A DNA stretch of 64,000 bases from a virus (lineage: Duplodnaviria; Caudoviricetes). Shown here piece by piece: positions 1-64,000 of the stretch. The stretch covers positions 22,554-86,553 of the IMG/VR virus record IMGVR_UViG_3300033120_000761, one strand, 5' to 3'. The translations under genes and the position numbers were made by a program. The notes beneath the pieces were generated by a model. That model worked only from the letters and a program-made list of their open reading frames with translations. It searched no databases and was not told the origin of the DNA. Position 1 is the stretch's first letter; each line of letters begins with the position of its first letter.

Positions 1-60
1 CCCTAAAGATCTTGAGATGCTATTAACAGAACAAAATGTTTACTTTGTTGAGCGTAATGT

Positions 61-399
61 ATGAATAAAAAACTAAATGATGATATCGGATTAGACCTTG
101 ATATAGTGGATCGAACTGTAGATTTCAGATCTTATAATGACACATCTGTTTTTAATCCAGCAGAGGTAGAACTTAGATTATTGAGAGAATCGGTTCAAAG
201 AATCATCGATCACATGAACCCATTATCGGGCATAGGATATATGGAAGCCGGATCTCCCATTCACGCAGAACTTCTTCATTCAATGAGACAATATTCTAGA
301 CGGCCCTCACCACCAAAGTATCTTAGATTCATTTCTCATAAAGATTTAGGTATAGAAGAGTACAAGAATATGTTCCAGAGTTTGAGATGTATGAATTAG
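61..399 (+). CDS. hypothetical protein
   Basis: 112-aa ORF, part of a tightly overlapping + strand run. Confidence 0.6.
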   Translation: MNKKLNDDIGLDLDIVDRTVDFRSYNDTSVFNPAEVELRLLRESVQRIIDHMNPLSGIGYMEAGSPIHAELLHSMRQYSRRPSPPKYLRFISHKDLGIEEYKNMFQSLRCMN

Positions 400-770
400 A
401 TCGAACAACATTCTTAGAAACGGTAGAATCTCATCCGATCAAAACCCAGGAAAAGAAAGATGAGATGATTCAAAACTATCTCGATTATAACGTCAATCAT
501 CGAATCCAGTTAGAGTGTAAAAAGTGTTATTCAGAAAATAGTCCTGAAACTGCTGAATACCTCAGAGAGTTAAAATCCTTCGCTATGGCATCAATCAATT
601 ATTTAATTATGGGCGGACTCATTGAAAACTCATCAATCGACTTTGATTTAAGAATTGTTCATTTTCAAAAGGGTGATTTCAGGGTTAAAGTATTTCACAA
701 AGATTGGTATAGAAACGGTAAAAAAGAAATTGAATATCAATTCAAACATAATAGCAGGAGAAGCCTATGA
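387..770 (+). CDS. hypothetical protein
   Basis: 127-aa ORF, stop overlaps the next ATG. Confidence 0.65.
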   Translation: MYELDRTTFLETVESHPIKTQEKKDEMIQNYLDYNVNHRIQLECKKCYSENSPETAEYLRELKSFAMASINYLIMGGLIENSSIDFDLRIVHFQKGDFRVKVFHKDWYRNGKKEIEYQFKHNSRRSL

Positions 771-1969
771 CGCAGAAAAAATGTTACATCACAATTGAGA
801 CTTTCACTCGAAGCAGTTTATTTTCATTATCTATGTTCGATCAAACCCCATCATTAGTAGAATCAACTATGGTAGTTGATCTAGATAAATTATCGGCAAC
901 ACTGGCAGGGATCGGAGCAGACTCTAATAAAAAAGTTAAGAGAATCGTAGTCGGTGAAGAAATATCTTTTATCACAACTTATGAAGTACCTGATCTAACA
1001 AGATTCAAACCAAACTTGAAGACAGAAAAATATAGAGAAGATGGGGCGCTTTACTTAAACGCCAATGCAAGCGAATTAAGTAATGCACCAATCACGCAGG
1101 AAGAATTATCTAGAGGTCAAAGAGTTGTTAATCTTAAACCATTAACTGATGATGAGATGCTTGATATGTCTATGACTAAATCTCAATTTGATAAACTTCA
1201 TACAGGCCCTAGAGAACGCGAAGTCGGAGAACAACCATTCAAGCCTGCAACGCGAGATGAATTAATGGCATTTGATAATATGGATCTTCCAGAACTTCCG
1301 GGATCTGATAAAAAAGAAAAGAATATTCTGGATGCAATCAACCCACAAGATCGTAACTTTTCTACAAAGAAACTTGTAACAACTTCTTATCCTAGAGATC
1401 CTCATGGTCCAATGTTTGATTCAGTCGAAGACATTGATGATGAAGCTGGAACACCGATTGGGAAAGATCTAGAAAAGGCGACTTATGACGAGGAAGATGA
1501 GAACTCAGCGTTATTTGACGATCATTATAACGAAGCTCCAGACTTTTTCTTAAATAAAGAAACCGGTAGATATGAATCATTGATCTTATCAGAAGATCTA
1601 GAAGTCGATGATCTATTAGGTGTTGATACTGAAGCCTCACATTCCGCCGGTCATGTTGTTTTTGAGCAAGACTATACTCCGCTATCTAGGAGATCGGAAT
1701 CGATTGAACCAGAAGTTGAAACAGTTATCGAAGAGCCAACAGTAGAGATTGAAGACACAGAAGAACCAAAAGAAACTCTAGCCTCTGCTCTATCAAATGC
1801 AATCGATAAATCAACTGAAGCAAAAGTAACAAAGAAAATCGAGGATAGAGATTATCCAGAAATGGGTGGTGTATCTGAACACAGAAGATCTATGCAACAG
1901 AATAAAATCGTGATGCCTAAGATCGAACATAATCCACCGACTAGAAAGAAAACATTTACTAGAAGATAA
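767..1969 (+). CDS. acidic, probably largely disordered hypothetical protein
   Basis: 400-aa ORF, GGAG RBS upstream, D/E-rich. Confidence 0.75.
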   Translation: MTQKKCYITIETFTRSSLFSLSMFDQTPSLVESTMVVDLDKLSATLAGIGADSNKKVKRIVVGEEISFITTYEVPDLTRFKPNLKTEKYREDGALYLNANASELSNAPITQEELSRGQRVVNLKPLTDDEMLDMSMTKSQFDKLHTGPREREVGEQPFKPATRDELMAFDNMDLPELPGSDKKEKNILDAINPQDRNFSTKKLVTTSYPRDPHGPMFDSVEDIDDEAGTPIGKDLEKATYDEEDENSALFDDHYNEAPDFFLNKETGRYESLILSEDLEVDDLLGVDTEASHSAGHVVFEQDYTPLSRRSESIEPEVETVIEEPTVEIEDTEEPKETLASALSNAIDKSTEAKVTKKIEDRDYPEMGGVSEHRRSMQQNKIVMPKIEHNPPTRKKTFTRR

Positions 1970-1995
1970 GCCCACTGATGGGCCTGGAGATTTAT

Positions 1996-2820
1996 ATGAA
2001 GAAAATTTTACCCTTATTACTATTGATGGTATTAGCGAGCTGTGGAACAACGCCAGTTCAAACTAAGCCAGAAGTTAAACCAGATCCTATTATCACTCCA
2101 TCAGTTCCAGAAACTCCGGTTGTTGAAGTTCCTGCTACTGTAGATCTATCGGCGATCTCGAATATTGCAAAGGAGAGTTCTTGCTCATCTTATAAATGGA
2201 AAGATAGAAGCAAAGCTCCCGCAGGATATATCAGAGGAATGGCATTAGCTTATGCTCGTGAGATCTGCTTCCCATCGGCTGTAGCGAATCAAAAACTTGG
2301 ATCTGATCAAACGGATGCCCTAACTTGGTTAAAGCTTCCAGCGACCTCTAAAGCTCTTTATACAATGATCATTGGTGCAGGGATGAGAGAATCATCTGGA
2401 AAGTATTGTGAAGGTAAGGATGCTTCAGCAAGTAACGCAACGGCGACTACCGCAGAAGCAGGATTATTTCAAACATCTTATAATGCAATGTCTAGTTCAC
2501 CAGAGCTAAAAGCATTATTCAATGACTATAGAAACAATAAACATAATTGCATCGAAGACTTTAAAGATCCTGCAATCACTTGTACTAAAGCAATGTTGAA
2601 GAACTGGGGAACGGGAGATGGTTTAGTTTTTCAAGAACTAGCGAAGTCATGCCCAGTATTTGCAGTTCAAGTAAAAGCTATTACCTCAAGAGTGATCAGA
2701 AAACATTATGGCCCTATCAACAGAAGAGAAGTTGAATACAATCTCTCATGCGAATCGATGCTGACAAAGGTTGAAGCCGTAATCAAGACTCATCCTGAAC
2801 TTTGCGAAGGCTTAAAATAA
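1996..2820 (+). CDS. lipoprotein with lysozyme-like (putative peptidoglycan hydrolase) domain
   Basis: GGAG RBS then MKKILPLLLLMVLAS-C lipobox; P/E/V/K linker; RESSG...AGLFQ motif resembling lysozyme/transglycosylase catalytic Glu plus GLFQ. Confidence 0.6.
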   Translation: MKKILPLLLLMVLASCGTTPVQTKPEVKPDPIITPSVPETPVVEVPATVDLSAISNIAKESSCSSYKWKDRSKAPAGYIRGMALAYAREICFPSAVANQKLGSDQTDALTWLKLPATSKALYTMIIGAGMRESSGKYCEGKDASASNATATTAEAGLFQTSYNAMSSSPELKALFNDYRNNKHNCIEDFKDPAITCTKAMLKNWGTGDGLVFQELAKSCPVFAVQVKAITSRVIRKHYGPINRREVEYNLSCESMLTKVEAVIKTHPELCEGLK

Positions 2821-2821
2821 G

Positions 2822-3022
2822 ATGATAACAGCGACTCTGAAATCAGAAGTAATTACTGAGCTAGACTATATTCCTGGGGAACATCAGAGAATTATCCTGA
2901 AAGATCCAGACTATAATAATGGTAAAGAATCTCACTTTCTGGTTTCAGAGATCGTTCATCACGTCGATATCGGGATAGGGCATACGGTTGAAGTAAAGCT
3001 TATCAAGACGAGAAAAAGATGA
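2822..3022 (+). CDS. hypothetical protein
   Basis: 66-aa ORF abutting the upstream stop. Confidence 0.55.
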   Translation: MITATLKSEVITELDYIPGEHQRIILKDPDYNNGKESHFLVSEIVHHVDIGIGHTVEVKLIKTRKR

Positions 3023-3103
3023 ATGTAGAAATATCGGTCAAAGACCATAGACAGGTGAATGAAGATTTCGATAAAATAGTTAAGTTCTTGAGAGGATATA
3101 ATT

Positions 3104-3319
3104 ATGCTAGATAATCCGCAATACCTAGAATCAGATAAAGAATATCTTTTCTTAAAACCCAAGACCTTTTATCCTGTTTTAGTAAAACTTACGATCAGAA
3201 CTCATTACGGTAAGCCACGTGGTTGCTATTTCATTTCAACTGAAAAGGCCGGCTGGCTCAGGATCTCAGATCAGAAGTTAAAGAAGATGAACCTAAAGTT
3301 TATATGGGAGATATCATGA
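3104..3319 (+). CDS. hypothetical protein
   Basis: 71-aa ORF with GAGGA RBS. Confidence 0.6.
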   Translation: MLDNPQYLESDKEYLFLKPKTFYPVLVKLTIRTHYGKPRGCYFISTEKAGWLRISDQKLKKMNLKFIWEIS

Positions 3320-3693
3320 ACTTTGTTAAAGCAGTTTTTAATCGATACAAGATAGAGAAAAAATTAAATGAGATTGACCCATTTCTATCAATCAGAAAAG
3401 AGATCGGAGAATCTAATAGAGATTCAACTTGCAAGATTCACATTATAATTGATCAAGGAAGAAAACACGGATTCCATGATGATGATTATATTTGGAGAGT
3501 AAGATTTCAACTTCTCAAGACCGGGACTAAAAGATTGATCATTCACCACCTGTCATATGATATGGATAATAAGATTCAACCGTTAATCGAGACTTATCAA
3601 GCTGTTTATGGCGATGCTGTAGGACTTCATAAGTATGGAAGAAATAAAGAAGTTGTCAGTTTGTTAATAGATTATGCTGAAACATATCTGTAA
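3316..3693 (+). CDS. hypothetical protein
   Basis: ORF 3304-3693; GGAG RBS favours ATG at 3316. Confidence 0.65.
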   Translation: MNFVKAVFNRYKIEKKLNEIDPFLSIRKEIGESNRDSTCKIHIIIDQGRKHGFHDDDYIWRVRFQLLKTGTKRLIIHHLSYDMDNKIQPLIETYQAVYGDAVGLHKYGRNKEVVSLLIDYAETYL

Positions 3694-3872
3694 AACTCAA
3701 AATTAATTTGATTTCGTATTTTTTAAATAATAAGATTCTTTTTAAATCCTCAACTATAAACATCGTTCTCGCAAAATCTGGTTATGTTCTGAGGATTGTT
3801 ACACAGTTAAAGTATGGATTGCTGGGTTCGGGACGCTGAATAATTCCTGGCCCTGCTTTAACTAATTTGGAA

Positions 3873-4091
3873 ATGGTAATGGAACAGCTTGGAAAAGATT
3901 TAATTCATTTAGTTAAGCTTAGAAAATTAGCTCAAAGCCACGGTTCTCATCCAAAGATCATCGAAAACTTATCTACCCAAATATCAAATAAATCAAAACA
4001 AATTATGGAAGATCCCACCGTGAAAGAATCGGTGATCTCACAATTAAAACTAATCAAGGAGAATTCAAATGTTAGAAGTAATCAAAACTAA
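3873..4091 (+). CDS. hypothetical protein
   Basis: ORF 3867-4091; in-frame ATG at 3873. Confidence 0.55.
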   Translation: MVMEQLGKDLIHLVKLRKLAQSHGSHPKIIENLSTQISNKSKQIMEDPTVKESVISQLKLIKENSNVRSNQN

Positions 4092-4221
4092 CCCACTGGC
4101 AACGGCATTCATTATCTTATCGACTCTGCAATTAGGATTCAATCTGCTAACTATTCTAAGATTTAGAAAAGCAGAAAAGAAAATTGGGGATCTGATTTAT
4201 AAAACTAGAAGAGTACAATAA
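4069..4221 (+). CDS. small membrane protein
   Basis: hand-translated 50-aa ORF MLEVIKTNPLATAFIILSTLQLGFNLLTILRF..., AGGAG RBS, hydrophobic segment. Confidence 0.55.
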   Translation: MLEVIKTNPLATAFIILSTLQLGFNLLTILRFRKAEKKIGDLIYKTRRVQ

Positions 4222-4589
4222 TGGAGCCGGTAGATATAACATCTCTGACTAAATTATTCTTAAGCCTTGGTTGCATCTATTTTGCCTGCAACATTGGGTA
4301 CATATTCTTTGCTATAGTCAGGGATACTCAAACGGCCCATAAAGCGAATAAGCACGCTGAGATCGCGCAAGAGCATTTAAAGCTTCATCATAAGCAATAT
4401 GATATTCAATTAGAGAATAAGGTTAAAACCTGCACTCAATATTTAGAAGAAGTTGATCGAATCATCAATGAACAATTAAATCAGAACAGGTGGATCTTAG
4501 CGACTAAAAATCTGAAAAAGAAATTAGAGCAAGCAAGGGCAGGAGAGGAAGAGGCCAGCAATAAAGATATAAATAGGATCGACTCGTAA
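4221..4589 (+). CDS. membrane-anchored hypothetical protein
   Basis: N-terminal hydrophobic helix followed by coiled-coil-like region. Confidence 0.6.
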   Translation: MEPVDITSLTKLFLSLGCIYFACNIGYIFFAIVRDTQTAHKANKHAEIAQEHLKLHHKQYDIQLENKVKTCTQYLEEVDRIINEQLNQNRWILATKNLKKKLEQARAGEEEASNKDINRIDS

Positions 4590-4646
4590 CATTAGCAATC
4601 AAGCAAGTTGTGGGTGTCGAAGAGGTAGTTATGGGAGTAGGAGAAG

Positions 4647-4895
4647 ATGAATAAGATATTGAAGATTAGAAAAGGTACAGCAGTTTTTACTACGAAAGCT
4701 ATCACGAATTCGATCGGTGATATAATCATCCCTAAAGGATCACTTGGAATTTTTAATTACTACAATCCCAAGATGATAAACTATCATATTATCTTTGATA
4801 ACGTCGAAGTTAAGTCAATGAATCAAGGTGAATTCAAGATCTTAACAAAAGAAAATTTTATTACATCGATTGAGAATTGGTTAGATATAGATTAA
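4647..4895 (+). CDS. hypothetical protein
   Basis: 82-aa ORF, AGGAG RBS. Confidence 0.6.
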   Translation: MNKILKIRKGTAVFTTKAITNSIGDIIIPKGSLGIFNYYNPKMINYHIIFDNVEVKSMNQGEFKILTKENFITSIENWLDID

Positions 4896-4943
4896 GAGTA
4901 TCGAATTTATCCCATTAACAAAAGAAACCTTCAGGAAAAGATA

Positions 4944-5198
4944 ATGGATAATTTAATTATTCCCGGCCCTAGAACAGATGATTGGGATAAGCTGACAAAG
5001 ATTCAGAAGAATAAGTGCCTTTGTATGCTGTCGAATGATGTAACCAATCTTAGAGTTTATATTCAACCCATCGATCAGAGAAATGATCCTGGATTAGCAT
5101 TGAAGACTCAATACGGATCTTTGAAACTAGTTTACATCAGACAGGGAAAAGAAGTTCATTCAATCATTTCTGCTCAGGCAGGTGGTGGCGAGAAGTGA
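4944..5198 (+). CDS. hypothetical protein
   Basis: 84-aa ORF, AGGA RBS. Confidence 0.6.
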   Translation: MDNLIIPGPRTDDWDKLTKIQKNKCLCMLSNDVTNLRVYIQPIDQRNDPGLALKTQYGSLKLVYIRQGKEVHSIISAQAGGGEK

Positions 5199-5280
5199 GT
5201 GATAAAACAAAAGAAGAAAAGGCCAGACGAGAAGAGGCAGAAGCTATTGAGAAAAGTATCATCACAACAAGGATCGATTC

Positions 5281-5745
5281 ATGATAGCAGAAGCCATCAC
5301 ATCAGAACTCATTAGAGGGGCAAGGCCGCAGTCTCACCAAGATCTGAAAGACTTAGGTTGCACGGCAGTCATAGAGCTTCAATCGGGCGTATTTGAGTTC
5401 TTTCATAACGATACTTATGAATATGAAAAAGCTGAGAACTTTGATCTAGCGGGCTATGCAATCAAATGTAATGACTTCTTTCCACCATCGACTAATCAAG
5501 CCAGAAAATTCTTATCTATTATAAAAAGAAATCAGAGAACTTATGTTCACTGTCTCCATGGAAAAGATAGGACTGGTTTTTTATGCGCAGTTTATAATAT
5601 GCAAGTTCTTGGTTGGGACTATTCTAAAGCCGTGAAAGATATGTTCGATCATGGATTTCACAAGTGGCCGTATATTTGGTGGGTGCCATTCCTCTACAAA
5701 TTCAGGAAGAATGTTCCATTAATTATTAATGGGGAGTCCCGATGA
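5281..5745 (+). CDS. protein tyrosine / dual-specificity phosphatase family protein
   Basis: P-loop signature HC-x5-R (VHCLHGKDRTG). Confidence 0.85.
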   Translation: MIAEAITSELIRGARPQSHQDLKDLGCTAVIELQSGVFEFFHNDTYEYEKAENFDLAGYAIKCNDFFPPSTNQARKFLSIIKRNQRTYVHCLHGKDRTGFLCAVYNMQVLGWDYSKAVKDMFDHGFHKWPYIWWVPFLYKFRKNVPLIINGESR

Positions 5746-6032
5746 AACTTTTCTTACTAGAAAATAAAAGTCCAGATATGTTGGGGGATAGAGATATCTA
5801 TGTTTCAGCCGTTGTTATTGCAGAAGATAAAGAAAGCGCAAAACGCATTTATCCCAATGCTATGGTTAAGCATAAGCACGTTGACGGAACTGGGTGGTGT
5901 TATCGTTCAGGTCTAGGGAGGCTCCTAAATACGGCTTGGCCTGATAATCTAAAACATATCAAAGCAACAGAGATCGGGATTGCAAAAACAAAGAGTGCAA
6001 AAGTCGTCTGCTCTGACTTTAACGGGGGTTGA
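5742..6032 (+). CDS. hypothetical protein
   Basis: 96-aa ORF with ATGA overlap and GGAG RBS. Confidence 0.6.
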   Translation: MKLFLLENKSPDMLGDRDIYVSAVVIAEDKESAKRIYPNAMVKHKHVDGTGWCYRSGLGRLLNTAWPDNLKHIKATEIGIAKTKSAKVVCSDFNGG

Positions 6033-6034
6033 TC

Positions 6035-6178
6035 TTGAGAACAAGAGTTACATTTACGGCAATTATAGAATCAGTTAATGAAGTCGATTATTCAGTGATC
6101 GCATCTGAGATAGAATTATCTATTAAGCAGGTTGCGGGGGTTGAAGAAGTAGACGTTGGAATCGGGGAAGATGAGTAA
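6035..6178 (+). CDS. small hypothetical protein
   Basis: hand-translated 47-aa ORF (TTG start) MRTRVTFTAIIES...GIGEDE, GGGGG RBS. Confidence 0.5.
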   Translation: MRTRVTFTAIIESVNEVDYSVIASEIELSIKQVAGVEEVDVGIGEDE

Positions 6179-6359
6179 AATAAAAACCGATGTTCTTATG
6201 ATTGTTTTTCACACGGTAGATCCTCGACCGCCAGAAATATTTTATATGAATAACTCAGAAGACGTAATTAAATATTCAAAGAGACTCGTAGAAATAACAA
6301 AGGCGAGATGTAAATTTGCAATCTATACTATTGGCGCTTGCATTGGAGATTATTCATGA
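6171..6359 (+). CDS. hypothetical protein
   Basis: ORF 6156-6359; ATG at 6171 preceded by GGGGA. Confidence 0.55.
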   Translation: MSKIKTDVLMIVFHTVDPRPPEIFYMNNSEDVIKYSKRLVEITKARCKFAIYTIGACIGDYS

Positions 6360-6413
6360 TCAACTGGACAATCGAACGATTTTTTGGAAAAGTCGCAGAG
6401 AAGATTTAAAATC

Positions 6414-7016
6414 ATGCGAACAGGAAGAGATAAAGAACCTTCAATGGTTAAAGGAAGAATAACTATGTTCAGTTCATTTAATATTTTAAATTGGAAGCGG
6501 AAGAAAAAACATTCTCAACTTGCTCCCGCTACCTATTGGAATCAAGATGGAACACCTTGGGATAAAGATGATGAATTGTCTACATCCCAACCCATCATTT
6601 ATTGCTTCCTTCAACAGCATGGAGAGTATCACCCAGGATGGTATTTTACCGACGAGGCAGAACAACTTCATGGCCCATTTGAAACAATCGAAGAGACTTG
6701 CAAAATATCAGAAGAGTATGGGTGGAGACTCAGATCGATTTACGATATGTCTAATTCTAAATTAGATAGAAACGGAAAGGAGATTAAGATTGGTGATGTG
6801 GTTGCTCAGGCGATAACTCTCAATCACGATACATTTAAGGGATTCACTTTCACTACAAGAATTTGCAGATGGTATGAAGGTGAAGTAATTCTAGATGGTG
6901 TTTACGGCTATTCTTGGCTCTATGATACTGATTCAAAAGAGCTGGAAGTAATCGATAAAGATACTGATATGAGTTCTTTAGAATATTATTTCTCAACAAC
7001 ATTCAGGAAACGATAA
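6414..7016 (+). CDS. hypothetical protein with C-terminal YopX-like motif
   Basis: LDRNGKEIKIGDVV resembles the YopX DKNGKEIYEGDI signature; start uncertain (6384/6414/6465). Confidence 0.5.
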   Translation: MRTGRDKEPSMVKGRITMFSSFNILNWKRKKKHSQLAPATYWNQDGTPWDKDDELSTSQPIIYCFLQQHGEYHPGWYFTDEAEQLHGPFETIEETCKISEEYGWRLRSIYDMSNSKLDRNGKEIKIGDVVAQAITLNHDTFKGFTFTTRICRWYEGEVILDGVYGYSWLYDTDSKELEVIDKDTDMSSLEYYFSTTFRKR

Positions 7017-7160
7017 TGTCGGATAAGGCGAAAGAAGAGGAAGCTCTAAAGGCCCTAGCTAATATTTTTAGAGAGGCGGCAACTTTCGTTGATGAAAATA
7101 AAGAAGAGATAATAGTTGTACTATCATTTGTAAACGCGATTAAAAAACTAGGAAATAATA

Positions 7161-7367
7161 ATGACGAAAAAAATGAACTATGAAACAGATACGGGCGATC
7201 AGATCATGCTACCTATTTCAGAGGTAACGGGATTCACGATTGAAGATGGAGAGTTTTTAATTCATTCAACAGGCGGCTCAAGACCGTCAGATGAATTAGA
7301 AAAAGATGAGTTCATTAGAAAGTTAGGTGAATGGCATACTTATCTAAAATCAGAAAAGGGTAAATAA
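7161..7367 (+). CDS. hypothetical protein
   Basis: 68-aa ORF. Confidence 0.6.
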   Translation: MTKKMNYETDTGDQIMLPISEVTGFTIEDGEFLIHSTGGSRPSDELEKDEFIRKLGEWHTYLKSEKGK

Positions 7368-7369
7368 TC

Positions 7370-7561
7370 ATGACCAGAAAAGTTATCTTCTTTAATAACG
7401 CCAACCCTGAGCTAGAGCAAGAATTGGAAAAGGAATACCCGATTGGCACGTCTGATGTTCAGATCGGGTTTGATTTTGATCAGTGGATTCTATCAGAATT
7501 AGAGGGGGCAATCGGCTGGTACGATAAAGAAGAGAAGAATATCAAACGGATAGACGATTAA
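7370..7561 (+). CDS. hypothetical protein
   Basis: 63-aa ORF. Confidence 0.55.
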   Translation: MTRKVIFFNNANPELEQELEKEYPIGTSDVQIGFDFDQWILSELEGAIGWYDKEEKNIKRIDD

Positions 7562-7622
7562 TATTTATAGCAATTTTGAGTTAGGAGAGATATCTTCCGG
7601 TGAAATATCATAGGACGGTCCC

Positions 7623-7871
7623 ATGAACGAAGAAATCTATAAAGATCAGGCTCCGATAAATAACTCTGTTGGCGAGAGAACTTTCTCAAGCGCTCATACC
7701 CGATGGGGGATCAAAGGAATAGAATCGGCCTTTGCTCAAAGGATAAGAAACGCTCGTAACTTTGATGAGCTTGATACAATTCAGATCGAAGTAAAAGCAG
7801 ATATTCATCTACATCAAATGATAAAAAATAATTTATTAATCAACATTGACCGCCAAAGAGAAGATCTATAA
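7623..7871 (+). CDS. hypothetical protein
   Basis: 82-aa ORF. Confidence 0.55.
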   Translation: MNEEIYKDQAPINNSVGERTFSSAHTRWGIKGIESAFAQRIRNARNFDELDTIQIEVKADIHLHQMIKNNLLINIDRQREDL

Positions 7872-8093
7872 TTATCATTATAAATTACATGGCATTATTT
7901 TATTCAAGCCTACTATTACTATTTTCAATAATGGCCAGTCATGGTTGCTGCAAAAATAACCTGTCTGCCATCTATCCCTATAGCGGGGTTTTTATTTTAT
8001 CAAATGTGATCGGGTATCTTACTCGACGGAAGATTCCTTATTTTTTATGCGAATGACGATATCTAAATTAAAAGAAATGATCTTGGAGAGAAT

Positions 8094-8351
8094 ATGATAG
8101 CTCAAGTTTTAAAATTCAGAATCGGGCAGGGTGAGAATGATATCATTATGACTGAGGGATCTAAGGTCATTGAATTTAATTCTCAGGGTGATGATTTATT
8201 TATATGGGCAGAAGTTCCTAAGACTGATGATCATATTAAGAGGAGAGTTAAATATTTTGGAACCGGATGGGAAGTAGATACTGAGAAATGGTCATATCTA
8301 AAGACGACTCATCATCACGGATTCGTCTGGCATCTTTACGAAGCTAAATAA
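8094..8351 (+). CDS. conserved phage hypothetical protein (DUF7352-like)
   Basis: pattern IWAEV...RVKYFGTGW...FVWHLYE typical of this small phage family; GGAG RBS. Confidence 0.55.
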   Translation: MIAQVLKFRIGQGENDIIMTEGSKVIEFNSQGDDLFIWAEVPKTDDHIKRRVKYFGTGWEVDTEKWSYLKTTHHHGFVWHLYEAK

Positions 8352-8701
8352 TGAAAGAAGCAATCATCACGGGTGGGAGAACCTATTCTAATCGATCCCA
8401 CCTATTCAAAATATTAAAGGCACTAAGGGTTAAGAAAATAATCAACGGCGGTTGTTCCGGTGCGGATGAACTATCGACCGATTTTGCTATAGAGCATAAA
8501 CTCGAATTTGAAATAGAAAAGGCGGATTGGAAAAAGTATGGCAGATCCGCAGGCCCTAAGAGAAATAAGAGGATGCTGATAGATCATCCCGATGCCGTAG
8601 TAGTGGCTTTCAAGGGTGGTGATGGAACTGAGAATTGCATCAATCAAGCATTAAGAATGGAAAGGCTCGTTATCAGGGTAGAAGAGCCAGAAGATTTTTA
8701 G
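8351..8701 (+). CDS. SLOG-superfamily (DUF2493/YspA-like) protein
   Basis: IITGGRTY...GGCSGAD...ADWKKYGRSAGPKRNKRML...FKGGDGT motifs. Confidence 0.8.
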   Translation: MKEAIITGGRTYSNRSHLFKILKALRVKKIINGGCSGADELSTDFAIEHKLEFEIEKADWKKYGRSAGPKRNKRMLIDHPDAVVVAFKGGDGTENCINQALRMERLVIRVEEPEDF

Positions 8702-8743
8702 CTTTTAAGGAATCATGTTACACTGGAATCTCAAATATTCCAG
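8697..8743 (+). promoter_or_regulatory. extended -10 promoter (TG-T-TACACT) overlapping a hairpin that partly covers the endolysin RBS
   Basis: TGTTACACT 8716-8724; inverted repeat CTGGAAT (8723-8729)/ATTCCAG (8737-8743) runs into CAGGAG RBS. Confidence 0.5.
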
Positions 8744-8752
8744 GAGATAACA

Positions 8753-9370
8753 ATGTTAAAAAAGCTATTAAACAAATGGTTTGGTTGGTTCAAAGATGAG
8801 TTCAATCCGATCGAAGTAAAACCAATTGAAGCAAAGCCGGAAGTTATTCAACCTCCGATCAAAGAAGAAATTCCAGCTGAAGTAAAACCAGTAGAAGAAG
8901 TTAAGCCGATTGAGGTGAAACCAGAACCTGTTAAGCCCGCTCCTGTTGAGATTAAATTATCAGCATACGAGATTGCAAAAAAGGAAATGGGAGTATCTGA
9001 GATCGAAGGATCTAAGCACAATCCAAAAATTATTGATTACCATGCGACTACAAAAGGTAAGGCAACAACAGATGAGATCTCGTGGTGCTCGGCCTTTGTT
9101 AATTGGTGTTTTCTAAAGGCCGGAATTATCGGAACTAATGCGGCTAATGCTAGATCTTGGTTGAAGTGGGGAGTCGAAGTTAAGGAACCAAAAGAAGGTG
9201 ATGTCGTAGTTTTTTGGAGAAACAAAAAAGATTCTTGGGAAGGTCACGTAGCTTTCTTTGTTAGATTCGATGGAAACTATGTTGTTTGTCTTGGCGGTAA
9301 TCAGAGTAATAAAGTCTGTAAGGCAAATTACTTGAAGTCTCGCGTTCTAGGATATAGAAGAGAGAAATGA
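8753..9370 (+). CDS. TIGR02594-family NlpC/P60(CHAP)-like peptidoglycan hydrolase, putative endolysin
   Basis: AKKEMGVSEI...IIDYH...DEISWCSAFVNW...ARSWLKWG...GDVVVF...GHVAFF...LGGNQSNKV; N-terminal amphipathic helix plus EVKP-rich linker. Confidence 0.85.
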   Translation: MLKKLLNKWFGWFKDEFNPIEVKPIEAKPEVIQPPIKEEIPAEVKPVEEVKPIEVKPEPVKPAPVEIKLSAYEIAKKEMGVSEIEGSKHNPKIIDYHATTKGKATTDEISWCSAFVNWCFLKAGIIGTNAANARSWLKWGVEVKEPKEGDVVVFWRNKKDSWEGHVAFFVRFDGNYVVCLGGNQSNKVCKANYLKSRVLGYRREK

Positions 9371-9684
9371 ATCGTGAAATGAATAATTTTTTTGATAATA
9401 CTAAAAGGCTTTCACCGGATAAGCTAACGAAGGTTTTAGACATTCTTAACAATGCCTATTTTGCCCTAGAAACGAATCCGGTGACCTTAGCCGATGCTGA
9501 ACGAACCCTTTGTGACGAACCCCTTAAAATAGGGCAAGAACTCATTATAGAGGCCATAGAATCTTTACAAGATCTTGAATGTTCGGGACTAAATAAACTT
9601 GATGAGATGCTATACGATCTCTCAACCTCTATTAATAAAATCAACAGTCTTAAGATCGATGTCTCGGTCGTTGAAAGAAACTAA
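9367..9684 (+). CDS. hypothetical protein
   Basis: 105-aa ORF, ATGA overlap. Confidence 0.6.
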   Translation: MNREMNNFFDNTKRLSPDKLTKVLDILNNAYFALETNPVTLADAERTLCDEPLKIGQELIIEAIESLQDLECSGLNKLDEMLYDLSTSINKINSLKIDVSVVERN

Positions 9685-9710
9685 ATAAAATATTGAAATT
9701 CTCCATTTCG

Positions 9711-9740
9711 AATTATATAGAATTATATAAAATTATATAA
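9711..9740 (+). repeat. three tandem 10-bp repeats AATTATATA(G/A) in a promoter region
   Basis: AATTATATAG AATTATATAA AATTATATAA downstream of TTGAAA (9693-9698). Confidence 0.7.
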
Positions 9741-9764
9741 ATTTGGAATTGGAAATGGTGAATT

Positions 9765-10673
9765 ATGTTCGACAGTGAATCGGTAAAAATAAAAAGCAAA
9801 TTGGGCGATTTGCAAATATTAAGAGATAATCTTTATTCGAAACTCTTAGATATGCAGAGACTATCAGATGAGATCATGACTTCGTTTGATCAATTAGATG
9901 ATCAAAAACTCCCAGGATTTTTTTCTATCGACAGATGCTTTGCAATCGAAGATGGGCAGATATCAGAACAAATGCAAAAGGCCGATTCATTCTTATGGGA
10001 TATGGTTCTAAAAGAATCCGGAATTTTCAATATCGTATCTAGCGATTTAAAAGATAAGCTCAAAGAGAAATACAATTTTTATTCGATAGAACATAAGAGA
10101 AAAAGAAATAACGATAGAACCTACGATATCGAAGTTCCCATATTTTCATCAAAAGATGTCAGCAAAGTAATCGATGATATAGCAGCTAATCTACCATCTA
10201 TACGATCAGCATCACTAAAAGAAGTGTTTGATAAATTAAATCAAGCATTTTATCGAAGAGATAAACATGATCGCTCTAAAAATGAGCAACAATCAAAATT
10301 AAAGATAGAAAAGAAAATGAGATTTAATTATTTCTCTGATCTAGCGACGAATAAATATCCGAGCCTGTATGATTGGAGTAGGGATTACAATAGTCATGGG
10401 AATCCTAGAATATTTGGCGATCTAGAGAATGCTTTTAGGATGATTGATAACAAACAATGTTTTGGTATTGAGGATAGGGTTTGTACGCGAATGATAAACT
10501 TCTTTCTAAAGACATCATACGAGTCGGCAGAATTTCCTTTGATGTTTTCAACCGATTACTTTCAAATATTATTATTCAAGAAAGGAACAGTATTACTAAC
10601 ATTCAAAGATGATTCAAAAAAGTTATTAGACTTATTTAATAAATATTCAACGAATGGGAAAACATTAGCATGA
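9765..10673 (+). CDS. DUF4942-like protein
   Basis: helical N-terminus; C-terminal DLENAFRMID...YFQILLFKKGTVLLTFKD..LLDLFN pattern. Confidence 0.55.
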   Translation: MFDSESVKIKSKLGDLQILRDNLYSKLLDMQRLSDEIMTSFDQLDDQKLPGFFSIDRCFAIEDGQISEQMQKADSFLWDMVLKESGIFNIVSSDLKDKLKEKYNFYSIEHKRKRNNDRTYDIEVPIFSSKDVSKVIDDIAANLPSIRSASLKEVFDKLNQAFYRRDKHDRSKNEQQSKLKIEKKMRFNYFSDLATNKYPSLYDWSRDYNSHGNPRIFGDLENAFRMIDNKQCFGIEDRVCTRMINFFLKTSYESAEFPLMFSTDYFQILLFKKGTVLLTFKDDSKKLLDLFNKYSTNGKTLA

Positions 10674-10767
10674 TCTTAAAAGTTATTATAAAAAGAACTT
10701 GGGTTGAATTAATTACCTCTGTCGGTTTATTAGTATTCTGTAGCGCCATCATGGCATGGGGTAAATA

Positions 10768-11220
10768 ATGTTCAAATTATTATTCATGATCATAAGGACG
10801 CGCAGACTTCCAGATTATAAAATAAATGCCTATAGGTATGAATATGGTAACGCTCTTATGGAAGATAGATGGAAGATCCGATTATTTTCTAAATACGGTA
10901 GAACCTATTTCAGAACTTGGTACTCAATTGATTGCAGAATATTCAATCAATTGAAGGGAACGCATAGAATAGCACTTGATCCGTCTTACGCTAATGAATA
11001 TTATCCCGATAACCATTGGATTCAATTATTCGATTGTGCCTGCAATCCATTTCAATTGCAGAAATCTTGCTACTCGACAATAGATCGCAATATGTTCATG
11101 CAACTTATGGAAGCCCGATGCTACGACGAAGAAAGTGATCGAAATTCAACAAAAGTAAAAACCCTGGCATATCTTTGGTTGGAAGATGAAAAAGTAATTA
11201 GCCGAGTAATTTATAAATAG
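10768..11220 (+). CDS. hypothetical protein
   Basis: 150-aa ORF. Confidence 0.65.
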   Translation: MFKLLFMIIRTRRLPDYKINAYRYEYGNALMEDRWKIRLFSKYGRTYFRTWYSIDCRIFNQLKGTHRIALDPSYANEYYPDNHWIQLFDCACNPFQLQKSCYSTIDRNMFMQLMEARCYDEESDRNSTKVKTLAYLWLEDEKVISRVIYK

Positions 11221-11229
11221 GAGAATGCG

Positions 11230-11787
11230 ATGTTTGGATTTACGCAGAAATATAAAGATGAGATAACCGATCTTAAAGCGGCCATTGAATATAAAAAGGG
11301 TGCCGTCGATACCCTAAAAAAAGAAAATGATAATCTTAGATCAGATAAGAAAAATATAGAGCATAAGTTTGAACTTAAAGTTAATGAGATCGCAGATCTC
11401 AAAATTGCGGCAGCTAAATTAAAAGCAGAGAATGAAAAATTATCAAAAGATAAAGAAACATTCGAAGGTCAATATGATTCTGTGATTAAAAAACTAAAAA
11501 CAGATGCGGCAGAGATGGAAGATAAATTAAGATCAGAGCTTAGAATCGCCAACATCGAAATCAAGAAATACCGAGAAGATAATAAAGAGCAGATCGATAA
11601 AGAAATTAATAAAATCAAAACAGATATTCTGACTGCTGATAAAAAAGATAAGCATGACATCATGATGGCATTGGCCGGAAGAACCGTGATCAAAGAAGAG
11701 GGAAAAGTAGCAATCAATAATTCACCTCATTTTGATGCCCCTAGAAATGTTGGATATGACGATCGTAATCGCCACGGAAGATACTAA
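11230..11787 (+). CDS. coiled-coil hypothetical protein
   Basis: 185-aa K/E-rich heptads, AGGAG RBS. Confidence 0.7.
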   Translation: MFGFTQKYKDEITDLKAAIEYKKGAVDTLKKENDNLRSDKKNIEHKFELKVNEIADLKIAAAKLKAENEKLSKDKETFEGQYDSVIKKLKTDAAEMEDKLRSELRIANIEIKKYREDNKEQIDKEINKIKTDILTADKKDKHDIMMALAGRTVIKEEGKVAINNSPHFDAPRNVGYDDRNRHGRY

Positions 11788-12122
11788 TGGAAAACGAAAT
11801 CAATTCAGACATCACAGAGATTCTAAAAGAGCTTAAAGATCGATTAGACCTTTCTAATACCCCTAAGAAGGGAAACCTCTATCATAAGGCCTATAAGGTG
11901 ATTGAGGCAGATACCACGCTTAATGGATTACCTACAGCCGAGAGAGCGTATCATCTCTGTATCGTGAAAGGAGTTCCCGAGAATGAAGCCATTCTGAAAG
12001 AGCGTGAATTTTTAATTCGACAAACAAGAATGATTGATCATAAAGGTAATGTTCATAAGGTTTATCCGGGAGGAAAGAAGATCAAGCCCAAGCAGAGCCA
12101 ATTCGGAAAGAAATATTTCTAA
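11787..12122 (+). CDS. hypothetical protein
   Basis: 111-aa ORF, TAATG overlap. Confidence 0.65.
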   Translation: MENEINSDITEILKELKDRLDLSNTPKKGNLYHKAYKVIEADTTLNGLPTAERAYHLCIVKGVPENEAILKEREFLIRQTRMIDHKGNVHKVYPGGKKIKPKQSQFGKKYF

Positions 12123-12472
12123 TTACAATAATTCATATTATACCAGTGATCTCGCTCTTCAGGAGTTGGGTCACGGTATCCCGTTATTTTAAAATCATCC
12201 TCTCTGAATATAATATCCATCTCATTCGATAATCTTTCATTGGCAGGTTTGAATCCCTTCTGATGTAATTTCTCAATCATCTTTCTAGTCTTGCTTTTAT
12301 TATTAGTTTCAGGATTAGAGATAATAAAATTTTGAAGTGTCTTAGGCGCTATTCCAAGTTTTTCAGCGGCCAGGACTCTATTATAACCACACATCATTAG
12401 AACATAATTTATATGATTAGTTTTCACGGACTCTAGAGTTTCAATGATAATTTCTGTGTTTGGGTTATTCAT
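12119..12472 (-). CDS. Fis-family (HTH_8) helix-turn-helix regulator
   Basis: LESVKTNHINYVLMMCGYNRVLAAEKLGIAPKTLQNFI matches the Fis/NtrC C-terminal HTH; fills the gap between + strand operons. Confidence 0.75.
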   Translation of the reverse strand: MNNPNTEIIIETLESVKTNHINYVLMMCGYNRVLAAEKLGIAPKTLQNFIISNPETNNKSKTRKMIEKLHQKGFKPANERLSNEMDIIFREDDFKITGYRDPTPEERDHWYNMNYCN

Positions 12473-12513
12473 ACTAACAGGTTAACGAATAAAAAATAAA
12501 AGATCAATCTCAC

Positions 12514-12543
12514 TTGAATTATCTTACTAAAAAGATATATCAT
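12514..12543 (+). promoter_or_regulatory. sigma70-like promoter, divergent from the Fis-like gene
   Basis: TTGAAT-N18-TATCAT upstream of 12570. Confidence 0.4.
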
Positions 12544-12569
12544 CTTTGAAAATTGAATAGGAATTGGAA

Positions 12570-13082
12570 ATGGCAGTAAATAGAAAACCAGATTGGGCGA
12601 TACACAGTCCCGATGACGAGTTTGTAGTGGCCGCTTACATCAGCGAGAACTCAACAGCTAAGATATCTTTTGTTAAATTTATTTTATTCAAACGAGGTAA
12701 AGCGATCAGAAGATTAGGTGAAGCGCATATTATCTTGGCGACTAAAAGATATCTCAGACGAATGAATGAGGCGAATCTGGTAGGGCCAGTAAATAAAATC
12801 GTAATTAACAACATGAAAGATATTCCTGATTATAAAGAAGTTAAGATCCTGGAGATTATTAAATTAAAGAAAGGCAGCAGAGGAAAAGGTTTAGCAAAAA
12901 CTTTCTTAGATGGAATAGAACAATATAATTCTCAACCAACTTTTTTATATTGTCATGCCTTCGATGATGATGAAGAAACGACTGAGCAAGATAATTTATT
13001 ACTTCAGATGAAATATCATCGATTGGGTTTTAACTTGATCGATAAGACTTGTGTAATGTGGAGAGATAAATCAGATGTTTAA
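12570..13082 (+). CDS. GNAT-family acetyltransferase-like protein
   Basis: SRGKGLAKTFL acetyl-CoA motif A and YHRLGF motif B. Confidence 0.65.
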   Translation: MAVNRKPDWAIHSPDDEFVVAAYISENSTAKISFVKFILFKRGKAIRRLGEAHIILATKRYLRRMNEANLVGPVNKIVINNMKDIPDYKEVKILEIIKLKKGSRGKGLAKTFLDGIEQYNSQPTFLYCHAFDDDEETTEQDNLLLQMKYHRLGFNLIDKTCVMWRDKSDV

Positions 13083-13293
13083 TTTTAAGAATGTAACAAA
13101 GCTAGGGCAGTTGATTATCACGGGCGCTATAGATGCCTGTCAGACCAATGGATATGAGATCGAGGGATATGAAATTTATCACGATGAAATAGTCATGATC
13201 ATTCATCCTCATAAAGTTCCCAAGACTAAAGAGAATGAAATGAGATACGCAATCCAATTGGATAAGAATTTAAAAATAGTAGAGGGATTATGA
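13075..13293 (+). CDS. hypothetical protein
   Basis: 72-aa ORF. Confidence 0.55.
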   Translation: MFNFKNVTKLGQLIITGAIDACQTNGYEIEGYEIYHDEIVMIIHPHKVPKTKENEMRYAIQLDKNLKIVEGL

Positions 13294-13847
13294 TCACGTC
13301 TGAGGTTAAACCTAAGAAGATCAGAAAATCTCAATCGATGCTTGATAACCCTTATCTCGTCGGCCCTAAAGTTGATCTATCTGATCGACCAAAAAAGATC
13401 GTTCTGAAAAAATCATTTCACGTATTTCAGGCCGGAAAAGAATGGCTCGGTAAAAAGTATGAACACGTTCACGAAGAGTTCAACTTTATGGATATCTTCG
13501 CATTTAATGTTGAGGGTGAATGCTGTGAGTTAGAAGTCAAGATGGCAGACTACGATTTCTATAAAGAGAGGACTAGAGATGCGAAAGTATTCAAGCACAC
13601 CTCGTATAAAGCAGATGATATCTTCTGCCCTAATTATTTTTATTTTCTAGTTCCAAGATCTACCGTGAAGAAAGCTCTGAGAACGGTAGAGGCTTATTTT
13701 CCTAGATACGGAGTCATAGAATATTGCGATAGCGCTGGTTTGATAATTCATAAAGAGTCAGAAAAACTAACAGATCGAATCTACAGGGGTGAACTCCTGG
13801 AATATAAATACCGAGATCGTAAGCATACTTTTTATTCAAAGATTTAA
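13290..13847 (+). CDS. MmcB-like PD-(D/E)XK nuclease-fold protein
   Basis: DIFAF...ELEVK..DYDF..E...K...NYFYFLVP...YGVI pattern. Confidence 0.6.
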   Translation: MITSEVKPKKIRKSQSMLDNPYLVGPKVDLSDRPKKIVLKKSFHVFQAGKEWLGKKYEHVHEEFNFMDIFAFNVEGECCELEVKMADYDFYKERTRDAKVFKHTSYKADDIFCPNYFYFLVPRSTVKKALRTVEAYFPRYGVIEYCDSAGLIIHKESEKLTDRIYRGELLEYKYRDRKHTFYSKI

Positions 13848-13932
13848 TTTTTCCTTTTCAATCCCAAATATTTTAATATACCATTTCTGTATCAAATTAT
13901 TTTTTAGCTAAATATGTAGCGGGATTAGAATT

Positions 13933-14295
13933 ATGTCTAAGAAAATGTCAAAGGCTCAGGCCATAACTCTTATCGATAAAAACCCTATCAGAGATATTGA
14001 ATGTGAAAAGTTCGAGTCAGGATATGTTGTAACTTTTGTTATTGGTAAGGCTAAAGATTTTCCAAATAGAACAAAAAAATACATCTCTTCGATGGGGCCG
14101 TTTATCCGAATGATGAGAATCAAACGAGGATATTCACAAAAGGGATTCGGAAGATATTCTGGATTCTCTCCATCAACTCTAAAATATATAGAGGAAGGAA
14201 AATCTGAACCAGTATTCGGATCGGTAATGAATATCTTTGAAGCACTAGAAGTAACAATGCAAGACTTTATAAACTACGTGGAGAAACAAAAATGA
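13933..14295 (+). CDS. XRE-family HTH regulator
   Basis: IRMMRIKRGYSQKGFGRYSGFSPSTLKYIEEGKSEP. Confidence 0.85.
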   Translation: MSKKMSKAQAITLIDKNPIRDIECEKFESGYVVTFVIGKAKDFPNRTKKYISSMGPFIRMMRIKRGYSQKGFGRYSGFSPSTLKYIEEGKSEPVFGSVMNIFEALEVTMQDFINYVEKQK

Positions 14296-14867
14296 AATGT
14301 GTAATCTCAGGAATGGAAACAAATAATAAATGGAAAGGCACTCCTATCGCTAAAGAATTTATGGAAGCGGCAAAAGAGCTTCGCGCGGATAGAAAATTTC
14401 TAACGATCAGAGAATCGCTACAAGAAGTTCAAAAGCAATTTAATAGAGACTTCGTAAAGTACCAAGCTGATAAAATTAAAGCTAAAAATGCTGAAGGTAA
14501 ATCTTCCGTTGAATTGACGAAGCAGGGAATTGATATGGTATGGGCGCAAGTCATTCAATCATTCCAATTACCGAACACGATTAAATTGAATAGAGAGAAA
14601 AGAGAAATGTCTCTAGACGCTCTTGCTAAGATCTCAGGTATTTCAGAAGAAACATTAACTGAAATGGAAGCGGGAGAACTGGCAATCTCTACTGAAAATG
14701 CAATCGAGATTATGAAGGCAATGAGCATCACTTACGAATCGATTAGCGATATCGTAACTAAGACAAAAGAAATCGAAGCAAAGAAAGAAGAGGATCGTAT
14801 TGCAGAAGAGGCATTAATGATTAAAACTCCGGCAGAAGTCGATGAGAACATACCACAACAAGGATAG
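14292..14867 (+). CDS. XRE-family HTH regulator
   Basis: IKLNREKREMSLDALAKISGISEETLTEMEAGE. Confidence 0.8.
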   Translation: MKCVISGMETNNKWKGTPIAKEFMEAAKELRADRKFLTIRESLQEVQKQFNRDFVKYQADKIKAKNAEGKSSVELTKQGIDMVWAQVIQSFQLPNTIKLNREKREMSLDALAKISGISEETLTEMEAGELAISTENAIEIMKAMSITYESISDIVTKTKEIEAKKEEDRIAEEALMIKTPAEVDENIPQQG

Positions 14868-14998
14868 GTTATGAAGGCACTAAAATTAGCAGAAGTGACA
14901 CCAGATAAAGAAGTCATGGTAGAAGAGATCAGAAAAGTTACAAAGGCAGCGACATTAGAAGAAACGTATATTAAGAAACCAGAATCTAAAGGAAAGAA

Positions 14999-15448
14999 AT
15001 GAAACCGATCAAAACAATTATCGTAGATCTAGATGGGACTCTTGCCCTTTGTGATCATCGCCGTCACTTCGTTGAGAATGTAAAACCGGATTGGGATTCA
15101 TTCTTAGAGGCTTGTGATAAAGATGAGCCTAATAAGCCGTTAATCGAGCTTCTACATCGTTTAGATGAGAGCGACGATATCATCATCAGGATTTTCTCAG
15201 GGCGCTCAGAATCGGTAAAGGGTAAGACTATCGATTGGCTTAAGAAACACGATATTCCCTACTACTCATTGACCATGAGAAAAGAGGGAGATTACAGGCC
15301 CGATGAGATTGTTAAAGAGCAGTGGCTAGATGAATTACTTCATAAGGGTCATGAGATCCTATGCTGTTTTGATGATCGCGTTAAGGTTTGCGAGATGTGG
15401 AGAAGGCGCGGACTCTTATGTAATCAGGTAGCTATCGGTAACTTTTGA
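14999..15448 (+). CDS. HAD-superfamily phosphatase (polynucleotide kinase 3'-phosphatase domain-like)
   Basis: DLDGTLA motif I, FSGR motif II, MR..GDYRPD..VK, FDDR; no kinase domain. Confidence 0.85.
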   Translation: MKPIKTIIVDLDGTLALCDHRRHFVENVKPDWDSFLEACDKDEPNKPLIELLHRLDESDDIIIRIFSGRSESVKGKTIDWLKKHDIPYYSLTMRKEGDYRPDEIVKEQWLDELLHKGHEILCCFDDRVKVCEMWRRRGLLCNQVAIGNF

Positions 15449-15765
15449 AAATAATAACTAAGAAGATTTATATTTTACACAAGCGCGGCTTAACTGATAG
15501 GGCTATAGGCAGGAAACTACATATTCATCATAGAACAAGGGATGATAAACCTATTCCAGAATACAAACAAGGTAATGGCCCGATGTCTTTAGATGTTCTT
15601 AGAATGCGAATCAATTCTGAATTTAGAGATAAATTTAAAGAACACCAAGACAGTATGTATGCTCTAGAAATTAAGAATAAGAAATTAGAATATGAAAACC
15701 AAACACTGAGAAATGCTATATTAATCGTTTCTCCGCAAACACCGGATAAGGATCACCATCAATGA
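15445..15765 (+). CDS. hypothetical protein, possible N-terminal HTH
   Basis: LHKRGLTDRAIGRKLHIHHRT; TTG start. Confidence 0.5.
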   Translation: MKIITKKIYILHKRGLTDRAIGRKLHIHHRTRDDKPIPEYKQGNGPMSLDVLRMRINSEFRDKFKEHQDSMYALEIKNKKLEYENQTLRNAILIVSPQTPDKDHHQ

Positions 15766-16424
15766 AAATTTCAGATGTAAAAGTAGATGATTGTTTTTAT
15801 TTTATTAATAAGGTCGATAATACCAGAGAGTATTTAAGAGTATTAATTTGGAATCCTAAAGATGGTTGCGTATGCCAATTGAATGAATCTCATTATTGCG
15901 CGGTAAATGATAATCAACTATCTGCCATTGAAACATTTGAATCTTATACAAGAGTGTCTATGGAAGATTATAAGGTCGCCATGGATATGTATTGGGGATC
16001 TAGAGAAGATTCTCCAATAAACAGATATGAGAATGCCCAGGAACTTATTGATTCATTTTATGAAGACGATGATGATGGAATGAATGATAACGATCCTTTT
16101 ACTGTAGAAGTAGATCGAGATACTAAGGATACAAAGGTCACTATGGAAAACGGTAAATCAGAAGTCATTCCTTTTGAAGATGGATCTGAAGGATCTTTAA
16201 TGGCCATCAAGGTATCAAGAATGCAGCTCATCTTTTATAAAAACGATGGGAGAGTTCCCTCTAAGGAATTACTAGCAGATATCGAGGCGTTAGATTACAT
16301 TGTAGATGCCCCAACAGTCACAGAGAAGAACTTGAGGGCAGAGCAATTTTTCTCCGTCATAGATCTTTTACATGAGCCTCGTAAAGTAGCTCAAAAACTC
16401 AGAAGAGATAAAGTGTGGAAGTAA
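15762..16424 (+). CDS. hypothetical protein
   Basis: 220-aa ORF. Confidence 0.7.
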   Translation: MKISDVKVDDCFYFINKVDNTREYLRVLIWNPKDGCVCQLNESHYCAVNDNQLSAIETFESYTRVSMEDYKVAMDMYWGSREDSPINRYENAQELIDSFYEDDDDGMNDNDPFTVEVDRDTKDTKVTMENGKSEVIPFEDGSEGSLMAIKVSRMQLIFYKNDGRVPSKELLADIEALDYIVDAPTVTEKNLRAEQFFSVIDLLHEPRKVAQKLRRDKVWK

Positions 16425-16945
16425 CATCTTTCTTTCCTGAAAAATGGGAAATCATTAATGATTTGGATTGGGAGTTGTCTCGCGCAACTTATGCCAAGGC
16501 AGTCAAAGAAGATTTATCCGCAAAGATGTTTCAGGGGATAAGACTTCTTAAGTGGTATGATTCTGAGACAGGCGAGAATAGCGTGGTTGTTCATTCTATG
16601 GCGTGCTGTGATATCGAAGGTAAATTTAGTGTAGCGATCTATCGACCAGAGCTTAAGGAAAAGTCATTTTTTGAAAAAATAAAGCAATTTTTTAGAGGAT
16701 CGATAATGGAAGCAGACACAATAGTAGCGCACAATAGAAAACATAATGTTTTCGTTACAAAAATTCGCAAAGGTCAGGTCATTGAACTTGAAACAATCGA
16801 TGGTATTATTAGAATTGGGATCTCAAATAGTAACCCTAACCCTATGAGTTCTATTTTTATAAGATCAGATAAAAAATTAAAAGCAACATTATCAGAGGAT
16901 ACAAGCAAATGGGCAACAGAATCGAAACACCCTCAGAACTCTTAA
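16415..16945 (+). CDS. hypothetical protein
   Basis: 176-aa ORF, GTG start. Confidence 0.6.
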   Translation: MEVTSFFPEKWEIINDLDWELSRATYAKAVKEDLSAKMFQGIRLLKWYDSETGENSVVVHSMACCDIEGKFSVAIYRPELKEKSFFEKIKQFFRGSIMEADTIVAHNRKHNVFVTKIRKGQVIELETIDGIIRIGISNSNPNPMSSIFIRSDKKLKATLSEDTSKWATESKHPQNS

Positions 16946-17418
16946 CTTTAATAGATAGAGAGATGAAAAATTTAGAGGGTGAATTAAATGATCATCCCTT
17001 CTTAAGAGAATACGTTAATCTCGATTCGATCAGCAGAGAATTAAAAACTGAGATCGCCCATCAAGCAATGAAAGCTGGATTCTCTATGCGAGTACCGATT
17101 GGAAGATTGAGAGATTTTAAATTTTTAAAAGCAGAGTCGTTTGAATTTTTTGAGGCTAACCCAAACTCATTAGATCAGAAGAGAATGGAAGTTTTAAAAT
17201 TTAAAAATTTCTATATGAGATGGGCTAAAAATTTAATCGCAGAACTTAATAAAGCTAAGTTACAAAATAGATGGTCATGGATGCAAATTAAACCCGTGGC
17301 CCAAGCATTGGCAGATCTTGAAATGAATGCTCCAAAGAAAGAAGAATCGAAAGGGTTCTCATTTAAGCTTCTTACTCTTGCAGAGAATGAAGATATGATT
17401 GAAAGGAAATTTTCGTGA
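16909..17418 (+). CDS. hypothetical protein
   Basis: 169-aa ORF; start uncertain. Confidence 0.6.
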   Translation: MGNRIETPSELLTLIDREMKNLEGELNDHPFLREYVNLDSISRELKTEIAHQAMKAGFSMRVPIGRLRDFKFLKAESFEFFEANPNSLDQKRMEVLKFKNFYMRWAKNLIAELNKAKLQNRWSWMQIKPVAQALADLEMNAPKKEESKGFSFKLLTLAENEDMIERKFS

Positions 17419-18029
17419 ATCCAGATTTATCTCAAGAAGTAGATATTATTTTGACAAGACCTAAGAATGTTTTCTTGCCCATATTCTCATGGTTGATTAG
17501 ATTATTTACTTGGTCTAAATCTTCTCATAGTTTATATTTTTTTAAAGACGATCCTATTTGGGACAATAGAGTTTTTGAAATTCATTTTAATAATCCAAGA
17601 TTTATTAATGAAGGATATCTAACTAGAAGCGTTCATATCTTAGCAAGATACAGATTAAATATTACTCCAAGATCTTATCAGATGCTAAAATGTAGGGCCG
17701 TAAATTGGGCTAAGAATGAGACGAAAGGATATTTACCTAGATTAATCGGTGTAGCAATTGCTAAGATCGGTGGTAAGATTTTTAATACAAAATTTGGAAA
17801 TCCTATAAAGCTTGGTCATGCTCAGATGTGCTCTGAATATATCTTCAAAGATCTTATGATGAGCATTTATATGCACCCTATGGTTTCTACTTACTGGGCA
17901 GACAGGTTGAGAAATAGTGATACCTTTACTCCAAAAGAGTTAGAGGCATTTCTAGATTATTGTTGTGATCTTCAGCGCAAGCATTCTCAGGGAGATCTTG
18001 GCGTGATGAGTATTAAAAAAATTATCTAA
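17415..18029 (+). CDS. permuted papain-like (YiiX/YebB NlpC/P60) cysteine hydrolase
   Basis: His before Cys arrangement: SKSSHSLY ... QMCSEY. Confidence 0.55.
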   Translation: MNPDLSQEVDIILTRPKNVFLPIFSWLIRLFTWSKSSHSLYFFKDDPIWDNRVFEIHFNNPRFINEGYLTRSVHILARYRLNITPRSYQMLKCRAVNWAKNETKGYLPRLIGVAIAKIGGKIFNTKFGNPIKLGHAQMCSEYIFKDLMMSIYMHPMVSTYWADRLRNSDTFTPKELEAFLDYCCDLQRKHSQGDLGVMSIKKII

Positions 18030-18040
18030 GTGAAAATAAA

Positions 18041-18817
18041 ATGATAACAGAAATAGAAATGGAAGATCGTCAATGTGTGAGCGCGAATTGTAAAATGCAA
18101 TTCAGGGTCAGTGTTGGTTCTAATCAACTTTACCACTCTTCTTATTGCGCCGATAACGATCCCAATCGTGAAAGGAATGAAAAAGAATGGCAGAGAACAA
18201 TGAGGAAAATAAACACCGGCCATGTGAAGCTGAATCAACAACAGAGAATGGAGAAGAAAGGCCCCTCACCCGTGATGAAAAGCGAAAAGCTTATAAGCGT
18301 TGGAAGTGGAAGAACGACTCAGCCTATCGAGAAGAAAAAAATCGAAAGAGAAGAGAGCTTGCCGCCAATAATCGAGAAAAAGAAAGAGCGCGTTCTAGAA
18401 ACTATTACGCCAACAATAAAGAAAAAGATAATGCCAGAAGAGCAGAAAACAGAAGAAAGAATCTTGAATATAACAGACAATACAATCGAGACTATTATGC
18501 CAGAAACAAATTTAAACTCCTCGAAGGAATCAAATTCAGGCGATACGCCAATGATCCTACCCGAGGACTTCATACAGCCATCTCAGACTTTAAAAACGGT
18601 CGTATTGGATTCGATGAGCTTGATCGACGATTCTATGAAGCTAATGCACGACTCAGCTCAATCATTAGTGAAGGATTCAACAGAGGGCGGGAAAGTAACG
18701 AGTGATGATTATAAAATCAAAACCGCTATTCAGTGTGTCGCCGAGGTAAGAAACTTAATGAAAACAAAAATCGAAATCGCTCGATTGGTTCTGGATATTC
18801 CAGGAAAAAAGAAATAA
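18041..18817 (+). CDS. hypothetical protein with N-terminal Cys/His cluster (outer ORF of a dual-coded region)
   Basis: 258-aa ORF, C-x4-C...H-x3-C at N-terminus, helical C-terminus. Confidence 0.6.
   Translation: MITEIEMEDRQCVSANCKMQFRVSVGSNQLYHSSYCADNDPNRERNEKEWQRTMRKINTGHVKLNQQQRMEKKGPSPVMKSEKLISVGSGRTTQPIEKKKIEREESLPPIIEKKKERVLETITPTIKKKIMPEEQKTEERILNITDNTIETIMPETNLNSSKESNSGDTPMILPEDFIQPSQTLKTVVLDSMSLIDDSMKLMHDSAQSLVKDSTEGGKVTSDDYKIKTAIQCVAEVRNLMKTKIEIARLVLDIPGKKK
18187..18705 (+). CDS. basic Arg/Lys/Tyr-rich helical protein nested in an alternative frame
   Basis: 172-aa stop-free ORF inside 18041-18817; AAGGA upstream; YNRQYNRDYYARNK-type repeats. Confidence 0.55.
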   Translation: MAENNEENKHRPCEAESTTENGEERPLTRDEKRKAYKRWKWKNDSAYREEKNRKRRELAANNREKERARSRNYYANNKEKDNARRAENRRKNLEYNRQYNRDYYARNKFKLLEGIKFRRYANDPTRGLHTAISDFKNGRIGFDELDRRFYEANARLSSIISEGFNRGRESNE

Positions 18818-18824
18818 GGAATTT

Positions 18825-19052
18825 ATGAAAAAGTTATCACTTCTACCATTACTATTAGCTTCAACTATGGGGATCGGAAATGATCTCTTTGGATTACATG
18901 ATCACTATCCGTATAGCAGATCTTCTCAGAAGTCTGATCCTTATAATCCGAAGATGAAATTATCTTCTAGTGATGAAGCAAAGTTGGCAGAGCTTCACGG
19001 TAAAGCAAAGAAAGCGTTCGTAAAAGAATTACGAGAGAAATATAAAAACTAA
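18825..19052 (+). CDS. hypothetical protein with signal-peptide-like N-terminus
   Basis: MKKLSLLPLLLAS..., AAGGA RBS. Confidence 0.6.
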   Translation: MKKLSLLPLLLASTMGIGNDLFGLHDHYPYSRSSQKSDPYNPKMKLSSSDEAKLAELHGKAKKAFVKELREKYKN

Positions 19053-19062
19053 GGAGAGTCTT

Positions 19063-19362
19063 ATGGACAAAGCATCTAAGTCATTCATCGTTGTAGTTAT
19101 GCTCATCGTTCTGGTTATGGTCGGAGCAATCGGGATCTTTAAATTCAAGGATAAACCGGCTGCAAAGCCTTATAAACCCACTTCAAAGGAAGTCTATATG
19201 GCAGGAATGTATAACGGTTACCTTTCCGGTTGCTTCGCTGGTTTAAATGATGCAAAATCTCACTCGCCGAGATCTAATCAGGTCTGGCAAGAATGCAAGC
19301 AAAGAGCTGAAGGACACGTTAAATTTAATTACTGCTTGATTGATATGTATCCATGTAAATAA
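19063..19362 (+). CDS. membrane-anchored hypothetical protein
   Basis: N-terminal TM helix, four Cys downstream. Confidence 0.65.
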   Translation: MDKASKSFIVVVMLIVLVMVGAIGIFKFKDKPAAKPYKPTSKEVYMAGMYNGYLSGCFAGLNDAKSHSPRSNQVWQECKQRAEGHVKFNYCLIDMYPCK

Positions 19363-19372
19363 GGAATTGGAA

Positions 19373-19780
19373 ATGGCCTCTGAAATTGAGAAAACAGACT
19401 TCGTTAAATTATCTAGAGAGAATGCTTCACTTCATGCAAATGTTTTGATGTATGGTTCTGGCTTCATAAAAGTAAATCCTGATGATAGAAAAAAATTCTC
19501 TCATAAGAAGATTTATGAAACCGTAGATATGGCGACGAATATGGGGCAGACTCAAGCTTTAGAGGCCATTTATAAACATCTGAAAGATATCTCTCAAGAT
19601 ACCGATGTGCCTAAAGAACAAAAATTCGCCATTCTATTTGGTGAAGTTGAGTTGATGCTCAAAGAAACCACCACCTATTTTTTCAAGACCTATGACCCTA
19701 AGAAATTGACGGTCCCCCATGATACGATAACTATCGATGATATGAGAACTCGCTATCTGATCGAAGAATCAGTCTTATAA
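19373..19780 (+). CDS. hypothetical protein
   Basis: ORF 19340-19780; ATG 19373 follows AAGGA. Confidence 0.65.
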   Translation: MASEIEKTDFVKLSRENASLHANVLMYGSGFIKVNPDDRKKFSHKKIYETVDMATNMGQTQALEAIYKHLKDISQDTDVPKEQKFAILFGEVELMLKETTTYFFKTYDPKKLTVPHDTITIDDMRTRYLIEESVL

Positions 19781-19895
19781 ATTATCTAAAAATCTACTGG
19801 TTTTAAACGGTTAGAGGGATGCTCATTCTTTCATAGCCAGTTGATAAATGCCCCCTGAATGGATAGATTGAGTTATCTATTTATAGGGAGGAAGC

Positions 19896-20063
19896 ATGGA
19901 ATTATTGCCGGGATTTTTAGATAATGTAGATCCAGAAGATTATTACGTTTTTATCGCCCCTCAACCGGAATATAAGATTTCTTTAGAGCTATTCAAAGCA
20001 ACGGTTAAGCCTAAAACATTTAAAGAAAAACTAGCTGAAATTTTCGGATCTGTATTCGCATGA
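19896..20063 (+). CDS. small hypothetical protein
   Basis: hand-translated 55-aa ORF MELLPGFLDNVDPED..., GGGAGG RBS. Confidence 0.6.
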   Translation: MELLPGFLDNVDPEDYYVFIAPQPEYKISLELFKATVKPKTFKEKLAEIFGSVFA

Positions 20064-20425
20064 GTGAAGTTAGAAAATCAGAAGATTTTTATCAAACTTA
20101 TTTGAAGCAATTAAAGGGTAAGAAAGTAGCCCCTCGTGATCTAATTCAGATCGGGGTATCGGATAAGTTTTATCCAGCAAGTTTCGTAGCTCAATTTTTT
20201 AAGTTAAATCACGAATCAGAAAAATTCATTTATTTAGATGAAAGAAATTTCTTAGATGTGAGATCTATTAAGCATCATCTCTATGTATCAACTCTTTCTA
20301 TATCACCAATTGAAACAAGATATACAGATACCAATAAACTCCAGGCCAATTGGCCGGAAGTGAAAGATGGTAAAAAAATTGATAGATGGTTCTATGTTCC
20401 TCAAACTTTTTTAATGTGGTTTTAA
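20060..20425 (+). CDS. hypothetical protein
   Basis: 121-aa ORF. Confidence 0.6.
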   Translation: MSEVRKSEDFYQTYLKQLKGKKVAPRDLIQIGVSDKFYPASFVAQFFKLNHESEKFIYLDERNFLDVRSIKHHLYVSTLSISPIETRYTDTNKLQANWPEVKDGKKIDRWFYVPQTFLMWF

Positions 20426-20746
20426 ATGACTAAAAAAATATCTAAAAGACAGGTCGAAGGAATCATCGATAGATTGATGTATGAAAGTATTATCGAGCGT
20501 GGTGATGATGTTGATAGGGCATATAAAATAGTTGCCTCTACGTTTAAGAGAATACCATTACCAAAACCTAAGAAGAAAAAAGATTTAACCCACAAAGATA
20601 TCCATATTCAACTTCATAGAAGTCTTGATCAACTGGCCGCTGATTTTATGAGACATACTCAGCAGCTCCCATCTAAGACTTCAGTGATGGATCTAATGAA
20701 ATGGGCAAGCGAGCAGGCTAAGAATCCGACAGAGGTAACAGATTAA
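20426..20746 (+). CDS. hypothetical protein
   Basis: 106-aa ORF. Confidence 0.6.
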   Translation: MTKKISKRQVEGIIDRLMYESIIERGDDVDRAYKIVASTFKRIPLPKPKKKKDLTHKDIHIQLHRSLDQLAADFMRHTQQLPSKTSVMDLMKWASEQAKNPTEVTD

Positions 20747-21069
20747 TGAAGTTTGATCTAACTCATCCATGTAAGGATTGCCCGTATAGAACCGATGTAG
20801 TTCCTTATCTAAAACAAGATAGGGCAGAAGAGATCATTCATGAGATTACAGAAAATCAAAAGACTTTCACTTGCCATAAAACAACTGAATTAGATGATAG
20901 AAATAGACAACATTGCGCCGGAGCTCTTATTTTGCTTGAGAAGAATAACGAGCCTAATCAGATGATGAGAATTGCTGAACGATTGAGATATTACGATAGA
21001 ACGAAATTAAAAATGAGCGCACCGGTATTTGATACTTATCAGGAGTTCATAGATGCTCAACCAGAATAG
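20746..21069 (+). CDS. Cys-rich conserved phage protein (DUF6283-like)
   Basis: PCKDCPYR...FTCHKT...QHCAGA motifs. Confidence 0.6.
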   Translation: MKFDLTHPCKDCPYRTDVVPYLKQDRAEEIIHEITENQKTFTCHKTTELDDRNRQHCAGALILLEKNNEPNQMMRIAERLRYYDRTKLKMSAPVFDTYQEFIDAQPE

Positions 21070-21262
21070 CCTATCTGAATTTTCAATAAAGACAGGCCAT
21101 CGACCTAGAGAATGTAAAGATGAGCAATGTTCTGGAACTTGTTTTCTGTGCGTTCTTTATCTTTGTGGATTATGTAATCAAGCGGAAGGCGAATTAGAAT
21201 CAAAATGCCCTAAGAATCCGAACCCCAATAACGTGCTTTATTTAAAAAGGAGAGAAAAATGA
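21053..21262 (+). CDS. small Cys-rich (zinc-binding) protein
   Basis: C-x4-C-x3-C-x2-C-x4-C-x2-C...C. Confidence 0.5.
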   Translation: MLNQNSLSEFSIKTGHRPRECKDEQCSGTCFLCVLYLCGLCNQAEGELESKCPKNPNPNNVLYLKRREK

Positions 21263-21441
21263 AATTGAATCAAAAGATCGAACTTCACTTAGTTCAAAAC
21301 CCGGGAACTGTTTTTTCTTATAAACAGATCGCAGAAGTTTTTCAAACGGGTTGCAGAGCCGTTGGTTCAGCAATGAAGGCAATCGGCAAAAGAAATAGTG
21401 AAATCTGTAATCGCGTAGTATTTTCTCGCGAATTAAAATAA
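21259..21441 (+). CDS. minimal MGMT/Ada-type DNA-binding domain (alkyltransferase-like)
   Basis: PGTVFSYKQIAE...RAVGSAM and ICNRVV resembling PCHRVV. Confidence 0.65.
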   Translation: MKLNQKIELHLVQNPGTVFSYKQIAEVFQTGCRAVGSAMKAIGKRNSEICNRVVFSRELK

Positions 21442-21824
21442 TGGAGGTAAATATGTCTGAGAATTTTGAAACACCATCTGACGAAGTAGAAAATGATGAG
21501 CCACAACTACACCGTTTAAATACGGAATCTAGGGGTATTGTGATCGCATCCCAAGATCCTGAATTAAAGCCAGCTTATGATAAGTTCATGGCAGCGAGAG
21601 AACACGCTAATACAGTAATGGCAGAAGCAGCGGAAAAAGTAAAAGTTGCAGCAAATGCTTTATCGGCTCAGGAAGATTCTTTCTGGACTGAAGTAACTGA
21701 AGTTTTAGTGAAAAGAGGCGTTGTAGCAAAAGAAACAAATCTTGAACTTCACTCTGATGTTATCTTAAAGGCAGAGCCAGCAAGAAACCCACTAAGAGAT
21801 TTTCTAAGAAATATGCACCATTAA
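21441..21824 (+). CDS. hypothetical protein
   Basis: 127-aa ORF; GGAGG favours start at 21453. Confidence 0.7.
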   Translation: MEVNMSENFETPSDEVENDEPQLHRLNTESRGIVIASQDPELKPAYDKFMAAREHANTVMAEAAEKVKVAANALSAQEDSFWTEVTEVLVKRGVVAKETNLELHSDVILKAEPARNPLRDFLRNMHH

Positions 21825-21834
21825 GATACTTTAA

Positions 21835-21866
21835 GCCCCCTATCGATATAAATGGTAGGGGGGGTT
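21835..21866 (+). terminator. GC-rich hairpin ending the accessory region
   Basis: CCCCCTATC...GGTAGGGGG stem; weak U tract. Confidence 0.45.
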
Positions 21867-22075
21867 CTGCCAAGCGATAATACCTGATTTCCCCATCTTC
21901 TTAAAAATACCGATAAATCCATTCTTCCAAATAAAAACCCCGGCAAAACGGCTCTAATCGCCTCTCCATCGACCTCGGGAGCTATCCCCGAACCCGAAAA
22001 ATACTATTTTGACTTTACGCGGGTCTATAATTAAGGCACACTTTAATTACAAGTCAAGTCATAGGGGTATTTAAA

Positions 22076-22414
22076 ATGAAAGTACGCGAGCACGTTTACG
22101 TCGAGGAAACTCTGGCGCAAGTAATGTCTAATCCGGTTGTAGCGGTAAATTTTGAGAATTTGAAAAAAGATTTCGAAGCGTGTTATGATGGATTCTTATC
22201 TCAAGAAATTACGACAATGACTGATTCTCAGATCAGCGATTTAAAAACTGATATTTTCCTAGCCTACATCATGGGTTGTGTTCAATCGATGGATGTCAGA
22301 TCCTTTTTCAGAATTGGATTTAGAGTCCCTCAAGAAGCTGTCGTAGAAAAGAAACCGGATATTTTTATGGGTGAAGAGAAGAAAATTCTCAATCCCCCTA
22401 AATTGATTCTATAG
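22076..22414 (+). CDS. hypothetical protein
   Basis: 112-aa ORF, AGGGG RBS. Confidence 0.65.
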   Translation: MKVREHVYVEETLAQVMSNPVVAVNFENLKKDFEACYDGFLSQEITTMTDSQISDLKTDIFLAYIMGCVQSMDVRSFFRIGFRVPQEAVVEKKPDIFMGEEKKILNPPKLIL

Positions 22415-22422
22415 GTAATTTT

Positions 22423-22941
22423 ATGGCAAAAAAATTCAGTAGAAAACCATCGAATAAAGAAGATGTAGAAGTTGAAGTAACTCAACCTCGGGTAAAAACT
22501 ATTCCTCTTGAGCCATTAACGGGAAAGGTATTACCTCCATTAGATCCTCTTTATGAATTGACTCCTTTAGAAAGGTTCAATCAGCTTCCGACCTATACGA
22601 CCAAATTAACCAATAAGCATTATTCGAATATTATTCTTCATTATCTTTTAATGAGGCCGGATAAGTTTAAGGAAATAGCTCAGAACGCATCAAAGCTTTC
22701 TATCTTAGAAGCTCAGATCGTAAAGGGATTAGCTAAATCAATCGGTAAATCAGAAGAAGCGCATGATATGGAAAAATATTATGCTGATAGAGCTTTTGGT
22801 AAATCTAAACAGGGTATTGAGCATACGGGTCCAGATGGAACTCCAATGCAATTAATGTCTGGAAGTATTCAATCCATAATGGATGAATTTTCGCCCGAGG
22901 AAATCGCGGCCATCAGGAAGATAGCGGATGAGCAGAGCTAA
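22423..22941 (+). CDS. terS: putative terminase small subunit
   Basis: directly upstream of and overlapping terL; C-terminal GKSKQGIEHTGPDGTP typical of TerS tails. Confidence 0.6.
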   Translation: MAKKFSRKPSNKEDVEVEVTQPRVKTIPLEPLTGKVLPPLDPLYELTPLERFNQLPTYTTKLTNKHYSNIILHYLLMRPDKFKEIAQNASKLSILEAQIVKGLAKSIGKSEEAHDMEKYYADRAFGKSKQGIEHTGPDGTPMQLMSGSIQSIMDEFSPEEIAAIRKIADEQS

Positions 22942-24574
22942 TAAAGCAGCAGAGCTATTATCTTTTTTCAAGAATCCTACTGTAACTAAACAGCAGAAGG
23001 ATTTAGAACAATCTATAAAGTTGGCTAAGACAAGTCTTCTAGAATTTACTAAATTCACAAAACCAGAATATGAAGTAAATTGGCATCATGAACTTATTTG
23101 TTCTGAGGTTGATGATTTTCTAAAAGATCCTACTAGAAAAAGATTGATGGTTTTCGTTGCTCCAAGAAGAGGTAAATCAGAAATTATTTCAAGACGACTT
23201 CCAGCCTATGCTTTAGGGTTGAATCCAGATCTTCAAATTATCGCAACTTCATACGGGGCAGATTTAGCTTCTGCTATGAACAGAGATACTCAAAGAATTA
23301 TCGATGCAAATGAATATAAATTAGTTTTCCCAAATACATATTTGAACTCTAGAAACGTTAAGAATATGGCATCTGGATCTTATATCAGAACTTCAGATAA
23401 GTTTGAGGTTGTAGGTAGAAAAGGTGCTTATAGATCTGCCGGTGTTGGTGGAGCTATTACAGGGATGGGAGCCGATTTAGCGATTATCGACGACCCTATC
23501 AAAGACTGGAAAGAAGCAATGTCTCCGGTTCGTAAACAAGCCGTATATGATTGGTACACATCAACTTTATATACTCGTCTTTCTACTGAAGGAAAAGTAA
23601 TTATCGTTCTTACAAGATGGGCAGAAGATGATCTTGCAGGAAGATTATTAAAAGAGGCAGAAGCGAATCCCGAGGCAGATCAATGGGAAGTTATTTCACT
23701 TCCAGAGATCTTTGAATCAGAGGATGCTTATACTCACCCGCTAGATCCTAGATCGGAAGGTGATTTATTATGGCCTGAAAAATATAATCAAAAAAATATC
23801 AACAGAACAAAAGCTTCAGTTGGTTCAAAAGTTTGGGCTTCTTTATTCCAACAGAAACCATCTCCAGGAGACGGAACAACATTCAAGTCTCAGTGGTTCC
23901 AATATTACAAAGAGCTTCCAGAATTTGAATACACCATGGCTTCGTGGGACTGCACATTCAATGATTCTGCTGGCTCCGATTTCGTGGCCTGTACTGTATG
24001 GGGTATTAAGGGCGTTGATAAATATCTTATCCATGTTGTGAATGAAAGATTATCTTTCACCAATACCTTAAAAGAAATTTTAAAAGTTAATATGATGTTC
24101 CCTAATCTAAGAGGAACTATTATTGAAAATAAAGCCAACGGTCCAGCGATTCTAAACGTAATCGAATCTAAGATCCCCCGAGTATTAAAATATACTCCGA
24201 CAGATTCTAAGGTAGCGAGAGCCGAGGCAGTTTCTCCGGTATTTGAAGCAAAGAATATTCACCTACCAGATCCTTATTATGCAAAAAATAGAGAACGCTA
24301 TTCATGGGTTCCAACTATCTTAAATTTATTTGTAGAACAATTTAAAGCATTCCCTTTTGGTAAGCATGACGATATGGTTGATAGTACAGTGCAGTTCTTA
24401 TTAAAAGATTCTTCTGGCCCTAAATGGCTTCAGGATCTCGCTAATCAAGTTGATGAGACAGCGAAAGTTGATCTTGTTGTTGATGAGGCAGTTGCTGAAT
24501 TAATGGGATGGGATCTGGATAGAATTGCAGCTCAGAATGATCCATCATCTTGGCATGGTAAATTAGGATTTTAA
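22928..24574 (+). CDS. terL: terminase large subunit
   Basis: Walker A APRRGKS, Walker B IIDDP, coupling motif LTRW, RNaseH-like nuclease SWDCTF...IENKANG...HDDMVDS. Confidence 0.95.
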   Translation: MSRANKAAELLSFFKNPTVTKQQKDLEQSIKLAKTSLLEFTKFTKPEYEVNWHHELICSEVDDFLKDPTRKRLMVFVAPRRGKSEIISRRLPAYALGLNPDLQIIATSYGADLASAMNRDTQRIIDANEYKLVFPNTYLNSRNVKNMASGSYIRTSDKFEVVGRKGAYRSAGVGGAITGMGADLAIIDDPIKDWKEAMSPVRKQAVYDWYTSTLYTRLSTEGKVIIVLTRWAEDDLAGRLLKEAEANPEADQWEVISLPEIFESEDAYTHPLDPRSEGDLLWPEKYNQKNINRTKASVGSKVWASLFQQKPSPGDGTTFKSQWFQYYKELPEFEYTMASWDCTFNDSAGSDFVACTVWGIKGVDKYLIHVVNERLSFTNTLKEILKVNMMFPNLRGTIIENKANGPAILNVIESKIPRVLKYTPTDSKVARAEAVSPVFEAKNIHLPDPYYAKNRERYSWVPTILNLFVEQFKAFPFGKHDDMVDSTVQFLLKDSSGPKWLQDLANQVDETAKVDLVVDEAVAELMGWDLDRIAAQNDPSSWHGKLGF

Positions 24575-24575
24575 T

Positions 24576-24983
24576 ATGGAAGAATATAGAAACGGTATGC
24601 CCGTAGTAAAAAGAAAAGCGGCATTATTATTCGCTGATAATTTAGCGGCAGTAATCGATGTAACTATACCATGTGATATCGGTAATCACATGGCCCCGAG
24701 ATGGCCTATGACTATTAATTTTCATGGTAAACAATTCCAGTTTCAAAGAGATAGTCATGAGCCTCAAAAAAGACCCATGTATCGCGAGGTCGTAGAGTCC
24801 CAAGAACCGCCAAAAGAAGTAACGATAGAAGATTATAAAGTAATGCACGAGTATCATGAAAAACTAATTATGAAACTCGCCATGAGAGTCCTAGCGCAAA
24901 ATCCGAATGTTGGAAGTGTTGAAAATGTAGTTTCACATTTTATGCAAATGGTTGATGAAGATGAGTTGAATAAGTTGAATTGA
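24576..24983 (+). CDS. hypothetical protein
   Basis: 135-aa ORF. Confidence 0.65.
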   Translation: MEEYRNGMPVVKRKAALLFADNLAAVIDVTIPCDIGNHMAPRWPMTINFHGKQFQFQRDSHEPQKRPMYREVVESQEPPKEVTIEDYKVMHEYHEKLIMKLAMRVLAQNPNVGSVENVVSHFMQMVDEDELNKLN

Positions 24984-25016
24984 TTCCATATACTTTTTAT
25001 AAAAAAAGGAGTTTTT

Positions 25017-25193
25017 ATGGAAGATCTATTTTTGCAAGCGGGCGATTCTATACCTGAGAAATCAATCCCCGTTTATAAACCCTACTCACCAACTTTCGAT
25101 TGCAGACTTTGTGGAAACAATTTTGAGAGAACAAAGAAAAATGAAGGTGACTTCGACATCTGTTATTGGTGCGGTCACGAGGAGGAAGGTTGA
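25017..25193 (+). CDS. small zinc-ribbon protein
   Basis: hand-translated 58 aa with CRLC...CYWC; AAGGAG RBS. Confidence 0.6.
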   Translation: MEDLFLQAGDSIPEKSIPVYKPYSPTFDCRLCGNNFERTKKNEGDFDICYWCGHEEEG

Positions 25194-25408
25194 GAAACTT
25201 AAATGAGATTATCCCAAAGACTTATACTATTGAGTCAAAGCAAAATGAATTATTCAAAACGAATGATAGATCAGAAGCACTTACAAAATTTATGAATATG
25301 GGCGCATACCCTTATCCATTATTTTTAAAAGAAGATGGAAAAATTATTCATGAAAAGTCTGGCGCAACAAATAAACCAATTACAACATTGGAACCGATTA
25401 ATAGCTAA
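25190..25408 (+). CDS. hypothetical protein
   Basis: ORF 25166-25408; TTG at 25190 after GAGGAGG. Confidence 0.55.
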   Translation: MRNLNEIIPKTYTIESKQNELFKTNDRSEALTKFMNMGAYPYPLFLKEDGKIIHEKSGATNKPITTLEPINS

Positions 25409-25416
25409 AAGGATTT

Positions 25417-25800
25417 ATGTCTGAAGTATGTAAAACGGCCAGACATAAAAAGCAGCAACATTTCATCATAAGAATGATGGAGAGATTCGCAATTGTTTTT
25501 AAGCATAGCGACTTTCCTGATCTCATGGAATTGATTGAAAGCTACGAAGCACCACCAATTATGATCTCGGAAGAGGATGGTAAATCTTTTCATCCCGTGG
25601 TCATTCAAGGTGTGAATGTTGTTGTTTTATATGATTGGGAATTTAATACTCCGTTAACTGCTTTTTATCCTAACTGGTTCAGACAGCTTCCCTGTGGAAA
25701 ATGGGAAAGAACTTTGAATCTGAAATCAAAAACGATCAGCTATAATAATCGTAGGGTTGCTATAGAAAGAAAAATTAAGGGCTTCAAACATGGATATTAA
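25417..25800 (+). CDS. hypothetical protein
   Basis: 127-aa ORF, AAGGA RBS. Confidence 0.65.
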   Translation: MSEVCKTARHKKQQHFIIRMMERFAIVFKHSDFPDLMELIESYEAPPIMISEEDGKSFHPVVIQGVNVVVLYDWEFNTPLTAFYPNWFRQLPCGKWERTLNLKSKTISYNNRRVAIERKIKGFKHGY

Positions 25801-25803
25801 AAA

Positions 25804-26385
25804 ATGACAGCTAGGAATCAATATAGTTCAGATGCACATAAAAAATTCAAAGTAAATAATTTGAAGAAATTTAAAACTCTGGGTTATAGAGCTTCGCGAT
25901 TATTCGATGGATATCTAGTTAATGAGTGTGGTGAAGTTGTTTCGATTCATACGGGTAAAGTAAAAAAGCAACAAACAGATCCCAAGGGATATAAGAGAGT
26001 TCAACTACTAATTAATAAAGAGCAATTCTCCGTTCTAGTCCACCGCATGGTTGGTATTGCGTTTTTAGGTGAGCCGCCGGATGATAAAAATACGATCAAT
26101 CATAAGGACGGTAATAAAGCTAATAATCACTATTCTAATCTTGAGTGGTGCTCATATAAGGAAAACGAGCATCATAAAATTCATGTTTTAAAAACTGGAT
26201 CTCAAGGTGAAAATAATGGGACGGCTAAGATCACAAGGTCAATCGCAGAAGAAATAAGAAAAGTTCTATTGCCATTGAAGATAAGAACCAGAAAAAGAAA
26301 TCTGGCCCAACAAGAATTAATGGAAAAATACGACTTACAACAACCACATATTTGGCTAATACTAAATAATAAACTTTGGAAGTAA
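25804..26385 (+). CDS. free-standing HNH homing endonuclease
   Basis: VHRMVGIAF...INHKDGNKANNHYSNLEWCSYKEN. Confidence 0.9.
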   Translation: MTARNQYSSDAHKKFKVNNLKKFKTLGYRASRLFDGYLVNECGEVVSIHTGKVKKQQTDPKGYKRVQLLINKEQFSVLVHRMVGIAFLGEPPDDKNTINHKDGNKANNHYSNLEWCSYKENEHHKIHVLKTGSQGENNGTAKITRSIAEEIRKVLLPLKIRTRKRNLAQQELMEKYDLQQPHIWLILNNKLWK

Positions 26386-26386
26386 T

Positions 26387-27067
26387 ATGGATATTAAAAA
26401 GATCCGAAAAAGTAGCTACAATCCTAGGGTAATGTCTCGTGATGCAAGAGTTGCTCTGAGAAAATCTCTAGAATCTTTTAATGATATTTCAGGTATAGTT
26501 GTAAACACTACAACCGGAAACTTAGTTTCTGGAAATCATAGATGGGATGAACTTTGCCAGATCCACGATGAGAAAAACTTATCTCTTAGAGAAGTAGCAC
26601 CAGATATTTTCTCAATCGATGCTAAGAAAAAAGCCACGGGGTTTATTCTTAGAACAGTTAAGTGGCCGTTGAGTAAAGAAAAGGCGGCAAACATTGCTGC
26701 AAATTCTGATCTTCTAATGGGAGAGTTCACATCTGGATTGCAAGGTATCTTAGATGAATTATTCGATGATAATGAATTAGATATAAATTTAGAAGATTTA
26801 AGATTCGAAGAATTATCAATCGATACTTCAGCACTAGACGATGATCTAGATTTAGATGATGAATCGGTAAGAGAAAAAATTCAAACAGACTCAGAAGCAA
26901 AAATAAGAAAATTAAAAGAAGCTACGACAGAACCTCCTGGGGAAGTTAAGGTAGTTGTTGATTCATTCAAAATTATTTGTCCTGGAGAAATCTGTGATGA
27001 AGTAAAAGAGGATATTAAAAAATATGTCTCTAAGAAATATTACAAAGACGATATTAAAATAGTATGA
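26387..27067 (+). CDS. ParB-like N-terminal domain protein
   Basis: YNPRVM...LRKSLESF..ISGIVVN...LVSGNHRW. Confidence 0.8.
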   Translation: MDIKKIRKSSYNPRVMSRDARVALRKSLESFNDISGIVVNTTTGNLVSGNHRWDELCQIHDEKNLSLREVAPDIFSIDAKKKATGFILRTVKWPLSKEKAANIAANSDLLMGEFTSGLQGILDELFDDNELDINLEDLRFEELSIDTSALDDDLDLDDESVREKIQTDSEAKIRKLKEATTEPPGEVKVVVDSFKIICPGEICDEVKEDIKKYVSKKYYKDDIKIV

Positions 27068-27759
27068 GTTCATCATTTATAAAAACGGCATTAGTTTCTT
27101 ATCTCCGCTTTGCTAAAGGGGCTAAACAAGTTGCGACCGAGGCAGGGGAATTTTCTAGTGATGTGTTGGCGATAAAGAAAAAAGAACTTTATGAATTTGA
27201 AGTGAAGGTATCTAAGGCGGATTTAAAAGCAGATTTTAAAAAACCTAAACATAGAAAATACCAAACCAAATATCTAACTACAACTCAAGCAAAACACGTT
27301 CCAAATTATTTCTATTTCGCAGTTCCACCTGAGCTTGCAGAGTTCGCTCTTCAACAAAATCTAACTACGCCGTATGGTGTGGCCGTTGTTCATGTGGGGC
27401 AGTTTTGGAAACGCAGAAGACAGTGGTTCTACTACGGATCTCACCGAGATGAGCTGCTACAGCGTATAACCGATAATCCGGATAAATTAAAGTTGATCGA
27501 AATAGAAAATAATTTATCTTCCGTGAGATATGTTCAGCAGAGATCTTGTCACATCACTTATGAATCATGGGAAGATCCGGCAATGGAAGAGCGAGTTAGA
27601 ATTATTAAAAGAGCAAAGAAGCTTCATAATTTTGAACCACACGAAGCAACCAATCATCAATTAAATGCTAGGGCATCAAGTGAACTTGCTAACTTAAGAG
27701 TTAAATATCACTGGGCAAAAGAAAAGCTGGAAAAGCTTGGGATTAAGATTGAAAAATAA
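27064..27759 (+). CDS. MmcB-like PD-(D/E)XK nuclease-fold protein
   Basis: SDVLAI...YEFEVKVSKADLKADFKK..H...PNYFYFAVP...YGV. Confidence 0.65.
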   Translation: MSSSFIKTALVSYLRFAKGAKQVATEAGEFSSDVLAIKKKELYEFEVKVSKADLKADFKKPKHRKYQTKYLTTTQAKHVPNYFYFAVPPELAEFALQQNLTTPYGVAVVHVGQFWKRRRQWFYYGSHRDELLQRITDNPDKLKLIEIENNLSSVRYVQQRSCHITYESWEDPAMEERVRIIKRAKKLHNFEPHEATNHQLNARASSELANLRVKYHWAKEKLEKLGIKIEK

Positions 27760-27805
27760 CAGACTCTAAACTAGTATTTTAAGTACAATCAATCAAGGAA
27801 AGTCT

Positions 27806-28516
27806 ATGTCAGCTAAGAAAAAAGCGACCTCAAATAAAAAGGTCCCTGCAAAGAAAGTTGTTATGCGCAGACGAGTTGATCCTACTCCTGACGCTCTAAT
27901 TCCAGCTTCATATAATCCACGCGAGTTCGATGAATCAAATAAGAGAGCATTGAAGTCTTCAATGACTAAGTTTGCTGATATCTCAGGTATCACTTGGAAT
28001 CGCCTATCTGGAAATATCGTTACCGGCCACCACAGATGGGAACAGCTCTGTGAGATGTATGGGAAAGATACTCTTACTTTTAAAGAAGTTTCAAAAGATC
28101 TCTACAATATTCTAACTGATGGTGAAGATACCTCATTCACTATGAGAGCCGTTGAGTGGTCTGAATTAGATGAAAAGGCAGCAAACGTTGCGGCTAACTC
28201 TCAATCTCTAATGGGTCGATTTACAGCTGATGTAGATTCTCTCTTAGAAGAAATTAAAGATGGTATGGATGAATTAGATTTCGCCGATCTTAGATTCGAT
28301 GATCTTATGGATATCGAAGATGATGCTGAGGAAGACGCTGACGATGGTGTTTGGCATTCTGATATTGAAAAACTAGAGAAGACTGAAACTAACTTGAATG
28401 GGATCATCACAACGATTAAAGTTGATTGTCCTCAAGAATTAAGATCTGAAATCTTTGCTCTAATCAGCAAGGCAATCGGCGATTCTAAGTATTCTGATAA
28501 GGCAAAAATTAAATGA
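27806..28516 (+). CDS. ParB-like N-terminal domain protein (paralogue of 26387)
   Basis: YNPREF...LKSSMTKFADISGITWN...IVTGHHRW; alignable by eye to 26387 throughout. Confidence 0.8.
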   Translation: MSAKKKATSNKKVPAKKVVMRRRVDPTPDALIPASYNPREFDESNKRALKSSMTKFADISGITWNRLSGNIVTGHHRWEQLCEMYGKDTLTFKEVSKDLYNILTDGEDTSFTMRAVEWSELDEKAANVAANSQSLMGRFTADVDSLLEEIKDGMDELDFADLRFDDLMDIEDDAEEDADDGVWHSDIEKLEKTETNLNGIITTIKVDCPQELRSEIFALISKAIGDSKYSDKAKIK

Positions 28517-29370
28517 AAGAAGAAGCAAAACTCAGAATATTAATCGCCTGGCCTTACATGAGTAAAGATGTAATTGAGTTTCTAAAAGAGAATCAAAAGA
28601 ACATTACTTTCTTATTAGACTCGGGAGCATTCACTGCATGGAAAGCTGGTAAGGAATTAAAGGTTGAAGATTATATCGCCTTTATTAAATCCCTTCCTTT
28701 TAAGCCTTGGAGATATTTCAATCTAGATAAGATTGGAGATCCTGAAGGCTCTCATGAGAATTATGTAAAGATGCTGAAGGCAGGATTAAAACCGCTTCCA
28801 GTATTTACTCGTGGTGAATCACCAGAAATGTTAGAAGAATATTATAAGACTTCTGATGTAGTTGGGATCGGTGGATTAGTTGGTACTCAAGGGAATAAGG
28901 CTTTCGTTAAAGGGATCATGGAGCACGTTGGTGATAGAAAAGTTCACTGGCTTGGATTCAACTCTAAAGAACATCTTGCTCATTATAAACCTTATATGTG
29001 TGATTCAAGTTCATGGGCCGCGGCGGTTAGATTCGCATCGGTTAAGTTATATGATAAGAACGGAAAATGGTATCAGGTAGGGAAGCAAGACTTCGCAACC
29101 AAACCACCAGAACATATTTTAAAACTCATTAAGTCTTATGGGATCGACCCTAAGAGACTCGCTCAAGCTGATCAATGGAAAAATTCTGGTAGAGGCGATT
29201 ACGCCCTAGAACTTTTAACTTGCAGATCGTGGGCAAAATACCAGATCGATATCATGGATAAGCTTGGAGTCAATTTCTTCCTGGCCTGTGCCTCAAAATG
29301 GCAGGTTAGATTGATGCTGGAATCCTGGGCTTATTGGAATGAAGTTAATAAAAAGAAGAAACTCAAATAG
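28513..29370 (+). CDS. dpdA: DpdA-type deazaguanine DNA transglycosylase (TGT fold)
   Basis: LLDSGAF, NLDKIG, GIGG, VHWLG, DSSSW motifs; immediately upstream of queC. Confidence 0.75.
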   Translation: MKEEAKLRILIAWPYMSKDVIEFLKENQKNITFLLDSGAFTAWKAGKELKVEDYIAFIKSLPFKPWRYFNLDKIGDPEGSHENYVKMLKAGLKPLPVFTRGESPEMLEEYYKTSDVVGIGGLVGTQGNKAFVKGIMEHVGDRKVHWLGFNSKEHLAHYKPYMCDSSSWAAAVRFASVKLYDKNGKWYQVGKQDFATKPPEHILKLIKSYGIDPKRLAQADQWKNSGRGDYALELLTCRSWAKYQIDIMDKLGVNFFLACASKWQVRLMLESWAYWNEVNKKKKLK

Positions 29371-29379
29371 GAGGGGTTT

Positions 29380-30123
29380 ATGAGAAATGGTAAGGTAGTA
29401 CTTATCTACTCTGGCGGGATGGATTCAACGGTAGCTCTTTATAAATTATGTGCTGATTATGGCGCAAGTAATGTAAAGGCGATCTCATTCGATTATCAAT
29501 CAAAACATAATGATGAGGAATTCAAGCGTGCGGCTGAAACGACTAAATTCTTAGGTGTAGAGCATGCAAGAATTGATATTTCAAGTGTGGCGGCTCATCT
29601 CAAGTCAGATCTTCTTAAATCAGGTGGTGAAATACCTGAGGGGCATTACGCCGAATCTAATATGAAGAAAACGGTGGTTCCATTTAGAAACGGGATCATG
29701 TTAGCTATCGCCGCAGGGATTGCAGAATCATTTGGAGCGGGGGAGATCGCCATTGGAAATCATAGTGGAGATCACGCCATTTACAAAGATTGCCGCTCTA
29801 CCTTTATCTCGGCGATGAATGAGGCAACCGCATACGGAACTGATCTAAATGTAAATATCATTTCACCTTTTCAACATATGACCAAAGCTCAAATTGCTCT
29901 TCTAGGATCTAGATTAGCGGTAGATTGGAATAAAACATATAGTTGCTATGTTGGGGGGTCAGAACATTGTTCAAAATGTGGAACTTGTATCGAACGTAGA
30001 GCCGCCTTCATTGAAGCCGGTGTAGATGATCCTACCGTTTATACTGACGGAAGAACATCGGAGGAATTCTATTCTGATTTTCAAAAACTCGAAGCAGAAT
30101 TGAAAGAATCGGGTGAAATTTAA
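29380..30123 (+). CDS. queC: 7-cyano-7-deazaguanine synthase
   Basis: SGGMDS PP-loop, VPFRNGIML, YKDCR, SCY...HCSKCGTCIER Zn motif. Confidence 0.95.
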   Translation: MRNGKVVLIYSGGMDSTVALYKLCADYGASNVKAISFDYQSKHNDEEFKRAAETTKFLGVEHARIDISSVAAHLKSDLLKSGGEIPEGHYAESNMKKTVVPFRNGIMLAIAAGIAESFGAGEIAIGNHSGDHAIYKDCRSTFISAMNEATAYGTDLNVNIISPFQHMTKAQIALLGSRLAVDWNKTYSCYVGGSEHCSKCGTCIERRAAFIEAGVDDPTVYTDGRTSEEFYSDFQKLEAELKESGEI

Positions 30124-30140
30124 TTTTTTAAATTATATCA

Positions 30141-30164
30141 GATGGCATGGAAATCTGTGCCATC
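30141..30164 (+). terminator. hairpin after queC
   Basis: GATGGCATGG/CTGTGCCATC stem; poor U tract. Confidence 0.35.
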
Positions 30165-30254
30165 CGCGGTTTAGAATTTAAGAGTCTTGGGTATAACCCT
30201 TTGTTATGAGTACCATAAGGGAACCTACGGCTATGATTAATATTCCTTCACTTA

Positions 30255-30263
30255 TGTTAAAAT
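30255..30263 (+). promoter_or_regulatory. extended -10 promoter element
   Basis: TG-T-TAAAAT upstream of 30347. Confidence 0.45.
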
Positions 30264-30346
30264 TAAATAATTGCTAGTTTGATGTACGGTGCCTCCTTCC
30301 TGATTCGGGACTATAAAAGAGATAGCGAATAAAAAAGGAGGCCCTT

Positions 30347-30649
30347 ATGTCTAGTCCTAAGAAGATCGTATTCACTAAATCTGAATCTTACGCTAAGTTC
30401 TTTAGAGATTATCTAGCTTGGTGTAAGGTGAAAAAGGTCAACCCATTAACGAAAGATCCCAAGTCTATTAAGACCTATTTAAAAGATCTCTCTAAGGGTT
30501 ATCCCTCTTATGAGAAGCCTCGTAAGCCTCAAACCCTAAAGATCAAATTAAACGCGATTAAATGGCATTATGAGCTTAATCACAAAGAAGATCTTCTAGA
30601 CTTCGAGACAGAATTCGACAGTAAGTTTTTCAAAAAATTCGCTGCTTAA
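30347..30649 (+). CDS. stand-alone integrase core-binding (SAM-like) domain-like protein
   Basis: YAKFFRDYLAWC...SIKTYLKDL...KPQTLKIKLNAIKWHY helical pattern; AAGGAGG RBS. Confidence 0.5.
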   Translation: MSSPKKIVFTKSESYAKFFRDYLAWCKVKKVNPLTKDPKSIKTYLKDLSKGYPSYEKPRKPQTLKIKLNAIKWHYELNHKEDLLDFETEFDSKFFKKFAA

Positions 30650-30660
30650 AAAACTAATTC

Positions 30661-30683
30661 AAGGGCTGGCAACGGCCCTTTTT
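30661..30683 (+). terminator. Rho-independent terminator
   Basis: AAGGGC-TGGCAACG-GCCCTT followed by T run. Confidence 0.75.
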
Positions 30684-30877
30684 CTTTCACTTTTCTTAAC
30701 TAATCAAAATCTGTTAATCAATCGAATTATTCATAAATTTAGTCCGTGAATCATATAATATCATACCTAAATGATAGTTTATTTGAGTTGAAGAACGCCT
30801 TCGATCTGATCAATAATTTCTCAAAATTCAAATATCAACACACGCAATAACATCTGCTAACGAAGGAGCAAAAAGTT

Positions 30878-31192
30878 ATGGTTACTGTTACTGAAGTTAA
30901 AATGCACGAGACAAACAATTACTATCGTCAGGCAACGACTCTTTTTCTGAATTTTAATAAAGAAAGAAAAAAGGTACCCCTACCTAAGAATGAAGAAACG
31001 ATCAAGGCGTTTTTGAGAGAATTAAAAGAAGGATATCCAAACAATAAACCAAAGGCTCAAGGGACAGTAAAAGCAAAGCTTGTAGCAATTAGAAATCTTT
31101 ATAAGCTAAATGGCGTTGAAGATGTAGATTTCGATTCTCTTTATAAATTTGTTCCGCAATTATTCCAGACCCAAGAACAGCAAGCTTCTTAA
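30878..31192 (+). CDS. stand-alone integrase core-binding (SAM-like) domain-like protein (paralogue of 30347)
   Basis: TIKAFLRELKEGYP..KP..QGTVKAKLVAIRNLYKLN aligns with 30347; AAGGAG RBS. Confidence 0.5.
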   Translation: MVTVTEVKMHETNNYYRQATTLFLNFNKERKKVPLPKNEETIKAFLRELKEGYPNNKPKAQGTVKAKLVAIRNLYKLNGVEDVDFDSLYKFVPQLFQTQEQQAS

Positions 31193-31199
31193 TCTTTAT

Positions 31200-31235
31200 G
31201 GGATGGTAGAGCTGATCTTTATCATCCCAGTTTTT
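31200..31235 (+). terminator. Rho-independent terminator
   Basis: GGGATGGTA/TATCATCCC stem then AGTTTTT. Confidence 0.7.
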
Positions 31236-31293
31236 ATTTGTAATCACCTATTCTGTAATCTACAATGGAGTAAACCTATTCCAGGATTATTTA

Positions 31294-31764
31294 ATGTCAA
31301 AAAAGTATACCTCAACTAAAGTTTATGATGGCTTTTCAACTTGTTTTAGACAGTGGCGGGCAACCGATACACATTGTTCTAGACTTCATGGATACGGGGT
31401 CAGTTTTAAAGTCTGGTTTGAGGGTGAACTAGATCATAGAAATTGGGTTGCAGATTTTGGAATTATGAAAAGGGCTATTCATAAAATTGATGGTAAGTCT
31501 CCTATGGATTTCTTCAAATGGCTTCTAGACCATACCGTAATTATGTCTGAGGATGATCCGGCCCTGCCAACATTCAGAGAACTTGATAAACAGGGTGTTC
31601 TGCAATTAAGAGTTGTTCCTGATGTTGGATGTGAGAGATTCGCTGAATTTCTTTTACTTAAAGTAAATGAGTTTATTCAAAAAGAAACCGGCGGGAGAGT
31701 CAAGGCTATTCAGCTTGAGTTTTTTGAGCATAATAAAAACAGTGCAATAGCTAAGCTAGAGTAA
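31294..31764 (+). CDS. queD: 6-carboxytetrahydropterin synthase
   Basis: HCSRLHGY, WVADFG, LDHT, CERFAEF, EHNKNSA. Confidence 0.92.
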   Translation: MSKKYTSTKVYDGFSTCFRQWRATDTHCSRLHGYGVSFKVWFEGELDHRNWVADFGIMKRAIHKIDGKSPMDFFKWLLDHTVIMSEDDPALPTFRELDKQGVLQLRVVPDVGCERFAEFLLLKVNEFIQKETGGRVKAIQLEFFEHNKNSAIAKLE

Positions 31765-31776
31765 TCAGCGCAGTTT

Positions 31777-31804
31777 TTGATAAAATCTCGGTCCATGTTA
31801 CACT
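31777..31804 (+). promoter_or_regulatory. sigma70-like promoter with extended -10
   Basis: TTGATA-N16-TACACT with TG extension. Confidence 0.55.
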
Positions 31805-31839
31805 TCTAGTATCTTTTTAATTGATACCAAGGAAGGTAA

Positions 31840-33207
31840 GTGATGGCCGAGACTAATACAAAGTCTAAGACCGACGATTCTCAATTCCGAAAGATAGCTC
31901 TCAAATATTACATTGAAAAAAAGAAAGCAGACCCTAGCTACATTGCTCAAAGAGAAGAAGTAGTTAATGGCTCAAAAGTTCCCCGTAGAGCAATCTATAG
32001 GATCTTTGGTTCTTTTCATAATTTTGTAAAAGAGGCAGAAGCGGAATACATCAGATCACTACCTACATCTGCGCGAGCTTTGCTCTCGGAGAGATCTAAG
32101 AAATTCTGCGTTAATGCAACTAAAGACGAGTGCATAGAAGATCTTAGACAATTACAAAAAAGAAATCCCTTAAAGCATATTACAAGAAACTTTTATAGAG
32201 ACTCAGGAACATTTTCGGATGCTACTTGGAACCAATTCTTTGGAACATTCCAGGAATTTAGAAGATGTGCCGGTTTAGAGTTATCGAGAACTCAACATAA
32301 ATTAGAAAGAGAGATTGCAAAGCACGCTTCCGCTGATCATTACTCTAAATATTATGAAACCCATGTAGCGCCTTTTTATAGAAAATTTGAGAAAGTTCAT
32401 CAATCTTCTAAGCTAAAAAGAATCATGGTTATCTCAGACATTCATGATATTGAATGCGAAGAATTTACATTAGAAGTTTTCATAGCAGAATGTAAAAGGA
32501 AACAACCTGACATCATCGTATTGAATGGGGATATTTTTGATCTATATGAGTTCTCTAGATACACTCAAGATCCAAGGCATATAAAGATCAAGGAAAGGTT
32601 CGAGTTCATTCATAAAAGAGTCTTTAAAGCTCTTAGAGATGCCTGTCCTGATGCTCAGATCGATTTCATTATGGGAAATCATGAGTTCAGATTGATCAAG
32701 TATCTTGCAGATGCTACTCCGAATTTAAGAATTTTATTATCTGATGTAATGGGAATCACTTTTTCAAAAGTATTTGGATTAGATGAGTTCCAGATCAATT
32801 GGGTTTCTAAATTTGATTTAACTGCTTTTACAAAAACTGATATCGCGAACATCATGAAGCAAAATCATAAAATCTATTTCGATACGTTTTGTGTTTCTCA
32901 TGAGCCAGATGCAGTTTTACAAAAATCATATACGGGAACAAATGGGCATCATCATTCGGCCTCGTTAGAAAGCGGATTCAATATGCATACGGGAGTAACT
33001 TCATGGACTCAGACTCCAGCTGCTCACGTTCGGGATGCAGAATATCTATATAAAGTTTCTAAATGGAACACCGGATTTCTAGAAGCAGTAATCAATACAG
33101 AACAAAGACAGGCCATTCAGCGTATTCATCACACACATAACGATTGGTGCGAGATCGATGGAGTTCTGTACGAGAGGAAGGAACGATATGAGCGAAAAGA
33201 AATTTAG
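31840..33207 (+). CDS. calcineurin-like metallophosphoesterase with N-terminal helical (homing-endonuclease-associated-type) repeats
   Basis: SDIH, NGDIFD, GNHE, GHHH motifs; N-terminal repeats ...IFGSFHNF / ...FFGTFQEFRRCAGL. Confidence 0.85.
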   Translation: MMAETNTKSKTDDSQFRKIALKYYIEKKKADPSYIAQREEVVNGSKVPRRAIYRIFGSFHNFVKEAEAEYIRSLPTSARALLSERSKKFCVNATKDECIEDLRQLQKRNPLKHITRNFYRDSGTFSDATWNQFFGTFQEFRRCAGLELSRTQHKLEREIAKHASADHYSKYYETHVAPFYRKFEKVHQSSKLKRIMVISDIHDIECEEFTLEVFIAECKRKQPDIIVLNGDIFDLYEFSRYTQDPRHIKIKERFEFIHKRVFKALRDACPDAQIDFIMGNHEFRLIKYLADATPNLRILLSDVMGITFSKVFGLDEFQINWVSKFDLTAFTKTDIANIMKQNHKIYFDTFCVSHEPDAVLQKSYTGTNGHHHSASLESGFNMHTGVTSWTQTPAAHVRDAEYLYKVSKWNTGFLEAVINTEQRQAIQRIHHTHNDWCEIDGVLYERKERYERKEI

Positions 33208-33607
33208 TATCAGGAGATGCCACGACATAGAATTAGTTAAAAAGCTACATTTAGAAACGTTCCCTACCGATGAGTGGTATTCGAATCCAAAAGCAGAGTC
33301 ATGGGTTGTGTGGTTGGATAAGAAGCCCGTAGGATTTTGCATGGTATCAATATGGGATGGAAAATATGGTTTTTTGGCAAGGGCAGGATTGTTAAGGGAA
33401 GCTCGCGGTTGTGGGCTACATATGCGTTTGATAAAGGTAAGAGAGTCTTTTTGCCGGAGAAATGGTTTTACTAAAGTTCTCACCTACACTAAGATGGATA
33501 ATATTACATCGAATCGTAACTTACAGAAGGCGGGGTTTTATCTTTATATTCCCCAATATTCGTATGCAGATCCAGACTGTTTATACTGGATGAAGGAATT
33601 GAAATGA
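33188..33607 (+). CDS. GNAT-family acetyltransferase
   Basis: RAGLLREARGCGLHMRLI motif A, NITSNRNLQKAGF motif B; ATG 33188 after GAGGAAGG. Confidence 0.85.
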   Translation: MSEKKFSIRRCHDIELVKKLHLETFPTDEWYSNPKAESWVVWLDKKPVGFCMVSIWDGKYGFLARAGLLREARGCGLHMRLIKVRESFCRRNGFTKVLTYTKMDNITSNRNLQKAGFYLYIPQYSYADPDCLYWMKELK

Positions 33608-33903
33608 AATTAGCAGAAGAAGTTTTAAGCTTATTTGAATCCGCCACATTGGTTTATACAGATGTCCTAACCATCGATCCCGATGCTTCCGATTCTTATA
33701 ACGATGAGGCAATTAGGAAGCAGATCATTAAGGAAATAAAACCATTCAATCTGTCTTTTTTAAAATTTAAAGTTTTGGGAACGGAGGGTGAAGACGGTGC
33801 CGAGGTTGAGATTTCAATCAAGGGAGATCCAGATAAGCTTAAAAAATTCGTTAACAAGTATGCTGGTATGGATAACGTAAAAAATCCGGAAGTATTAAAA
33901 TGA
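33604..33903 (+). CDS. putative internal head protein (leader MKLAEEVLSLFE)
   Basis: shared N-terminal leader. Confidence 0.55.
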   Translation: MKLAEEVLSLFESATLVYTDVLTIDPDASDSYNDEAIRKQIIKEIKPFNLSFLKFKVLGTEGEDGAEVEISIKGDPDKLKKFVNKYAGMDNVKNPEVLK

Positions 33904-34199
33904 GTGAGAAAAATCTATCGGTATGTTTGCCGATTCAAAAGGATAAGCCAGAAGATGTTCAGAGATATATGTTCCATTGTCCGGGATGCCAATATGGTCA
34001 TGCATTTGATGAGAAAACATGGCATTTTAACTATGATCTTATTAAGCCTACCCTCACGCCCAGTTATCTTACAGGGCAAGATAATTTTACAAAAATGAGA
34101 TGCCATTCATATATTAGGGATGGGAAAATCCAATTCCTAGATGATTGCTTCCACTCTTTAAAAGGACAGACGGTTGATTTACAACCTCTGCTAGACTAA
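33900..34199 (+). CDS. DUF6527-like zinc-binding protein
   Basis: FHCPGC..GH...W.FN....PTLTPS...RCHSYIRDGKIQFLDDC.H. Confidence 0.7.
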   Translation: MSEKNLSVCLPIQKDKPEDVQRYMFHCPGCQYGHAFDEKTWHFNYDLIKPTLTPSYLTGQDNFTKMRCHSYIRDGKIQFLDDCFHSLKGQTVDLQPLLD

Positions 34200-34300
34200 T
34201 GAAATTAGCCAAGTCACTTACAGTCTTGATCGAAGGTTATTCAGATTCTCTAGATGGGGCAATTAAAATTTATCACGATATTATTAAGGAAACAGCATGA
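34199..34300 (+). CDS. 33-aa micro-ORF carrying the leader (MKLAKSLTVLIE)
   Basis: hand-translated; TAATG and ATGA overlaps on both sides. Confidence 0.5.
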   Translation: MKLAKSLTVLIEGYSDSLDGAIKIYHDIIKETA

Positions 34301-35211
34301 GTTTAGTTAACGACATCAAAGGTCTATTATCAGAAGAATTCATCACGCTTGAGGGATCTCTAGGTATTCCTCGTGATGAGATGCCTCAGATCGATTCTGA
34401 GCATATTGAACCATTCTTAGATTATCTAAAAGAAATTGGGTGCAATACTTCTGAAGTTCAAAAAGAAGCACATGAATTAAAACCTTCTCAAGCTGAATTA
34501 GATCCTGCTAAGGCAGATAAAATTTGGTCAGATGGCGGAACATTCAAGAATCCTATTTTCACATCTAAAGATGGATATGTTCTAGACGGACACCATAGAT
34601 GGCTTGCAGCTTTGAGAAATGCTGATAAAGAAAAGATGAATTGTATCGAGCTAGATTTAGATGCAAGAGAGGCAATTGAAAAAATGCACGAGTTTGAGCA
34701 TACAAAAGTTAGAGGCATCGATGATAAATTGATTGAGAGTCTTGATCGCCTATTAAGAGAGGATGCTGAAAAACTATCTTCTTTAACCAAAGAAGTTCTC
34801 GGTGAATTAGAAATTGAGTGTGCAGAATTTACTAGAGACTGGCCGGATGAAGTATTCACGGCAGATCTTGGTGAGACTATTTTGGACTCTAGGGGTAAAA
34901 AGATCTCAAAAGAACCCGTAATCCATTCAATTAAAATTCTATCTCCATACGATTTATTATCTCAGTTCTTAGATAATTTTGATAAGCAAATTAATACTAA
35001 AGACGTTAAAGAATCGGACTATGCGACTGTTTTTTCAGGATTGATTGGAAATTCTTATGAACTTCAAAGCTCTACTGACTTCAAAAAAGAAGGTGGTGAA
35101 TCTGAAGGATCAGAAGACATTTTCTTCACAATCAAAATTATTTCATTGAAATATAACCCGCGAGCTGGAATAATTGAGGTTAAGTTCAAAGAAAGTAATT
35201 TTAACCTCTAG
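34297..35211 (+). CDS. ParB/sulfiredoxin-like domain protein, putative internal head protein
   Basis: LKPSQ...PIFTSKDGYVLDGHHRW; leader MSLVNDIKGLLSE. Confidence 0.65.
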   Translation: MSLVNDIKGLLSEEFITLEGSLGIPRDEMPQIDSEHIEPFLDYLKEIGCNTSEVQKEAHELKPSQAELDPAKADKIWSDGGTFKNPIFTSKDGYVLDGHHRWLAALRNADKEKMNCIELDLDAREAIEKMHEFEHTKVRGIDDKLIESLDRLLREDAEKLSSLTKEVLGELEIECAEFTRDWPDEVFTADLGETILDSRGKKISKEPVIHSIKILSPYDLLSQFLDNFDKQINTKDVKESDYATVFSGLIGNSYELQSSTDFKKEGGESEGSEDIFFTIKIISLKYNPRAGIIEVKFKESNFNL

Positions 35212-35221
35212 ATTGTATCCG

Positions 35222-35280
35222 ATGGGGAAACTCATACTTTCAAACGAAAGAATTTTTCACATTCTCTAGGATGAAGGAAA
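35222..35280 (+). pseudogene. degenerate duplicate of the queE 5' end
   Basis: 35241-35280 matches 35911-35950 at 36/40 nt; reads MGKLILSNERIFHIL*DEG versus QueE MSGNTIVLANERIFHTLQGEG. Confidence 0.8.
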
Positions 35281-35295
35281 TAAAAAAGGAAAAAA

Positions 35296-35835
35296 ATGAA
35301 TTTATCAGAGAATGTACTAAAGTTATTAGGGGAAGATTCCACATTCTTCAAACCCGAAGTAGCTAAAAAGGAAGTATCAAAAATATTAGACTCGTTAGCT
35401 AAAGTATCTCATGGTTTAGTTGAAAAATATCAGGGAAGCATAGCAGGAAATAGCTCTAGTCCATCTGCACCCGATACATCTAAATTTATATCTCAACATT
35501 CGGGGATGATTGAATATATGTCTAATGAAGTAGTTAGAGACCGTTTTCCAAGATTCGTTTCGACGGGTGTTAAAATAGGCAGAAATGTCGATATAGAAAC
35601 AACTAAAGCTATAAAGAAAGAATTTATAAAAATGTTTAATAAGTTTCAGTCTAAGTTTGGTGGTGATGGTACTTCGCATATCAGAGTCAGGTTTGGTGAT
35701 GAAGAGTATGGCCCACACTACTCAATTACGCTCATCGACGTTAGTGGATCAAATTGGGGCTGTGTCGGAGTGCAGATAGAGAAAAGGGATGGCAATGGAG
35801 ATCATAATACCAAGATTTCGCATTTATATAAATAA
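35296..35835 (+). CDS. putative internal head protein (leader MNLSENVLKLLGE)
   Basis: 179-aa ORF with shared leader, AAGGA RBS. Confidence 0.6.
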   Translation: MNLSENVLKLLGEDSTFFKPEVAKKEVSKILDSLAKVSHGLVEKYQGSIAGNSSSPSAPDTSKFISQHSGMIEYMSNEVVRDRFPRFVSTGVKIGRNVDIETTKAIKKEFIKMFNKFQSKFGGDGTSHIRVRFGDEEYGPHYSITLIDVSGSNWGCVGVQIEKRDGNGDHNTKISHLYK

Positions 35836-35859
35836 GGAATAACACGAAACTAGCAAAAA

Positions 35860-35874
35860 GTGTAAATTTTACAC
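35860..35874. promoter_or_regulatory. 15-bp palindrome, candidate operator upstream of queE
   Basis: GTGTAAA-T-TTTACAC. Confidence 0.4.
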
Positions 35875-35885
35875 ATAGGTAATAA

Positions 35886-36617
35886 ATGTCCGGGAACACA
35901 ATAGTACTCGCAAACGAAAGAATTTTTCACACTCTCCAAGGTGAAGGAAAGTATATGGGTTATCCATGTACGTTCGTACGTTTATCACTCTGCAATTTAC
36001 GTTGTGAGTGGAGGAATAAAGATGGCAGTTCAACTAGATGCGATACACCATATACCTCGTTTGAACCTGAAAAAAATGATGTAGAAATTGATCAGATTAT
36101 AAAAGAAGTGTCTGATAAAAATTATCATGTGGTTGTTTCTGGTGGAGAACCATTTTTTCAAGCTAATGTTTCAGAGCTAATTAAAGAATTAAGACTTAAT
36201 AATAAATATGTAACCGTTGAAACAAATGGAACTATTTATAGAGAAAATCAAGCAGATTTCATTTCATTATCCCCTAAATTAAAATCATCATCTTCTAATC
36301 CTGAGCGCGGACAAATTCATGATAAGCAAAGAATCAATCTCGGAGCTTTATCTAAGTTTATTGTTAATCACGATTATCAATTTAAGTTCGTGGTTAATAA
36401 TGAGGAAGAAGTCGAAGAAATCTTAGATATTAAAGGAGAGCTTTGGAAATTAACGGGTATCGATATTTCAGAAAAAATTTGGTTAATGCCTCAAGGTGTT
36501 GCTAAAGAACAATTTGATGAAAAGGCAGAATGGATCTGGGATATTTGTAAAAAACACCACTGGAAATATACTGATAGACTGCATATCAGAGTTTATGGTC
36601 AAAGAGTTGGTGTATGA
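35886..36617 (+). CDS. queE: 7-carboxy-7-deazaguanine synthase (radical SAM)
   Basis: FHTLQGEG, CNLRC...CDT cluster motif, SGGEP, VETNGT, SPKL, LMPQG, RLH. Confidence 0.93.
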   Translation: MSGNTIVLANERIFHTLQGEGKYMGYPCTFVRLSLCNLRCEWRNKDGSSTRCDTPYTSFEPEKNDVEIDQIIKEVSDKNYHVVVSGGEPFFQANVSELIKELRLNNKYVTVETNGTIYRENQADFISLSPKLKSSSSNPERGQIHDKQRINLGALSKFIVNHDYQFKFVVNNEEEVEEILDIKGELWKLTGIDISEKIWLMPQGVAKEQFDEKAEWIWDICKKHHWKYTDRLHIRVYGQRVGV

Positions 36618-36874
36618 AATTAGCGAATCACCTATTACTAGTCTTAGCAGAAGCTACCAAATTTCCTACAATAATCAGTTGTTCCAAATCATCCGTAACG
36701 GTGGCATGGAGTAAAGATTCTATTTTCAAATATGAATGTAATGATTATATGAGAGGAATAGCTACCGATAGAATCGATGCGACTTCAAAACTATTGCCAG
36801 TATTAGATAGGAAAATGCTATCTTATATTTCTAAAAATAAAGACACGCTTAACGGAACAAAGGTAGAAGAATGA
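36614..36874 (+). CDS. putative internal head protein (leader MKLANHLLLVLAE)
   Basis: 86-aa ORF with shared leader. Confidence 0.55.
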   Translation: MKLANHLLLVLAEATKFPTIISCSKSSVTVAWSKDSIFKYECNDYMRGIATDRIDATSKLLPVLDRKMLSYISKNKDTLNGTKVEE

Positions 36875-37320
36875 AATTAGCTCAAGAACTAAAAAAATTA
36901 GTTAATGAAGATCTAGATTCTTCTTATGTTGTTTTTGGCTTTGAGGGTAAACCCGATCTTGCTAATGATCATGTTACTCTAATGTATTTCGGTAAAATAG
37001 AGGAAGATAAGGTTCAAGAAATTATCTCTCTAATCGATTCATATATGGAAGAGAATAAACCAAAAGAGTTTGAAGCTGTTTTTGATAAAGTTTCTATGTT
37101 CGGCCCTGAGAATGATGTAAGGGTTTTAGAGGCTAAGGATAAGAACGTCTTTTTAATCAAGCTCAGAGAGCTTCTAGCGCCTTATAATGGCTCTAAGTTT
37201 ACTGACTTCAATCCTCATTATACAAATGATTCATTAGATTCATTTACGGGCATCATCGATAGATTACAATTTTCACAATCAGAATATAAAGAAATAAAAA
37301 CTTGGAATTTAGGAGATTAA
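36871..37320 (+). CDS. 2H phosphoesterase (LigT/2'-5' RNA ligase/Acb1 superfamily), putative internal head protein
   Basis: two HxT motifs (DHVTL, PHYT) with typical spacing; leader MKLAQELKKLVNE. Confidence 0.8.
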   Translation: MKLAQELKKLVNEDLDSSYVVFGFEGKPDLANDHVTLMYFGKIEEDKVQEIISLIDSYMEENKPKEFEAVFDKVSMFGPENDVRVLEAKDKNVFLIKLRELLAPYNGSKFTDFNPHYTNDSLDSFTGIIDRLQFSQSEYKEIKTWNLGD

Positions 37321-37322
37321 TC

Positions 37323-37509
37323 ATGCAAGTAAAAAGCAAAATTCACGGATCAGCATCTATTACTATTAGAGGACAGAGAAGGAGAGGGAGCATTCGCTTA
37401 TAACCAGATCTCTTTCCCTCACGTTGCGGGTCTTAACCCTAGAAACGTAAATATTCAAAATACGCTAACAATTATCCCGCTTGTTACTGAGCCGGTTTCT
37501 GTAGCTTAA
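37323..37509 (+). pseudogene. small gene split by a +1 frameshift at an A5 run (or an assembly indel)
   Basis: AGGAG RBS + ATG CAA GTA AAA; +1 frame continues AKFTDQHLLLLEDREGEGAFAYNQ...VSVA to 37509. Confidence 0.5.
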
Positions 37510-37525
37510 ATAAGGTAATTAATTT

Positions 37526-38182
37526 ATGGATGGAATTAAACTTAAAGATTTAAAAAATATCCCTTCTACTCCGATGGTCGATAACGGCCTGACGAGAGAA
37601 GAGAAGAAAACAAAGATCGAAGAACATTTCAAAGCAATTATGGAAACATTAGGGCTTGATTTAACCGATGATTCTTTGATGGATACTCCTCGTAGAGTAG
37701 CTAAGATGTATGTGGATGAGATCTGCTACGGATTAGATGAATCAAGATTCCCTAAGATCACGATGGTTGAAAATAAATTCGGATCTCAGATGGTAACGGA
37801 AGCAAAAATTACCGTGAACTCATTATGCGAACATCACTTCATTACTATTTGTGGCTTTGCTCACATCTCATATATTCCAAAGGCAAATGGAAAGGTGATT
37901 GGATTATCTAAGATGAATCGAATCGTTGAATACTTTTCGGCAAGACCTCAAGTTCAAGAAAGACTAACTGAGCAAGTTCAAAAATGTTTGGCAGAGCTTT
38001 TAGGGACTGAAGATGTGGCCGTGGTAATTGATGGAGTCCACTTTTGCGTAAGAGCAAGAGGAGTAAAAGACGGATCTTCTGTAACAAGAACTTCTTCTTT
38101 GGGTGGAAAATATCTGAGTGATGCGGTTGTAAGATCAGAATTTATGAACGCAATTCCTACGATTGCAGACTTTAAATTATAG
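37526..38182 (+). CDS. folE: GTP cyclohydrolase I
   Basis: DTPRRVAKMY, SLCEHH, GLSK..R, QVQERLT, HFCVRARGV. Confidence 0.97.
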   Translation: MDGIKLKDLKNIPSTPMVDNGLTREEKKTKIEEHFKAIMETLGLDLTDDSLMDTPRRVAKMYVDEICYGLDESRFPKITMVENKFGSQMVTEAKITVNSLCEHHFITICGFAHISYIPKANGKVIGLSKMNRIVEYFSARPQVQERLTEQVQKCLAELLGTEDVAVVIDGVHFCVRARGVKDGSSVTRTSSLGGKYLSDAVVRSEFMNAIPTIADFKL

Positions 38183-38190
38183 GAATGAAG

Positions 38191-39240
38191 ATGTTATCGA
38201 GGCAAATTTTAAAACTGTTAGAAGATGCCTCGGAGCCTTGGTTATCCTATTTAGATGATAAGCCTAAGACTAGAGAGTATGTTGTAAAAGCAATTGAAGA
38301 TCTGGATGCAGGCTTAGAAAATAAGGTGATCTGGAATACCGAATTTCTAAATATAAAATCTAGATTAGGATCTCTTTGTTATGATTTATTTCATGATGTG
38401 AAAAGAGATGCGATTAAGAAAGTCACAATGACACCGGAAGAATTAGCATATTTTGAAGAAAAGATTTATATGCTCGCGGTTCAAGCTCCAAGAATGATTC
38501 TAAAGAAAATAGGATCAGATAATAATCCAGGCCTAAAGTTTATGGTTGAGACGCTGATTAAACCAATAGCGGATCTTCTGGAAAAAATAAATAAATTAAA
38601 AGAATTTGTTCAGAAGGGAAGAAAGCCTAACCCTAATGCTAAGACTAAGCCTGTTTTTGATCCCGGATATTCTTCTAAGGAAGATACTGAAAAAGTAAAA
38701 AATATCTATGAAGAATTATTAAAAGAATGGCTTCCTAAACAAATAGCTGAGATTGAAGATCAACAAGAAAAAATGATTGTTGATCTTCAAAAGTTATTAA
38801 GGGATGGTACGCCTGCTGAAAAATCTAATAAGAGATCTCACCCAGGAAGAATTTACTTTGACTTATCTGATAGGTTAGAAAAAGATTATAAGAAGAAAAT
38901 AAAAGAAAAGGCCGTGAAAGAGGCGAAAGCTATCCAAGAAGCTTTTACGATTAAGAATATTAAAAAAGTCACAAGTATTATTTCTAATAAGGGTGATTTA
39001 AAAGATTCTAAAATTGTAAAAACGTCTTCTAGGGACGGTATCATGGAAGGGATTATAAAATTTCTTTTTAGTGATGGATCTTCATTCTCGGTGAAGAATC
39101 AGGTAGTGGTTGTTTGGGATACTCGTAAACCATTTTATAGATTCCCAACGACTTTCATTGATATTGAAATGCCAGATAAGGTAAAGCATAAAATGAAATC
39201 CGAAGAATGGATGAACATTAATTTCAAAAGAGTAGCGTAA
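38191..39240 (+). CDS. putative internal head protein (leader MLSRQILKLLE)
   Basis: 350-aa ORF with leader; start 38185 or 38191. Confidence 0.6.
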   Translation: MLSRQILKLLEDASEPWLSYLDDKPKTREYVVKAIEDLDAGLENKVIWNTEFLNIKSRLGSLCYDLFHDVKRDAIKKVTMTPEELAYFEEKIYMLAVQAPRMILKKIGSDNNPGLKFMVETLIKPIADLLEKINKLKEFVQKGRKPNPNAKTKPVFDPGYSSKEDTEKVKNIYEELLKEWLPKQIAEIEDQQEKMIVDLQKLLRDGTPAEKSNKRSHPGRIYFDLSDRLEKDYKKKIKEKAVKEAKAIQEAFTIKNIKKVTSIISNKGDLKDSKIVKTSSRDGIMEGIIKFLFSDGSSFSVKNQVVVVWDTRKPFYRFPTTFIDIEMPDKVKHKMKSEEWMNINFKRVA

Positions 39241-40469
39241 TGAAATTAGCAGAGGAATTAATTAGATTGATACCCGTAGATGAAGTTATAAATGCTTCTA
39301 AGCTTAGGCATTCTACTCGCATGGTTTTTAATAATCCTGATTTTGATCGATATACGGTTTTAAATCAAGGTGAAACTACCAAGGCCGTAGTAGTTAATAA
39401 TAAAGAGCAGTATCGGATAATCGAATTAACCACTAATCAAAATTTAGCATCATCGAATATGATGATTTTTAATGATGATAAAAATTCTGCTATTGAATAT
39501 CTTTTAGATGGCTATTATGAAGATGAATTGGTTGCACAAACCAAAGCTTTCTATATGCGCCACAGCCTATCTGGTGGCGACGTTCCTGCTAACAAATTAC
39601 CTAAAATAAAAATAAAAAGTGATTCAAAGTGGATTAAGAAAGAAAAGCTATATCTTTGGTTGATCAAAGAAGGTATTCCAGATGTTCAAATTAAGATCGT
39701 GTTTCCTGACCTTATAAATTTAGATTCTGCTGAGACATCAATATCTCATGGGGATTTTACCCTTATTGGATTCGCCGAAGATAAACATAAATTTTTATTA
39801 TCCGTAATAGATGATTCAACAAAGCTGTTAAATAAGGCAGGGTTTAAAGATATTTCTTATGGAAAAGTCTATCTGGCCACGAAGAAAAACTCTTCAACTA
39901 CTAGAACCCTAGCAGACTACATTTCTAATGATGATAGTATGCGCGTTTTTGATATAAAAACTTCTCAAGAACAATCCGTATTAACTTTCACTCATGAGCT
40001 TGGGCATAGATATTATTATAAGCGACTCTCTCCCCTATCTAGAGAATTGATCGGAAAAGAATTTATCAAAAATATGCGCCTTGATATGGAAGATCAAAAA
40101 GAAGTAAATAAACAAATCAGAGGTTCTATTCCTGATTATAAAGTCGGGGATAAAATAAAAGATAAGAAATATGGCGATCTTGTTTTTTCTGGTGTCGGGG
40201 GTGTTAATCTTAACTCCAGAAAGATGGTTCTGAAATTCCACTTATTAAAAAATAATGAGAAGACCAATAAAATTTTAACTTTTGATAGTATGCTCGATGC
40301 TATACTGTATTTTAATAAAGATTCGCTAAAAGGTAAAAATAAAGCTAATCCTTGGATTCCCACAGCTTACTCTAAAACCAGTGCAGTTGAATGGTTCGCG
40401 GAAATTTTCTCATACTCTGTTGTAGAGAAAAATAAAGAGATCTTAGATTGGATAAAAGGGCTTAAATAA
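39240..40469 (+). CDS. zincin-like metallopeptidase, putative internal head protein
   Basis: THELGH (HExxH) and downstream EWFAE; leader MKLAEELIRLIPVDE. Confidence 0.7.
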   Translation: MKLAEELIRLIPVDEVINASKLRHSTRMVFNNPDFDRYTVLNQGETTKAVVVNNKEQYRIIELTTNQNLASSNMMIFNDDKNSAIEYLLDGYYEDELVAQTKAFYMRHSLSGGDVPANKLPKIKIKSDSKWIKKEKLYLWLIKEGIPDVQIKIVFPDLINLDSAETSISHGDFTLIGFAEDKHKFLLSVIDDSTKLLNKAGFKDISYGKVYLATKKNSSTTRTLADYISNDDSMRVFDIKTSQEQSVLTFTHELGHRYYYKRLSPLSRELIGKEFIKNMRLDMEDQKEVNKQIRGSIPDYKVGDKIKDKKYGDLVFSGVGGVNLNSRKMVLKFHLLKNNEKTNKILTFDSMLDAILYFNKDSLKGKNKANPWIPTAYSKTSAVEWFAEIFSYSVVEKNKEILDWIKGLK

Positions 40470-40484
40470 TAAAAAGGAATATCC

Positions 40485-40709
40485 ATGGAAGGACCCATCA
40501 GTTCTAGAGTTTATGTAGAAGCTTCACCCGAGGCAATCGAATGTTGGCAACAACGAGTCAGAGATCTGATTTATCTTGAATCGCTGGATGCTTCAAAATT
40601 CAAAACATACGATGAGCGAGCAACCCATTACTTAAACCTGTCAACTCTAGCAATCAATAAGAAACTGCTAACAAGTATTGGATTCGACGTGAGAGATCTG
40701 CTGAATTAG
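40485..40709 (+). CDS. hypothetical protein
   Basis: 74-aa ORF, AAGGA RBS. Confidence 0.55.
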   Translation: MEGPISSRVYVEASPEAIECWQQRVRDLIYLESLDASKFKTYDERATHYLNLSTLAINKKLLTSIGFDVRDLLN

Positions 40710-40715
40710 TGGTTT

Positions 40716-40743
40716 TTGCGATATTCTCAATAAGTGTTAAAAT
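40716..40743 (+). promoter_or_regulatory. sigma70-like promoter with extended -10
   Basis: TTGCGA-N16-TAAAAT with TG extension. Confidence 0.55.
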
Positions 40744-40778
40744 CGTAGCTACTTCCACTTTGAAATTCGGAGCTACAG

Positions 40779-41570
40779 ATGCGTATAAAGTTCAATAAGC
40801 TTATCATCAAGTTATTGTGGGCCACTCGTCCTTTGATTACTTGGTTCGATCATACTTTCACTATAAAATCAGCAATTAAAAAAGTCACAGGTGATGATTA
40901 TTACGTGCATCGTGATCTCGTTGTTAAGGGGATGGTCTTCATTACCGATGCTAACGGGCATGGATCGAATATCATTAATCCATCTAGAAATGGGAGACAT
41001 GGGGCAATTTATTTTGGAAGAGGCCTTGAGACTAAGATTAAACAAGTTTTAACTAAGCTCAATACCGAAATAACAGAGCTAAAATACAATCCAGGAAATG
41101 ATAAAGAAAGGGCCGAGCTTTTAAAGAAAGCAGAGGATAAATTCTTTAGGATCCATAAAGTATTCAATGACTATAAGATCAATGATGAAATCTGCTATGT
41201 AATCGAGTCTGTAGAGGCGGGAGTTAAGCCAACTAACCTTGTTACTTTCATGACTTCAAAAGATTTATTCATGGCATTTACGCCAAACTTCTATTCCTCG
41301 CCAGAGGAAAAATTACAATTAATGAATGATGCGGCAGATTTTTCCGTAGAAGATCTTGGGCTTCCTTATGACTATGGGTTTGAGGATGGGGATGATGCAA
41401 AATATTGTTTCGAAGTCCCTGCCGATAATTATATCAAAGCAAAGCCAGGATTAACCCTGAAAAAAGAGAAAGTACTGGGGCATCCGTTCTATCTTTCGAC
41501 GACTTGGATTGAGGATGGCCATAAATGGTCAAAGACAATACATCTCCCAATTGCAAATAAACTTTTGTAA
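40779..41570 (+). CDS. permuted papain-like (YiiX/YebB NlpC/P60) cysteine hydrolase
   Basis: RHGAIYFG...VIESV..GV...LGLPYDYGF....KYCFEV. Confidence 0.75.
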   Translation: MRIKFNKLIIKLLWATRPLITWFDHTFTIKSAIKKVTGDDYYVHRDLVVKGMVFITDANGHGSNIINPSRNGRHGAIYFGRGLETKIKQVLTKLNTEITELKYNPGNDKERAELLKKAEDKFFRIHKVFNDYKINDEICYVIESVEAGVKPTNLVTFMTSKDLFMAFTPNFYSSPEEKLQLMNDAADFSVEDLGLPYDYGFEDGDDAKYCFEVPADNYIKAKPGLTLKKEKVLGHPFYLSTTWIEDGHKWSKTIHLPIANKLL

Positions 41571-41621
41571 AAGTGTTGAGATTGACTTACTATTTTAACA
41601 TTGAACAAAAAAGGGAATACC

Positions 41622-41873
41622 GTGGAAAATAAAATCTTTATCGGCGGTTTGAATTATCAAACTTCTGAGCGCGCTCTATTTCACGAATTGCAAAAGCATG
41701 GGAAAGTAATCTCCATTCGCATCGTGACTGAAAAAGAAACAGGAAGATCTAGAGGCTTTGGCTTTGCTACTTTTGCAACTCCTGAAGAGGCAGAGGGAGC
41801 AATCAAGAACATGAATAATACTATTTTTGATGGTAGAAGAATCGGTGTAAAACCGTCTATCGATAAAAAATAA
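41622..41873 (+). CDS. RNA recognition motif (RRM) RNA-binding protein
   Basis: RNP2 IFIGGL and RNP1 RGFGFATF; GTG start 41622 after AAGGGA. Confidence 0.92.
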   Translation: MENKIFIGGLNYQTSERALFHELQKHGKVISIRIVTEKETGRSRGFGFATFATPEEAEGAIKNMNNTIFDGRRIGVKPSIDKK

Positions 41874-41892
41874 ATAAAAGGATAACGTCAAG

Positions 41893-43662
41893 ATGGGTCA
41901 TTTTAATATAAATCCTAAGATTCTTTCATCGAATATCTCTGATATGCGTGAGGGATTCATCAGGAAGTCAAATGCTCAAGCCCCATTTTCGGGGGTCCCT
42001 TTAATTAACGAATATGCCAATTTTATGAAAGAGAGGGCAATGGACTCTCAGCTGGATTCGACTATTAAGGGATTCAATAATCAATTCGTTTTAACCGCAT
42101 ACTCTGCTGCTTATCAAAAAGCCTCTGAAAGATTAAGAACAATCATTCAGGCCGTAGATACGGTTAGAAATTTCTATTTAGTTGATGTTATTTTATCTCA
42201 ATTAACTGAAGATGCTCTTAGTTCTAGAAATGGATCAGAAGAGATCTTTAGATTTTCATCTAAGAACTTAGAGGTTCAAGATGAATTGAACTTTCTAAAA
42301 GAGAAATTATCCCTTGACCAGATCATTGAAAACATCACTCCTGACTTATGCGCCTATGGTGAATACGTTATGGAAACAGATATCAATGAGCAAAGAGGTG
42401 TTATCGGTATTTACGATAATATCGATCAAGGAACGGTAGTTTCACTTACTCAAAATGGTGAGATCGAAGGTTATTTAGCGATTGATGAATTAACAGGGGT
42501 TATTAAAAAACGCCATATTTCTGATTACGTTAAATTCACTATCGGTGGCCAAAGGATTAAGGTAAATTTTGATAAAACAGGCGATATGATTGCCCGTCAA
42601 AATCCTTTACTTAGATCATACGTTAAAAAAGTCCCAAAATTCTTAAGAGTCGGTAAGTCTTATATCTTCCCTTTTATCGGAAAGATCAAAGAACTTGAGG
42701 TTCTTGAAAAACTAGTCCCTGCAACAAAACTCAATAAGCTGTCTCAAGGTAACTTGATCGGTTTACCTGTGCCTGAGAACTACTCATTAGACGCTGGTAT
42801 GGAGGCTTCTCGCCGTGTTGAGGGGATGATCAATAAGAAAGTAATGGTTGATCCATCTTTAGGGGAAATCACCGTAGAAGCGATCCTATCAACTGCCGGC
42901 CGTAACAGGGTTATTCCTGTTTTTGGTGAGAAAGGAAGATTAGATAAGCTGGATTTTAAAGGTGATGAGGCAGATGATCTTTTCTCAAATACAAAAGATA
43001 TGCGAGACATCATCCTGGACTCAGTCGGAGTTCCTTCAGAAATCATTTTCAAGAGTGATGGCGGGAATAAATCAGATATTCTAAAAAGATATGCAAAATA
43101 TCTTAGAAAATTAAAGAAGATTCAAAAGTCTCTAGCAGAAGGATTAAAGCAATTAGCTATTATTCACTTGGTTAATAAGGGAATCACTTTTGAAGAAAAA
43201 GATATCGAAGTAAACTTCTTAAATACTCTAATTGAGATCGATAACCTTGATCGTTTAGAGCACGCAGATATCACGTTATCGATGTTAACTAATGCTAAGA
43301 ACTTCTTTGTTGAGCTTGCAGCGGATGATTCTGCTTTTGCTTCGCAGGTTGTGATGGATAAAGTTTCTGAATACCTTGAATCAAACTTAAAAACTATTGG
43401 GTTATCCGATGCTTTAAGAACTCAGGCAGAAGGTGGTCCATCGGCAGAGAAAAGACAAGATGATCTTTCAATGGAAGGAGATGCCGCAGATCCGTTTGCT
43501 GATGATACAGAAACAGGGAATGAAGCTCCACCACAACAAACATCAGTAACTGGTGATGTTGAAGAGCCAACTGAAGAACAAAAAGAAAAGTATCCACACA
43601 TTAAATACAAGATGGGAGAGTCTGTTTATGCGAAACGCAAAAGGTTTATTAGAAAAGTTTAG
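41893..43662 (+). CDS. portal protein (T4 gp20-like)
   Basis: 589 aa, first gene of head module, DLCAYGE-like motif, acidic low-complexity C-terminal tail. Confidence 0.75.
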   Translation: MGHFNINPKILSSNISDMREGFIRKSNAQAPFSGVPLINEYANFMKERAMDSQLDSTIKGFNNQFVLTAYSAAYQKASERLRTIIQAVDTVRNFYLVDVILSQLTEDALSSRNGSEEIFRFSSKNLEVQDELNFLKEKLSLDQIIENITPDLCAYGEYVMETDINEQRGVIGIYDNIDQGTVVSLTQNGEIEGYLAIDELTGVIKKRHISDYVKFTIGGQRIKVNFDKTGDMIARQNPLLRSYVKKVPKFLRVGKSYIFPFIGKIKELEVLEKLVPATKLNKLSQGNLIGLPVPENYSLDAGMEASRRVEGMINKKVMVDPSLGEITVEAILSTAGRNRVIPVFGEKGRLDKLDFKGDEADDLFSNTKDMRDIILDSVGVPSEIIFKSDGGNKSDILKRYAKYLRKLKKIQKSLAEGLKQLAIIHLVNKGITFEEKDIEVNFLNTLIEIDNLDRLEHADITLSMLTNAKNFFVELAADDSAFASQVVMDKVSEYLESNLKTIGLSDALRTQAEGGPSAEKRQDDLSMEGDAADPFADDTETGNEAPPQQTSVTGDVEEPTEEQKEKYPHIKYKMGESVYAKRKRFIRKV

Positions 43663-44908
43663 CAAACTAAGTATCGGAACTAAAAAAGTAATATCGGAGT
43701 CAGCCGAAATTTATGCCAATCTTTATTCAGTTATGGTTGGATTAAAAAACGATAAGACTGGAGACAATACTGCCACTATCATTGTTGATGGCGGTCAGTT
43801 GATGGATAAATTCGAGGCTCAACATTTAAAAGGTGTTGATGGTGCGATAGCTTATGTAAAATCCCAATACAAACTTTCACTAAGTTCGTCAGAAGAAAAA
43901 GAATTAAGATCTGAGCTTAAGGAACTTTTAAAAAGAAAGGGTGTAGCAAATGAATCAGATGATGATTCAACAGACGATCTTGAATCTGCAATCGATGATG
44001 TTGAAGATATGGACGATGAATACACATTCTCAGAAGATGCGATAGCTGATAGGCGCGGATTAAGATTAGTATTTGAAGATTTAGACAAATATCATAGGTT
44101 ATTTATATCTAAGCTTAAGTTGGCTGGAAAAATAATGAAGCGCATGGAAGTCGGAGTTGAAATCGACGATAAATATATTGATGATATCTCTGAGCAATTA
44201 GAAGATATATTGAGTCATGTTGAAATGGCAATGAATGATGGGAAAGTTACGGAAGGTATGCATTACCACACTCGTATTCGTCAACTTGAAGCCGCGATTC
44301 ACCCTAAGAAAGTAAAGCTTGCTGTTAGAGAATCAAAATCAATGCTGGAAGCAATCATGGATGATAAACACCCATCCGCTAACCCATGCTCAGAAGACGA
44401 TATGAAGATCCTTATAGATGCTCAATCTAAAATGGAATCAATCATTGAAGGACTACAAAAAGTTCGCGTAGCTAAAAGAAAGCGTAAAAACGAAGACGAT
44501 GAAGAAACATTTGATGATGAGCAAGATGCGGCAGCAGATGAATTACCAGATGCAAGTGAAGGATTAGCTTTAGCAAAACGTTTAACTACTTTTGTTGAAT
44601 CATTAGGCCCTATTTCTGAATTAGCTGGTGATGGTCTAGATGCTTTAAGAAAGAAAATCGATAAGGCAGAAGAACTAGCAGATAAGCTTTATACTAAATA
44701 TTACGATTACCGCCAAGAAGGCAGGAAAGTAATGGCCAAGAAGAAAGGCGTTCGTAGAACTAAAGAACAACTTGCTAAAGATAAAGCTGAGAGACTTAAA
44801 TTTAGAGCACAATCAGATAAGATGCACGATGCTTACACTAAAGCTCAACAGTATGTATCAGATTTCAAAGCTCAATTAAAAGCTGCAAAAGAAAAGGCTG
44901 CAAAGTAA
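43628..44908 (+). CDS. prohead core / internal head protein
   Basis: ATG 43628 after GGGAG; acidic coiled coil with many (L/V/I)-x-E sites; between portal and protease. Confidence 0.55.
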   Translation: MRNAKGLLEKFSKLSIGTKKVISESAEIYANLYSVMVGLKNDKTGDNTATIIVDGGQLMDKFEAQHLKGVDGAIAYVKSQYKLSLSSSEEKELRSELKELLKRKGVANESDDDSTDDLESAIDDVEDMDDEYTFSEDAIADRRGLRLVFEDLDKYHRLFISKLKLAGKIMKRMEVGVEIDDKYIDDISEQLEDILSHVEMAMNDGKVTEGMHYHTRIRQLEAAIHPKKVKLAVRESKSMLEAIMDDKHPSANPCSEDDMKILIDAQSKMESIIEGLQKVRVAKRKRKNEDDEETFDDEQDAAADELPDASEGLALAKRLTTFVESLGPISELAGDGLDALRKKIDKAEELADKLYTKYYDYRQEGRKVMAKKKGVRRTKEQLAKDKAERLKFRAQSDKMHDAYTKAQQYVSDFKAQLKAAKEKAAK

Positions 44909-45549
44909 TGATTTCAAAATCTTTATTAAAATTATTAAAAGAAGACGGGCCGGACAATGATCTAGGCCTTGTCTCTTTATTAGCGGATGCTGGGATTTCG
45001 GAAGAAGTTCAAGTAGACGATGTTACCGTGGATGATGAGGGAGATGCTGTAGTTACCTTCGTTAATGACGATGATGAGCTCGTCGTAGTTTTCACTGTTG
45101 ACGAAGAAATTCCGATGGCAGTAATTATCGAAGATGATGATGAGGAAGATGAAGTAGAATACTTCGATCTATCTGATCTTAATCCACCCATGAAAGACGG
45201 TAAAATTGATTTCTCAATTCCAATGAGTGATTGGTTAGATGTAGATACTCTTCTAGATATTCTAGATGGGGAAGATGAATTTGAAGACGAAGAAGCCGTA
45301 TCAGAAACATCAGTCTATGTTGTGAGAGGAGGGCAACGAGTAAAAAAGCCCTTAGTGAGAAGAAAAAGAAAAAAGCTTCTCACCTCAGCGAGAAAATTCG
45401 CAATCAGAAAAGCCGTAAGAAGTAGACGAAGAACTCAGGCCCAAGCGAATAGAAAGAGAAAAAGATCTCTACAGATTCGTAAAAGAGCAAAACTTAAAAC
45501 GAATCGTAATTCAAGAATGAAGGTGGCAGGAACTACATCACATCTTTAA
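44908..45549 (+). CDS. prohead core protein (T4 gp68-like)
   Basis: acidic N-half, basic tail AQANRKRKRSLQIRKRAKL resembling gp68 RAQRKRKKALKRRKAL; leader MISKSLLKLLKE. Confidence 0.6.
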   Translation: MISKSLLKLLKEDGPDNDLGLVSLLADAGISEEVQVDDVTVDDEGDAVVTFVNDDDELVVVFTVDEEIPMAVIIEDDDEEDEVEYFDLSDLNPPMKDGKIDFSIPMSDWLDVDTLLDILDGEDEFEDEEAVSETSVYVVRGGQRVKKPLVRRKRKKLLTSARKFAIRKAVRSRRRTQAQANRKRKRSLQIRKRAKLKTNRNSRMKVAGTTSHL

Positions 45550-45565
45550 TTCTTAGAGGTAAGTC

Positions 45566-45838
45566 ATGACAGAAAAAAAATATATCAGAAAACCGTCTCC
45601 TGTTGATGAAGCACAAGATCCTGATGCTGTTACTATCTCAGTAATTAGAGCAGCTGGAAAATTGGCTATTCAATTAGGCAGAATGGTTCCTAATGCTGAC
45701 ACCGATCTTAGGATCGCATTATCTTGCGCTATTGGTCTTTGTTCGACGGCTACTTCTGTTGCTATGGTTGATACTCAATTGGCCAGAACTCTTTATAGCC
45801 AAGCTCGAAGATTATCTAACGTGAGATCTGTAAAGTAA
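45566..45838 (+). CDS. hypothetical protein in head module
   Basis: 90-aa ORF, GAGG RBS. Confidence 0.6.
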   Translation: MTEKKYIRKPSPVDEAQDPDAVTISVIRAAGKLAIQLGRMVPNADTDLRIALSCAIGLCSTATSVAMVDTQLARTLYSQARRLSNVRSVK

Positions 45839-45847
45839 GGATAAATC

Positions 45848-46270
45848 ATGAGTGATGGATCTAAGGATTTAATTCAAGTCCATTCTGATATGATCAATAA
45901 GAGGTTAGATCGTTTCGATGATCTATTTGATAAGATTTATTCAAAGATGGATGAAAATAATACCATCTTATCTAAGCTGACTGTTATTGTAGATGAGCAT
46001 CAAAGAAGATCGACTGCTCTTGAAAAAATTGTTGATGTAATGAAAGAATCGTTTGCATATATCCAGCAAGACTTGCTAAAGTTAGCTAGAGAAATAAAAG
46101 ATGTAAGTGAAGATGTAGAGCCATTAAAGCTTGAGATGGTGAAGGTGACAAAGACCTATCACTTTTTCAGCGGGGTTCCTATCGTAGTTAAGGGGCTTCT
46201 CCTTATCTGCACTCTGACTACTTCCCTATTCGGATTGTGGCAGATAGTAAAAATTTACCTTTTAAAATAA
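45848..46270 (+). CDS. coiled-coil protein with C-terminal TM helix (possible holin/XhlA-like)
   Basis: heptads then GLLLICTLTTSLFGLWQIVKIYLLK. Confidence 0.5.
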   Translation: MSDGSKDLIQVHSDMINKRLDRFDDLFDKIYSKMDENNTILSKLTVIVDEHQRRSTALEKIVDVMKESFAYIQQDLLKLAREIKDVSEDVEPLKLEMVKVTKTYHFFSGVPIVVKGLLLICTLTTSLFGLWQIVKIYLLK

Positions 46271-46288
46271 AGTCAAGGACAAGGTCAG

Positions 46289-47014
46289 ATGAAATTCTTA
46301 AACGTTTTAGACGTTCAAACTTTTCTACTAGAGATAAACGCCATTGATAAGGTCATAGGCGTTTCTAAAGATTATCAACCGACAAATGAGGAGATTGCTT
46401 CTTTCATTAAAGGTAGAAATCCTTTAGTCTCTAAATTAAAAGACTATAGAAAATCTTCTGATCAAAAAGCCAATTGGCGCGGTAACAGAACCAAGATGAT
46501 GAAAGGGATCAAAGCATTCCATAAGTCAGTCGAAGGTAAAAGATTCCATCGTCGCCTCGGCCGTTTCATGGCCACCAGAATAACTAGACCTAAATCTTCT
46601 AATGAAAATTATCAATCGCTTTTGGATAAACAAGAACATCTGAAAGGATTAAATGCGGTTAAAACCCATATGTTCGTGGAACTAGAATATTTCCATCAAG
46701 TCCAGGAACAGGTAGAATTAGAAGAAATGTTGATTGAATATGCAGTTCCTTTATTCCAAGTCATTGAAAAAAAGATAATTACTGATGAGGAATTGGATGA
46801 TGATGAACTTGTATTTCTGATGGATCTGACAGAGCCAGATGCCTTATTAGATGCTTTAAGCACAGAATCGGGCGTTGAATTTGCAGAAATTCAAAAACTC
46901 TGGAATACTATCTCATGTACATTAGAAGATGGCGGGCTTGCAAAAGATGATTCAAAGTTTTATCCTACTTTGATTACTGATCTAAAAAAGCAATTGGGTT
47001 TAGCAAATGACTAA
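46289..47014 (+). CDS. hypothetical head-module protein
   Basis: 241-aa ORF directly upstream of the protease. Confidence 0.65.
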   Translation: MKFLNVLDVQTFLLEINAIDKVIGVSKDYQPTNEEIASFIKGRNPLVSKLKDYRKSSDQKANWRGNRTKMMKGIKAFHKSVEGKRFHRRLGRFMATRITRPKSSNENYQSLLDKQEHLKGLNAVKTHMFVELEYFHQVQEQVELEEMLIEYAVPLFQVIEKKIITDEELDDDELVFLMDLTEPDALLDALSTESGVEFAEIQKLWNTISCTLEDGGLAKDDSKFYPTLITDLKKQLGLAND

Positions 47015-48386
47015 AAAGTTAAATGATTTAATTGACCCGAAACTTAAATTCGAACTCGTAGAGTCGAGTGAAGTCGATGGTAAAAATATTCTAGCCAAAG
47101 TCAAAGGACAATTTTTTTGTCCCGATGCTAATTCTAGAAACGGCAGATTCTACCCTAAAGAACTTTGGGAAAAAGTAATTTCTTCACCAAATGTTCAAAG
47201 AATGCTTAAGAAAAGATTAATGTGGGGAACTGTAGGCCATGATGCTGAATTAGGTGAAAAAGCTATTCGCGAAGGTATTACATCTCACGTTATGACATCT
47301 ATCTTTATTGATGATCAAAATAGAGGTATGGGTGAAGCCCTTATCCTTGATACTCCGGTCGGAAGAATCCTGAATACATTATTAAGAGCTGGTTGTGAAC
47401 TCTATGTTTCATCTAGAGCTAATGGTGATTTTGCAGGAAAACATAATGGCGTTCCTGTGGTTAATCCGCAAACTTATGATTTAGTAGGTTGGGACTTCGT
47501 TATCGATCCTGGATTTTTAGATGCCAATCCTACAATCGCTGAATCATATAACTCAGCACTTTCAAAATTAGAAGAATCAGAAAATAACCTTGGAGATACT
47601 AAGATGGAAAAAGAACTAGTTGAACACATCATGAAGGAGAATAACTCTCAGAAGACTGACATTGCTAAATTAACAACGGAAGTTGTTGATCTAAAAGAAA
47701 ACAATGGCGCTCTATTCGATGAGAACAAACACCTGAAAGAACAACTTTCTACTTTTGAAGAAGTAAGTGCAAAGCTTAAAAAATATGAAGAAATGGGTGA
47801 GCCAGAAGACGTTGAAAAAGCTCTAGAGCTTGGTGACGAAGCTGCTGACGAACTTGAAAAATACAAGTCTATGGGATCGCCAGACGAAGTAAAAGAATCT
47901 CTAACAAAAGCAAAAAACTATATTGCTAAATTCCATGCAAACATCGGAACTTATAAAGTAGTTGAATCTGCTCTTATTAAAGCAAAAAAATTCCAAGAAT
48001 CTGTTGCTGAAATCGGAACAATCTCTGAGATCAAAGGAATCTGTAAAAGATTCAATGTTCTTTTAGAAGAAGTTGAGCAAACAGAACAAGACCAGATCGC
48101 ATCTGATTTAGCGGCGAAATTAGAAATCGACGTTGAAAAAGTAAAAGAACTTCTAGCAAAAGATCTATCTGTTGAAGACATTGAAAAAATGTATGCTACA
48201 GTAGAAGAGAAGTTCAAAAAAGCAGCTCCGGCACCAGCTCCTAAAAACGAATCTAAACCAACAGATAAGTATAAGAAGCCTGCTGTTACTGAAGCTAAGA
48301 AAGAAACTGAAGAAAAACCATACGAATCAAAAATCGTTGGTAGAACTTTAGTTGATAAGCTTAACGAGAGCTACGGAACTAAATAA
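47007..48386 (+). CDS. prohead protease (T4 gp21-like) fused to C-terminal scaffold domain
   Basis: NSRNGRFYP, GTVGH, SH, LDTPVG, VSSRANG, DFVIDPG; about 260-aa coiled-coil extension. Confidence 0.88.
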   Translation: MTKKLNDLIDPKLKFELVESSEVDGKNILAKVKGQFFCPDANSRNGRFYPKELWEKVISSPNVQRMLKKRLMWGTVGHDAELGEKAIREGITSHVMTSIFIDDQNRGMGEALILDTPVGRILNTLLRAGCELYVSSRANGDFAGKHNGVPVVNPQTYDLVGWDFVIDPGFLDANPTIAESYNSALSKLEESENNLGDTKMEKELVEHIMKENNSQKTDIAKLTTEVVDLKENNGALFDENKHLKEQLSTFEEVSAKLKKYEEMGEPEDVEKALELGDEAADELEKYKSMGSPDEVKESLTKAKNYIAKFHANIGTYKVVESALIKAKKFQESVAEIGTISEIKGICKRFNVLLEEVEQTEQDQIASDLAAKLEIDVEKVKELLAKDLSVEDIEKMYATVEEKFKKAAPAPAPKNESKPTDKYKKPAVTEAKKETEEKPYESKIVGRTLVDKLNESYGTK

Positions 48387-48494
48387 GAATTAAAGTTTTT
48401 TCTAGGTTTCTTCGGACTGCACTTCGGTCTTAGATAAATAGAAAATTTTAAAGTACAAAAAATTTTAACTACTATATTTACAAAGGACTGTAAG

Positions 48495-49913
48495 ATGATT
48501 GACGAAAGCCTACAAAACGCAATGGACGCACAAAACGCTCAAAAGTATTTCACGAAATATAAGAAATACTGTGAAGCATTCGAGAAATCGGTTGTTTCTA
48601 GAGCAATCAACCTTTCTGAACACCACATCGTTCAATTAGGTAAACAACTTGAAGCGTTCGAACTTTACGCTAAAATTTGTGAAAACTCAGGGTCTTTAAA
48701 CACTCTTGGGGAAATTCCAAAAATCGCTCTAGATGTAATCACTGCTGTTATGTCTAACTCTGTTCTTCCAGTAATCGCGTCTACTCAAGTAATTGAGCAA
48801 CAAAGACAAATGATTTACTTCAAGAACCTAAGAGCTGACAACACTAAGGGTAACCTTACTGCTGGTCAAGTTATCTTAGACCCAAAAACTGGTATGAAGA
48901 CTCCAAAAGGATATGCTTCAAACCGTCTTAACGGTCTTGAGATGGCAACAACTGCTCTTGCAACTGTTGACTACACATTCACTCTTCCTGCTCTTCCAGT
49001 ACAATCTCAATTCATGAAAATTGAAGTTGAGTCTGACGCTACTGTTTTCGCAGAAGATGTTGGTCCTCGTGGAGCTGACAAGAACATCGGTACTCTTTTA
49101 GGTGCTGGCGTTTCAGGAACTGTTAACTATACTTCTGGTGTAGTAGTTCTTAAGTTTGCTGTTCAACCAACTGCTGCTAAGAAAATTTATGTTTCTTACC
49201 AACAGAACATGGAACTAGCTGCTGACCTTCCAAAAATGACTTCTTTCCTTGATCAGACAGATGTTGAAGCTCAGGCTTACGTTCTTAAGACTGTAGTTGG
49301 TATGTTCCAACAATATGCTCTTAAGAAAACTTTCGGTGACTCTGCTCTTGAAGATACAGCAATGGATCTTACAAAAGAGATCAACGCTGAAATCGGTGGT
49401 GACTTCATTTCTAAATACCTTGTGGCTGCAATGGGATCTACTCAGTTCTCTCTAACAGCTCCAGCGGGTGTTTCTGAAAAACTACACAGAGAATCATACG
49501 CGTTCCGTATGTCAGATGCTGAAGCGGTAATGCTTGGAAACGCTGGCCGTGGAACTATCAAAACTATGATCGTTGGACGTGAGCACGCTGCTCTAGTTCG
49601 CGGACTAGATGGATTCAACTTACTATCAGATGGTGGTTCAGTTGGTCCTCATATTTTTGGTACATACAAAGGGATTACTTATATCCGCGTACCAGAAGAT
49701 GCTCTTCTTGGTGCTAAAAAAGGGATCGCGCTTTACACGGGATCTTCTGCAATTGAATCGGCTGGTGTTTACTGCCCATTCATGCCGTTGACTGTAAGAC
49801 AAGCTCCGGCTAACAACAACAACCCTCTACAAGACCAAACTGTAGCGGCAACGTTAGCGGCTACGAAAGTAGTTGTTCCTCAGTTCATCACAGCTTTTGA
49901 CGTAGTAGTTTAA
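48495..49913 (+). CDS. major capsid protein (T4 gp23-like)
   Basis: 472 aa after protease/scaffold, highly biased codon usage, EINAEI and VYCPFMPL motifs, followed by a terminator. Confidence 0.88.
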   Translation: MIDESLQNAMDAQNAQKYFTKYKKYCEAFEKSVVSRAINLSEHHIVQLGKQLEAFELYAKICENSGSLNTLGEIPKIALDVITAVMSNSVLPVIASTQVIEQQRQMIYFKNLRADNTKGNLTAGQVILDPKTGMKTPKGYASNRLNGLEMATTALATVDYTFTLPALPVQSQFMKIEVESDATVFAEDVGPRGADKNIGTLLGAGVSGTVNYTSGVVVLKFAVQPTAAKKIYVSYQQNMELAADLPKMTSFLDQTDVEAQAYVLKTVVGMFQQYALKKTFGDSALEDTAMDLTKEINAEIGGDFISKYLVAAMGSTQFSLTAPAGVSEKLHRESYAFRMSDAEAVMLGNAGRGTIKTMIVGREHAALVRGLDGFNLLSDGGSVGPHIFGTYKGITYIRVPEDALLGAKKGIALYTGSSAIESAGVYCPFMPLTVRQAPANNNNPLQDQTVAATLAATKVVVPQFITAFDVVV

Positions 49914-49926
49914 TCTACGCTTAGAG

Positions 49927-49954
49927 GGGAGGGAGCAATCCTTCCCTTTTTTTT
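49927..49954 (+). terminator. Rho-independent terminator after capsid gene
   Basis: GGGAGGGA-GCAA-TCCTTCCC then T8. Confidence 0.85.
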
Positions 49955-49980
49955 ATTCATTTTTGTTAAAGGAAGGACGC

Positions 49981-50412
49981 ATGACAAAGTACAAGTACAA
50001 AAACGCATTCGGTGGCCAAGTAAGTATTAGCCCCAATGTTGGCTACGATGGTGAAGCAATCGACCTTGCAAAAGGCGAGTCTGTTGAGTTCGACGAGATG
50101 GAATTTAACGGCTATGCTCAATCTCTATCTGGTTTAATCCAAGCTGGAATCTTAGTTTTAGTCCCTGCCGGAAAGTCGACTAAGAAAGCTGCTTCAGTCA
50201 CTCCTTCAGATGTTGAGGGCGCGGCAAATGCAGCAACAGGTAATCCTAAAGATAAGGAATTAACTGAAGAGGATAAAGCACTGGTTCTAAAAACTAATGC
50301 AGATATCGAGCAACTCCAAGCTGATTGGAAAGTCTCTACTGATCAAGAACAAAAGAAAATAATTAAAGATAGAATCACGGCCCTAAAAGCTTCGATTAAA
50401 TCTCTTAAATAG
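49981..50412 (+). CDS. hypothetical virion-module protein
   Basis: ORF 49963-50412; ATG 49981 after AAGGA. Confidence 0.65.
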   Translation: MTKYKYKNAFGGQVSISPNVGYDGEAIDLAKGESVEFDEMEFNGYAQSLSGLIQAGILVLVPAGKSTKKAASVTPSDVEGAANAATGNPKDKELTEEDKALVLKTNADIEQLQADWKVSTDQEQKKIIKDRITALKASIKSLK

Positions 50413-50430
50413 TTATGATGGCGGTGTCGT

Positions 50431-51132
50431 TTGGAATTAAAAGAAATGTTCGATCGTATTCTTCTAAGATCTGGTCAATTTGTTTTGGCCAAGTCTAAGA
50501 TTGAAGTTGATAATGACTCATTTAAAATTTTAGTTGAAGACGCACTTGCCACTTATTCAAAAGCCTGTCCTCATGTTGTCGATTACGTCATTTCATTGAT
50601 GAATCCAAGACAATTTAGATTCACTCCTGACTTCGATCCAGAGATGGGAAGAGTACCGGATTGGATTTCTGAGTGTAACCCTGTTCAATATTCAGGGATC
50701 TCATTAGCCTCATTTTACATGGGCAATAACAACATTTTCGGATCTAACAATAGATCTGAATTGATTGACCCTATTCAAGCCCCTTGGCGCTATAACAAGC
50801 CCGTCTTAACGGTTCCTTTCACTTCTAAGTATGAAATTAAGGCCGTCTATAAACACCGCTTAACTAAGGTCCCTTGTGAATCTGATAATGTTGATTCTGG
50901 TGGGACTAGAGATTGGGAATGCAAAACAATCACCATCGATGATACAGTTTTCTTTAAATTACTTCAGGCCTATTTCTTAATGGGAATCGGAAGATCTCGT
51001 AGAGCATTCACTATGAATGATTTACCTATCCTTATGGATGCCGATGCTATCGCTTCTGAAGGAAAAGAAATGGAAGAGCAAGCAAAAGCTGATCTCCAAG
51101 ATGTTCAGAAATTTTACTTGGCAATGGGATAA
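50431..51132 (+). CDS. neck / head-tail adaptor protein (T4 gp13-like)
   Basis: position after MCP; C-terminal LPILMDADAIASEGKEMEE resembles gp13-type ending. Confidence 0.6.
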   Translation: MELKEMFDRILLRSGQFVLAKSKIEVDNDSFKILVEDALATYSKACPHVVDYVISLMNPRQFRFTPDFDPEMGRVPDWISECNPVQYSGISLASFYMGNNNIFGSNNRSELIDPIQAPWRYNKPVLTVPFTSKYEIKAVYKHRLTKVPCESDNVDSGGTRDWECKTITIDDTVFFKLLQAYFLMGIGRSRRAFTMNDLPILMDADAIASEGKEMEEQAKADLQDVQKFYLAMG

Positions 51133-51134
51133 AT

Positions 51135-51452
51135 ATGAATTTAGCAAAATCTCTTATGGATACATTGAATGAAGAAATCGATCTCGTATCGGATGTTCAG
51201 AACATTCAAAAGGTTATTCAAAAAGAGTTTCAAAGAACTAAACTAAACAAGAAAATTTCTAAAGTTACTCTCCCGCAAGAAAAGAAAGTATTATTTAATA
51301 GATCTTCTGGCGGCGGTAATGTTGAGATTTCTTCCCCAGGAACTAAAGTTGAAGTTGAGGGTGGAGAAATAATTGAAGGAAATTTTGTAATATACTTATC
51401 ATTTAGAGATGAACGAGTTACGATTTCATATAACTTTTTGAAGGGAAAATAA
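51135..51452 (+). CDS. putative internal head protein (leader MNLAKSLMDTLNE)
   Basis: shared leader. Confidence 0.55.
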   Translation: MNLAKSLMDTLNEEIDLVSDVQNIQKVIQKEFQRTKLNKKISKVTLPQEKKVLFNRSSGGGNVEISSPGTKVEVEGGEIIEGNFVIYLSFRDERVTISYNFLKGK

Positions 51453-51453
51453 C

Positions 51454-51783
51454 ATGACTAAAAAATTAGCAGAAGCTTTAATTGAAAGCTACAAAGTAAA
51501 TGAATCTGAAATGGAGCCAGAAGTTAAGCCTGAACCTGAAGTAGAGGTTGAGGAAGCAGAAGTTGAGCCAGCCGTTGAAGCTGAAATCGATACAGATGAT
51601 GCTCAATTACTTGCTGTAGTAAACGTTTACTTTAAAAAGATCAATGCAAAACCTGCTGCTACTAAAGCTGATAAACTTGAGAAATTAGTTCACAGACTAA
51701 TCAACTCAATGATTGAAATGCCTCGTGGTGAAAAAGAAGCACGCATTGCCCTTAAATTAGCAATCAAAGAAATCAACGCGTAG
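51454..51783 (+). CDS. putative internal head protein (leader MTKKLAEALIE)
   Basis: leader variant, acidic EVE linker. Confidence 0.5.
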   Translation: MTKKLAEALIESYKVNESEMEPEVKPEPEVEVEEAEVEPAVEAEIDTDDAQLLAVVNVYFKKINAKPAATKADKLEKLVHRLINSMIEMPRGEKEARIALKLAIKEINA

Positions 51784-51796
51784 GAAATAAACAATC

Positions 51797-52102
51797 ATGA
51801 AATCAGCAAAAAAATTATCTGAAAAATTATCAAAAATAGTATCATCTAAGAATGAAGGAATGACTCCGGATGAATGGGAAAAGGAGTGTATTGCATCTAT
51901 CCGAAAGGCAATGGATAAGGCCAGAATAAAATCACGCTCGGTTGTCGGTAGGAAAGAACTCGAACTGTTTATAGAGACTATAATAACTATTATGGTTGAT
52001 ATGGGAGCCGAAATGCCTAGAGAATTAGTCGAATTTTTTGATGATCTAAAAAGTATAGCTAAAAAAGCTACTGAAGATCTACAAGAACTAGATTTTGAAT
52101 AA
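51797..52102 (+). CDS. hypothetical protein (leader-like MKSAKKLSEKL...KNE)
   Basis: 101-aa ORF. Confidence 0.55.
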   Translation: MKSAKKLSEKLSKIVSSKNEGMTPDEWEKECIASIRKAMDKARIKSRSVVGRKELELFIETIITIMVDMGAEMPRELVEFFDDLKSIAKKATEDLQELDFE

Positions 52103-52120
52103 TTTAAAAAATAGGAAATT

Positions 52121-52723
52121 ATGCCCGTAGCTTTAAGACAAATTAAAAAGGAATTGGAATCAGATCGCAATAAGCGTGGAAGGTTTCCTGATGGGGATTA
52201 TAAATTCACTCCTCCTAATATGGTGTCGAGAAAGTTTACTGAATATAAAAAGTTGAAAGTTACTAAATTAACTTCATCTCCAAAGCCAGGATTAAACGCG
52301 GTTGCTTATACTGCCGTCGTGGCTTCTGAGAATAGAGACGGGGAGAGTGCCGGAATAAAGTATAAAACGACTATCCAATTTCACGATATACAGTTCAGAG
52401 ATAAAAAGTCTGAGAGCTTGTATAAAAATGAATTTGAATACATGAACGATGGAAAGTTAAAAAAAGTTTATTATCGCACGGCCAATGTGAATGATAATAA
52501 AGTTATGCTGAAATGTTCTTGTAAAGACTTCCAGCATCGTTTTGAAACAGAATTATATGAGGCAGATGCATTAATCGGTGCTCCAAGAAAGTATCGTAGA
52601 AAAACTCCTCCATGGCCTGTGGGAAGACCTTATGCAAATACGACTGAGAAGCTGGGTATTTGCAAACATTTATATTCAATGTTTGAGCACTTAAAAGCTA
52701 AAGAATTACTGAAGGAAAAATAA
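52121..52723 (+). CDS. SWIM-type zinc-finger protein
   Basis: KCSCKDF...GICKHL (CxC...CxH). Confidence 0.7.
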   Translation: MPVALRQIKKELESDRNKRGRFPDGDYKFTPPNMVSRKFTEYKKLKVTKLTSSPKPGLNAVAYTAVVASENRDGESAGIKYKTTIQFHDIQFRDKKSESLYKNEFEYMNDGKLKKVYYRTANVNDNKVMLKCSCKDFQHRFETELYEADALIGAPRKYRRKTPPWPVGRPYANTTEKLGICKHLYSMFEHLKAKELLKEK

Positions 52724-53229
52724 TGAAAAACTTATCTCAAGAAGTTATAGAAGTATTGAACGAGGTTAACGTTCCCAGAAACGCCCTTTGGTTCGAAGTC
52801 TCTATTAGAGATGGCGGATCTCGTGCATCTGTGCGACTGACTAAGGTTGGCGGTAAATGGAAAGAGATTGTTCTAGATAATGAAGATGATGTAAATATCG
52901 GCGGTAAAACATATCAAAGTTATTTAAAACCTGCCGATATTTTAACATGGTTAAGGGGAGACTTTGATGATGTTCAAGTTACGTCGTTTGATGATGTATC
53001 TAATGATGACGAAGAACAAGACGAATCTTTATCCGAAGCAGATGTTAAACTTAATCTTAAGAATAATATTAGGCGTGATATTTATGCCATTGGTGATGGT
53101 ATTGAGGGATTACTTAATGATCTAATCGAAACGAACAAGGATAGAGAATTAGCAAAAAAAGTTGCTAACCTCGGCAATGCGTATGATGATTTAAGATCTC
53201 ATTTGAATAAAAAATATAATTGGGATTAA
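52723..53229 (+). CDS. putative internal head protein (leader MKNLSQEVIEVLNE)
   Basis: shared leader. Confidence 0.55.
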   Translation: MKNLSQEVIEVLNEVNVPRNALWFEVSIRDGGSRASVRLTKVGGKWKEIVLDNEDDVNIGGKTYQSYLKPADILTWLRGDFDDVQVTSFDDVSNDDEEQDESLSEADVKLNLKNNIRRDIYAIGDGIEGLLNDLIETNKDRELAKKVANLGNAYDDLRSHLNKKYNWD

Positions 53230-53232
53230 ATA

Positions 53233-53640
53233 ATGGCTACTTTCTACTCAGAGATGGAACGAATCATCAAGGCCAACGGAGAACGCGGTCTTGAGCAATT
53301 ATTGTTCTATAATGGGGTGGATTTGGAAATCTACAGAGATCGTAAAGTAGGTCCTTATAGCACCGTTCATAATGCTAATTCTGGTGGTATCCAGGAGTTA
53401 GAAAAGAAGATTGTTGGAATATTAGTCAGTGATGATTTCTTTCCTTCAACAAATGCAGCCCGTGGGAATTTCACACAGGGTTTTCTTATTACAAAAGATC
53501 CTGCTATACTTGTGGGGGATGAAATTAGGTTATGTGCTGAAGATGGGGCTTTGATCGCTTATAAGGTTGATCGTAAAGAATCTCTCGGGCAAACTATTAC
53601 AGTATTCACTAGATATAAAATTTCTAACACTTTAAGTTAA
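53233..53640 (+). CDS. putative head-closure / neck protein
   Basis: 135 aa, beta-rich, ILVGDEIRL...YKV pattern of head-closure proteins; position. Confidence 0.45.
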   Translation: MATFYSEMERIIKANGERGLEQLLFYNGVDLEIYRDRKVGPYSTVHNANSGGIQELEKKIVGILVSDDFFPSTNAARGNFTQGFLITKDPAILVGDEIRLCAEDGALIAYKVDRKESLGQTITVFTRYKISNTLS

Positions 53641-53661
53641 AAACAATCCTTGGAGGGATCT

Positions 53662-54204
53662 ATGTCAAAAGCGCCAGAAAAAAAATCAGTTATCAAAGCT
53701 ACTTCTCTACTTGAAAAATTCGACCGTCACTTCGGGAACAAACATAAGTTCAACGAAGAGGAAGAGGAAGTAAAAAAAGACGGTGAAGAGGAAGTAACTG
53801 AAGAGGAAGAACTGGATGCTGAAGGTAATCCAATCAAGAAAGAAGGCGAAGCAGACGAAGATATCGATGCCGCTGGTGATGCTGGTAAAGGTGTTATCGG
53901 AGTAATTGAATCTCTAATCGCTGACGACAATTCTTCTGATATGGAAAAGCAAAAAGGTATGTGTGATAAACTTTCTCAGGTTGCTGAGTCAGAAGAACCA
54001 CAATCAAACGCTTTCATGGAAGCACTTGACGATGCTATGAGTTCAATGGAACTTCAAGCAAAAGATCCAACTAACGAAGACCAAGATGCTGAATATTTAT
54101 ATGTATTCCAACCAGAAAAATTCAAAGCAATGGGTGAAGCCCGTAAGAAAATTTCTGAGGCAAAAAAGAAAGATAAGAAAAAAGCTCCTGTAAAAAAGAA
54201 GTAA
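53662..54204 (+). CDS. acidic virion-module protein
   Basis: ATG 53662 after GGAGG; E/D-rich with basic tail. Confidence 0.65.
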   Translation: MSKAPEKKSVIKATSLLEKFDRHFGNKHKFNEEEEEVKKDGEEEVTEEEELDAEGNPIKKEGEADEDIDAAGDAGKGVIGVIESLIADDNSSDMEKQKGMCDKLSQVAESEEPQSNAFMEALDDAMSSMELQAKDPTNEDQDAEYLYVFQPEKFKAMGEARKKISEAKKKDKKKAPVKKK

Positions 54205-54210
54205 TTAATA

Positions 54211-54240
54211 TCTCCCCAGGAAACTGGGGAGACTCTTTAT
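54211..54240 (+). terminator. hairpin terminator
   Basis: TCTCCCCAG-GAAA-CTGGGGAGA perfect stem, weak U tract. Confidence 0.65.
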
Positions 54241-54251
54241 AAGTTGGTTAA

Positions 54252-54935
54252 ATGAGTCTACCGAACTATCCAAACAGTCACCAAGATGTTGTATCAACAG
54301 CGACGCACGTTCTGGAAGTGTTCGAGAGATCAATTACGGATGAAATGCCAGGAATCAATATCATTTACGATGAGCAATTATCGTATGAGACGGGTATGAA
54401 GGCACTAATCGCAAAGTACAACTATAATAAAAATGAAAATAAGAATTTAAAAAATCCTGTTTTTATCTACAATAGAACTGTGATGAGAAATGTTCTGGAT
54501 GGTGTTGCTCAGAGGTTGAATAACTTCACTTCTACGCTTCGATTAGCTAGTGGTGAAACAGTATCATATACTGCTACATCTTCTGAGTTTGATATTCAAT
54601 TTTTGTTCGCAACGAAGGATATTGAAACTCAAGAACGATTCGAAGTGGCCTACCAATCTGAGGAAGGAATCACGGGTAATAAAGAGCTCATCGTAAAGTG
54701 TGGCGATAAGGTAGGGGATTTTAAGTACTTCCTTAAATGGGGAGAGTTGACAGAGAAGACGATTGAATTTGAAGATTTATATTTCAAAGGCATAATCGGA
54801 AGCTTGGTTGTTAGAGGCCTATTTTTTGTATTCCGAGGGAAGGCTTCTGTTATTGAATCTCTTCGTCTTAGAATTTATCTAACGAATAAGCTAAATGAAC
54901 CGCAACAATTAATATTAGAAGAAGTAATCGACTGA
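54252..54935 (+). CDS. putative tail terminator / tail completion protein (gp15-like)
   Basis: position upstream of sheath; size and beta-rich pattern. Confidence 0.45.
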   Translation: MSLPNYPNSHQDVVSTATHVLEVFERSITDEMPGINIIYDEQLSYETGMKALIAKYNYNKNENKNLKNPVFIYNRTVMRNVLDGVAQRLNNFTSTLRLASGETVSYTATSSEFDIQFLFATKDIETQERFEVAYQSEEGITGNKELIVKCGDKVGDFKYFLKWGELTEKTIEFEDLYFKGIIGSLVVRGLFFVFRGKASVIESLRLRIYLTNKLNEPQQLILEEVID

Positions 54936-54945
54936 GGGTAATATC

Positions 54946-55248
54946 ATGGCAGAAAAAAGAAATGATGTAAAAGTAGCTTTATTAGATGGAAACGTAGTCG
55001 AGGAAACTCCAACTATCTCCCCTAAACAAGCGTTAGATAGTGCTGTTAAGAAAAGTGAGCTGGTTCAGGCAGAAGATAAGCCCGTTAAAAAAGGCTTATT
55101 AATCTCTGTTGTCGACTATCCTCAGACAATTGATTACGGTGACGCGAAGATCCGATTATCTGGACGAGCGAATGAACCCGTTAATGACATTTCGAAGCTC
55201 GGTGAATTAGCAAAATTACCAAAAGGTGTTAAACTAAAGGTATTATAA
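54946..55248 (+). CDS. hypothetical protein
   Basis: 100-aa ORF, GAGGG RBS. Confidence 0.65.
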   Translation: MAEKRNDVKVALLDGNVVEETPTISPKQALDSAVKKSELVQAEDKPVKKGLLISVVDYPQTIDYGDAKIRLSGRANEPVNDISKLGELAKLPKGVKLKVL

Positions 55249-55290
55249 TTCACAAATTTTTATCCAGAATATTATCCGGGGGTTTTTAAT

Positions 55291-56877
55291 ATGGGAGCAG
55301 CTGCTGTAAAACTAAAAGAAATCGATCTCTCAACAAGAGTCGCGTCTTTTGAAGGTGTATATGGGGCAATGGTTATTCCGGCGAAAAAAGGGCCAACAGA
55401 TCGTCCGTCATTAGTGACAGGCGATACTCAATTCCTTAATCGCTTCACACCAGATGCTACGGTAGGGGTAGGTTTCGATATCTCTCACTACTCTGCACTT
55501 GCTTATCTTGAGAGATCAAATAAGCTGTGGATTCAAAGAGCAACAAACGGCGCTACTTTCTCGGGACTTGTATTAATGCAAGCTTCTGCAGTAGGAGCAA
55601 ACGCTGGTATCGCTACTGGATCAAATATGGTTGATCCTTCAGCAAGAACTTGGGGAGCAGACGATACAATCCTACTTTACGGTTCATCTGTTGGTGGTTG
55701 GTCAAAAGATATCGCTGTAAAAATTGCAACGATTACTTCTAAGCCAGCTTTGATTGAGCCAAACTCAATTGAGATCCAAGTTTTTAAGAAAACTAATTTA
55801 AACGTACCTGTTGAGACTTTCTTAGTTTCAAGAGTTCAAGGCCAAAAAGATGGTCGTGGTAGAAATATGTTTATCGAAGATGTTCTTGAATCATCGAATT
55901 ACATTCGTGGTTTATCGAACGTTTTAATCGCAAATACTGTTCTTCCAAAAGTTCAGGCAACTGCGCTGTATATGACTGACGGTGCTGATGGAACTGCTGC
56001 AACTGACTCTACAATGGTAGCTGCTGCAAATAAATTCAGATCACCTTCACAAGTTCCTGTTACTATCCTTATGGATGGTGGATATGCAACTCCGGCTTAC
56101 CAAGTGGCCCTTGATACAATTGCTAACTTGAGAATGGATTGTGTTGCGATCTTATCAACTCCTTATGAAGCAGAAGTAGATTCTGACTACATGAACGCGT
56201 TGACTGATTATAGAAAGACGACTCTGAACCTAAATAGTTCATACTCAGCTCTTTATACACCTCACTTACAGATCCAAGATCGTTTCAACGATAGAACTAT
56301 TTGGACAGCACCAGATGGTCACGTTGGTGGATCTATTTCTCTAGCTGCAAACCAATATGAAATTTGGTATCCTGCTGCTGGTTTCAAGCGCGGTGTTTTA
56401 AACGTTCTTGATACAAGAGTTCGTTTTGAAGAGGGAGAGCTGGATCTATTAACAGATGCAGGAATCAACCCGATCAGATTCATCTCTGGAAAAGGGATTG
56501 TAATTTGGGGTCAAAAAACTCTTCTAGCTAGAGCTTCTGCTTTAGACAGATTGAACGTAAGATTGATGTTAATTGTTATCGAGCCAGCTATTAAAGGACT
56601 TCTAGAAAACTTCCTTTTCGAGCTTAACGATGATTCTACAAGATCAATTATTGAGACAAAGATCGAATCATACCTACAAGTGATTAAAGCTCGTAAAGGT
56701 ATCACGGACTTTGATGTTGTTTGTGATGATTCAAACAATTCTCCTGAAGATGAGATTGCAAATAGACTTAACGTAGATGTTTACATTAAACCAATGTACT
56801 CTATCGAAGAGATCCCTGTTCGCATTGTCATTACTCCATCTAATATTAGTTTTTCTGACGCTCAAGCAGCGGCTTAA
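55291..56877 (+). CDS. tail sheath protein (T4 gp18-like)
   Basis: EIDLST N-terminus, WYPAAGFKRG, GINPI, WGQKT, RLNVRLML, FELND, VCDDSNN motifs. Confidence 0.95.
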   Translation: MGAAAVKLKEIDLSTRVASFEGVYGAMVIPAKKGPTDRPSLVTGDTQFLNRFTPDATVGVGFDISHYSALAYLERSNKLWIQRATNGATFSGLVLMQASAVGANAGIATGSNMVDPSARTWGADDTILLYGSSVGGWSKDIAVKIATITSKPALIEPNSIEIQVFKKTNLNVPVETFLVSRVQGQKDGRGRNMFIEDVLESSNYIRGLSNVLIANTVLPKVQATALYMTDGADGTAATDSTMVAAANKFRSPSQVPVTILMDGGYATPAYQVALDTIANLRMDCVAILSTPYEAEVDSDYMNALTDYRKTTLNLNSSYSALYTPHLQIQDRFNDRTIWTAPDGHVGGSISLAANQYEIWYPAAGFKRGVLNVLDTRVRFEEGELDLLTDAGINPIRFISGKGIVIWGQKTLLARASALDRLNVRLMLIVIEPAIKGLLENFLFELNDDSTRSIIETKIESYLQVIKARKGITDFDVVCDDSNNSPEDEIANRLNVDVYIKPMYSIEEIPVRIVITPSNISFSDAQAAA

Positions 56878-56890
56878 TTAGGAGATAGTT

Positions 56891-57421
56891 ATGGCTAAAA
56901 TTAGCATTGATGAATTAAGAGCACTGCCTGACTATGCTCAAGTGACAAAATGGAATCTCGATTTCGTTACGCTTCCAGGAGTAGGGCCTTTGGCATTTCC
57001 TATTTCTAATGCGCTTAACTTAAGAGCAGAATCTATCGAAGTCCCAAAAGCTTCTAACCAGAAGTTTGAGGTAATGACTCGTGGGCATAAAGTTATGCAA
57101 TCGGGTATCCTTGATTATGGAAACACAATCAATATTACTTTCACGGAAACTGTTGATAGCACTATCTTTAAGCTTGTAAAAGCTTGGAGAGATATGTGTT
57201 GGGCACCAAGAACTGGTAGATCGTTCTCTAAGGCTGACTTAGAAGCTACGATCCTACTTACTCTATTGGATAACCAAGATGTTGCTAGAGCAAAATATAC
57301 TCTTTATGGGTGTATTTATGAAGCTGACGATATGGGAACTTTAGATGGTTCTACTTCGGATGCAATGAAGCCGTCTTTGACGCTTTCATTCGACTTTTTC
57401 GTAGACGCTCCGTTAACTTAA
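56891..57421 (+). CDS. tail tube protein (T4 gp19-like)
   Basis: 176 aa directly after sheath; TFTETVD, LLDNQD, LYGC...LDGS...LTLSFD. Confidence 0.8.
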   Translation: MAKISIDELRALPDYAQVTKWNLDFVTLPGVGPLAFPISNALNLRAESIEVPKASNQKFEVMTRGHKVMQSGILDYGNTINITFTETVDSTIFKLVKAWRDMCWAPRTGRSFSKADLEATILLTLLDNQDVARAKYTLYGCIYEADDMGTLDGSTSDAMKPSLTLSFDFFVDAPLT

Positions 57422-57429
57422 ATTCAAAT

Positions 57430-57470
57430 AATAATCCGGCCCGGAGAAATCTGGGTCTGATTATTTTCTT
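57430..57470 (+). terminator. terminator after tail tube
   Basis: long stem with GAAA loop followed by TTTTCTT. Confidence 0.7.
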
Positions 57471-57554
57471 TAATCTTGTTGATCTGCCTTAATTTGGTTA
57501 AACTTTTCAATAAGACTCATTTCTCTAATCAATCATTTTTAATCAGGTGGAATC

Positions 57555-58223
57555 ATGCCTTTTGGACTACCCAATATTGAACAATCGATTTCCGGCTTTC
57601 TGGAAGGAAATAAAGGAATCACTGCGGTTCGTTCGGTTGAATTTGATAAGAAATATTTATGGGTTTTAGATTGGGTTACTAATGGGGTTCATCAACCTCC
57701 GGCCCCCTTTGATGATCTATTCCCGGCCAATGATGTAACTATGCCTTTTGCGGTCGTAGAATCTAATTCGATTCAATTACCTCAAACTTCTATGAAGTAC
57801 GCAACCGGATCTGGTCAAAAAGAAATGACCATTACTTTCTACGACGATCAAAAAAGAACATTATTAACTTGGCTCTCAGATTGGGTGAATTTAGATATCC
57901 AAAATGATGGTCGATTTATGAGTGGTATTCATGATAACCACGGACTTATTACGGAGGTTGATTCTTTCGGTAAGCAAAGAAATGTTAAACCCGTCAGGAC
58001 GCTTCGTTTAGCCCTATTAGACGCATTCAAAGATGAAGTTCAAGCATTCCAATTAGAAGTTTATCCCGATGGCCCTATCGATTGGAATGGTGCTCAGGCA
58101 TCGGATGCTCAGATGTATACGGTAAATTTTGTTATCGTCTCAAGCGTGAGTGAAAAAGATCTATCGAAATTTAATTTATTCTCTAAGCAAGGTGTATTAG
58201 AAAGCCTTGGAAGATTTATTTAA
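57555..58223 (+). CDS. tube-like baseplate protein (gp48/gp54-like)
   Basis: ITFYDD motif shared with tube fold; position. Confidence 0.55.
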   Translation: MPFGLPNIEQSISGFLEGNKGITAVRSVEFDKKYLWVLDWVTNGVHQPPAPFDDLFPANDVTMPFAVVESNSIQLPQTSMKYATGSGQKEMTITFYDDQKRTLLTWLSDWVNLDIQNDGRFMSGIHDNHGLITEVDSFGKQRNVKPVRTLRLALLDAFKDEVQAFQLEVYPDGPIDWNGAQASDAQMYTVNFVIVSSVSEKDLSKFNLFSKQGVLESLGRFI

Positions 58224-58235
58224 GGAGTCAAGTCA

Positions 58236-59105
58236 ATGCAAAGTCAAAACGAATCTATCAACGCTTTACCATGGGTCACAGTCGAATGTTCTAAACTTCC
58301 ATCTCGCGGATTACCTTATCCAAAAGGGGCAAAAGTTAAATATAGAACTTATACTCACGGGGAAGTTCGAAATGCCTCTATCTCATCTTTTGAAACATCG
58401 AATGCTTTAGAAATGGCACTTGCCGGTATTGAAGCAGAAGGTTTTCAAAAGAATAAATTAACTCTCCAAGATGTTTTTTATCTGGGATTGCTAAGAAAAG
58501 CCTCAACTATGAACGGAATGCAGATGGAAATCCCTTTTCATTGCAAAGCTTGTGGGGCCGCGAGTAAGAAAGTTTTCTCAGAAAGAGATATTGAGTTCCA
58601 AGATATCGATGAATCAGTTGAAGAGCTTCCTATTGAAGCCGATATTGGTGGAAAATCTTTATTATTCACTCCTATTTCTGTTCAACAATTCATTGATTTT
58701 GAGCGCGGAGTTTATAATCAATTTACTAAAGATGGTAAGCCCGATGCTGTTGGCGTTGAAGCAATCATGATTACAAATTTGAAATTTTCAGATGCTTATA
58801 AACATCTTTATGAATTAACTAATCAAGACGATTTAGATGTTTTAGATGAAGTTGATAAATTGCTTATGCACGATATTAAAAATCTAGAAGCTATTTGTAC
58901 GAATGCTTTAGAAGATAAGACTATCTGTAATCAAAAAAACTATATTCGCCTTGAAGGAAGGGAGGGACTGCTTCGACCCTTTCGTGAGGGAGAAGGATCT
59001 GTTAGAGCTAGAGTTCGCACTAGCAAAAAACAACATAGTGAACCCGTACCAGATCCAGTTCCTGGAGTTCACGCAGGTGATGGGGCTTCACAAAAGGTTG
59101 AATAA
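58236..59105 (+). CDS. baseplate hub / tail assembly chaperone (T4 gp26-like)
   Basis: LPSRGLPYP N-terminal motif, CKAC and distal Cys; precedes tape measure. Confidence 0.7.
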   Translation: MQSQNESINALPWVTVECSKLPSRGLPYPKGAKVKYRTYTHGEVRNASISSFETSNALEMALAGIEAEGFQKNKLTLQDVFYLGLLRKASTMNGMQMEIPFHCKACGAASKKVFSERDIEFQDIDESVEELPIEADIGGKSLLFTPISVQQFIDFERGVYNQFTKDGKPDAVGVEAIMITNLKFSDAYKHLYELTNQDDLDVLDEVDKLLMHDIKNLEAICTNALEDKTICNQKNYIRLEGREGLLRPFREGEGSVRARVRTSKKQHSEPVPDPVPGVHAGDGASQKVE

Positions 59106-59145
59106 ATATTTAACTGAAGAGGCAAAAGCCCGAAAGGAATTATAA
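58951..59145 (+). CDS. small overlapping chaperone ORF (gp51 / T-like)
   Basis: +1 frame ORF overlapping the end of 58236 and abutting the tape-measure ATG; start uncertain. Confidence 0.5.
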   Translation: MKEGRDCFDPFVREKDLLELEFALAKNNIVNPYQIQFLEFTQVMGLHKRLNKYLTEEAKARKEL

Positions 59146-61020
59146 ATGGCTAATGAGAATAAATCAGTTGAGGATACTTTAAAAGAGTTCAAGAATCTTG
59201 AGTTCTTATCCTCAATTATGAGTCATGTAAAAAATATCGACGGATATGCCCAGGACTCTCTTTTAGAAGAAATGGTTCAGAATGAGAACTTGGAAAAGTT
59301 ATCAGGAACTATTTTGATCATGAGAAAAGAAATCAAACAGGGTTTTGCGGATCTTTCTTTTGCTAGAAACGATGCAAAGCCTTTTAAGAGTGATTTATCT
59401 CAAGGGCCTAAAGATATCGATGTAGAATACGTCAACTTATCTGATAAATCCCTCGCTGTTATGAAAGGATTCTCTACTGCTGAATCAACTGATGTTGGAG
59501 AGTATTTTATTCCTATGGTTTCTCAGGGTGATCGATTGCTTGCCTTAACAGAAGAGATCAAAAATCAATTAGTAAAAACAAATACGATAAATACTGAATT
59601 AACTGATCTGACAGATGCTGAAGTTTATCAGCAAAAAACTACCTATTACATGACTAAGCAAGCGAAGGATATCGAAGGTATCTATCAATTGTTAAAGGGT
59701 GATCAGGTTGGAGTAGGTACTTCATCTCAATCAATGAAAGATATTGATAAAAATGGAACTGAAATTAAGGGTAATGGTATCTTCGATAAAGTTCTTAGCG
59801 GATTAGGTTTAAAGCCTGTTTGGGAAGGTCTTAAGAAGGCATTTAACGCCGTTACCGGAACGATTGATAAGATCTTCTCGCCTGTAACAAATGCTCTTAA
59901 AAAGGGTTTTGCTTGGATTGGGACTAAGGCTTCTGGAATTTTTAAAAAGGTTATAGGTAAGATAGCTGATTCTAAAATTTGGAAGAAATTTGCTGGAACT
60001 AAAATTGGTGGTGGGTTAATAAAGGCCGCTGGTAAATTAGGTAAATTTTTAGGCCCTCTAGGAAAGCTTGCAGGCAAGGCCACTAAATTCATTCCTGGTA
60101 TTGGGCAGATTATTACTGTTGCAACTTCACTGTGGTCATTCACAGATGGATTACAAAATGCAGATAAGATCGTAGGTAAAGCAAAAGATAAGCTTTCTTA
60201 CGCAGAAAAAGTCGGAGCGGGTCTTGCCGGAATGGTAGAAGATTTATCATTCGGACTTTTAGATGCAAAACAGGTCTATGGTTGGATTGAAAAAGCATCT
60301 TCAATGGTATCTGATACTGCCTCTATGATTTATTCAACATTCCCATCGGGAGTGAAGGATGCTTTAACTTCAATCAAAGGTGCTTTATTCGATGAGAAAA
60401 AAGGAATCTTCGGTTCTGTAATTACTGGATTCAAAAAAACTATTGATTCATTGATGAATGATGGGCTATGGGAAGGTGTAAAAACTGGATTCTGGTCAAT
60501 CATTAATAATGTAATTGAGATTCCAAAACGTATCATTACCCCTTTATTAGATAAATTATTTAAGGGCGGTATTTTGGATAAGATCGATATGGGGAAAGAT
60601 CTCGTAGGTGGATTAATGGATAAGATGTCGTCTTTCATTATGAATCTAATCGAGATGTATATCACAACTTTATCTGGCGGATTATTAGATACTAAAGCAG
60701 TTAAGAAAGGTGCTTCCGCTGCAATCTCTGCTGTCTCAGGATGGTTTGGGATGGGTGATGATAAGGAAGAGAAAAAAGCAATCGCTGCTACTCCTAAAAT
60801 TCAATCAGCAAATATTGCATCTGTTAATAAAATAATCGATGCTGAGAAAACTAATAATTTAGCTCAGAAGAACTCTTTACCATTAAAGCAGGTTGCTCCT
60901 CAAGTACAGATACCAAATGTAATTGTGCAATCACCAGTTCAGCCAAGAACAGTTGAAAGAAGAACAAAGGCCGGATCTGATACCGTGCTGAATATCAATA
61001 GTGCTGGCGGGAGAAGCTAA
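59146..61020 (+). CDS. tape measure / baseplate hub protein (gp29-like)
   Basis: 624 aa, G/K/A-rich amphipathic repeats, after chaperones. Confidence 0.75.
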   Translation: MANENKSVEDTLKEFKNLEFLSSIMSHVKNIDGYAQDSLLEEMVQNENLEKLSGTILIMRKEIKQGFADLSFARNDAKPFKSDLSQGPKDIDVEYVNLSDKSLAVMKGFSTAESTDVGEYFIPMVSQGDRLLALTEEIKNQLVKTNTINTELTDLTDAEVYQQKTTYYMTKQAKDIEGIYQLLKGDQVGVGTSSQSMKDIDKNGTEIKGNGIFDKVLSGLGLKPVWEGLKKAFNAVTGTIDKIFSPVTNALKKGFAWIGTKASGIFKKVIGKIADSKIWKKFAGTKIGGGLIKAAGKLGKFLGPLGKLAGKATKFIPGIGQIITVATSLWSFTDGLQNADKIVGKAKDKLSYAEKVGAGLAGMVEDLSFGLLDAKQVYGWIEKASSMVSDTASMIYSTFPSGVKDALTSIKGALFDEKKGIFGSVITGFKKTIDSLMNDGLWEGVKTGFWSIINNVIEIPKRIITPLLDKLFKGGILDKIDMGKDLVGGLMDKMSSFIMNLIEMYITTLSGGLLDTKAVKKGASAAISAVSGWFGMGDDKEEKKAIAATPKIQSANIASVNKIIDAEKTNNLAQKNSLPLKQVAPQVQIPNVIVQSPVQPRTVERRTKAGSDTVLNINSAGGRS

Positions 61021-61763
61021 TGGGAGATTTTTTAACCGAGTACGAACGACTTACTCTCCCTACCTCTGACGAAGGTAGAAGATATCGATTCGCTTTAACA
61101 TTCCCTAATGGAAAAGTTCTATATGGAGTTATGTTAAACGAGCTTGCTTTTGGTGGGGGAAATCAGTTTTCATCTACCGGAGCTATTTTGAGAGAAGTTC
61201 CTATTTTGGGAAATGCGCTTGCATTAAAAGATAAGATTAATCCAGGACTTAAATTGGCCGGAAGATCTGCATTCTCAAAAGCTGAGTCTCAGATGGTTTG
61301 GGAAGAATCTAATAAACCAAATTTTACACTAGAGTTTATTTTACTTGCTATGACTAATGCTGAATCGATTGAGAATTTAGATAAAATATCTTTGATTGAA
61401 TCAGCTGTTCTTCCTTCAGATGATGGTGGGGGATTAGTTGCTCCTCTAGGCTATTCTACAAAAGGATCTGGAACGCTAAATTTAACGGTAGGAGCTTGGT
61501 TCAATGCTCGCGGATTAGTCGTATCATCATCATCTTGCACTCCTTCGAGAGCAGTTATGAAAGATGGTAATCCGATGTCTTGGAATGTGACTATCACTCT
61601 TGAGCCATATAGAACTGTGACTATTGGAGAGTTTAAAAAATACTTTCAAAAAGCTCAGATCTTAGATATGGATGAAGCAGCAGAAGCTAAGAGAGAAGAT
61701 CCTAATTTATTCGATAAATTCGTATCTAAAGTAAACGATATTAAAAAAGATATTCTGGGTTAA
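61020..61763 (+). CDS. baseplate / tail tube initiator-like protein
   Basis: position between TMP and gp53-like gene; tube-like fold pattern. Confidence 0.5.
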   Translation: MGDFLTEYERLTLPTSDEGRRYRFALTFPNGKVLYGVMLNELAFGGGNQFSSTGAILREVPILGNALALKDKINPGLKLAGRSAFSKAESQMVWEESNKPNFTLEFILLAMTNAESIENLDKISLIESAVLPSDDGGGLVAPLGYSTKGSGTLNLTVGAWFNARGLVVSSSSCTPSRAVMKDGNPMSWNVTITLEPYRTVTIGEFKKYFQKAQILDMDEAAEAKREDPNLFDKFVSKVNDIKKDILG

Positions 61764-61765
61764 TT

Positions 61766-62119
61766 ATGAGTAATGAAAAAATATTTTATATTAATCTAGG
61801 TATTGAAAATGAAAATCGTTTTGATATCGAAAGATTTATGGAATTTACCGATAACTATGATGTATTAACTTCATCTATTTTAAATGATCTTCAATCTATT
61901 AAGGTTGGTGGTCGTTATACGGTTGAAGGTGATGATGCCAGACCCGATAACGTATCTTTTAAAATTTATGGAGATGTTCAATACTGGTGGATTATCATGC
62001 TTTATAATTCCCTAACCGATGTATCTCAAATTAAAAATGCTATGGAACTTATTTTTCCAGATCAAGATGCTTTAGAGGAATTTTACTTTTCTCTACAATC
62101 TAAGCAAGGAAAGTCATGA
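61766..62119 (+). CDS. baseplate wedge protein (T4 gp53-like, LysM-type)
   Basis: RPDNVSFKIYGDVQYWWIIMLYN. Confidence 0.85.
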   Translation: MSNEKIFYINLGIENENRFDIERFMEFTDNYDVLTSSILNDLQSIKVGGRYTVEGDDARPDNVSFKIYGDVQYWWIIMLYNSLTDVSQIKNAMELIFPDQDALEEFYFSLQSKQGKS

Positions 62120-63246
62120 TCAAGATCAAAGATCAATTTTGTGTATCGATTTCAATCGGAGCGAAGAAAGACTTCATTCTGGTGGAGGATTTAGATGAAT
62201 TTTCAATCACTGAATATTCTGGCGGCCTGTTGCCTACTTATCAATTATCGTTCATTACTAATGATGAGTCAGTACTCGCTATGCTTAATGAAGGTCAAAC
62301 GATCGCAGTTCAATATGGGAAAGACACAAACTCATTAGAAGATACTGTTTTATTTCCCGGAGAAATTAGAACTTCTAAAGAGGGAGATAATAAAAGAGTT
62401 ATTGAGGTTTCAGGCCTTGCTGTTTCTCTATCTTATTTGACTACTCCTTTATCTCTGATCTCGGATAAAATGTCTGCGGTTGAATTAATGATCAAGACAG
62501 CCGAGATTGATTTCCCTAGAGTTTCATCGAATGTTACAAAATCATTAGATTCTCAATATTGGATTCAACCAGGAACTTCGAATAGGGCCTTTATGTCTCA
62601 TCTTATGTTGAGATCTAATATCATGCCTTCATTTATTGCAACAGCTATTCAGGCAAATGGAACTTTCATTATTAAAGATATTGCAAAAGTTATTTCTGAG
62701 AATAAACCAAAATGGAAATTTGTAAGAGGTAAAGAATCAAGTGATTTTATCAATTACGATGCTGATGCGGTAATGACTTCTAGAAATCTTTATTTCAATC
62801 AATGGACGGGTTATCAAAAAGAAAAGAAAGTATTGAACTTTTCTACAGGTAAAATAGATTCAGTTTCTACAGAATTTAAACCATTAATCGCTATGGCAAA
62901 AGAGATCGATAAAGATAGCTCAATCCCTAAAAGATTTAATGGCTTTGAAATAATGAATGATAATGTTCATGAGAACTTCTGGCCTGCTTATGATCATAAT
63001 TTAGTAAATCTAACTCAAATGTCTAAGGTCGCTTATGCTTTATCTTTCCAAGATAGTTATAGAGCAATTGCACCTTTAGATTTAGCTTTCTTAACTGAAA
63101 GAGATACTTCAGATCGCGGAGCTGCCTCTGAATTTACTTCCGGCCTTTACTTTGTAACTAGAATTACAAAATCAGTTCAAGGGGCAAGATATTTAGAAAC
63201 TGCAATTCTTAATAGAGAATCAGTAAATGCAGCGAGGAATACTTAA
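62116..63246 (+). CDS. baseplate hub protein (gp27-like)
   Basis: 376 aa between gp53-like and gp5-like genes. Confidence 0.65.
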   Translation: MIKIKDQFCVSISIGAKKDFILVEDLDEFSITEYSGGLLPTYQLSFITNDESVLAMLNEGQTIAVQYGKDTNSLEDTVLFPGEIRTSKEGDNKRVIEVSGLAVSLSYLTTPLSLISDKMSAVELMIKTAEIDFPRVSSNVTKSLDSQYWIQPGTSNRAFMSHLMLRSNIMPSFIATAIQANGTFIIKDIAKVISENKPKWKFVRGKESSDFINYDADAVMTSRNLYFNQWTGYQKEKKVLNFSTGKIDSVSTEFKPLIAMAKEIDKDSSIPKRFNGFEIMNDNVHENFWPAYDHNLVNLTQMSKVAYALSFQDSYRAIAPLDLAFLTERDTSDRGAASEFTSGLYFVTRITKSVQGARYLETAILNRESVNAARNT

Positions 63247-64000
63247 TGTTTATTGATGCACTTGAATTTAATAATTCTTTTTCACCAATTGGGATGCAAA
63301 ACTTCTATCTAGGAAAGGTTGTATCTAATGAGGATCCACTTAAGTTGGGGAGAGTAAAAGTATCGATTGAAGAGATCTTTGGATCTGCCTCAGTTGAGAA
63401 GCTTCCTTGGTGTACGCCTTACATGGGATCGCCTTCACAATTCGATTGTCCAGAAGTGGGTGATTTACTCGTTACTTATTTTCCGTACGGAATCGTTTAT
63501 TTTCCTTGTTTCATGGGCCATTGGAATTTACCAGATAATCATGACGCTTATTTCGATGCTGATTATCCAAACTCAGTTGGCTTTCATCGTCAGGGTTTTG
63601 GTTGGAAATATAATAAAAAAGCTAAAGAATTTGAAATCATCCATCCTGAAGGATCTTCGATTAAGATCGGAGCAGATGGTTCAATCTCTTTTGTATCTAC
63701 TAAGAAATTAGATTTTACTTCTACTGAAGATTATTCAATAACTACTGAAGGTAAATACGATTTAACTGTGACGGGTAAGGCAACTATCAAAGCAGATGGC
63801 GGCCTAGAATTTTCTTCTGATGGAGAAGCAACCTTCAAAGGTAAAAGTAAAACCACTATCGGCGATTCATCTTCTCAAACATTAGTTAATGGAATGCTAG
63901 TTCTTTTATCGGGTGGTGGGGTAGGTGTTTGCGTTGTTGGATCTCAAGGTATCGGGATGGGTAATCTTTCAGCACCAGTTTTAGTAACAATGATTACGGG
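63246..64000 (+). CDS. baseplate central spike (gp5/VgrG OB-fold), truncated by window end
   Basis: hand-translated MFIDALEF...GKVVSNEDPLKLGRVKV...LPWC...PEVGD, then beta-helix-like repeats; no stop before 64000. Confidence 0.85.
   Translation, partial: MFIDALEFNNSFSPIGMQNFYLGKVVSNEDPLKLGRVKVSIEEIFGSASVEKLPWCTPYMGSPSQFDCPEVGDLLVTYFPYGIVYFPCFMGHWNLPDNHDAYFDADYPNSVGFHRQGFGWKYNKKAKEFEIIHPEGSSIKIGADGSISFVSTKKLDFTSTEDYSITTEGKYDLTVTGKATIKADGGLEFSSDGEATFKGKSKTTIGDSSSQTLVNGMLVLLSGGGVGVCVVGSQGIGMGNLSAPVLVTMIT

What the first reader, a model, noticed from the sequence alone, without database searches (positions are those of the whole stretch)
33604..53229. Shared N-terminal leader on about 12 unrelated proteins: candidate capsid-targeting and virion cargo-delivery system
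Seen: the following ORFs begin with the same amphipathic leader ending in a hydrophobic-x-Glu motif, while their bodies are unrelated: 33604 MKLAEEVLSLFES, 34199 MKLAKSLTVLIEG, 34297 MSLVNDIKGLLSEE, 35296 MNLSENVLKLLGED, 36614 MKLANHLLLVLAEA, 36871 MKLAQELKKLVNED, 38191 MLSRQILKLLED, 39240 MKLAEELIRLIPVDE, 44908 MISKSLLKLLKED, 51135 MNLAKSLMDTLNEE, 51454 MTKKLAEALIES, 52723 MKNLSQEVIEVLNEV. The leader is absent from QueE, FolE, GNAT and DUF6527 interleaved in the same run, but present on the gp68-like core protein. Known: T4 internal proteins carry a roughly 10-aa capsid-targeting sequence removed by the gp21 protease after (I/L)-x-E, and a gp21-like protease is encoded at 47007. Inference: this is a different capsid-targeting sequence that loads a modular set of enzymes into the head for injection. 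The cargo domains (2H, ParB-like, zincin) are those found in phage polyvalent proteins, here apparently split into separate tagged proteins.
Basis: partly seen in the sequence, partly recalled or inferred. Interest (0 to 1): 0.85.

Follow-up and report, generated by a model that had tools for sequence, protein, structure and literature searches.

The report
Shared capsid-loading tag on phage proteins
An uncultured wastewater phage puts the same 12-15-residue tag, ending in the cutting site of its T4-type head protease, on a dozen unrelated proteins, so it probably loads them into its capsid as phage T4 does; this extends a known mechanism to a distant lineage and is not a new one.

Summary
All 12 listed ORFs begin with an amphipathic helix, M-x-L-[AS]-x-x-[LVI]-x-x-L-[LIVF], followed by hydrophobic-x-Glu at residues 11-15. 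The core pattern occurs 10 times in the 27,257 residues of the genome's ORFs, always at residues 2-4 of an ORF. Codons vary, upstream DNA is not conserved, and the protein bodies show no BLAST similarity.

It follows the T4 capsid-targeting-sequence (CTS) plan in a distant T4-superfamily phage.
- The genome has a gp21-family (S77) protease fused to a scaffold-like tail.
- The capsid protein keeps an invariant hydrophobic-x-Glu at residue 63 (T4 cuts gp23 after Glu65).
- AlphaFold leaves the leader as a loose helix outside the folded zincin and ParB/Srx bodies.
- The ParB-like cargo domain recurs in a protein whose leader resembles T4's own (its C-terminal domain recurs in leader-bearing gene clusters of T4-like contigs).
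- A ~99%-identical wastewater strain differs by cargo-cassette swaps, and six of the 12 breakpoints lie just after the start of a leader.

Packaging, cleavage and injection were not measured. The scan has reported similar leader families on other phage DNA. Verdict: new member of a known kind, moderate interest.

The parts
33604..33903 (+). Leader-bearing ORF, 99 aa, function unknown; leader MKLAEEVLSLFE|S
   Evidence: In strain X3 the first 7 codons are kept and the rest is replaced.
34199..34300 (+). Leader-bearing mini-ORF, 33 aa; probably the remnant of a cargo cassette
   Evidence: In X3 this place holds 572 nt that include a 35-nt copy of the 39240 leader.
34297..35211 (+). Leader plus ParB/Srx-fold domain (DGHHRW motif) plus a C-terminal part of unknown function, 304 aa
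   Evidence: phrog_2859 E 2e-24. Homologues P0007-P0015. AlphaFold puts leader residues 1-11 below pLDDT 50 and the domain above 88. Foldseek matches ParB-N and sulfiredoxin.
35296..35835 (+). Leader-bearing ORF, 179 aa, function unknown
   Evidence: The whole gene is replaced by other DNA in X3 and X7.
36614..36874 (+). Leader-bearing ORF, 86 aa, function unknown
   Evidence: It is precisely absent in X3, X7 and X9, with the joint between two ATGAAATTAGC leader starts.
36871..37320 (+). Leader plus 2H phosphoesterase (LigT-like), 149 aa
   Evidence: Pfam LigT_PEase 24.1 bits, cut-off 23.3. NCBIfam RNA 2',3'-cyclic phosphodiesterase, E 6e-8 but 32.8 bits, below its 65.7-bit cut-off. The 62%-identical orthologue P0005 keeps the leader.
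38185..39240 (+). Leader-bearing ORF, 351 aa, function unknown
   Evidence: No family or Atlas lead.
39240..40469 (+). Leader plus N-terminal beta domain plus zincin metallopeptidase domain (HELGH at 252-256, Glu384), 409 aa
   Evidence: 153 HMMER homologues. Invariant H252, E253, H256 and E384. AlphaFold pLDDT 89.7 with residues 1-20 near 50. VIA-align Z 9.8-7 to zincin peptidases over residues 163-409.
41893..43662 (+). Portal protein, T4 gp20-like
   Evidence: Pfam Portal_T4, weak. 40-47% identity to portals of related contigs.
43628..44908 (+). Acidic coiled-coil protein with a leader-like start (MRNAKGLLEKF...VISE); possible core or scaffold protein; the start codon is uncertain
   Evidence: In X3 a replaced segment starts after codon 22.
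44908..45549 (+). Leader plus acidic half plus very basic tail, 213 aa; candidate DNA-associated internal or core protein
   Evidence: Its body is fused behind a leader-tagged ParB domain in P0008 (E 1e-26). No similarity to T4 gp68.
47007..48386 (+). Prohead protease (S77, gp21 family) fused to a coiled-coil scaffold-like tail; own N-terminus MTKKL...LVE|S
   Evidence: Pfam Peptidase_S77 36.5 bits, cut-off 27; phrog_207 E 2e-28. His78 and Ser135 are invariant with T4 gp21. Conserved hydrophobic-x-Glu at both ends.
48495..49913 (+). Major capsid protein (gp23 family) with a predicted propeptide ending I-C-E63
   Evidence: Pfam Gp23. Glu63 is invariant with a hydrophobic residue at P3 in 9 relatives. 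T4 gp23 reads LTE65|AEIGG.
51135..51452 (+). Leader-bearing small head-module protein, 105 aa; a positional counterpart with a leader exists in relatives
51454..51783 (+). Short-leader (MTKKLAEALIE|S) acidic protein, 109 aa
51797..52102 (+). Leader-like ORF, 101 aa (MKSAKKLSEKLSKIV...); weaker match
   Evidence: In X3, 17 leader codons are kept and the body is replaced.
52723..53229 (+). Leader-bearing ORF, 168 aa, function unknown

Best explanation
The leader is this phage's version of the T4 capsid targeting sequence. It is a 12-15-residue N-terminal amphipathic helix. Inferred: it docks newly made proteins onto the scaffold core of the prohead, which here is probably the coiled-coil tail of the protease-scaffold fusion. 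Inferred: once the shell has closed, the gp21-family serine protease cuts after hydrophobic-x-Glu. This frees the mature proteins inside the head, and at least the enzymes (ParB-like, zincin, 2H phosphoesterase) leave with the DNA at infection. Shown: the tag is a separate module placed in front of unrelated bodies, and its codons are where cargo cassettes are gained, lost and exchanged between strains.
For: 1) The tag is position-specific, and it is conserved as peptide while its codons vary. 2) The genome has an S77 protease with the catalytic His and Ser of T4 gp21. Hydrophobic-x-Glu is conserved at the capsid-protein propeptide boundary (Glu63, against Glu65 in T4) and at both ends of the protease across relatives. 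3) T4's own processed N-termini, read from NC_000866, have the same plan: MKTYQEFIAE|A, MAKINELLRE|S, MLKEQLIAE|A. The T4 CTS is 10-20 residues, is sufficient for packaging and is removed by gp21 (PMC5694885, PMC9026906). 4) AlphaFold leaves the leader as a low-confidence helix outside well-folded bodies. In alignments it lies upstream of the conserved domain, with an invariant Glu. 5) The 2H orthologue (62% identity) keeps the tag. The ParB-like domain carries a window-type tag in P0007 and P0008, and in P0009 and P0010 a tag (MKRFTTFIRE) that resembles T4's by eye. The C-terminal domain of P0009 recurs in clusters of leader-bearing genes on contigs with a strong S77 protease. 6) P0008 fuses the tagged ParB domain to the acidic/basic body of 44908. 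7) A ~99%-identical 126.8-kb contig differs by cassette replacements. Six of 12 breakpoints lie within 70 nt after a leader start (P = 1.5e-5). One deletion between two leaders is seen in two studies.
Against: There are no virion proteomics, no N-terminal mapping and no packaging assay, so targeting, cleavage and injection are all inferred. T4 leaders do not score with this leader's position matrix (-5 to +2 bits), so homology of the tags is not shown. Eight tagged genes are interleaved and translationally coupled with 7-deazaguanine synthesis genes, which do not form a classic late head operon. Two distant relatives of 154 kb with the same protease family show no excess of shared N-termini. 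Tagged proteins in the head-neck module (51135, 51454, 52723) may be structural proteins and not cargo. In the wider zincin family many members begin with some amphipathic helix, so for 39240 the helix could partly be a family trait.
Confidence: 0.7

Rival explanations
1. The tag is only a processing or assembly propeptide of head components (core, vertex, decoration, scaffold-like proteins). These are degraded or stay in the shell, and little or nothing is delivered to the host.
For: In T4 the same kind of N-terminus is found on gp24, gp22, gp67 and gp21, which are not injected effectors (PMC5694885). Five tagged ORFs lie inside the head-neck module, and 43628 and 44908 look like core proteins.
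Against: Eight tagged ORFs lie outside the head module. Three of them have enzyme folds (ParB/Srx, zincin, 2H) typical of proteins predicted to be injected (PMC5512222). Strain-level cassette turnover fits accessory arms-race genes better than structural parts.
Confidence: 0.15
2. The shared helix is a recognition handle for something other than the prohead. Candidates are a modifying enzyme (for example a radical-SAM maturase, as an earlier scan note proposed for another phage tag), a chaperone, or membrane association.
For: A radical-SAM gene (35886) lies among the tagged genes.
Against: The best matches of the radical-SAM protein are all QueE families. It has 243 aa without a SPASM extension, and it lies with QueC, QueD, FolE and a DpdA-like gene. 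The tag has no Cys, Ser or Thr pattern and is not hydrophobic enough for membrane insertion. It ends in the motif conserved at the capsid-protein maturation site. It is also present on the protease itself.
Confidence: 0.08
3. The resemblance is chance or a composition and translation-start bias of an AT-rich genome (MK..., Leu- and Glu-rich starts).
For: Many phage ORFs start with MK, and 14% of the other ORFs have some hydrophobic-x-Glu at residues 9-16.
Against: The core has 10 of 10 matches at N-termini and none in about 27,000 internal positions. Leave-one-out P is about 6e-11. Synonymous codons vary. Strain breakpoints coincide with the tag.
Confidence: 0.01

Closest known systems
Phage T4 capsid targeting sequence on internal proteins IPI-III and Alt, removed by the gp21 prohead protease (Mullaney and Black 1996, as reviewed in PMC9026906, PMC5694885, PMC3012670)
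   Same: A short N-terminal propeptide that ends in hydrophobic-x-Glu. It sits on proteins with no other similarity. The genome has an S77 protease. The same motif lies at the capsid-protein maturation site. Enzyme cargo has a precedent in Alt.
   Different: The leader has a different consensus (M-K-L-A-x-x-L-x-x-L-L-x-E, 12-15 residues, against MKTYQEFIAE). T4 leaders score at or below 2 bits with its matrix. The protease is fused to a scaffold-like tail. About four times as many tagged genes are present as T4's IPI-III and Alt. The phage is only a distant T4-superfamily member (capsid protein 40% identical to Kleczkowskaviridae). No experiment has been done.
Variable internal-protein (ip) genes of T-even phages, found by their shared signal sequence (Repoila et al. 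1994, as cited in PMC12373910 and PMC9026906)
   Same: Variable sets of unrelated genes share only the leader. Here strains differ by whole-cassette exchange.
   Different: Here the breakpoints can be placed within the first 1-22 codons. One deletion joins two leaders through 11 shared bases. The cassettes are interleaved with DNA-modification genes.
Polyvalent proteins of phages and conjugative elements (Iyer et al. 2017, PMC5512222)
   Same: The same domain repertoire (ParB-like, zincin metallopeptidase, 2H phosphoesterase), predicted to be delivered with the DNA. Homologues P0013 and P0015 are multidomain proteins that combine a ParB domain with an HExxH motif (P0015 also with a Zeta-toxin-like kinase, PF06414).
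   Different: Here each domain is a separate gene product with its own tag, so the defining multidomain architecture is absent.
Long propeptides of ejection proteins in giant phages (phiKZ, 201phi2-1, SPN3US; PMC5694885, PMC10052503)
   Same: A gp21-related protease cuts after Glu, and the propeptides are thought to target proteins into the prohead.
   Different: Those propeptides are mostly over 100 residues, the motif is A/S/G-x-E, and there is no single short tag shared by many proteins.

Membership tests
T4-type CTS / internal-protein system | Propeptide of about 10-20 residues at the extreme N-terminus | tested here: met
   Predicted cut sites lie at residues 11-15 in all 12 ORFs. The core occurs only at residues 2-4 of ORFs.
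T4-type CTS / internal-protein system | Propeptide ends in the protease motif (L/I)-x-E | tested here: met
   12 of 12 ORFs against 21 of 151 other ORFs. The same motif is invariant at capsid-protein Glu63.
T4-type CTS / internal-protein system | gp21-family (S77) prohead protease encoded by the phage | tested here: met
   Pfam PF03420 at 36.5 bits, above the 27-bit cut-off. His78 and Ser135 align with T4 gp21.
T4-type CTS / internal-protein system | Tag shared by proteins that are otherwise unrelated | tested here: met
   No BLAST hits between the bodies. Three bodies have different folds.
T4-type CTS / internal-protein system | Sequence similarity of the tag to T4 MKTYQEFIAE | tested here: not met
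   T4 leaders score -5 to +2 bits with the window's matrix. Only the plan is shared: amphipathic, then hydrophobic-x-Glu.
T4-type CTS / internal-protein system | Tag is sufficient for packaging, is removed in the virion, and the protein is ejected into the host | not testable with these tools
   This needs virion proteomics or fusion assays.
T4-type CTS / internal-protein system | Variable gene content behind a conserved leader | tested here: met
   Cassette swaps and one leader-to-leader deletion in near-identical strains. Breakpoint enrichment P = 1.5e-5.
Peptidase S77 (T4 gp21) | Profile match above the curated cut-off, with catalytic His and Ser | tested here: met
Polyvalent proteins (Iyer 2017) | Two or more disparate effector domains in one polypeptide | tested here: not met
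   Each tagged protein carries at most one recognisable effector domain.
Polyvalent proteins (Iyer 2017) | Domains of the polyvalent repertoire (ParB/Srx, zincin MPTase, 2H) | tested here: met
   ParB/Srx fold and DGHHRW motif, with phrog_11358, a 3431-position profile. Zincin fold with invariant HExxH and Glu. LigT_PEase above cut-off. Membership of the specific DdrB-like or MPTase clades was not tested.
   BLASTP E 0.56. Only the position after the portal and the acidic-then-basic composition are alike.

The most novel reading that the evidence does not exclude
The phage carries a plug-and-play injected arsenal. The domain types that other phages string into giant polyvalent proteins are here split into single genes. 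Each is addressed to the capsid by the same tag, and the tag's own codons serve as the recombination site through which strains exchange cargo. If so, the injected proteome of phages with S77 proteases could be read from sequence, and the tag could be used to load foreign proteins into a non-T4 capsid.
Probability: 0.4. Interest if true: 0.6.

Novelty: new member of a known kind. Interest (0 to 1): 0.5.

Why it matters
If confirmed, a sequence rule (N-terminal amphipathic helix plus the phage's own protease motif) would predict virion cargo in an uncultured lineage. It would name candidate injected enzymes: a ParB-like nuclease or NTPase, a zincin peptidase, a 2H phosphoesterase and five proteins of unknown function. 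These are likely counter-defence or host-takeover factors. It would also link two ideas that have been treated separately: T4 capsid targeting sequences and the predicted injection of polyvalent-protein domains. The strain comparison shows the leader acting as the joint of cassette exchange in nature.

Tried and rejected
- A portal-based scan of viral contigs found nothing.
- Pfam, PHROGs and the ESM Atlas gave no lead for 33604, 35296, 36614, 38185, 51135 or 52723.
- The leader matrix applied to related head-module loci gave only a 2-3-fold N-terminal excess. Two 154-kb distant relatives showed no excess of shared N-termini. The large expansion therefore cannot be claimed for the whole clade.
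- Foldseek found no significant PDB match for the zincin model. Only VIA-align gave Z values above 8.
- The PhiM9 paper contains no data on processing. Repoila 1994 is not held.
- Parts of the laid region without cover in X7, X9 and X11 were not interpreted.
- Explanations by a DNA-level repeat, a promoter or a translation-start box were rejected, because codons and upstream sequence vary.
- The radical-SAM handle idea was rejected as unlikely.


Full report
WHAT THE WINDOW IS. The window is 64 kb of an 86.5-kb virus contig with about 36% G+C. Almost all genes are on the + strand. The head module is distantly T4-like.
- The portal at 41893-43662 gives a weak Pfam Portal_T4 match.
- A 459-aa protein at 47007-48386 has an N-terminal domain that is a Peptidase_S77 (T4 gp21 family: 36.5 bits against a cut-off of 27; phrog_207 E 2e-28). 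Its C-terminal 250 residues are an acidic coiled coil.
- The major capsid protein at 48495-49913 belongs to the gp23 family.
- The nearest cultured capsid proteins are those of Rhizobium phages of the Kleczkowskaviridae (40% identity). Further off are Acinetobacter, Escherichia, Ralstonia and Vibrio phages.
- The record is incomplete. Identical proteins occur on a 123,975-bp contig, and a ~99%-identical 126,773-bp contig extends beyond both ends.
- The phage recurs in wastewater metagenomes from several studies.

All twelve N-termini are present as described.
- The consensus is M-[KNS]-L-[AS]-x-x-[LVI]-x-x-[LV]-[LIVF]-(x)-E. A regex for the core matches ten times in the 27,257 residues of 193 ORFs of the whole contig. 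Every match starts at residue 2-4 of an ORF.
- In leave-one-out scoring, 10 of the 11 ORFs in the position matrix rank within the top 30 of 25,658 background 9-mers. About 0.2 N-terminal hits are expected by chance, and P is about 6e-11.
- Hydrophobic-x-Glu ends at residues 11-15 in 12 of 12 listed ORFs, against 21 of 151 other ORFs (Fisher P = 7e-10).
- The helical hydrophobic moment is twice the background.
- A search that assumes no motif also finds the group. Comparing N-terminal 16-mers all against all gives 62 similar pairs, against 17 for internal segments, and the leader ORFs are the hubs.
- Ala and Leu codons differ between copies, and the DNA upstream is unrelated. Selection therefore acts on the peptide.
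- The bodies give no BLAST hit to one another.
- QueE, FolE, a GNAT and DUF6527, which are interleaved in the same run, lack the tag.
- Three more N-termini are leader-like: the protease itself (MTKKL...LVE|S), the ORF after the portal if it starts at 43628, and 51797-52102.

WHY IT IS MOST LIKELY A CAPSID-TARGETING PROPEPTIDE.

1. The cutting enzyme and its specificity.
- The protease keeps the His and Ser that are invariant with T4 gp21.
- Across nine related capsid proteins the only invariant acidic residue in the N-terminal 70 residues is Glu63. A hydrophobic residue always lies two positions before it, and the conserved mature part begins just after it. T4 gp23 reads L-T-E65|AEIGG in the reference record.
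- The protease-scaffold proteins keep hydrophobic-x-Glu near both ends.

2. T4's own processed N-termini, read from NC_000866, follow the same plan. Examples are IPII and IPIII MKTYQEFIAE|A, gp24 MAKINELLRE|S, gp22 MLKEQLIAE|A and gp21 MNEPQLLIE|T. The literature states the following.
- The 10-20-residue T4 CTS directs proteins to the core and is removed by gp21.
- The first 10 residues of IPIII suffice for packaging.
- IPI-III share nothing except the leader.
- Related phages carry other ip genes recognised by that signal (PMC5694885, PMC9026906, PMC12373910, PMC3012670).

3. The tag is structurally separate from the body.
- AlphaFold models 39240 at pLDDT 89.7, with residues 1-20 near 50.
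- It models the N-terminal domain of 34297 at pLDDT above 88, with residues 1-11 below 50.
- In both models the tag is a helix that is not packed on the body.

4. Comparative evidence.
- The 62%-identical orthologue of the 2H enzyme keeps the tag: MKLAEQVKKLVNE|D.
- Homologues of the ParB-like protein align from SLGIxRDEMPQI onward, and each is preceded by a short N-terminus with an invariant Glu.
- Two of these homologues have window-type tags. Two others (P0009 and P0010) begin MKRFTTFIRE, which resembles T4's tag by eye.
- The C-terminal domain of P0009 recurs in gene clusters whose products begin MKSFKQFVEA, MKRFSKFIQE and MKSFKKFLEE. These clusters lie on contigs that encode a strong S77 protease (E 1e-37).
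- The same cargo domain therefore appears behind at least two different leader types.
- P0008 fuses a tagged ParB domain to the acidic/basic body of 44908 (E 1e-26). This ties the two proteins to one context.

5. Strain variation. In the 126.8-kb contig of run X3 the head genes are 99.5% identical to the window, but the cargo region differs by replacements.
- After codon 7 of 33604, 329 nt are replaced by 473 nt.
- The mini-ORF 34199 and the first 28 nt of 34297 are replaced by 572 nt. These include a 35-nt copy of the 39240 leader.
- The whole 35296 gene is replaced. This is also seen in X7.
- The 86-aa gene 36614 is cleanly absent, with the joint between two ATGAAATTAGC starts. This is seen in X3, X7 and X9, that is in two studies, with an 11-base overlap.
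- A segment is replaced after codon 22 of 43628.
- The body of 51797 is replaced after codon 17.
- Six of the twelve breakpoints fall within 70 nt after a leader start codon, a zone that covers 5% of the region (P = 1.5e-5).
- Variable genes behind a conserved leader are what has been described for T-even ip genes. Here the joints themselves can be placed on the leader.

WHAT THE TAGGED PROTEINS ARE.
- 34297 has a ParB/Srx-fold domain with the DGHHRW motif. It matches phrog_2859 and a 3431-position PHROG profile, and Foldseek gives probability 1.0 to ParB-N domains and sulfiredoxin.
- 36871 is a 2H phosphoesterase.
- 39240 belongs to a family of at least 153 proteins with invariant HExxH and Glu. 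Residues 163-409 have a zincin fold, with VIA-align Z 9.8 to 7 to metallopeptidases of several families.
- 44908 has an acidic half and a very basic tail. This fits a DNA-associated internal or core protein, but it shows no similarity to T4 gp68.
- 33604, 35296, 36614, 38185, 51135, 51454 and 52723 remain without a lead.
- ParB-like, zincin and 2H domains are all listed among the domains of polyvalent proteins predicted to be injected with the DNA (PMC5512222). Homologues P0013 and P0015 are such multidomain proteins. The tagged proteins here are single-domain, so they share the repertoire but not the defining architecture.

LIMITS AND RIVALS.
- Nothing here measures packaging, cleavage or ejection.
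- T4 leaders do not score with this tag's matrix. The tags are alike in plan but not demonstrably homologous.
- Some tagged proteins lie in the head-neck module, or look like core proteins, and may never reach the host.
- The eight upstream genes are coupled to 7-deazaguanine genes and do not form a classic late operon.
- A radical-SAM 'handle' reading was prompted by an earlier scan note. It is unlikely, because the only radical-SAM protein is a short QueE-type enzyme that lies with QueC, QueD and FolE.
- Chance is excluded by the statistics above.
- The expansion to a dozen or more genes was not seen in two distant 154-kb relatives. Related head modules carry only one to four such N-termini.

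VERDICT. It is a further case of the T4 CTS and internal-protein principle in a distant lineage and not a different system. The scan has already reported comparable leader families on other phage DNA. The added value here is the link to the polyvalent-protein domain repertoire and the direct view of cassette exchange at the leader.

Noticed in passing
window 41601-41873 (+): A 90-aa protein that is a complete RNA recognition motif (Pfam RRM_1, E 8e-21) lies directly upstream of the portal gene. It has no leader. A similar small RRM-like ORF appears in the unrelated phage locus L040 (18618-19037).
   Followed up: no
window 40779-41570 (+): A 263-aa protein matches Peptidase_C92 (permuted papain-like amidase, YaeF/YiiX; E 4e-13). 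It lies between the cargo cluster and the portal and has no leader.
   Followed up: no
G000 as a whole; window 33400-53300: The 86.5-kb record is incomplete. A ~99%-identical contig of 126,773 bp (run X3) extends at least 33 kb upstream and about 7 kb downstream of it. Identical proteins lie on a 123,975-bp contig.
   Followed up: partly
window 46289-47014 (+): A 241-aa protein (MKFLNVLDVQTFLLE...) lies directly upstream of the protease in the related loci that reach that far, including Rhizobium phage TM30 (30-40% identity). It matches no family and could be a core or assembly factor.
   Followed up: no
L040 9614-15602; proteins P0030, P0032, P0056 and others: In other phage lineages the zincin homologues and several neighbouring ORFs begin with a different shared N-terminal motif, a basic helix of the type RVA-x-R-[YF]-L. 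This may be a second, unrelated tag family.
   Followed up: no
L036 9062-13022; L039 10399-13516: Contigs with a strong S77 protease carry clusters of 4-6 genes that start MKSFKQF..., MKRFSKFIQE or MIRFKQYLSE. One product combines a P-loop kinase-like domain with a region that matches sigma-factor PHROGs.
   Followed up: partly
L041 (G009) 5180-19975: A complete 157-kb phage also has a protease-scaffold fusion (532 aa). It has a zincin homologue inside its head module and several small ORFs with similar starts (MREQYLQEM..., MMRNQYLKEV...).
   Followed up: no
window 31840-33207 (+): A 455-aa protein combines a calcineurin-like phosphoesterase domain with a homing-endonuclease-associated repeat. 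It lies just upstream of the cargo cluster.
   Followed up: no
window 26387-27067 and 27806-28516 (+): Two paralogous proteins (36% identity, E 1e-38) lie upstream of the DpdA-like gene.
   Followed up: no

Follow-up and report, generated by a model that had tools for sequence, protein, structure and literature searches.

The plus-strand ORF at positions 36871-37320 of an uncultured phage encodes what its sequence identifies as a 2H phosphoesterase, an unusually compact protein of 149 amino acids in which both catalytic motifs are intact. Its first 13 residues are a leader that recurs on about 11 other proteins of the same phage, and our best reading of the analysis, which we regard as moderately probable, is that the leader directs the 2H protein into the capsid, from which it would be injected together with the DNA. 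The window that we analysed, i.e. the whole stretch of 64,000 nucleotides, comes from an IMG/VR virus record of 86.5 kb, the completeness of which is put at 73%; identical copies of the 2H protein are found on contigs of 124-127 kb.

A compact 2H enzyme of an uncharacterised viral clade

The ORF starts with MKLAQELKKLVNED and is made up of the leader (residues 1-13) and a compact core (residues ~18-147). We could confirm the two HxT motifs that the original prediction had placed after the leader: H34-V-T36 (DHVTL, 36970-36978) lies within the LigT-like stretch HVTLMYFG, and H116-Y-T118 (PHYT, 37216-37224) within FNPHYT. There is one H-x-T/S motif per lobe, and the structural model has the two-lobed alpha+beta fold common to solved 2H enzymes. 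Taken on its own, the single sequence provides weak but consistent evidence for 2H identity. The Pfam profile LigT_PEase passes its cut-off narrowly (24.1 bits, cut-off 23.3), 2_5_RNA_ligase2 scores below its own (24.9 bits, cut-off 27), and phmmer against the PDB recovers Pyrococcus LigT-like proteins at ~1e-3 along with an alignment to YjcG that spans both motifs; a PHROGs search with the ORF returned no match.

Searched exhaustively with HMMER (E<=1e-3), 1.84 billion representatives yielded 132 relatives. H34 and H116 are invariant in the 107 short relatives that were aligned, T36 is present in 106 and T/S118 in 104 of these, and further conservation is seen at F77-G78, V85-L86, L98-R99 and P115. 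When the PDB is searched with a family profile of 85 sequences, LigT-like chains are matched at 6e-10 and drCPDase at 6e-4. Membership of the 2H superfamily, which had been proposed from the motifs, is thus supported by the LigT_PEase score, by the profile matches and by the invariant histidines, and on the strength of motifs and fold we predict the product to be catalytically competent.

The original prediction had left the choice between an Acb1-type and a LigT/ThpR-type enzyme to further analysis. The Acb1 profile PF23474 finds no match in the ORF at E<=1; this model is known to be in the library, because the positive control, T4 gp57B, matches it at 2.7e-60 (202.7 bits). Two relatives of our protein, P0031 and P0099, reach an E value of only 0.09-0.15 with PF23474, and alignment of the family profile with T4 Acb1 by hhalign gives a probability of 37%, over the second motif only. 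Structural comparison, which had been suggested as a check, returned a Z of 7.9 to the Acb1 of phage FBB1 and of 7.5 to the phage enzyme PDE-9, and Acb1 is not the closest structural neighbour. Membership of the Acb1 family was therefore rejected, although a protein outside this family may still cleave CBASS signals such as 3'3'-cGAMP. TIGR02258 matches the ORF at 5.9e-8 over profile positions 38-126 of 180, with 32.8 bits against a cut-off of 65.7, and on this score ThpR equivalog status was rejected as well. We treat the protein as belonging to a clade of viral 2H enzymes that has so far not been characterised and has a core of ~130 amino acids.

Both families nevertheless serve for comparison. 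The context of the first motif (HVTLMYFG) is LigT-like (HITLKFLG), that of the second (F-x-P-H-x-T) nearer to Acb1 (YTPHIT). Compared with the LigT/ThpR enzymes of E. coli (ThpR, 5ldm/4qak), Pyrococcus (PH0099, 1vdx/2fyh) and B. subtilis (YjcG, 2d4g), our protein is viral and leader-bearing, has a core of ~130 rather than 170-185 amino acids, and reads PH[VY]T[TN]D at the second motif where the Pyrococcus chains read HITLGR. With Acb1 (T4 gp57B; phage FBB1, 7t26/7t27; PF23474) it has in common that it is a small phage 2H enzyme (Acb1 has 152 amino acids) with a similar context of the second motif, Y-x-P-H-[IV]-T, and it may likewise degrade immune nucleotides. By sequence and structure taken together the protein lies closer to ThpR/LigT than to any enzyme proven to degrade messengers, which counts against our explanation of it as an enzyme that acts on immune messengers.

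A ThpR/LigT-like enzyme could, alternatively, heal RNA ends: packaged or not, it would act as a 2',3'-cyclic phosphodiesterase and open the cyclic phosphate ends produced by host anticodon nucleases or by other metal-independent RNases. The fit of HVTLMYFG to the LigT pattern is what this proposal has in its favour; it is at odds with the TIGR02258 score, which is well short of the equivalog cut-off, with a core that is ~45 amino acids shorter than that of ThpR, and with the observation of Iyer et al. that phage 2H domains of this kind were never seen with RNA ligases (PMC5512222). In the 73%-complete genome record we found none of the RNA ligase families PF09414 and PF09511 nor RtcB (PF01139), the PF09511 search having had no working control. 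Since no RNA ligase or RtcB family is present in the available genome, of which 27% is missing, RNA repair is weakened as an explanation; this half of the original prediction is not supported, and we consider it rather unlikely.

Members of the clade come from metagenomic sources only, as judged by cluster look-ups. A tblastn search of 50,697 cultured-phage records with the query, P0031 or P0023 found no clade member, and in a blastn comparison of the region with cultured phages only a folE fragment matched. In IMG/VR no close relatives of the 2H protein were found, either by protein or with a 10-sequence alignment, and a single metagenome scan recovered short or distant loci only. At IMG/VR loci, leaderless relatives are found among genes for an exonuclease, a ssDNA-binding protein, a UvsX-like recombinase and a MazG-like pyrophosphohydrolase. 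These are replication and nucleotide-metabolism neighbourhoods, which fits a single enzyme that can be deployed in two ways, by early expression or by pre-packaging.

An amphipathic leader on unrelated proteins

In the AF2 model the leader (MKLAQELKKLVNE, 36871-36909, plus strand) forms a helix of its own that spans residues 2-12 and ends in V-N-E. Model confidence is lower here, with a pLDDT of 73 over residues 1-10, and the first strand of the core begins at residue 17. About 55 of the 132 relatives begin at the core and have no extension, with their matches starting at query residue 18-20. Among the closest relatives, which are 37-62% identical, an amphipathic leader with aliphatic-x-E at its end is retained, examples being MKLAEQVKKLVNE, MKLAKQTTNLILE, MKLWQQLKKLCE, MKLAEELKKMIKE, MTLASKVIKLHE and MTKLASKILSMFE. 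Leaders are found on more distant relatives too (e.g. MTLAQRILQLLE and MNKSQQLMSIIE), and such an amphipathic leader is borne by ~14 representatives of the family; the terminal triplets among homologs are VNE, ILE, LCE, IKE, LHE and MFE. From these comparisons, residues 1-13 are not part of the 2H enzyme and constitute a separable, portable amphipathic tag. On a short metagenomic contig (L008:752-2322), a 294-aa ORF with this 2H domain starts with MGAPLNSKLIKALNRVLAE and the next ORF with MNHLITALRLVLAE, so another lineage may use a similar tag.

To assess the recurrence of the leader across the genome, residues 2-14 of the 2H protein were compared with the N-termini of the 139 other ORFs at a BLOSUM62 score >= 20. 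Seven of the 139 reached this score, versus 0.42% of internal windows; the expected number is ~0.6 (Poisson P ~3e-6). The nine best scores all fall within 33604-53229, in part a short way upstream of the head module and in part within it. The leader that had been noticed on the 2H ORF is thus real, being separable from the core and recurrent in the genome.

All of the ~11 other ORFs that carry the leader are on the plus strand, and the bodies of the tagged proteins are mutually unrelated. Upstream of the 2H gene they comprise a 99-aa ORF (33604-33903, MKLAEEVLSLFE), a mini-ORF of 33 amino acids (34199-34300, MKLAKSLTVLIE), a 304-aa protein with a ParB-like domain of a kind seen in giant phage proteins (34297-35211; phrog_2859 1.8e-24 and phrog_11358, a 3431-position profile), a 179-aa ORF (35296-35835, MNLSENVLKLLGE) and an 86-aa ORF (36614-36874, MKLANHLLLVLAE), the stop codon of which overlaps the 2H start (ATGA). 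Downstream follow ORFs of 351 amino acids (38185-39240, MKMLSRQILKLLE) and 409 amino acids (39240-40469), the latter with a HELGH (HExxH) motif, then a head-module ORF of 213 amino acids (44908-45549), and finally ORFs of 105 (51135-51452, MNLAKSLMDTLNE), 109 (51454-51783, with the leader-like N-terminus MTKKLAEALIE) and 168 amino acids (52723-53229, MKNLSQEVIEVLNE). Several of the tagged ORFs thus lie inside the head module. The protein encoded at 44908-45549 has an extremely acidic middle (D/E runs) and a strongly basic C-terminal tail (R/K runs); by its composition it looks like a core protein or a DNA-associated internal protein. The 2H gene is one instance of a broader phenomenon that takes in the ~12 tagged ORFs at 33604-53229.

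The leader ends in L-x-E in 10 of the 12 ORFs and in V-x-E in the 2H ORF and in the ORF at 39240. Since the DNA upstream of the leaders is not conserved and leader codon usage varies, the likeness is one selected at the level of the peptide and does not reflect a DNA repeat. The T4 late-promoter octamer TATAAATA occurs 10 times against an expected 7.4 and so shows no enrichment, and scans for sigma-70 promoters and terminators were uninformative.

Might the leader have nothing to do with the capsid? The protein could be an ordinary cytoplasmic viral 2H phosphodiesterase, with the N-terminal helix serving as a substrate lid or in some other shared role, such as partner binding or translation context. 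Viral 2H phosphodiesterases do use flexible lids, which Doherty et al. 2025 described at either terminus; that of PDE-9 from Burkholderia phage BCSR5 (9q2y/9q2g) consists of residues 1-15 (bioRxiv 10.1101/2025.08.21.671373), and the lower model confidence of our leader is as reported for lids. A lid specific to 2H enzymes, however, leaves the same leader on ~11 non-2H proteins unexplained, and most members of this 2H clade have no N-terminal extension. It also speaks against a purely cytoplasmic life that the tagged genes cluster at the head module and within it, that the phage has an S77 protease, and that 2H relatives are fused to MuF and polyvalent carriers. We accord this explanation a minor chance.

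Head module, carrier fusions and the case for packaging

The head module encodes, all on the plus strand, a T4-like portal (41893-43662, on a weak Portal_T4 match), a prohead protease of the T4 gp21 type (47007-48386; Peptidase_S77 36.5 bits, cut-off 27; phrog_207 2.2e-28) and a gp23-like major capsid protein (48495-49913; Gp23 26.9 bits, cut-off 24.4). The S77 domain of the protease covers approximately residues 18-218 and is followed by a C-terminal extension of ~240 amino acids that is acidic, coiled-coil-like and rich in L-x-E sites, which suggests a protease-scaffold fusion; a Rhizobium phage homolog is similarly long (503 amino acids). In the capsid protein, L-G-E at residues 71-73 directly precedes the Pfam Gp23 match, which starts at residue 75, and is likely to be the maturation cleavage site. 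The nearest cultured relatives by capsid protein are the Rhizobium Kleczkowskaviridae (40% identity), and no IMG/VR relatives of the capsid protein were found; going by this sequence, the phage is only distantly related to cultured ones. The head module of the Rhizobium Kleczkowskaviridae has no such leaders, which counts against the leader being a capsid tag.

The precedent for such a tag is T4, where the first 10 residues of internal proteins form a capsid targeting sequence that is enough to load foreign proteins, where gp21 cleaves after L/I-x-E, and the relatives of which carry variable sets of internal proteins as anti-defence cargo (PMC9026906; PMC3012670). As in T4 IPI, IPII, IPIII and Alt (Mullaney and Black 1996, reviewed in PMC9026906), a short N-terminal propeptide is found here on unrelated proteins and ends in hydrophobic-x-Glu, with a gp21-type S77 protease and a gp23-type capsid encoded nearby. 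The differences are that the tag sequence is not that of the IPI N-terminus (MKTFKEF...), that ~12 genes are tagged, and that a predicted 2H-class enzyme is among the cargo, none being known among the T4 internal proteins. In T4 itself (L009, AF158101 73591-74410) the Acb1 gene 57B directly adjoins ipI, and Acb1 is without a CTS-like N-terminus.

If the T4 capsid targeting sequence is taken as a model, the candidate propeptide would dock the 2H protein into the prohead scaffolding core. The gp21-type S77 protease would then remove it by cutting after aliphatic-x-Glu, here V-N-E13, and the mature enzyme of ~136 amino acids would stay in the head and enter the cell with the DNA. Two properties of the protein count against this sequence of events: the candidate cleavage site is V-N-E and not the L/I-x-E of T4, and the mature protein is acidic (pI 4.5).

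Independent support for delivery of the 2H clade is provided by fusions of its members to known or predicted packaged carriers. The partners are Phage_Mu_F in P0089, P0110 and P0113, ART-PolyVal in P0090, two ParB_N domains plus GNAT in the 964-aa P0099, and GNAT in P0070; a Foldseek search of viral models additionally located 2H domains within actinophage proteins annotated as 'capsid morphogenesis' and 'structural'. Iyer, Burroughs, Anand, de Souza and Aravind (2017) reported 2H domains in polyvalent proteins and in MuF/portal fusions and predicted that these are injected and act as RNases or as degraders of signal or defence nucleotides (PMC5512222). Members of our clade are themselves fused to Phage_Mu_F, ART-PolyVal, ParB_N and GNAT, and the prediction of delivery along with the DNA and without an RNA ligase partner extends to the clade. 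The 2H ORF itself has no covalent link to MuF, portal or polyvalent domains: it is a stand-alone domain, and the proposed vehicle is a cleavable tag of 13 amino acids instead of a covalent carrier.

One function that Iyer et al. proposed for MuF/portal-fused 2H domains, in parallel to PBECR RNase fusions, is that of an injected RNase (PMC5512222). Like eukaryotic Usb1, such a takeover effector would cut or trim host RNA and leave 2',3'-cyclic phosphate ends. With similarity to Usb1 limited to the common fold (8-12% identity) and a 130-aa core that has no RNA-binding extension, we consider this role very unlikely for the protein described here.

Packaging and injection are the best reading of the 2H protein because the leader is separable and common to ~12 proteins, a gp21-type S77 protease is present, and relatives are fused to carriers. 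The pre-packaging that had originally been proposed is accordingly plausible as far as the recurrent tag, the protease and the MuF/polyvalent fusions go, and it is from these that we infer the packaging step itself.

The immediate neighbours of the 2H gene are two plus-strand genes that bear no tag, queE of the 7-deazaguanine pathway (35886-36617) and folE, which encodes GTP cyclohydrolase I (37526-38182); both are interleaved with leader-tagged genes. Between the 2H gene and folE lie 205 nt (37321-37525) that have no Rfam match and show no fold beyond that of shuffled controls (z 0.28). The position of the 2H gene between queE and folE could suggest an accessory enzyme of the 7-deazaguanine pathway that acts, for example, on a pterin or nucleotide intermediate bearing a phosphate or a cyclic phosphate. 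The FolE-QueD-QueE-QueC route, however, requires no phosphodiesterase, the que genes lack the leader that every gene interleaved with them bears, and relatives at other loci (L001-L004) are not beside que genes. We therefore rejected a link to this pathway as extremely unlikely.

The tagged 86-aa ORF that overlaps the 2H start (36614-36874) has a homolog (34% identity, E 2e-9) that is fused in frame to 2H in P0003, a metagenomic protein of 228 amino acids in which the junction is marked by an internal stretch resembling a leader, ...LDINELLSED. The product of the 86-aa ORF may be a functional partner of the 2H enzyme, or may belong to a polyprotein that the prohead protease cleaves; an Atlas search with this ORF gave no usable match. 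Also near the 2H gene are a GNAT gene (33158-33607) and a gene for a C92 papain-like amidase (40779-41570). Between queD and the tagged array, a 455-aa protein (31840-33207) combines a calcineurin-like metallophosphatase domain with an HNH-associated repeat. Upstream of the window, an ORF that had been called Tad1-like (G000:C1:14355-14765) matches no Pfam family at E<=0.01.

With a tagged ParB-like protein, a tagged HExxH protein and the nearby GNAT among them, the tagged genes and their neighbours look like the separate parts of a polyvalent protein. It is conceivable, if doubtful, that the lineage has split a polyvalent-style arsenal into ~12 capsid-addressed cargo proteins by means of a shared cleavable 13-aa leader read by the gp21-type protease, with the 2H enzyme delivered ready-made and destroying immune messengers at the start of infection.

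Possible substrate and implications for phage counter-defence

Once injected, the enzyme would most likely hydrolyse a small nucleotide immune messenger, i.e. a cyclic or a 2'-5'/3'-5' linked oligonucleotide, proceeding via a 2',3'-cyclic phosphate intermediate and before any phage gene expression. Doherty et al. 2025 identified 75 phage 2H phosphodiesterases in lineages distinct from Acb1 and showed that diverse enzymes of this kind cleave immune messengers, with selectivity set by structural group; two structural groups cleaved 0/18 messengers, which counts against messenger degradation in our case (10.1101/2025.08.21.671373). Like theirs, our protein is a 2H enzyme of a phage, falls outside the Acb1 lineage and has intact catalytic histidines. 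Degradation of an immune messenger is, as the function of this protein, a real but tentative possibility, which we weight above RNA end healing and then RNase activity; some weight stays with functions other than these three. The explanation as a whole, in which a compact and competent 2H enzyme is packaged by its tag, processed, injected and then hydrolyses an immune messenger, we judge to hang in the balance.

That the protein is a 2H enzyme is in itself ordinary; Iyer et al. (2017) had already predicted packaged 2H domains, and Doherty et al. (2025) have surveyed how diverse viral 2H enzymes are. What is new here is that such an enzyme stands alone and bears a candidate T4-like cleavable capsid tag, as one of ~12 tagged cargo proteins. 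Should packaging fail to be confirmed, the protein would be one more member of the surveyed viral 2H diversity. Acb1, Apyc1 and other 2H phosphodiesterases, the known messenger-degrading enzymes of phages, are regarded as being made after infection. If our explanation is true, a capsid-borne messenger degrader would act before phage gene expression, as a time-zero counterpart of Acb1, and this would change the view of timing in the signalling defences CBASS, type III CRISPR, Pycsar and Thoeris. The leader itself would allow the virion cargo of a group of uncultured phages with T4-type heads to be predicted by a simple, testable rule at the sequence level, and it could be put to use as a portable tag that brings proteins into capsids of this type.
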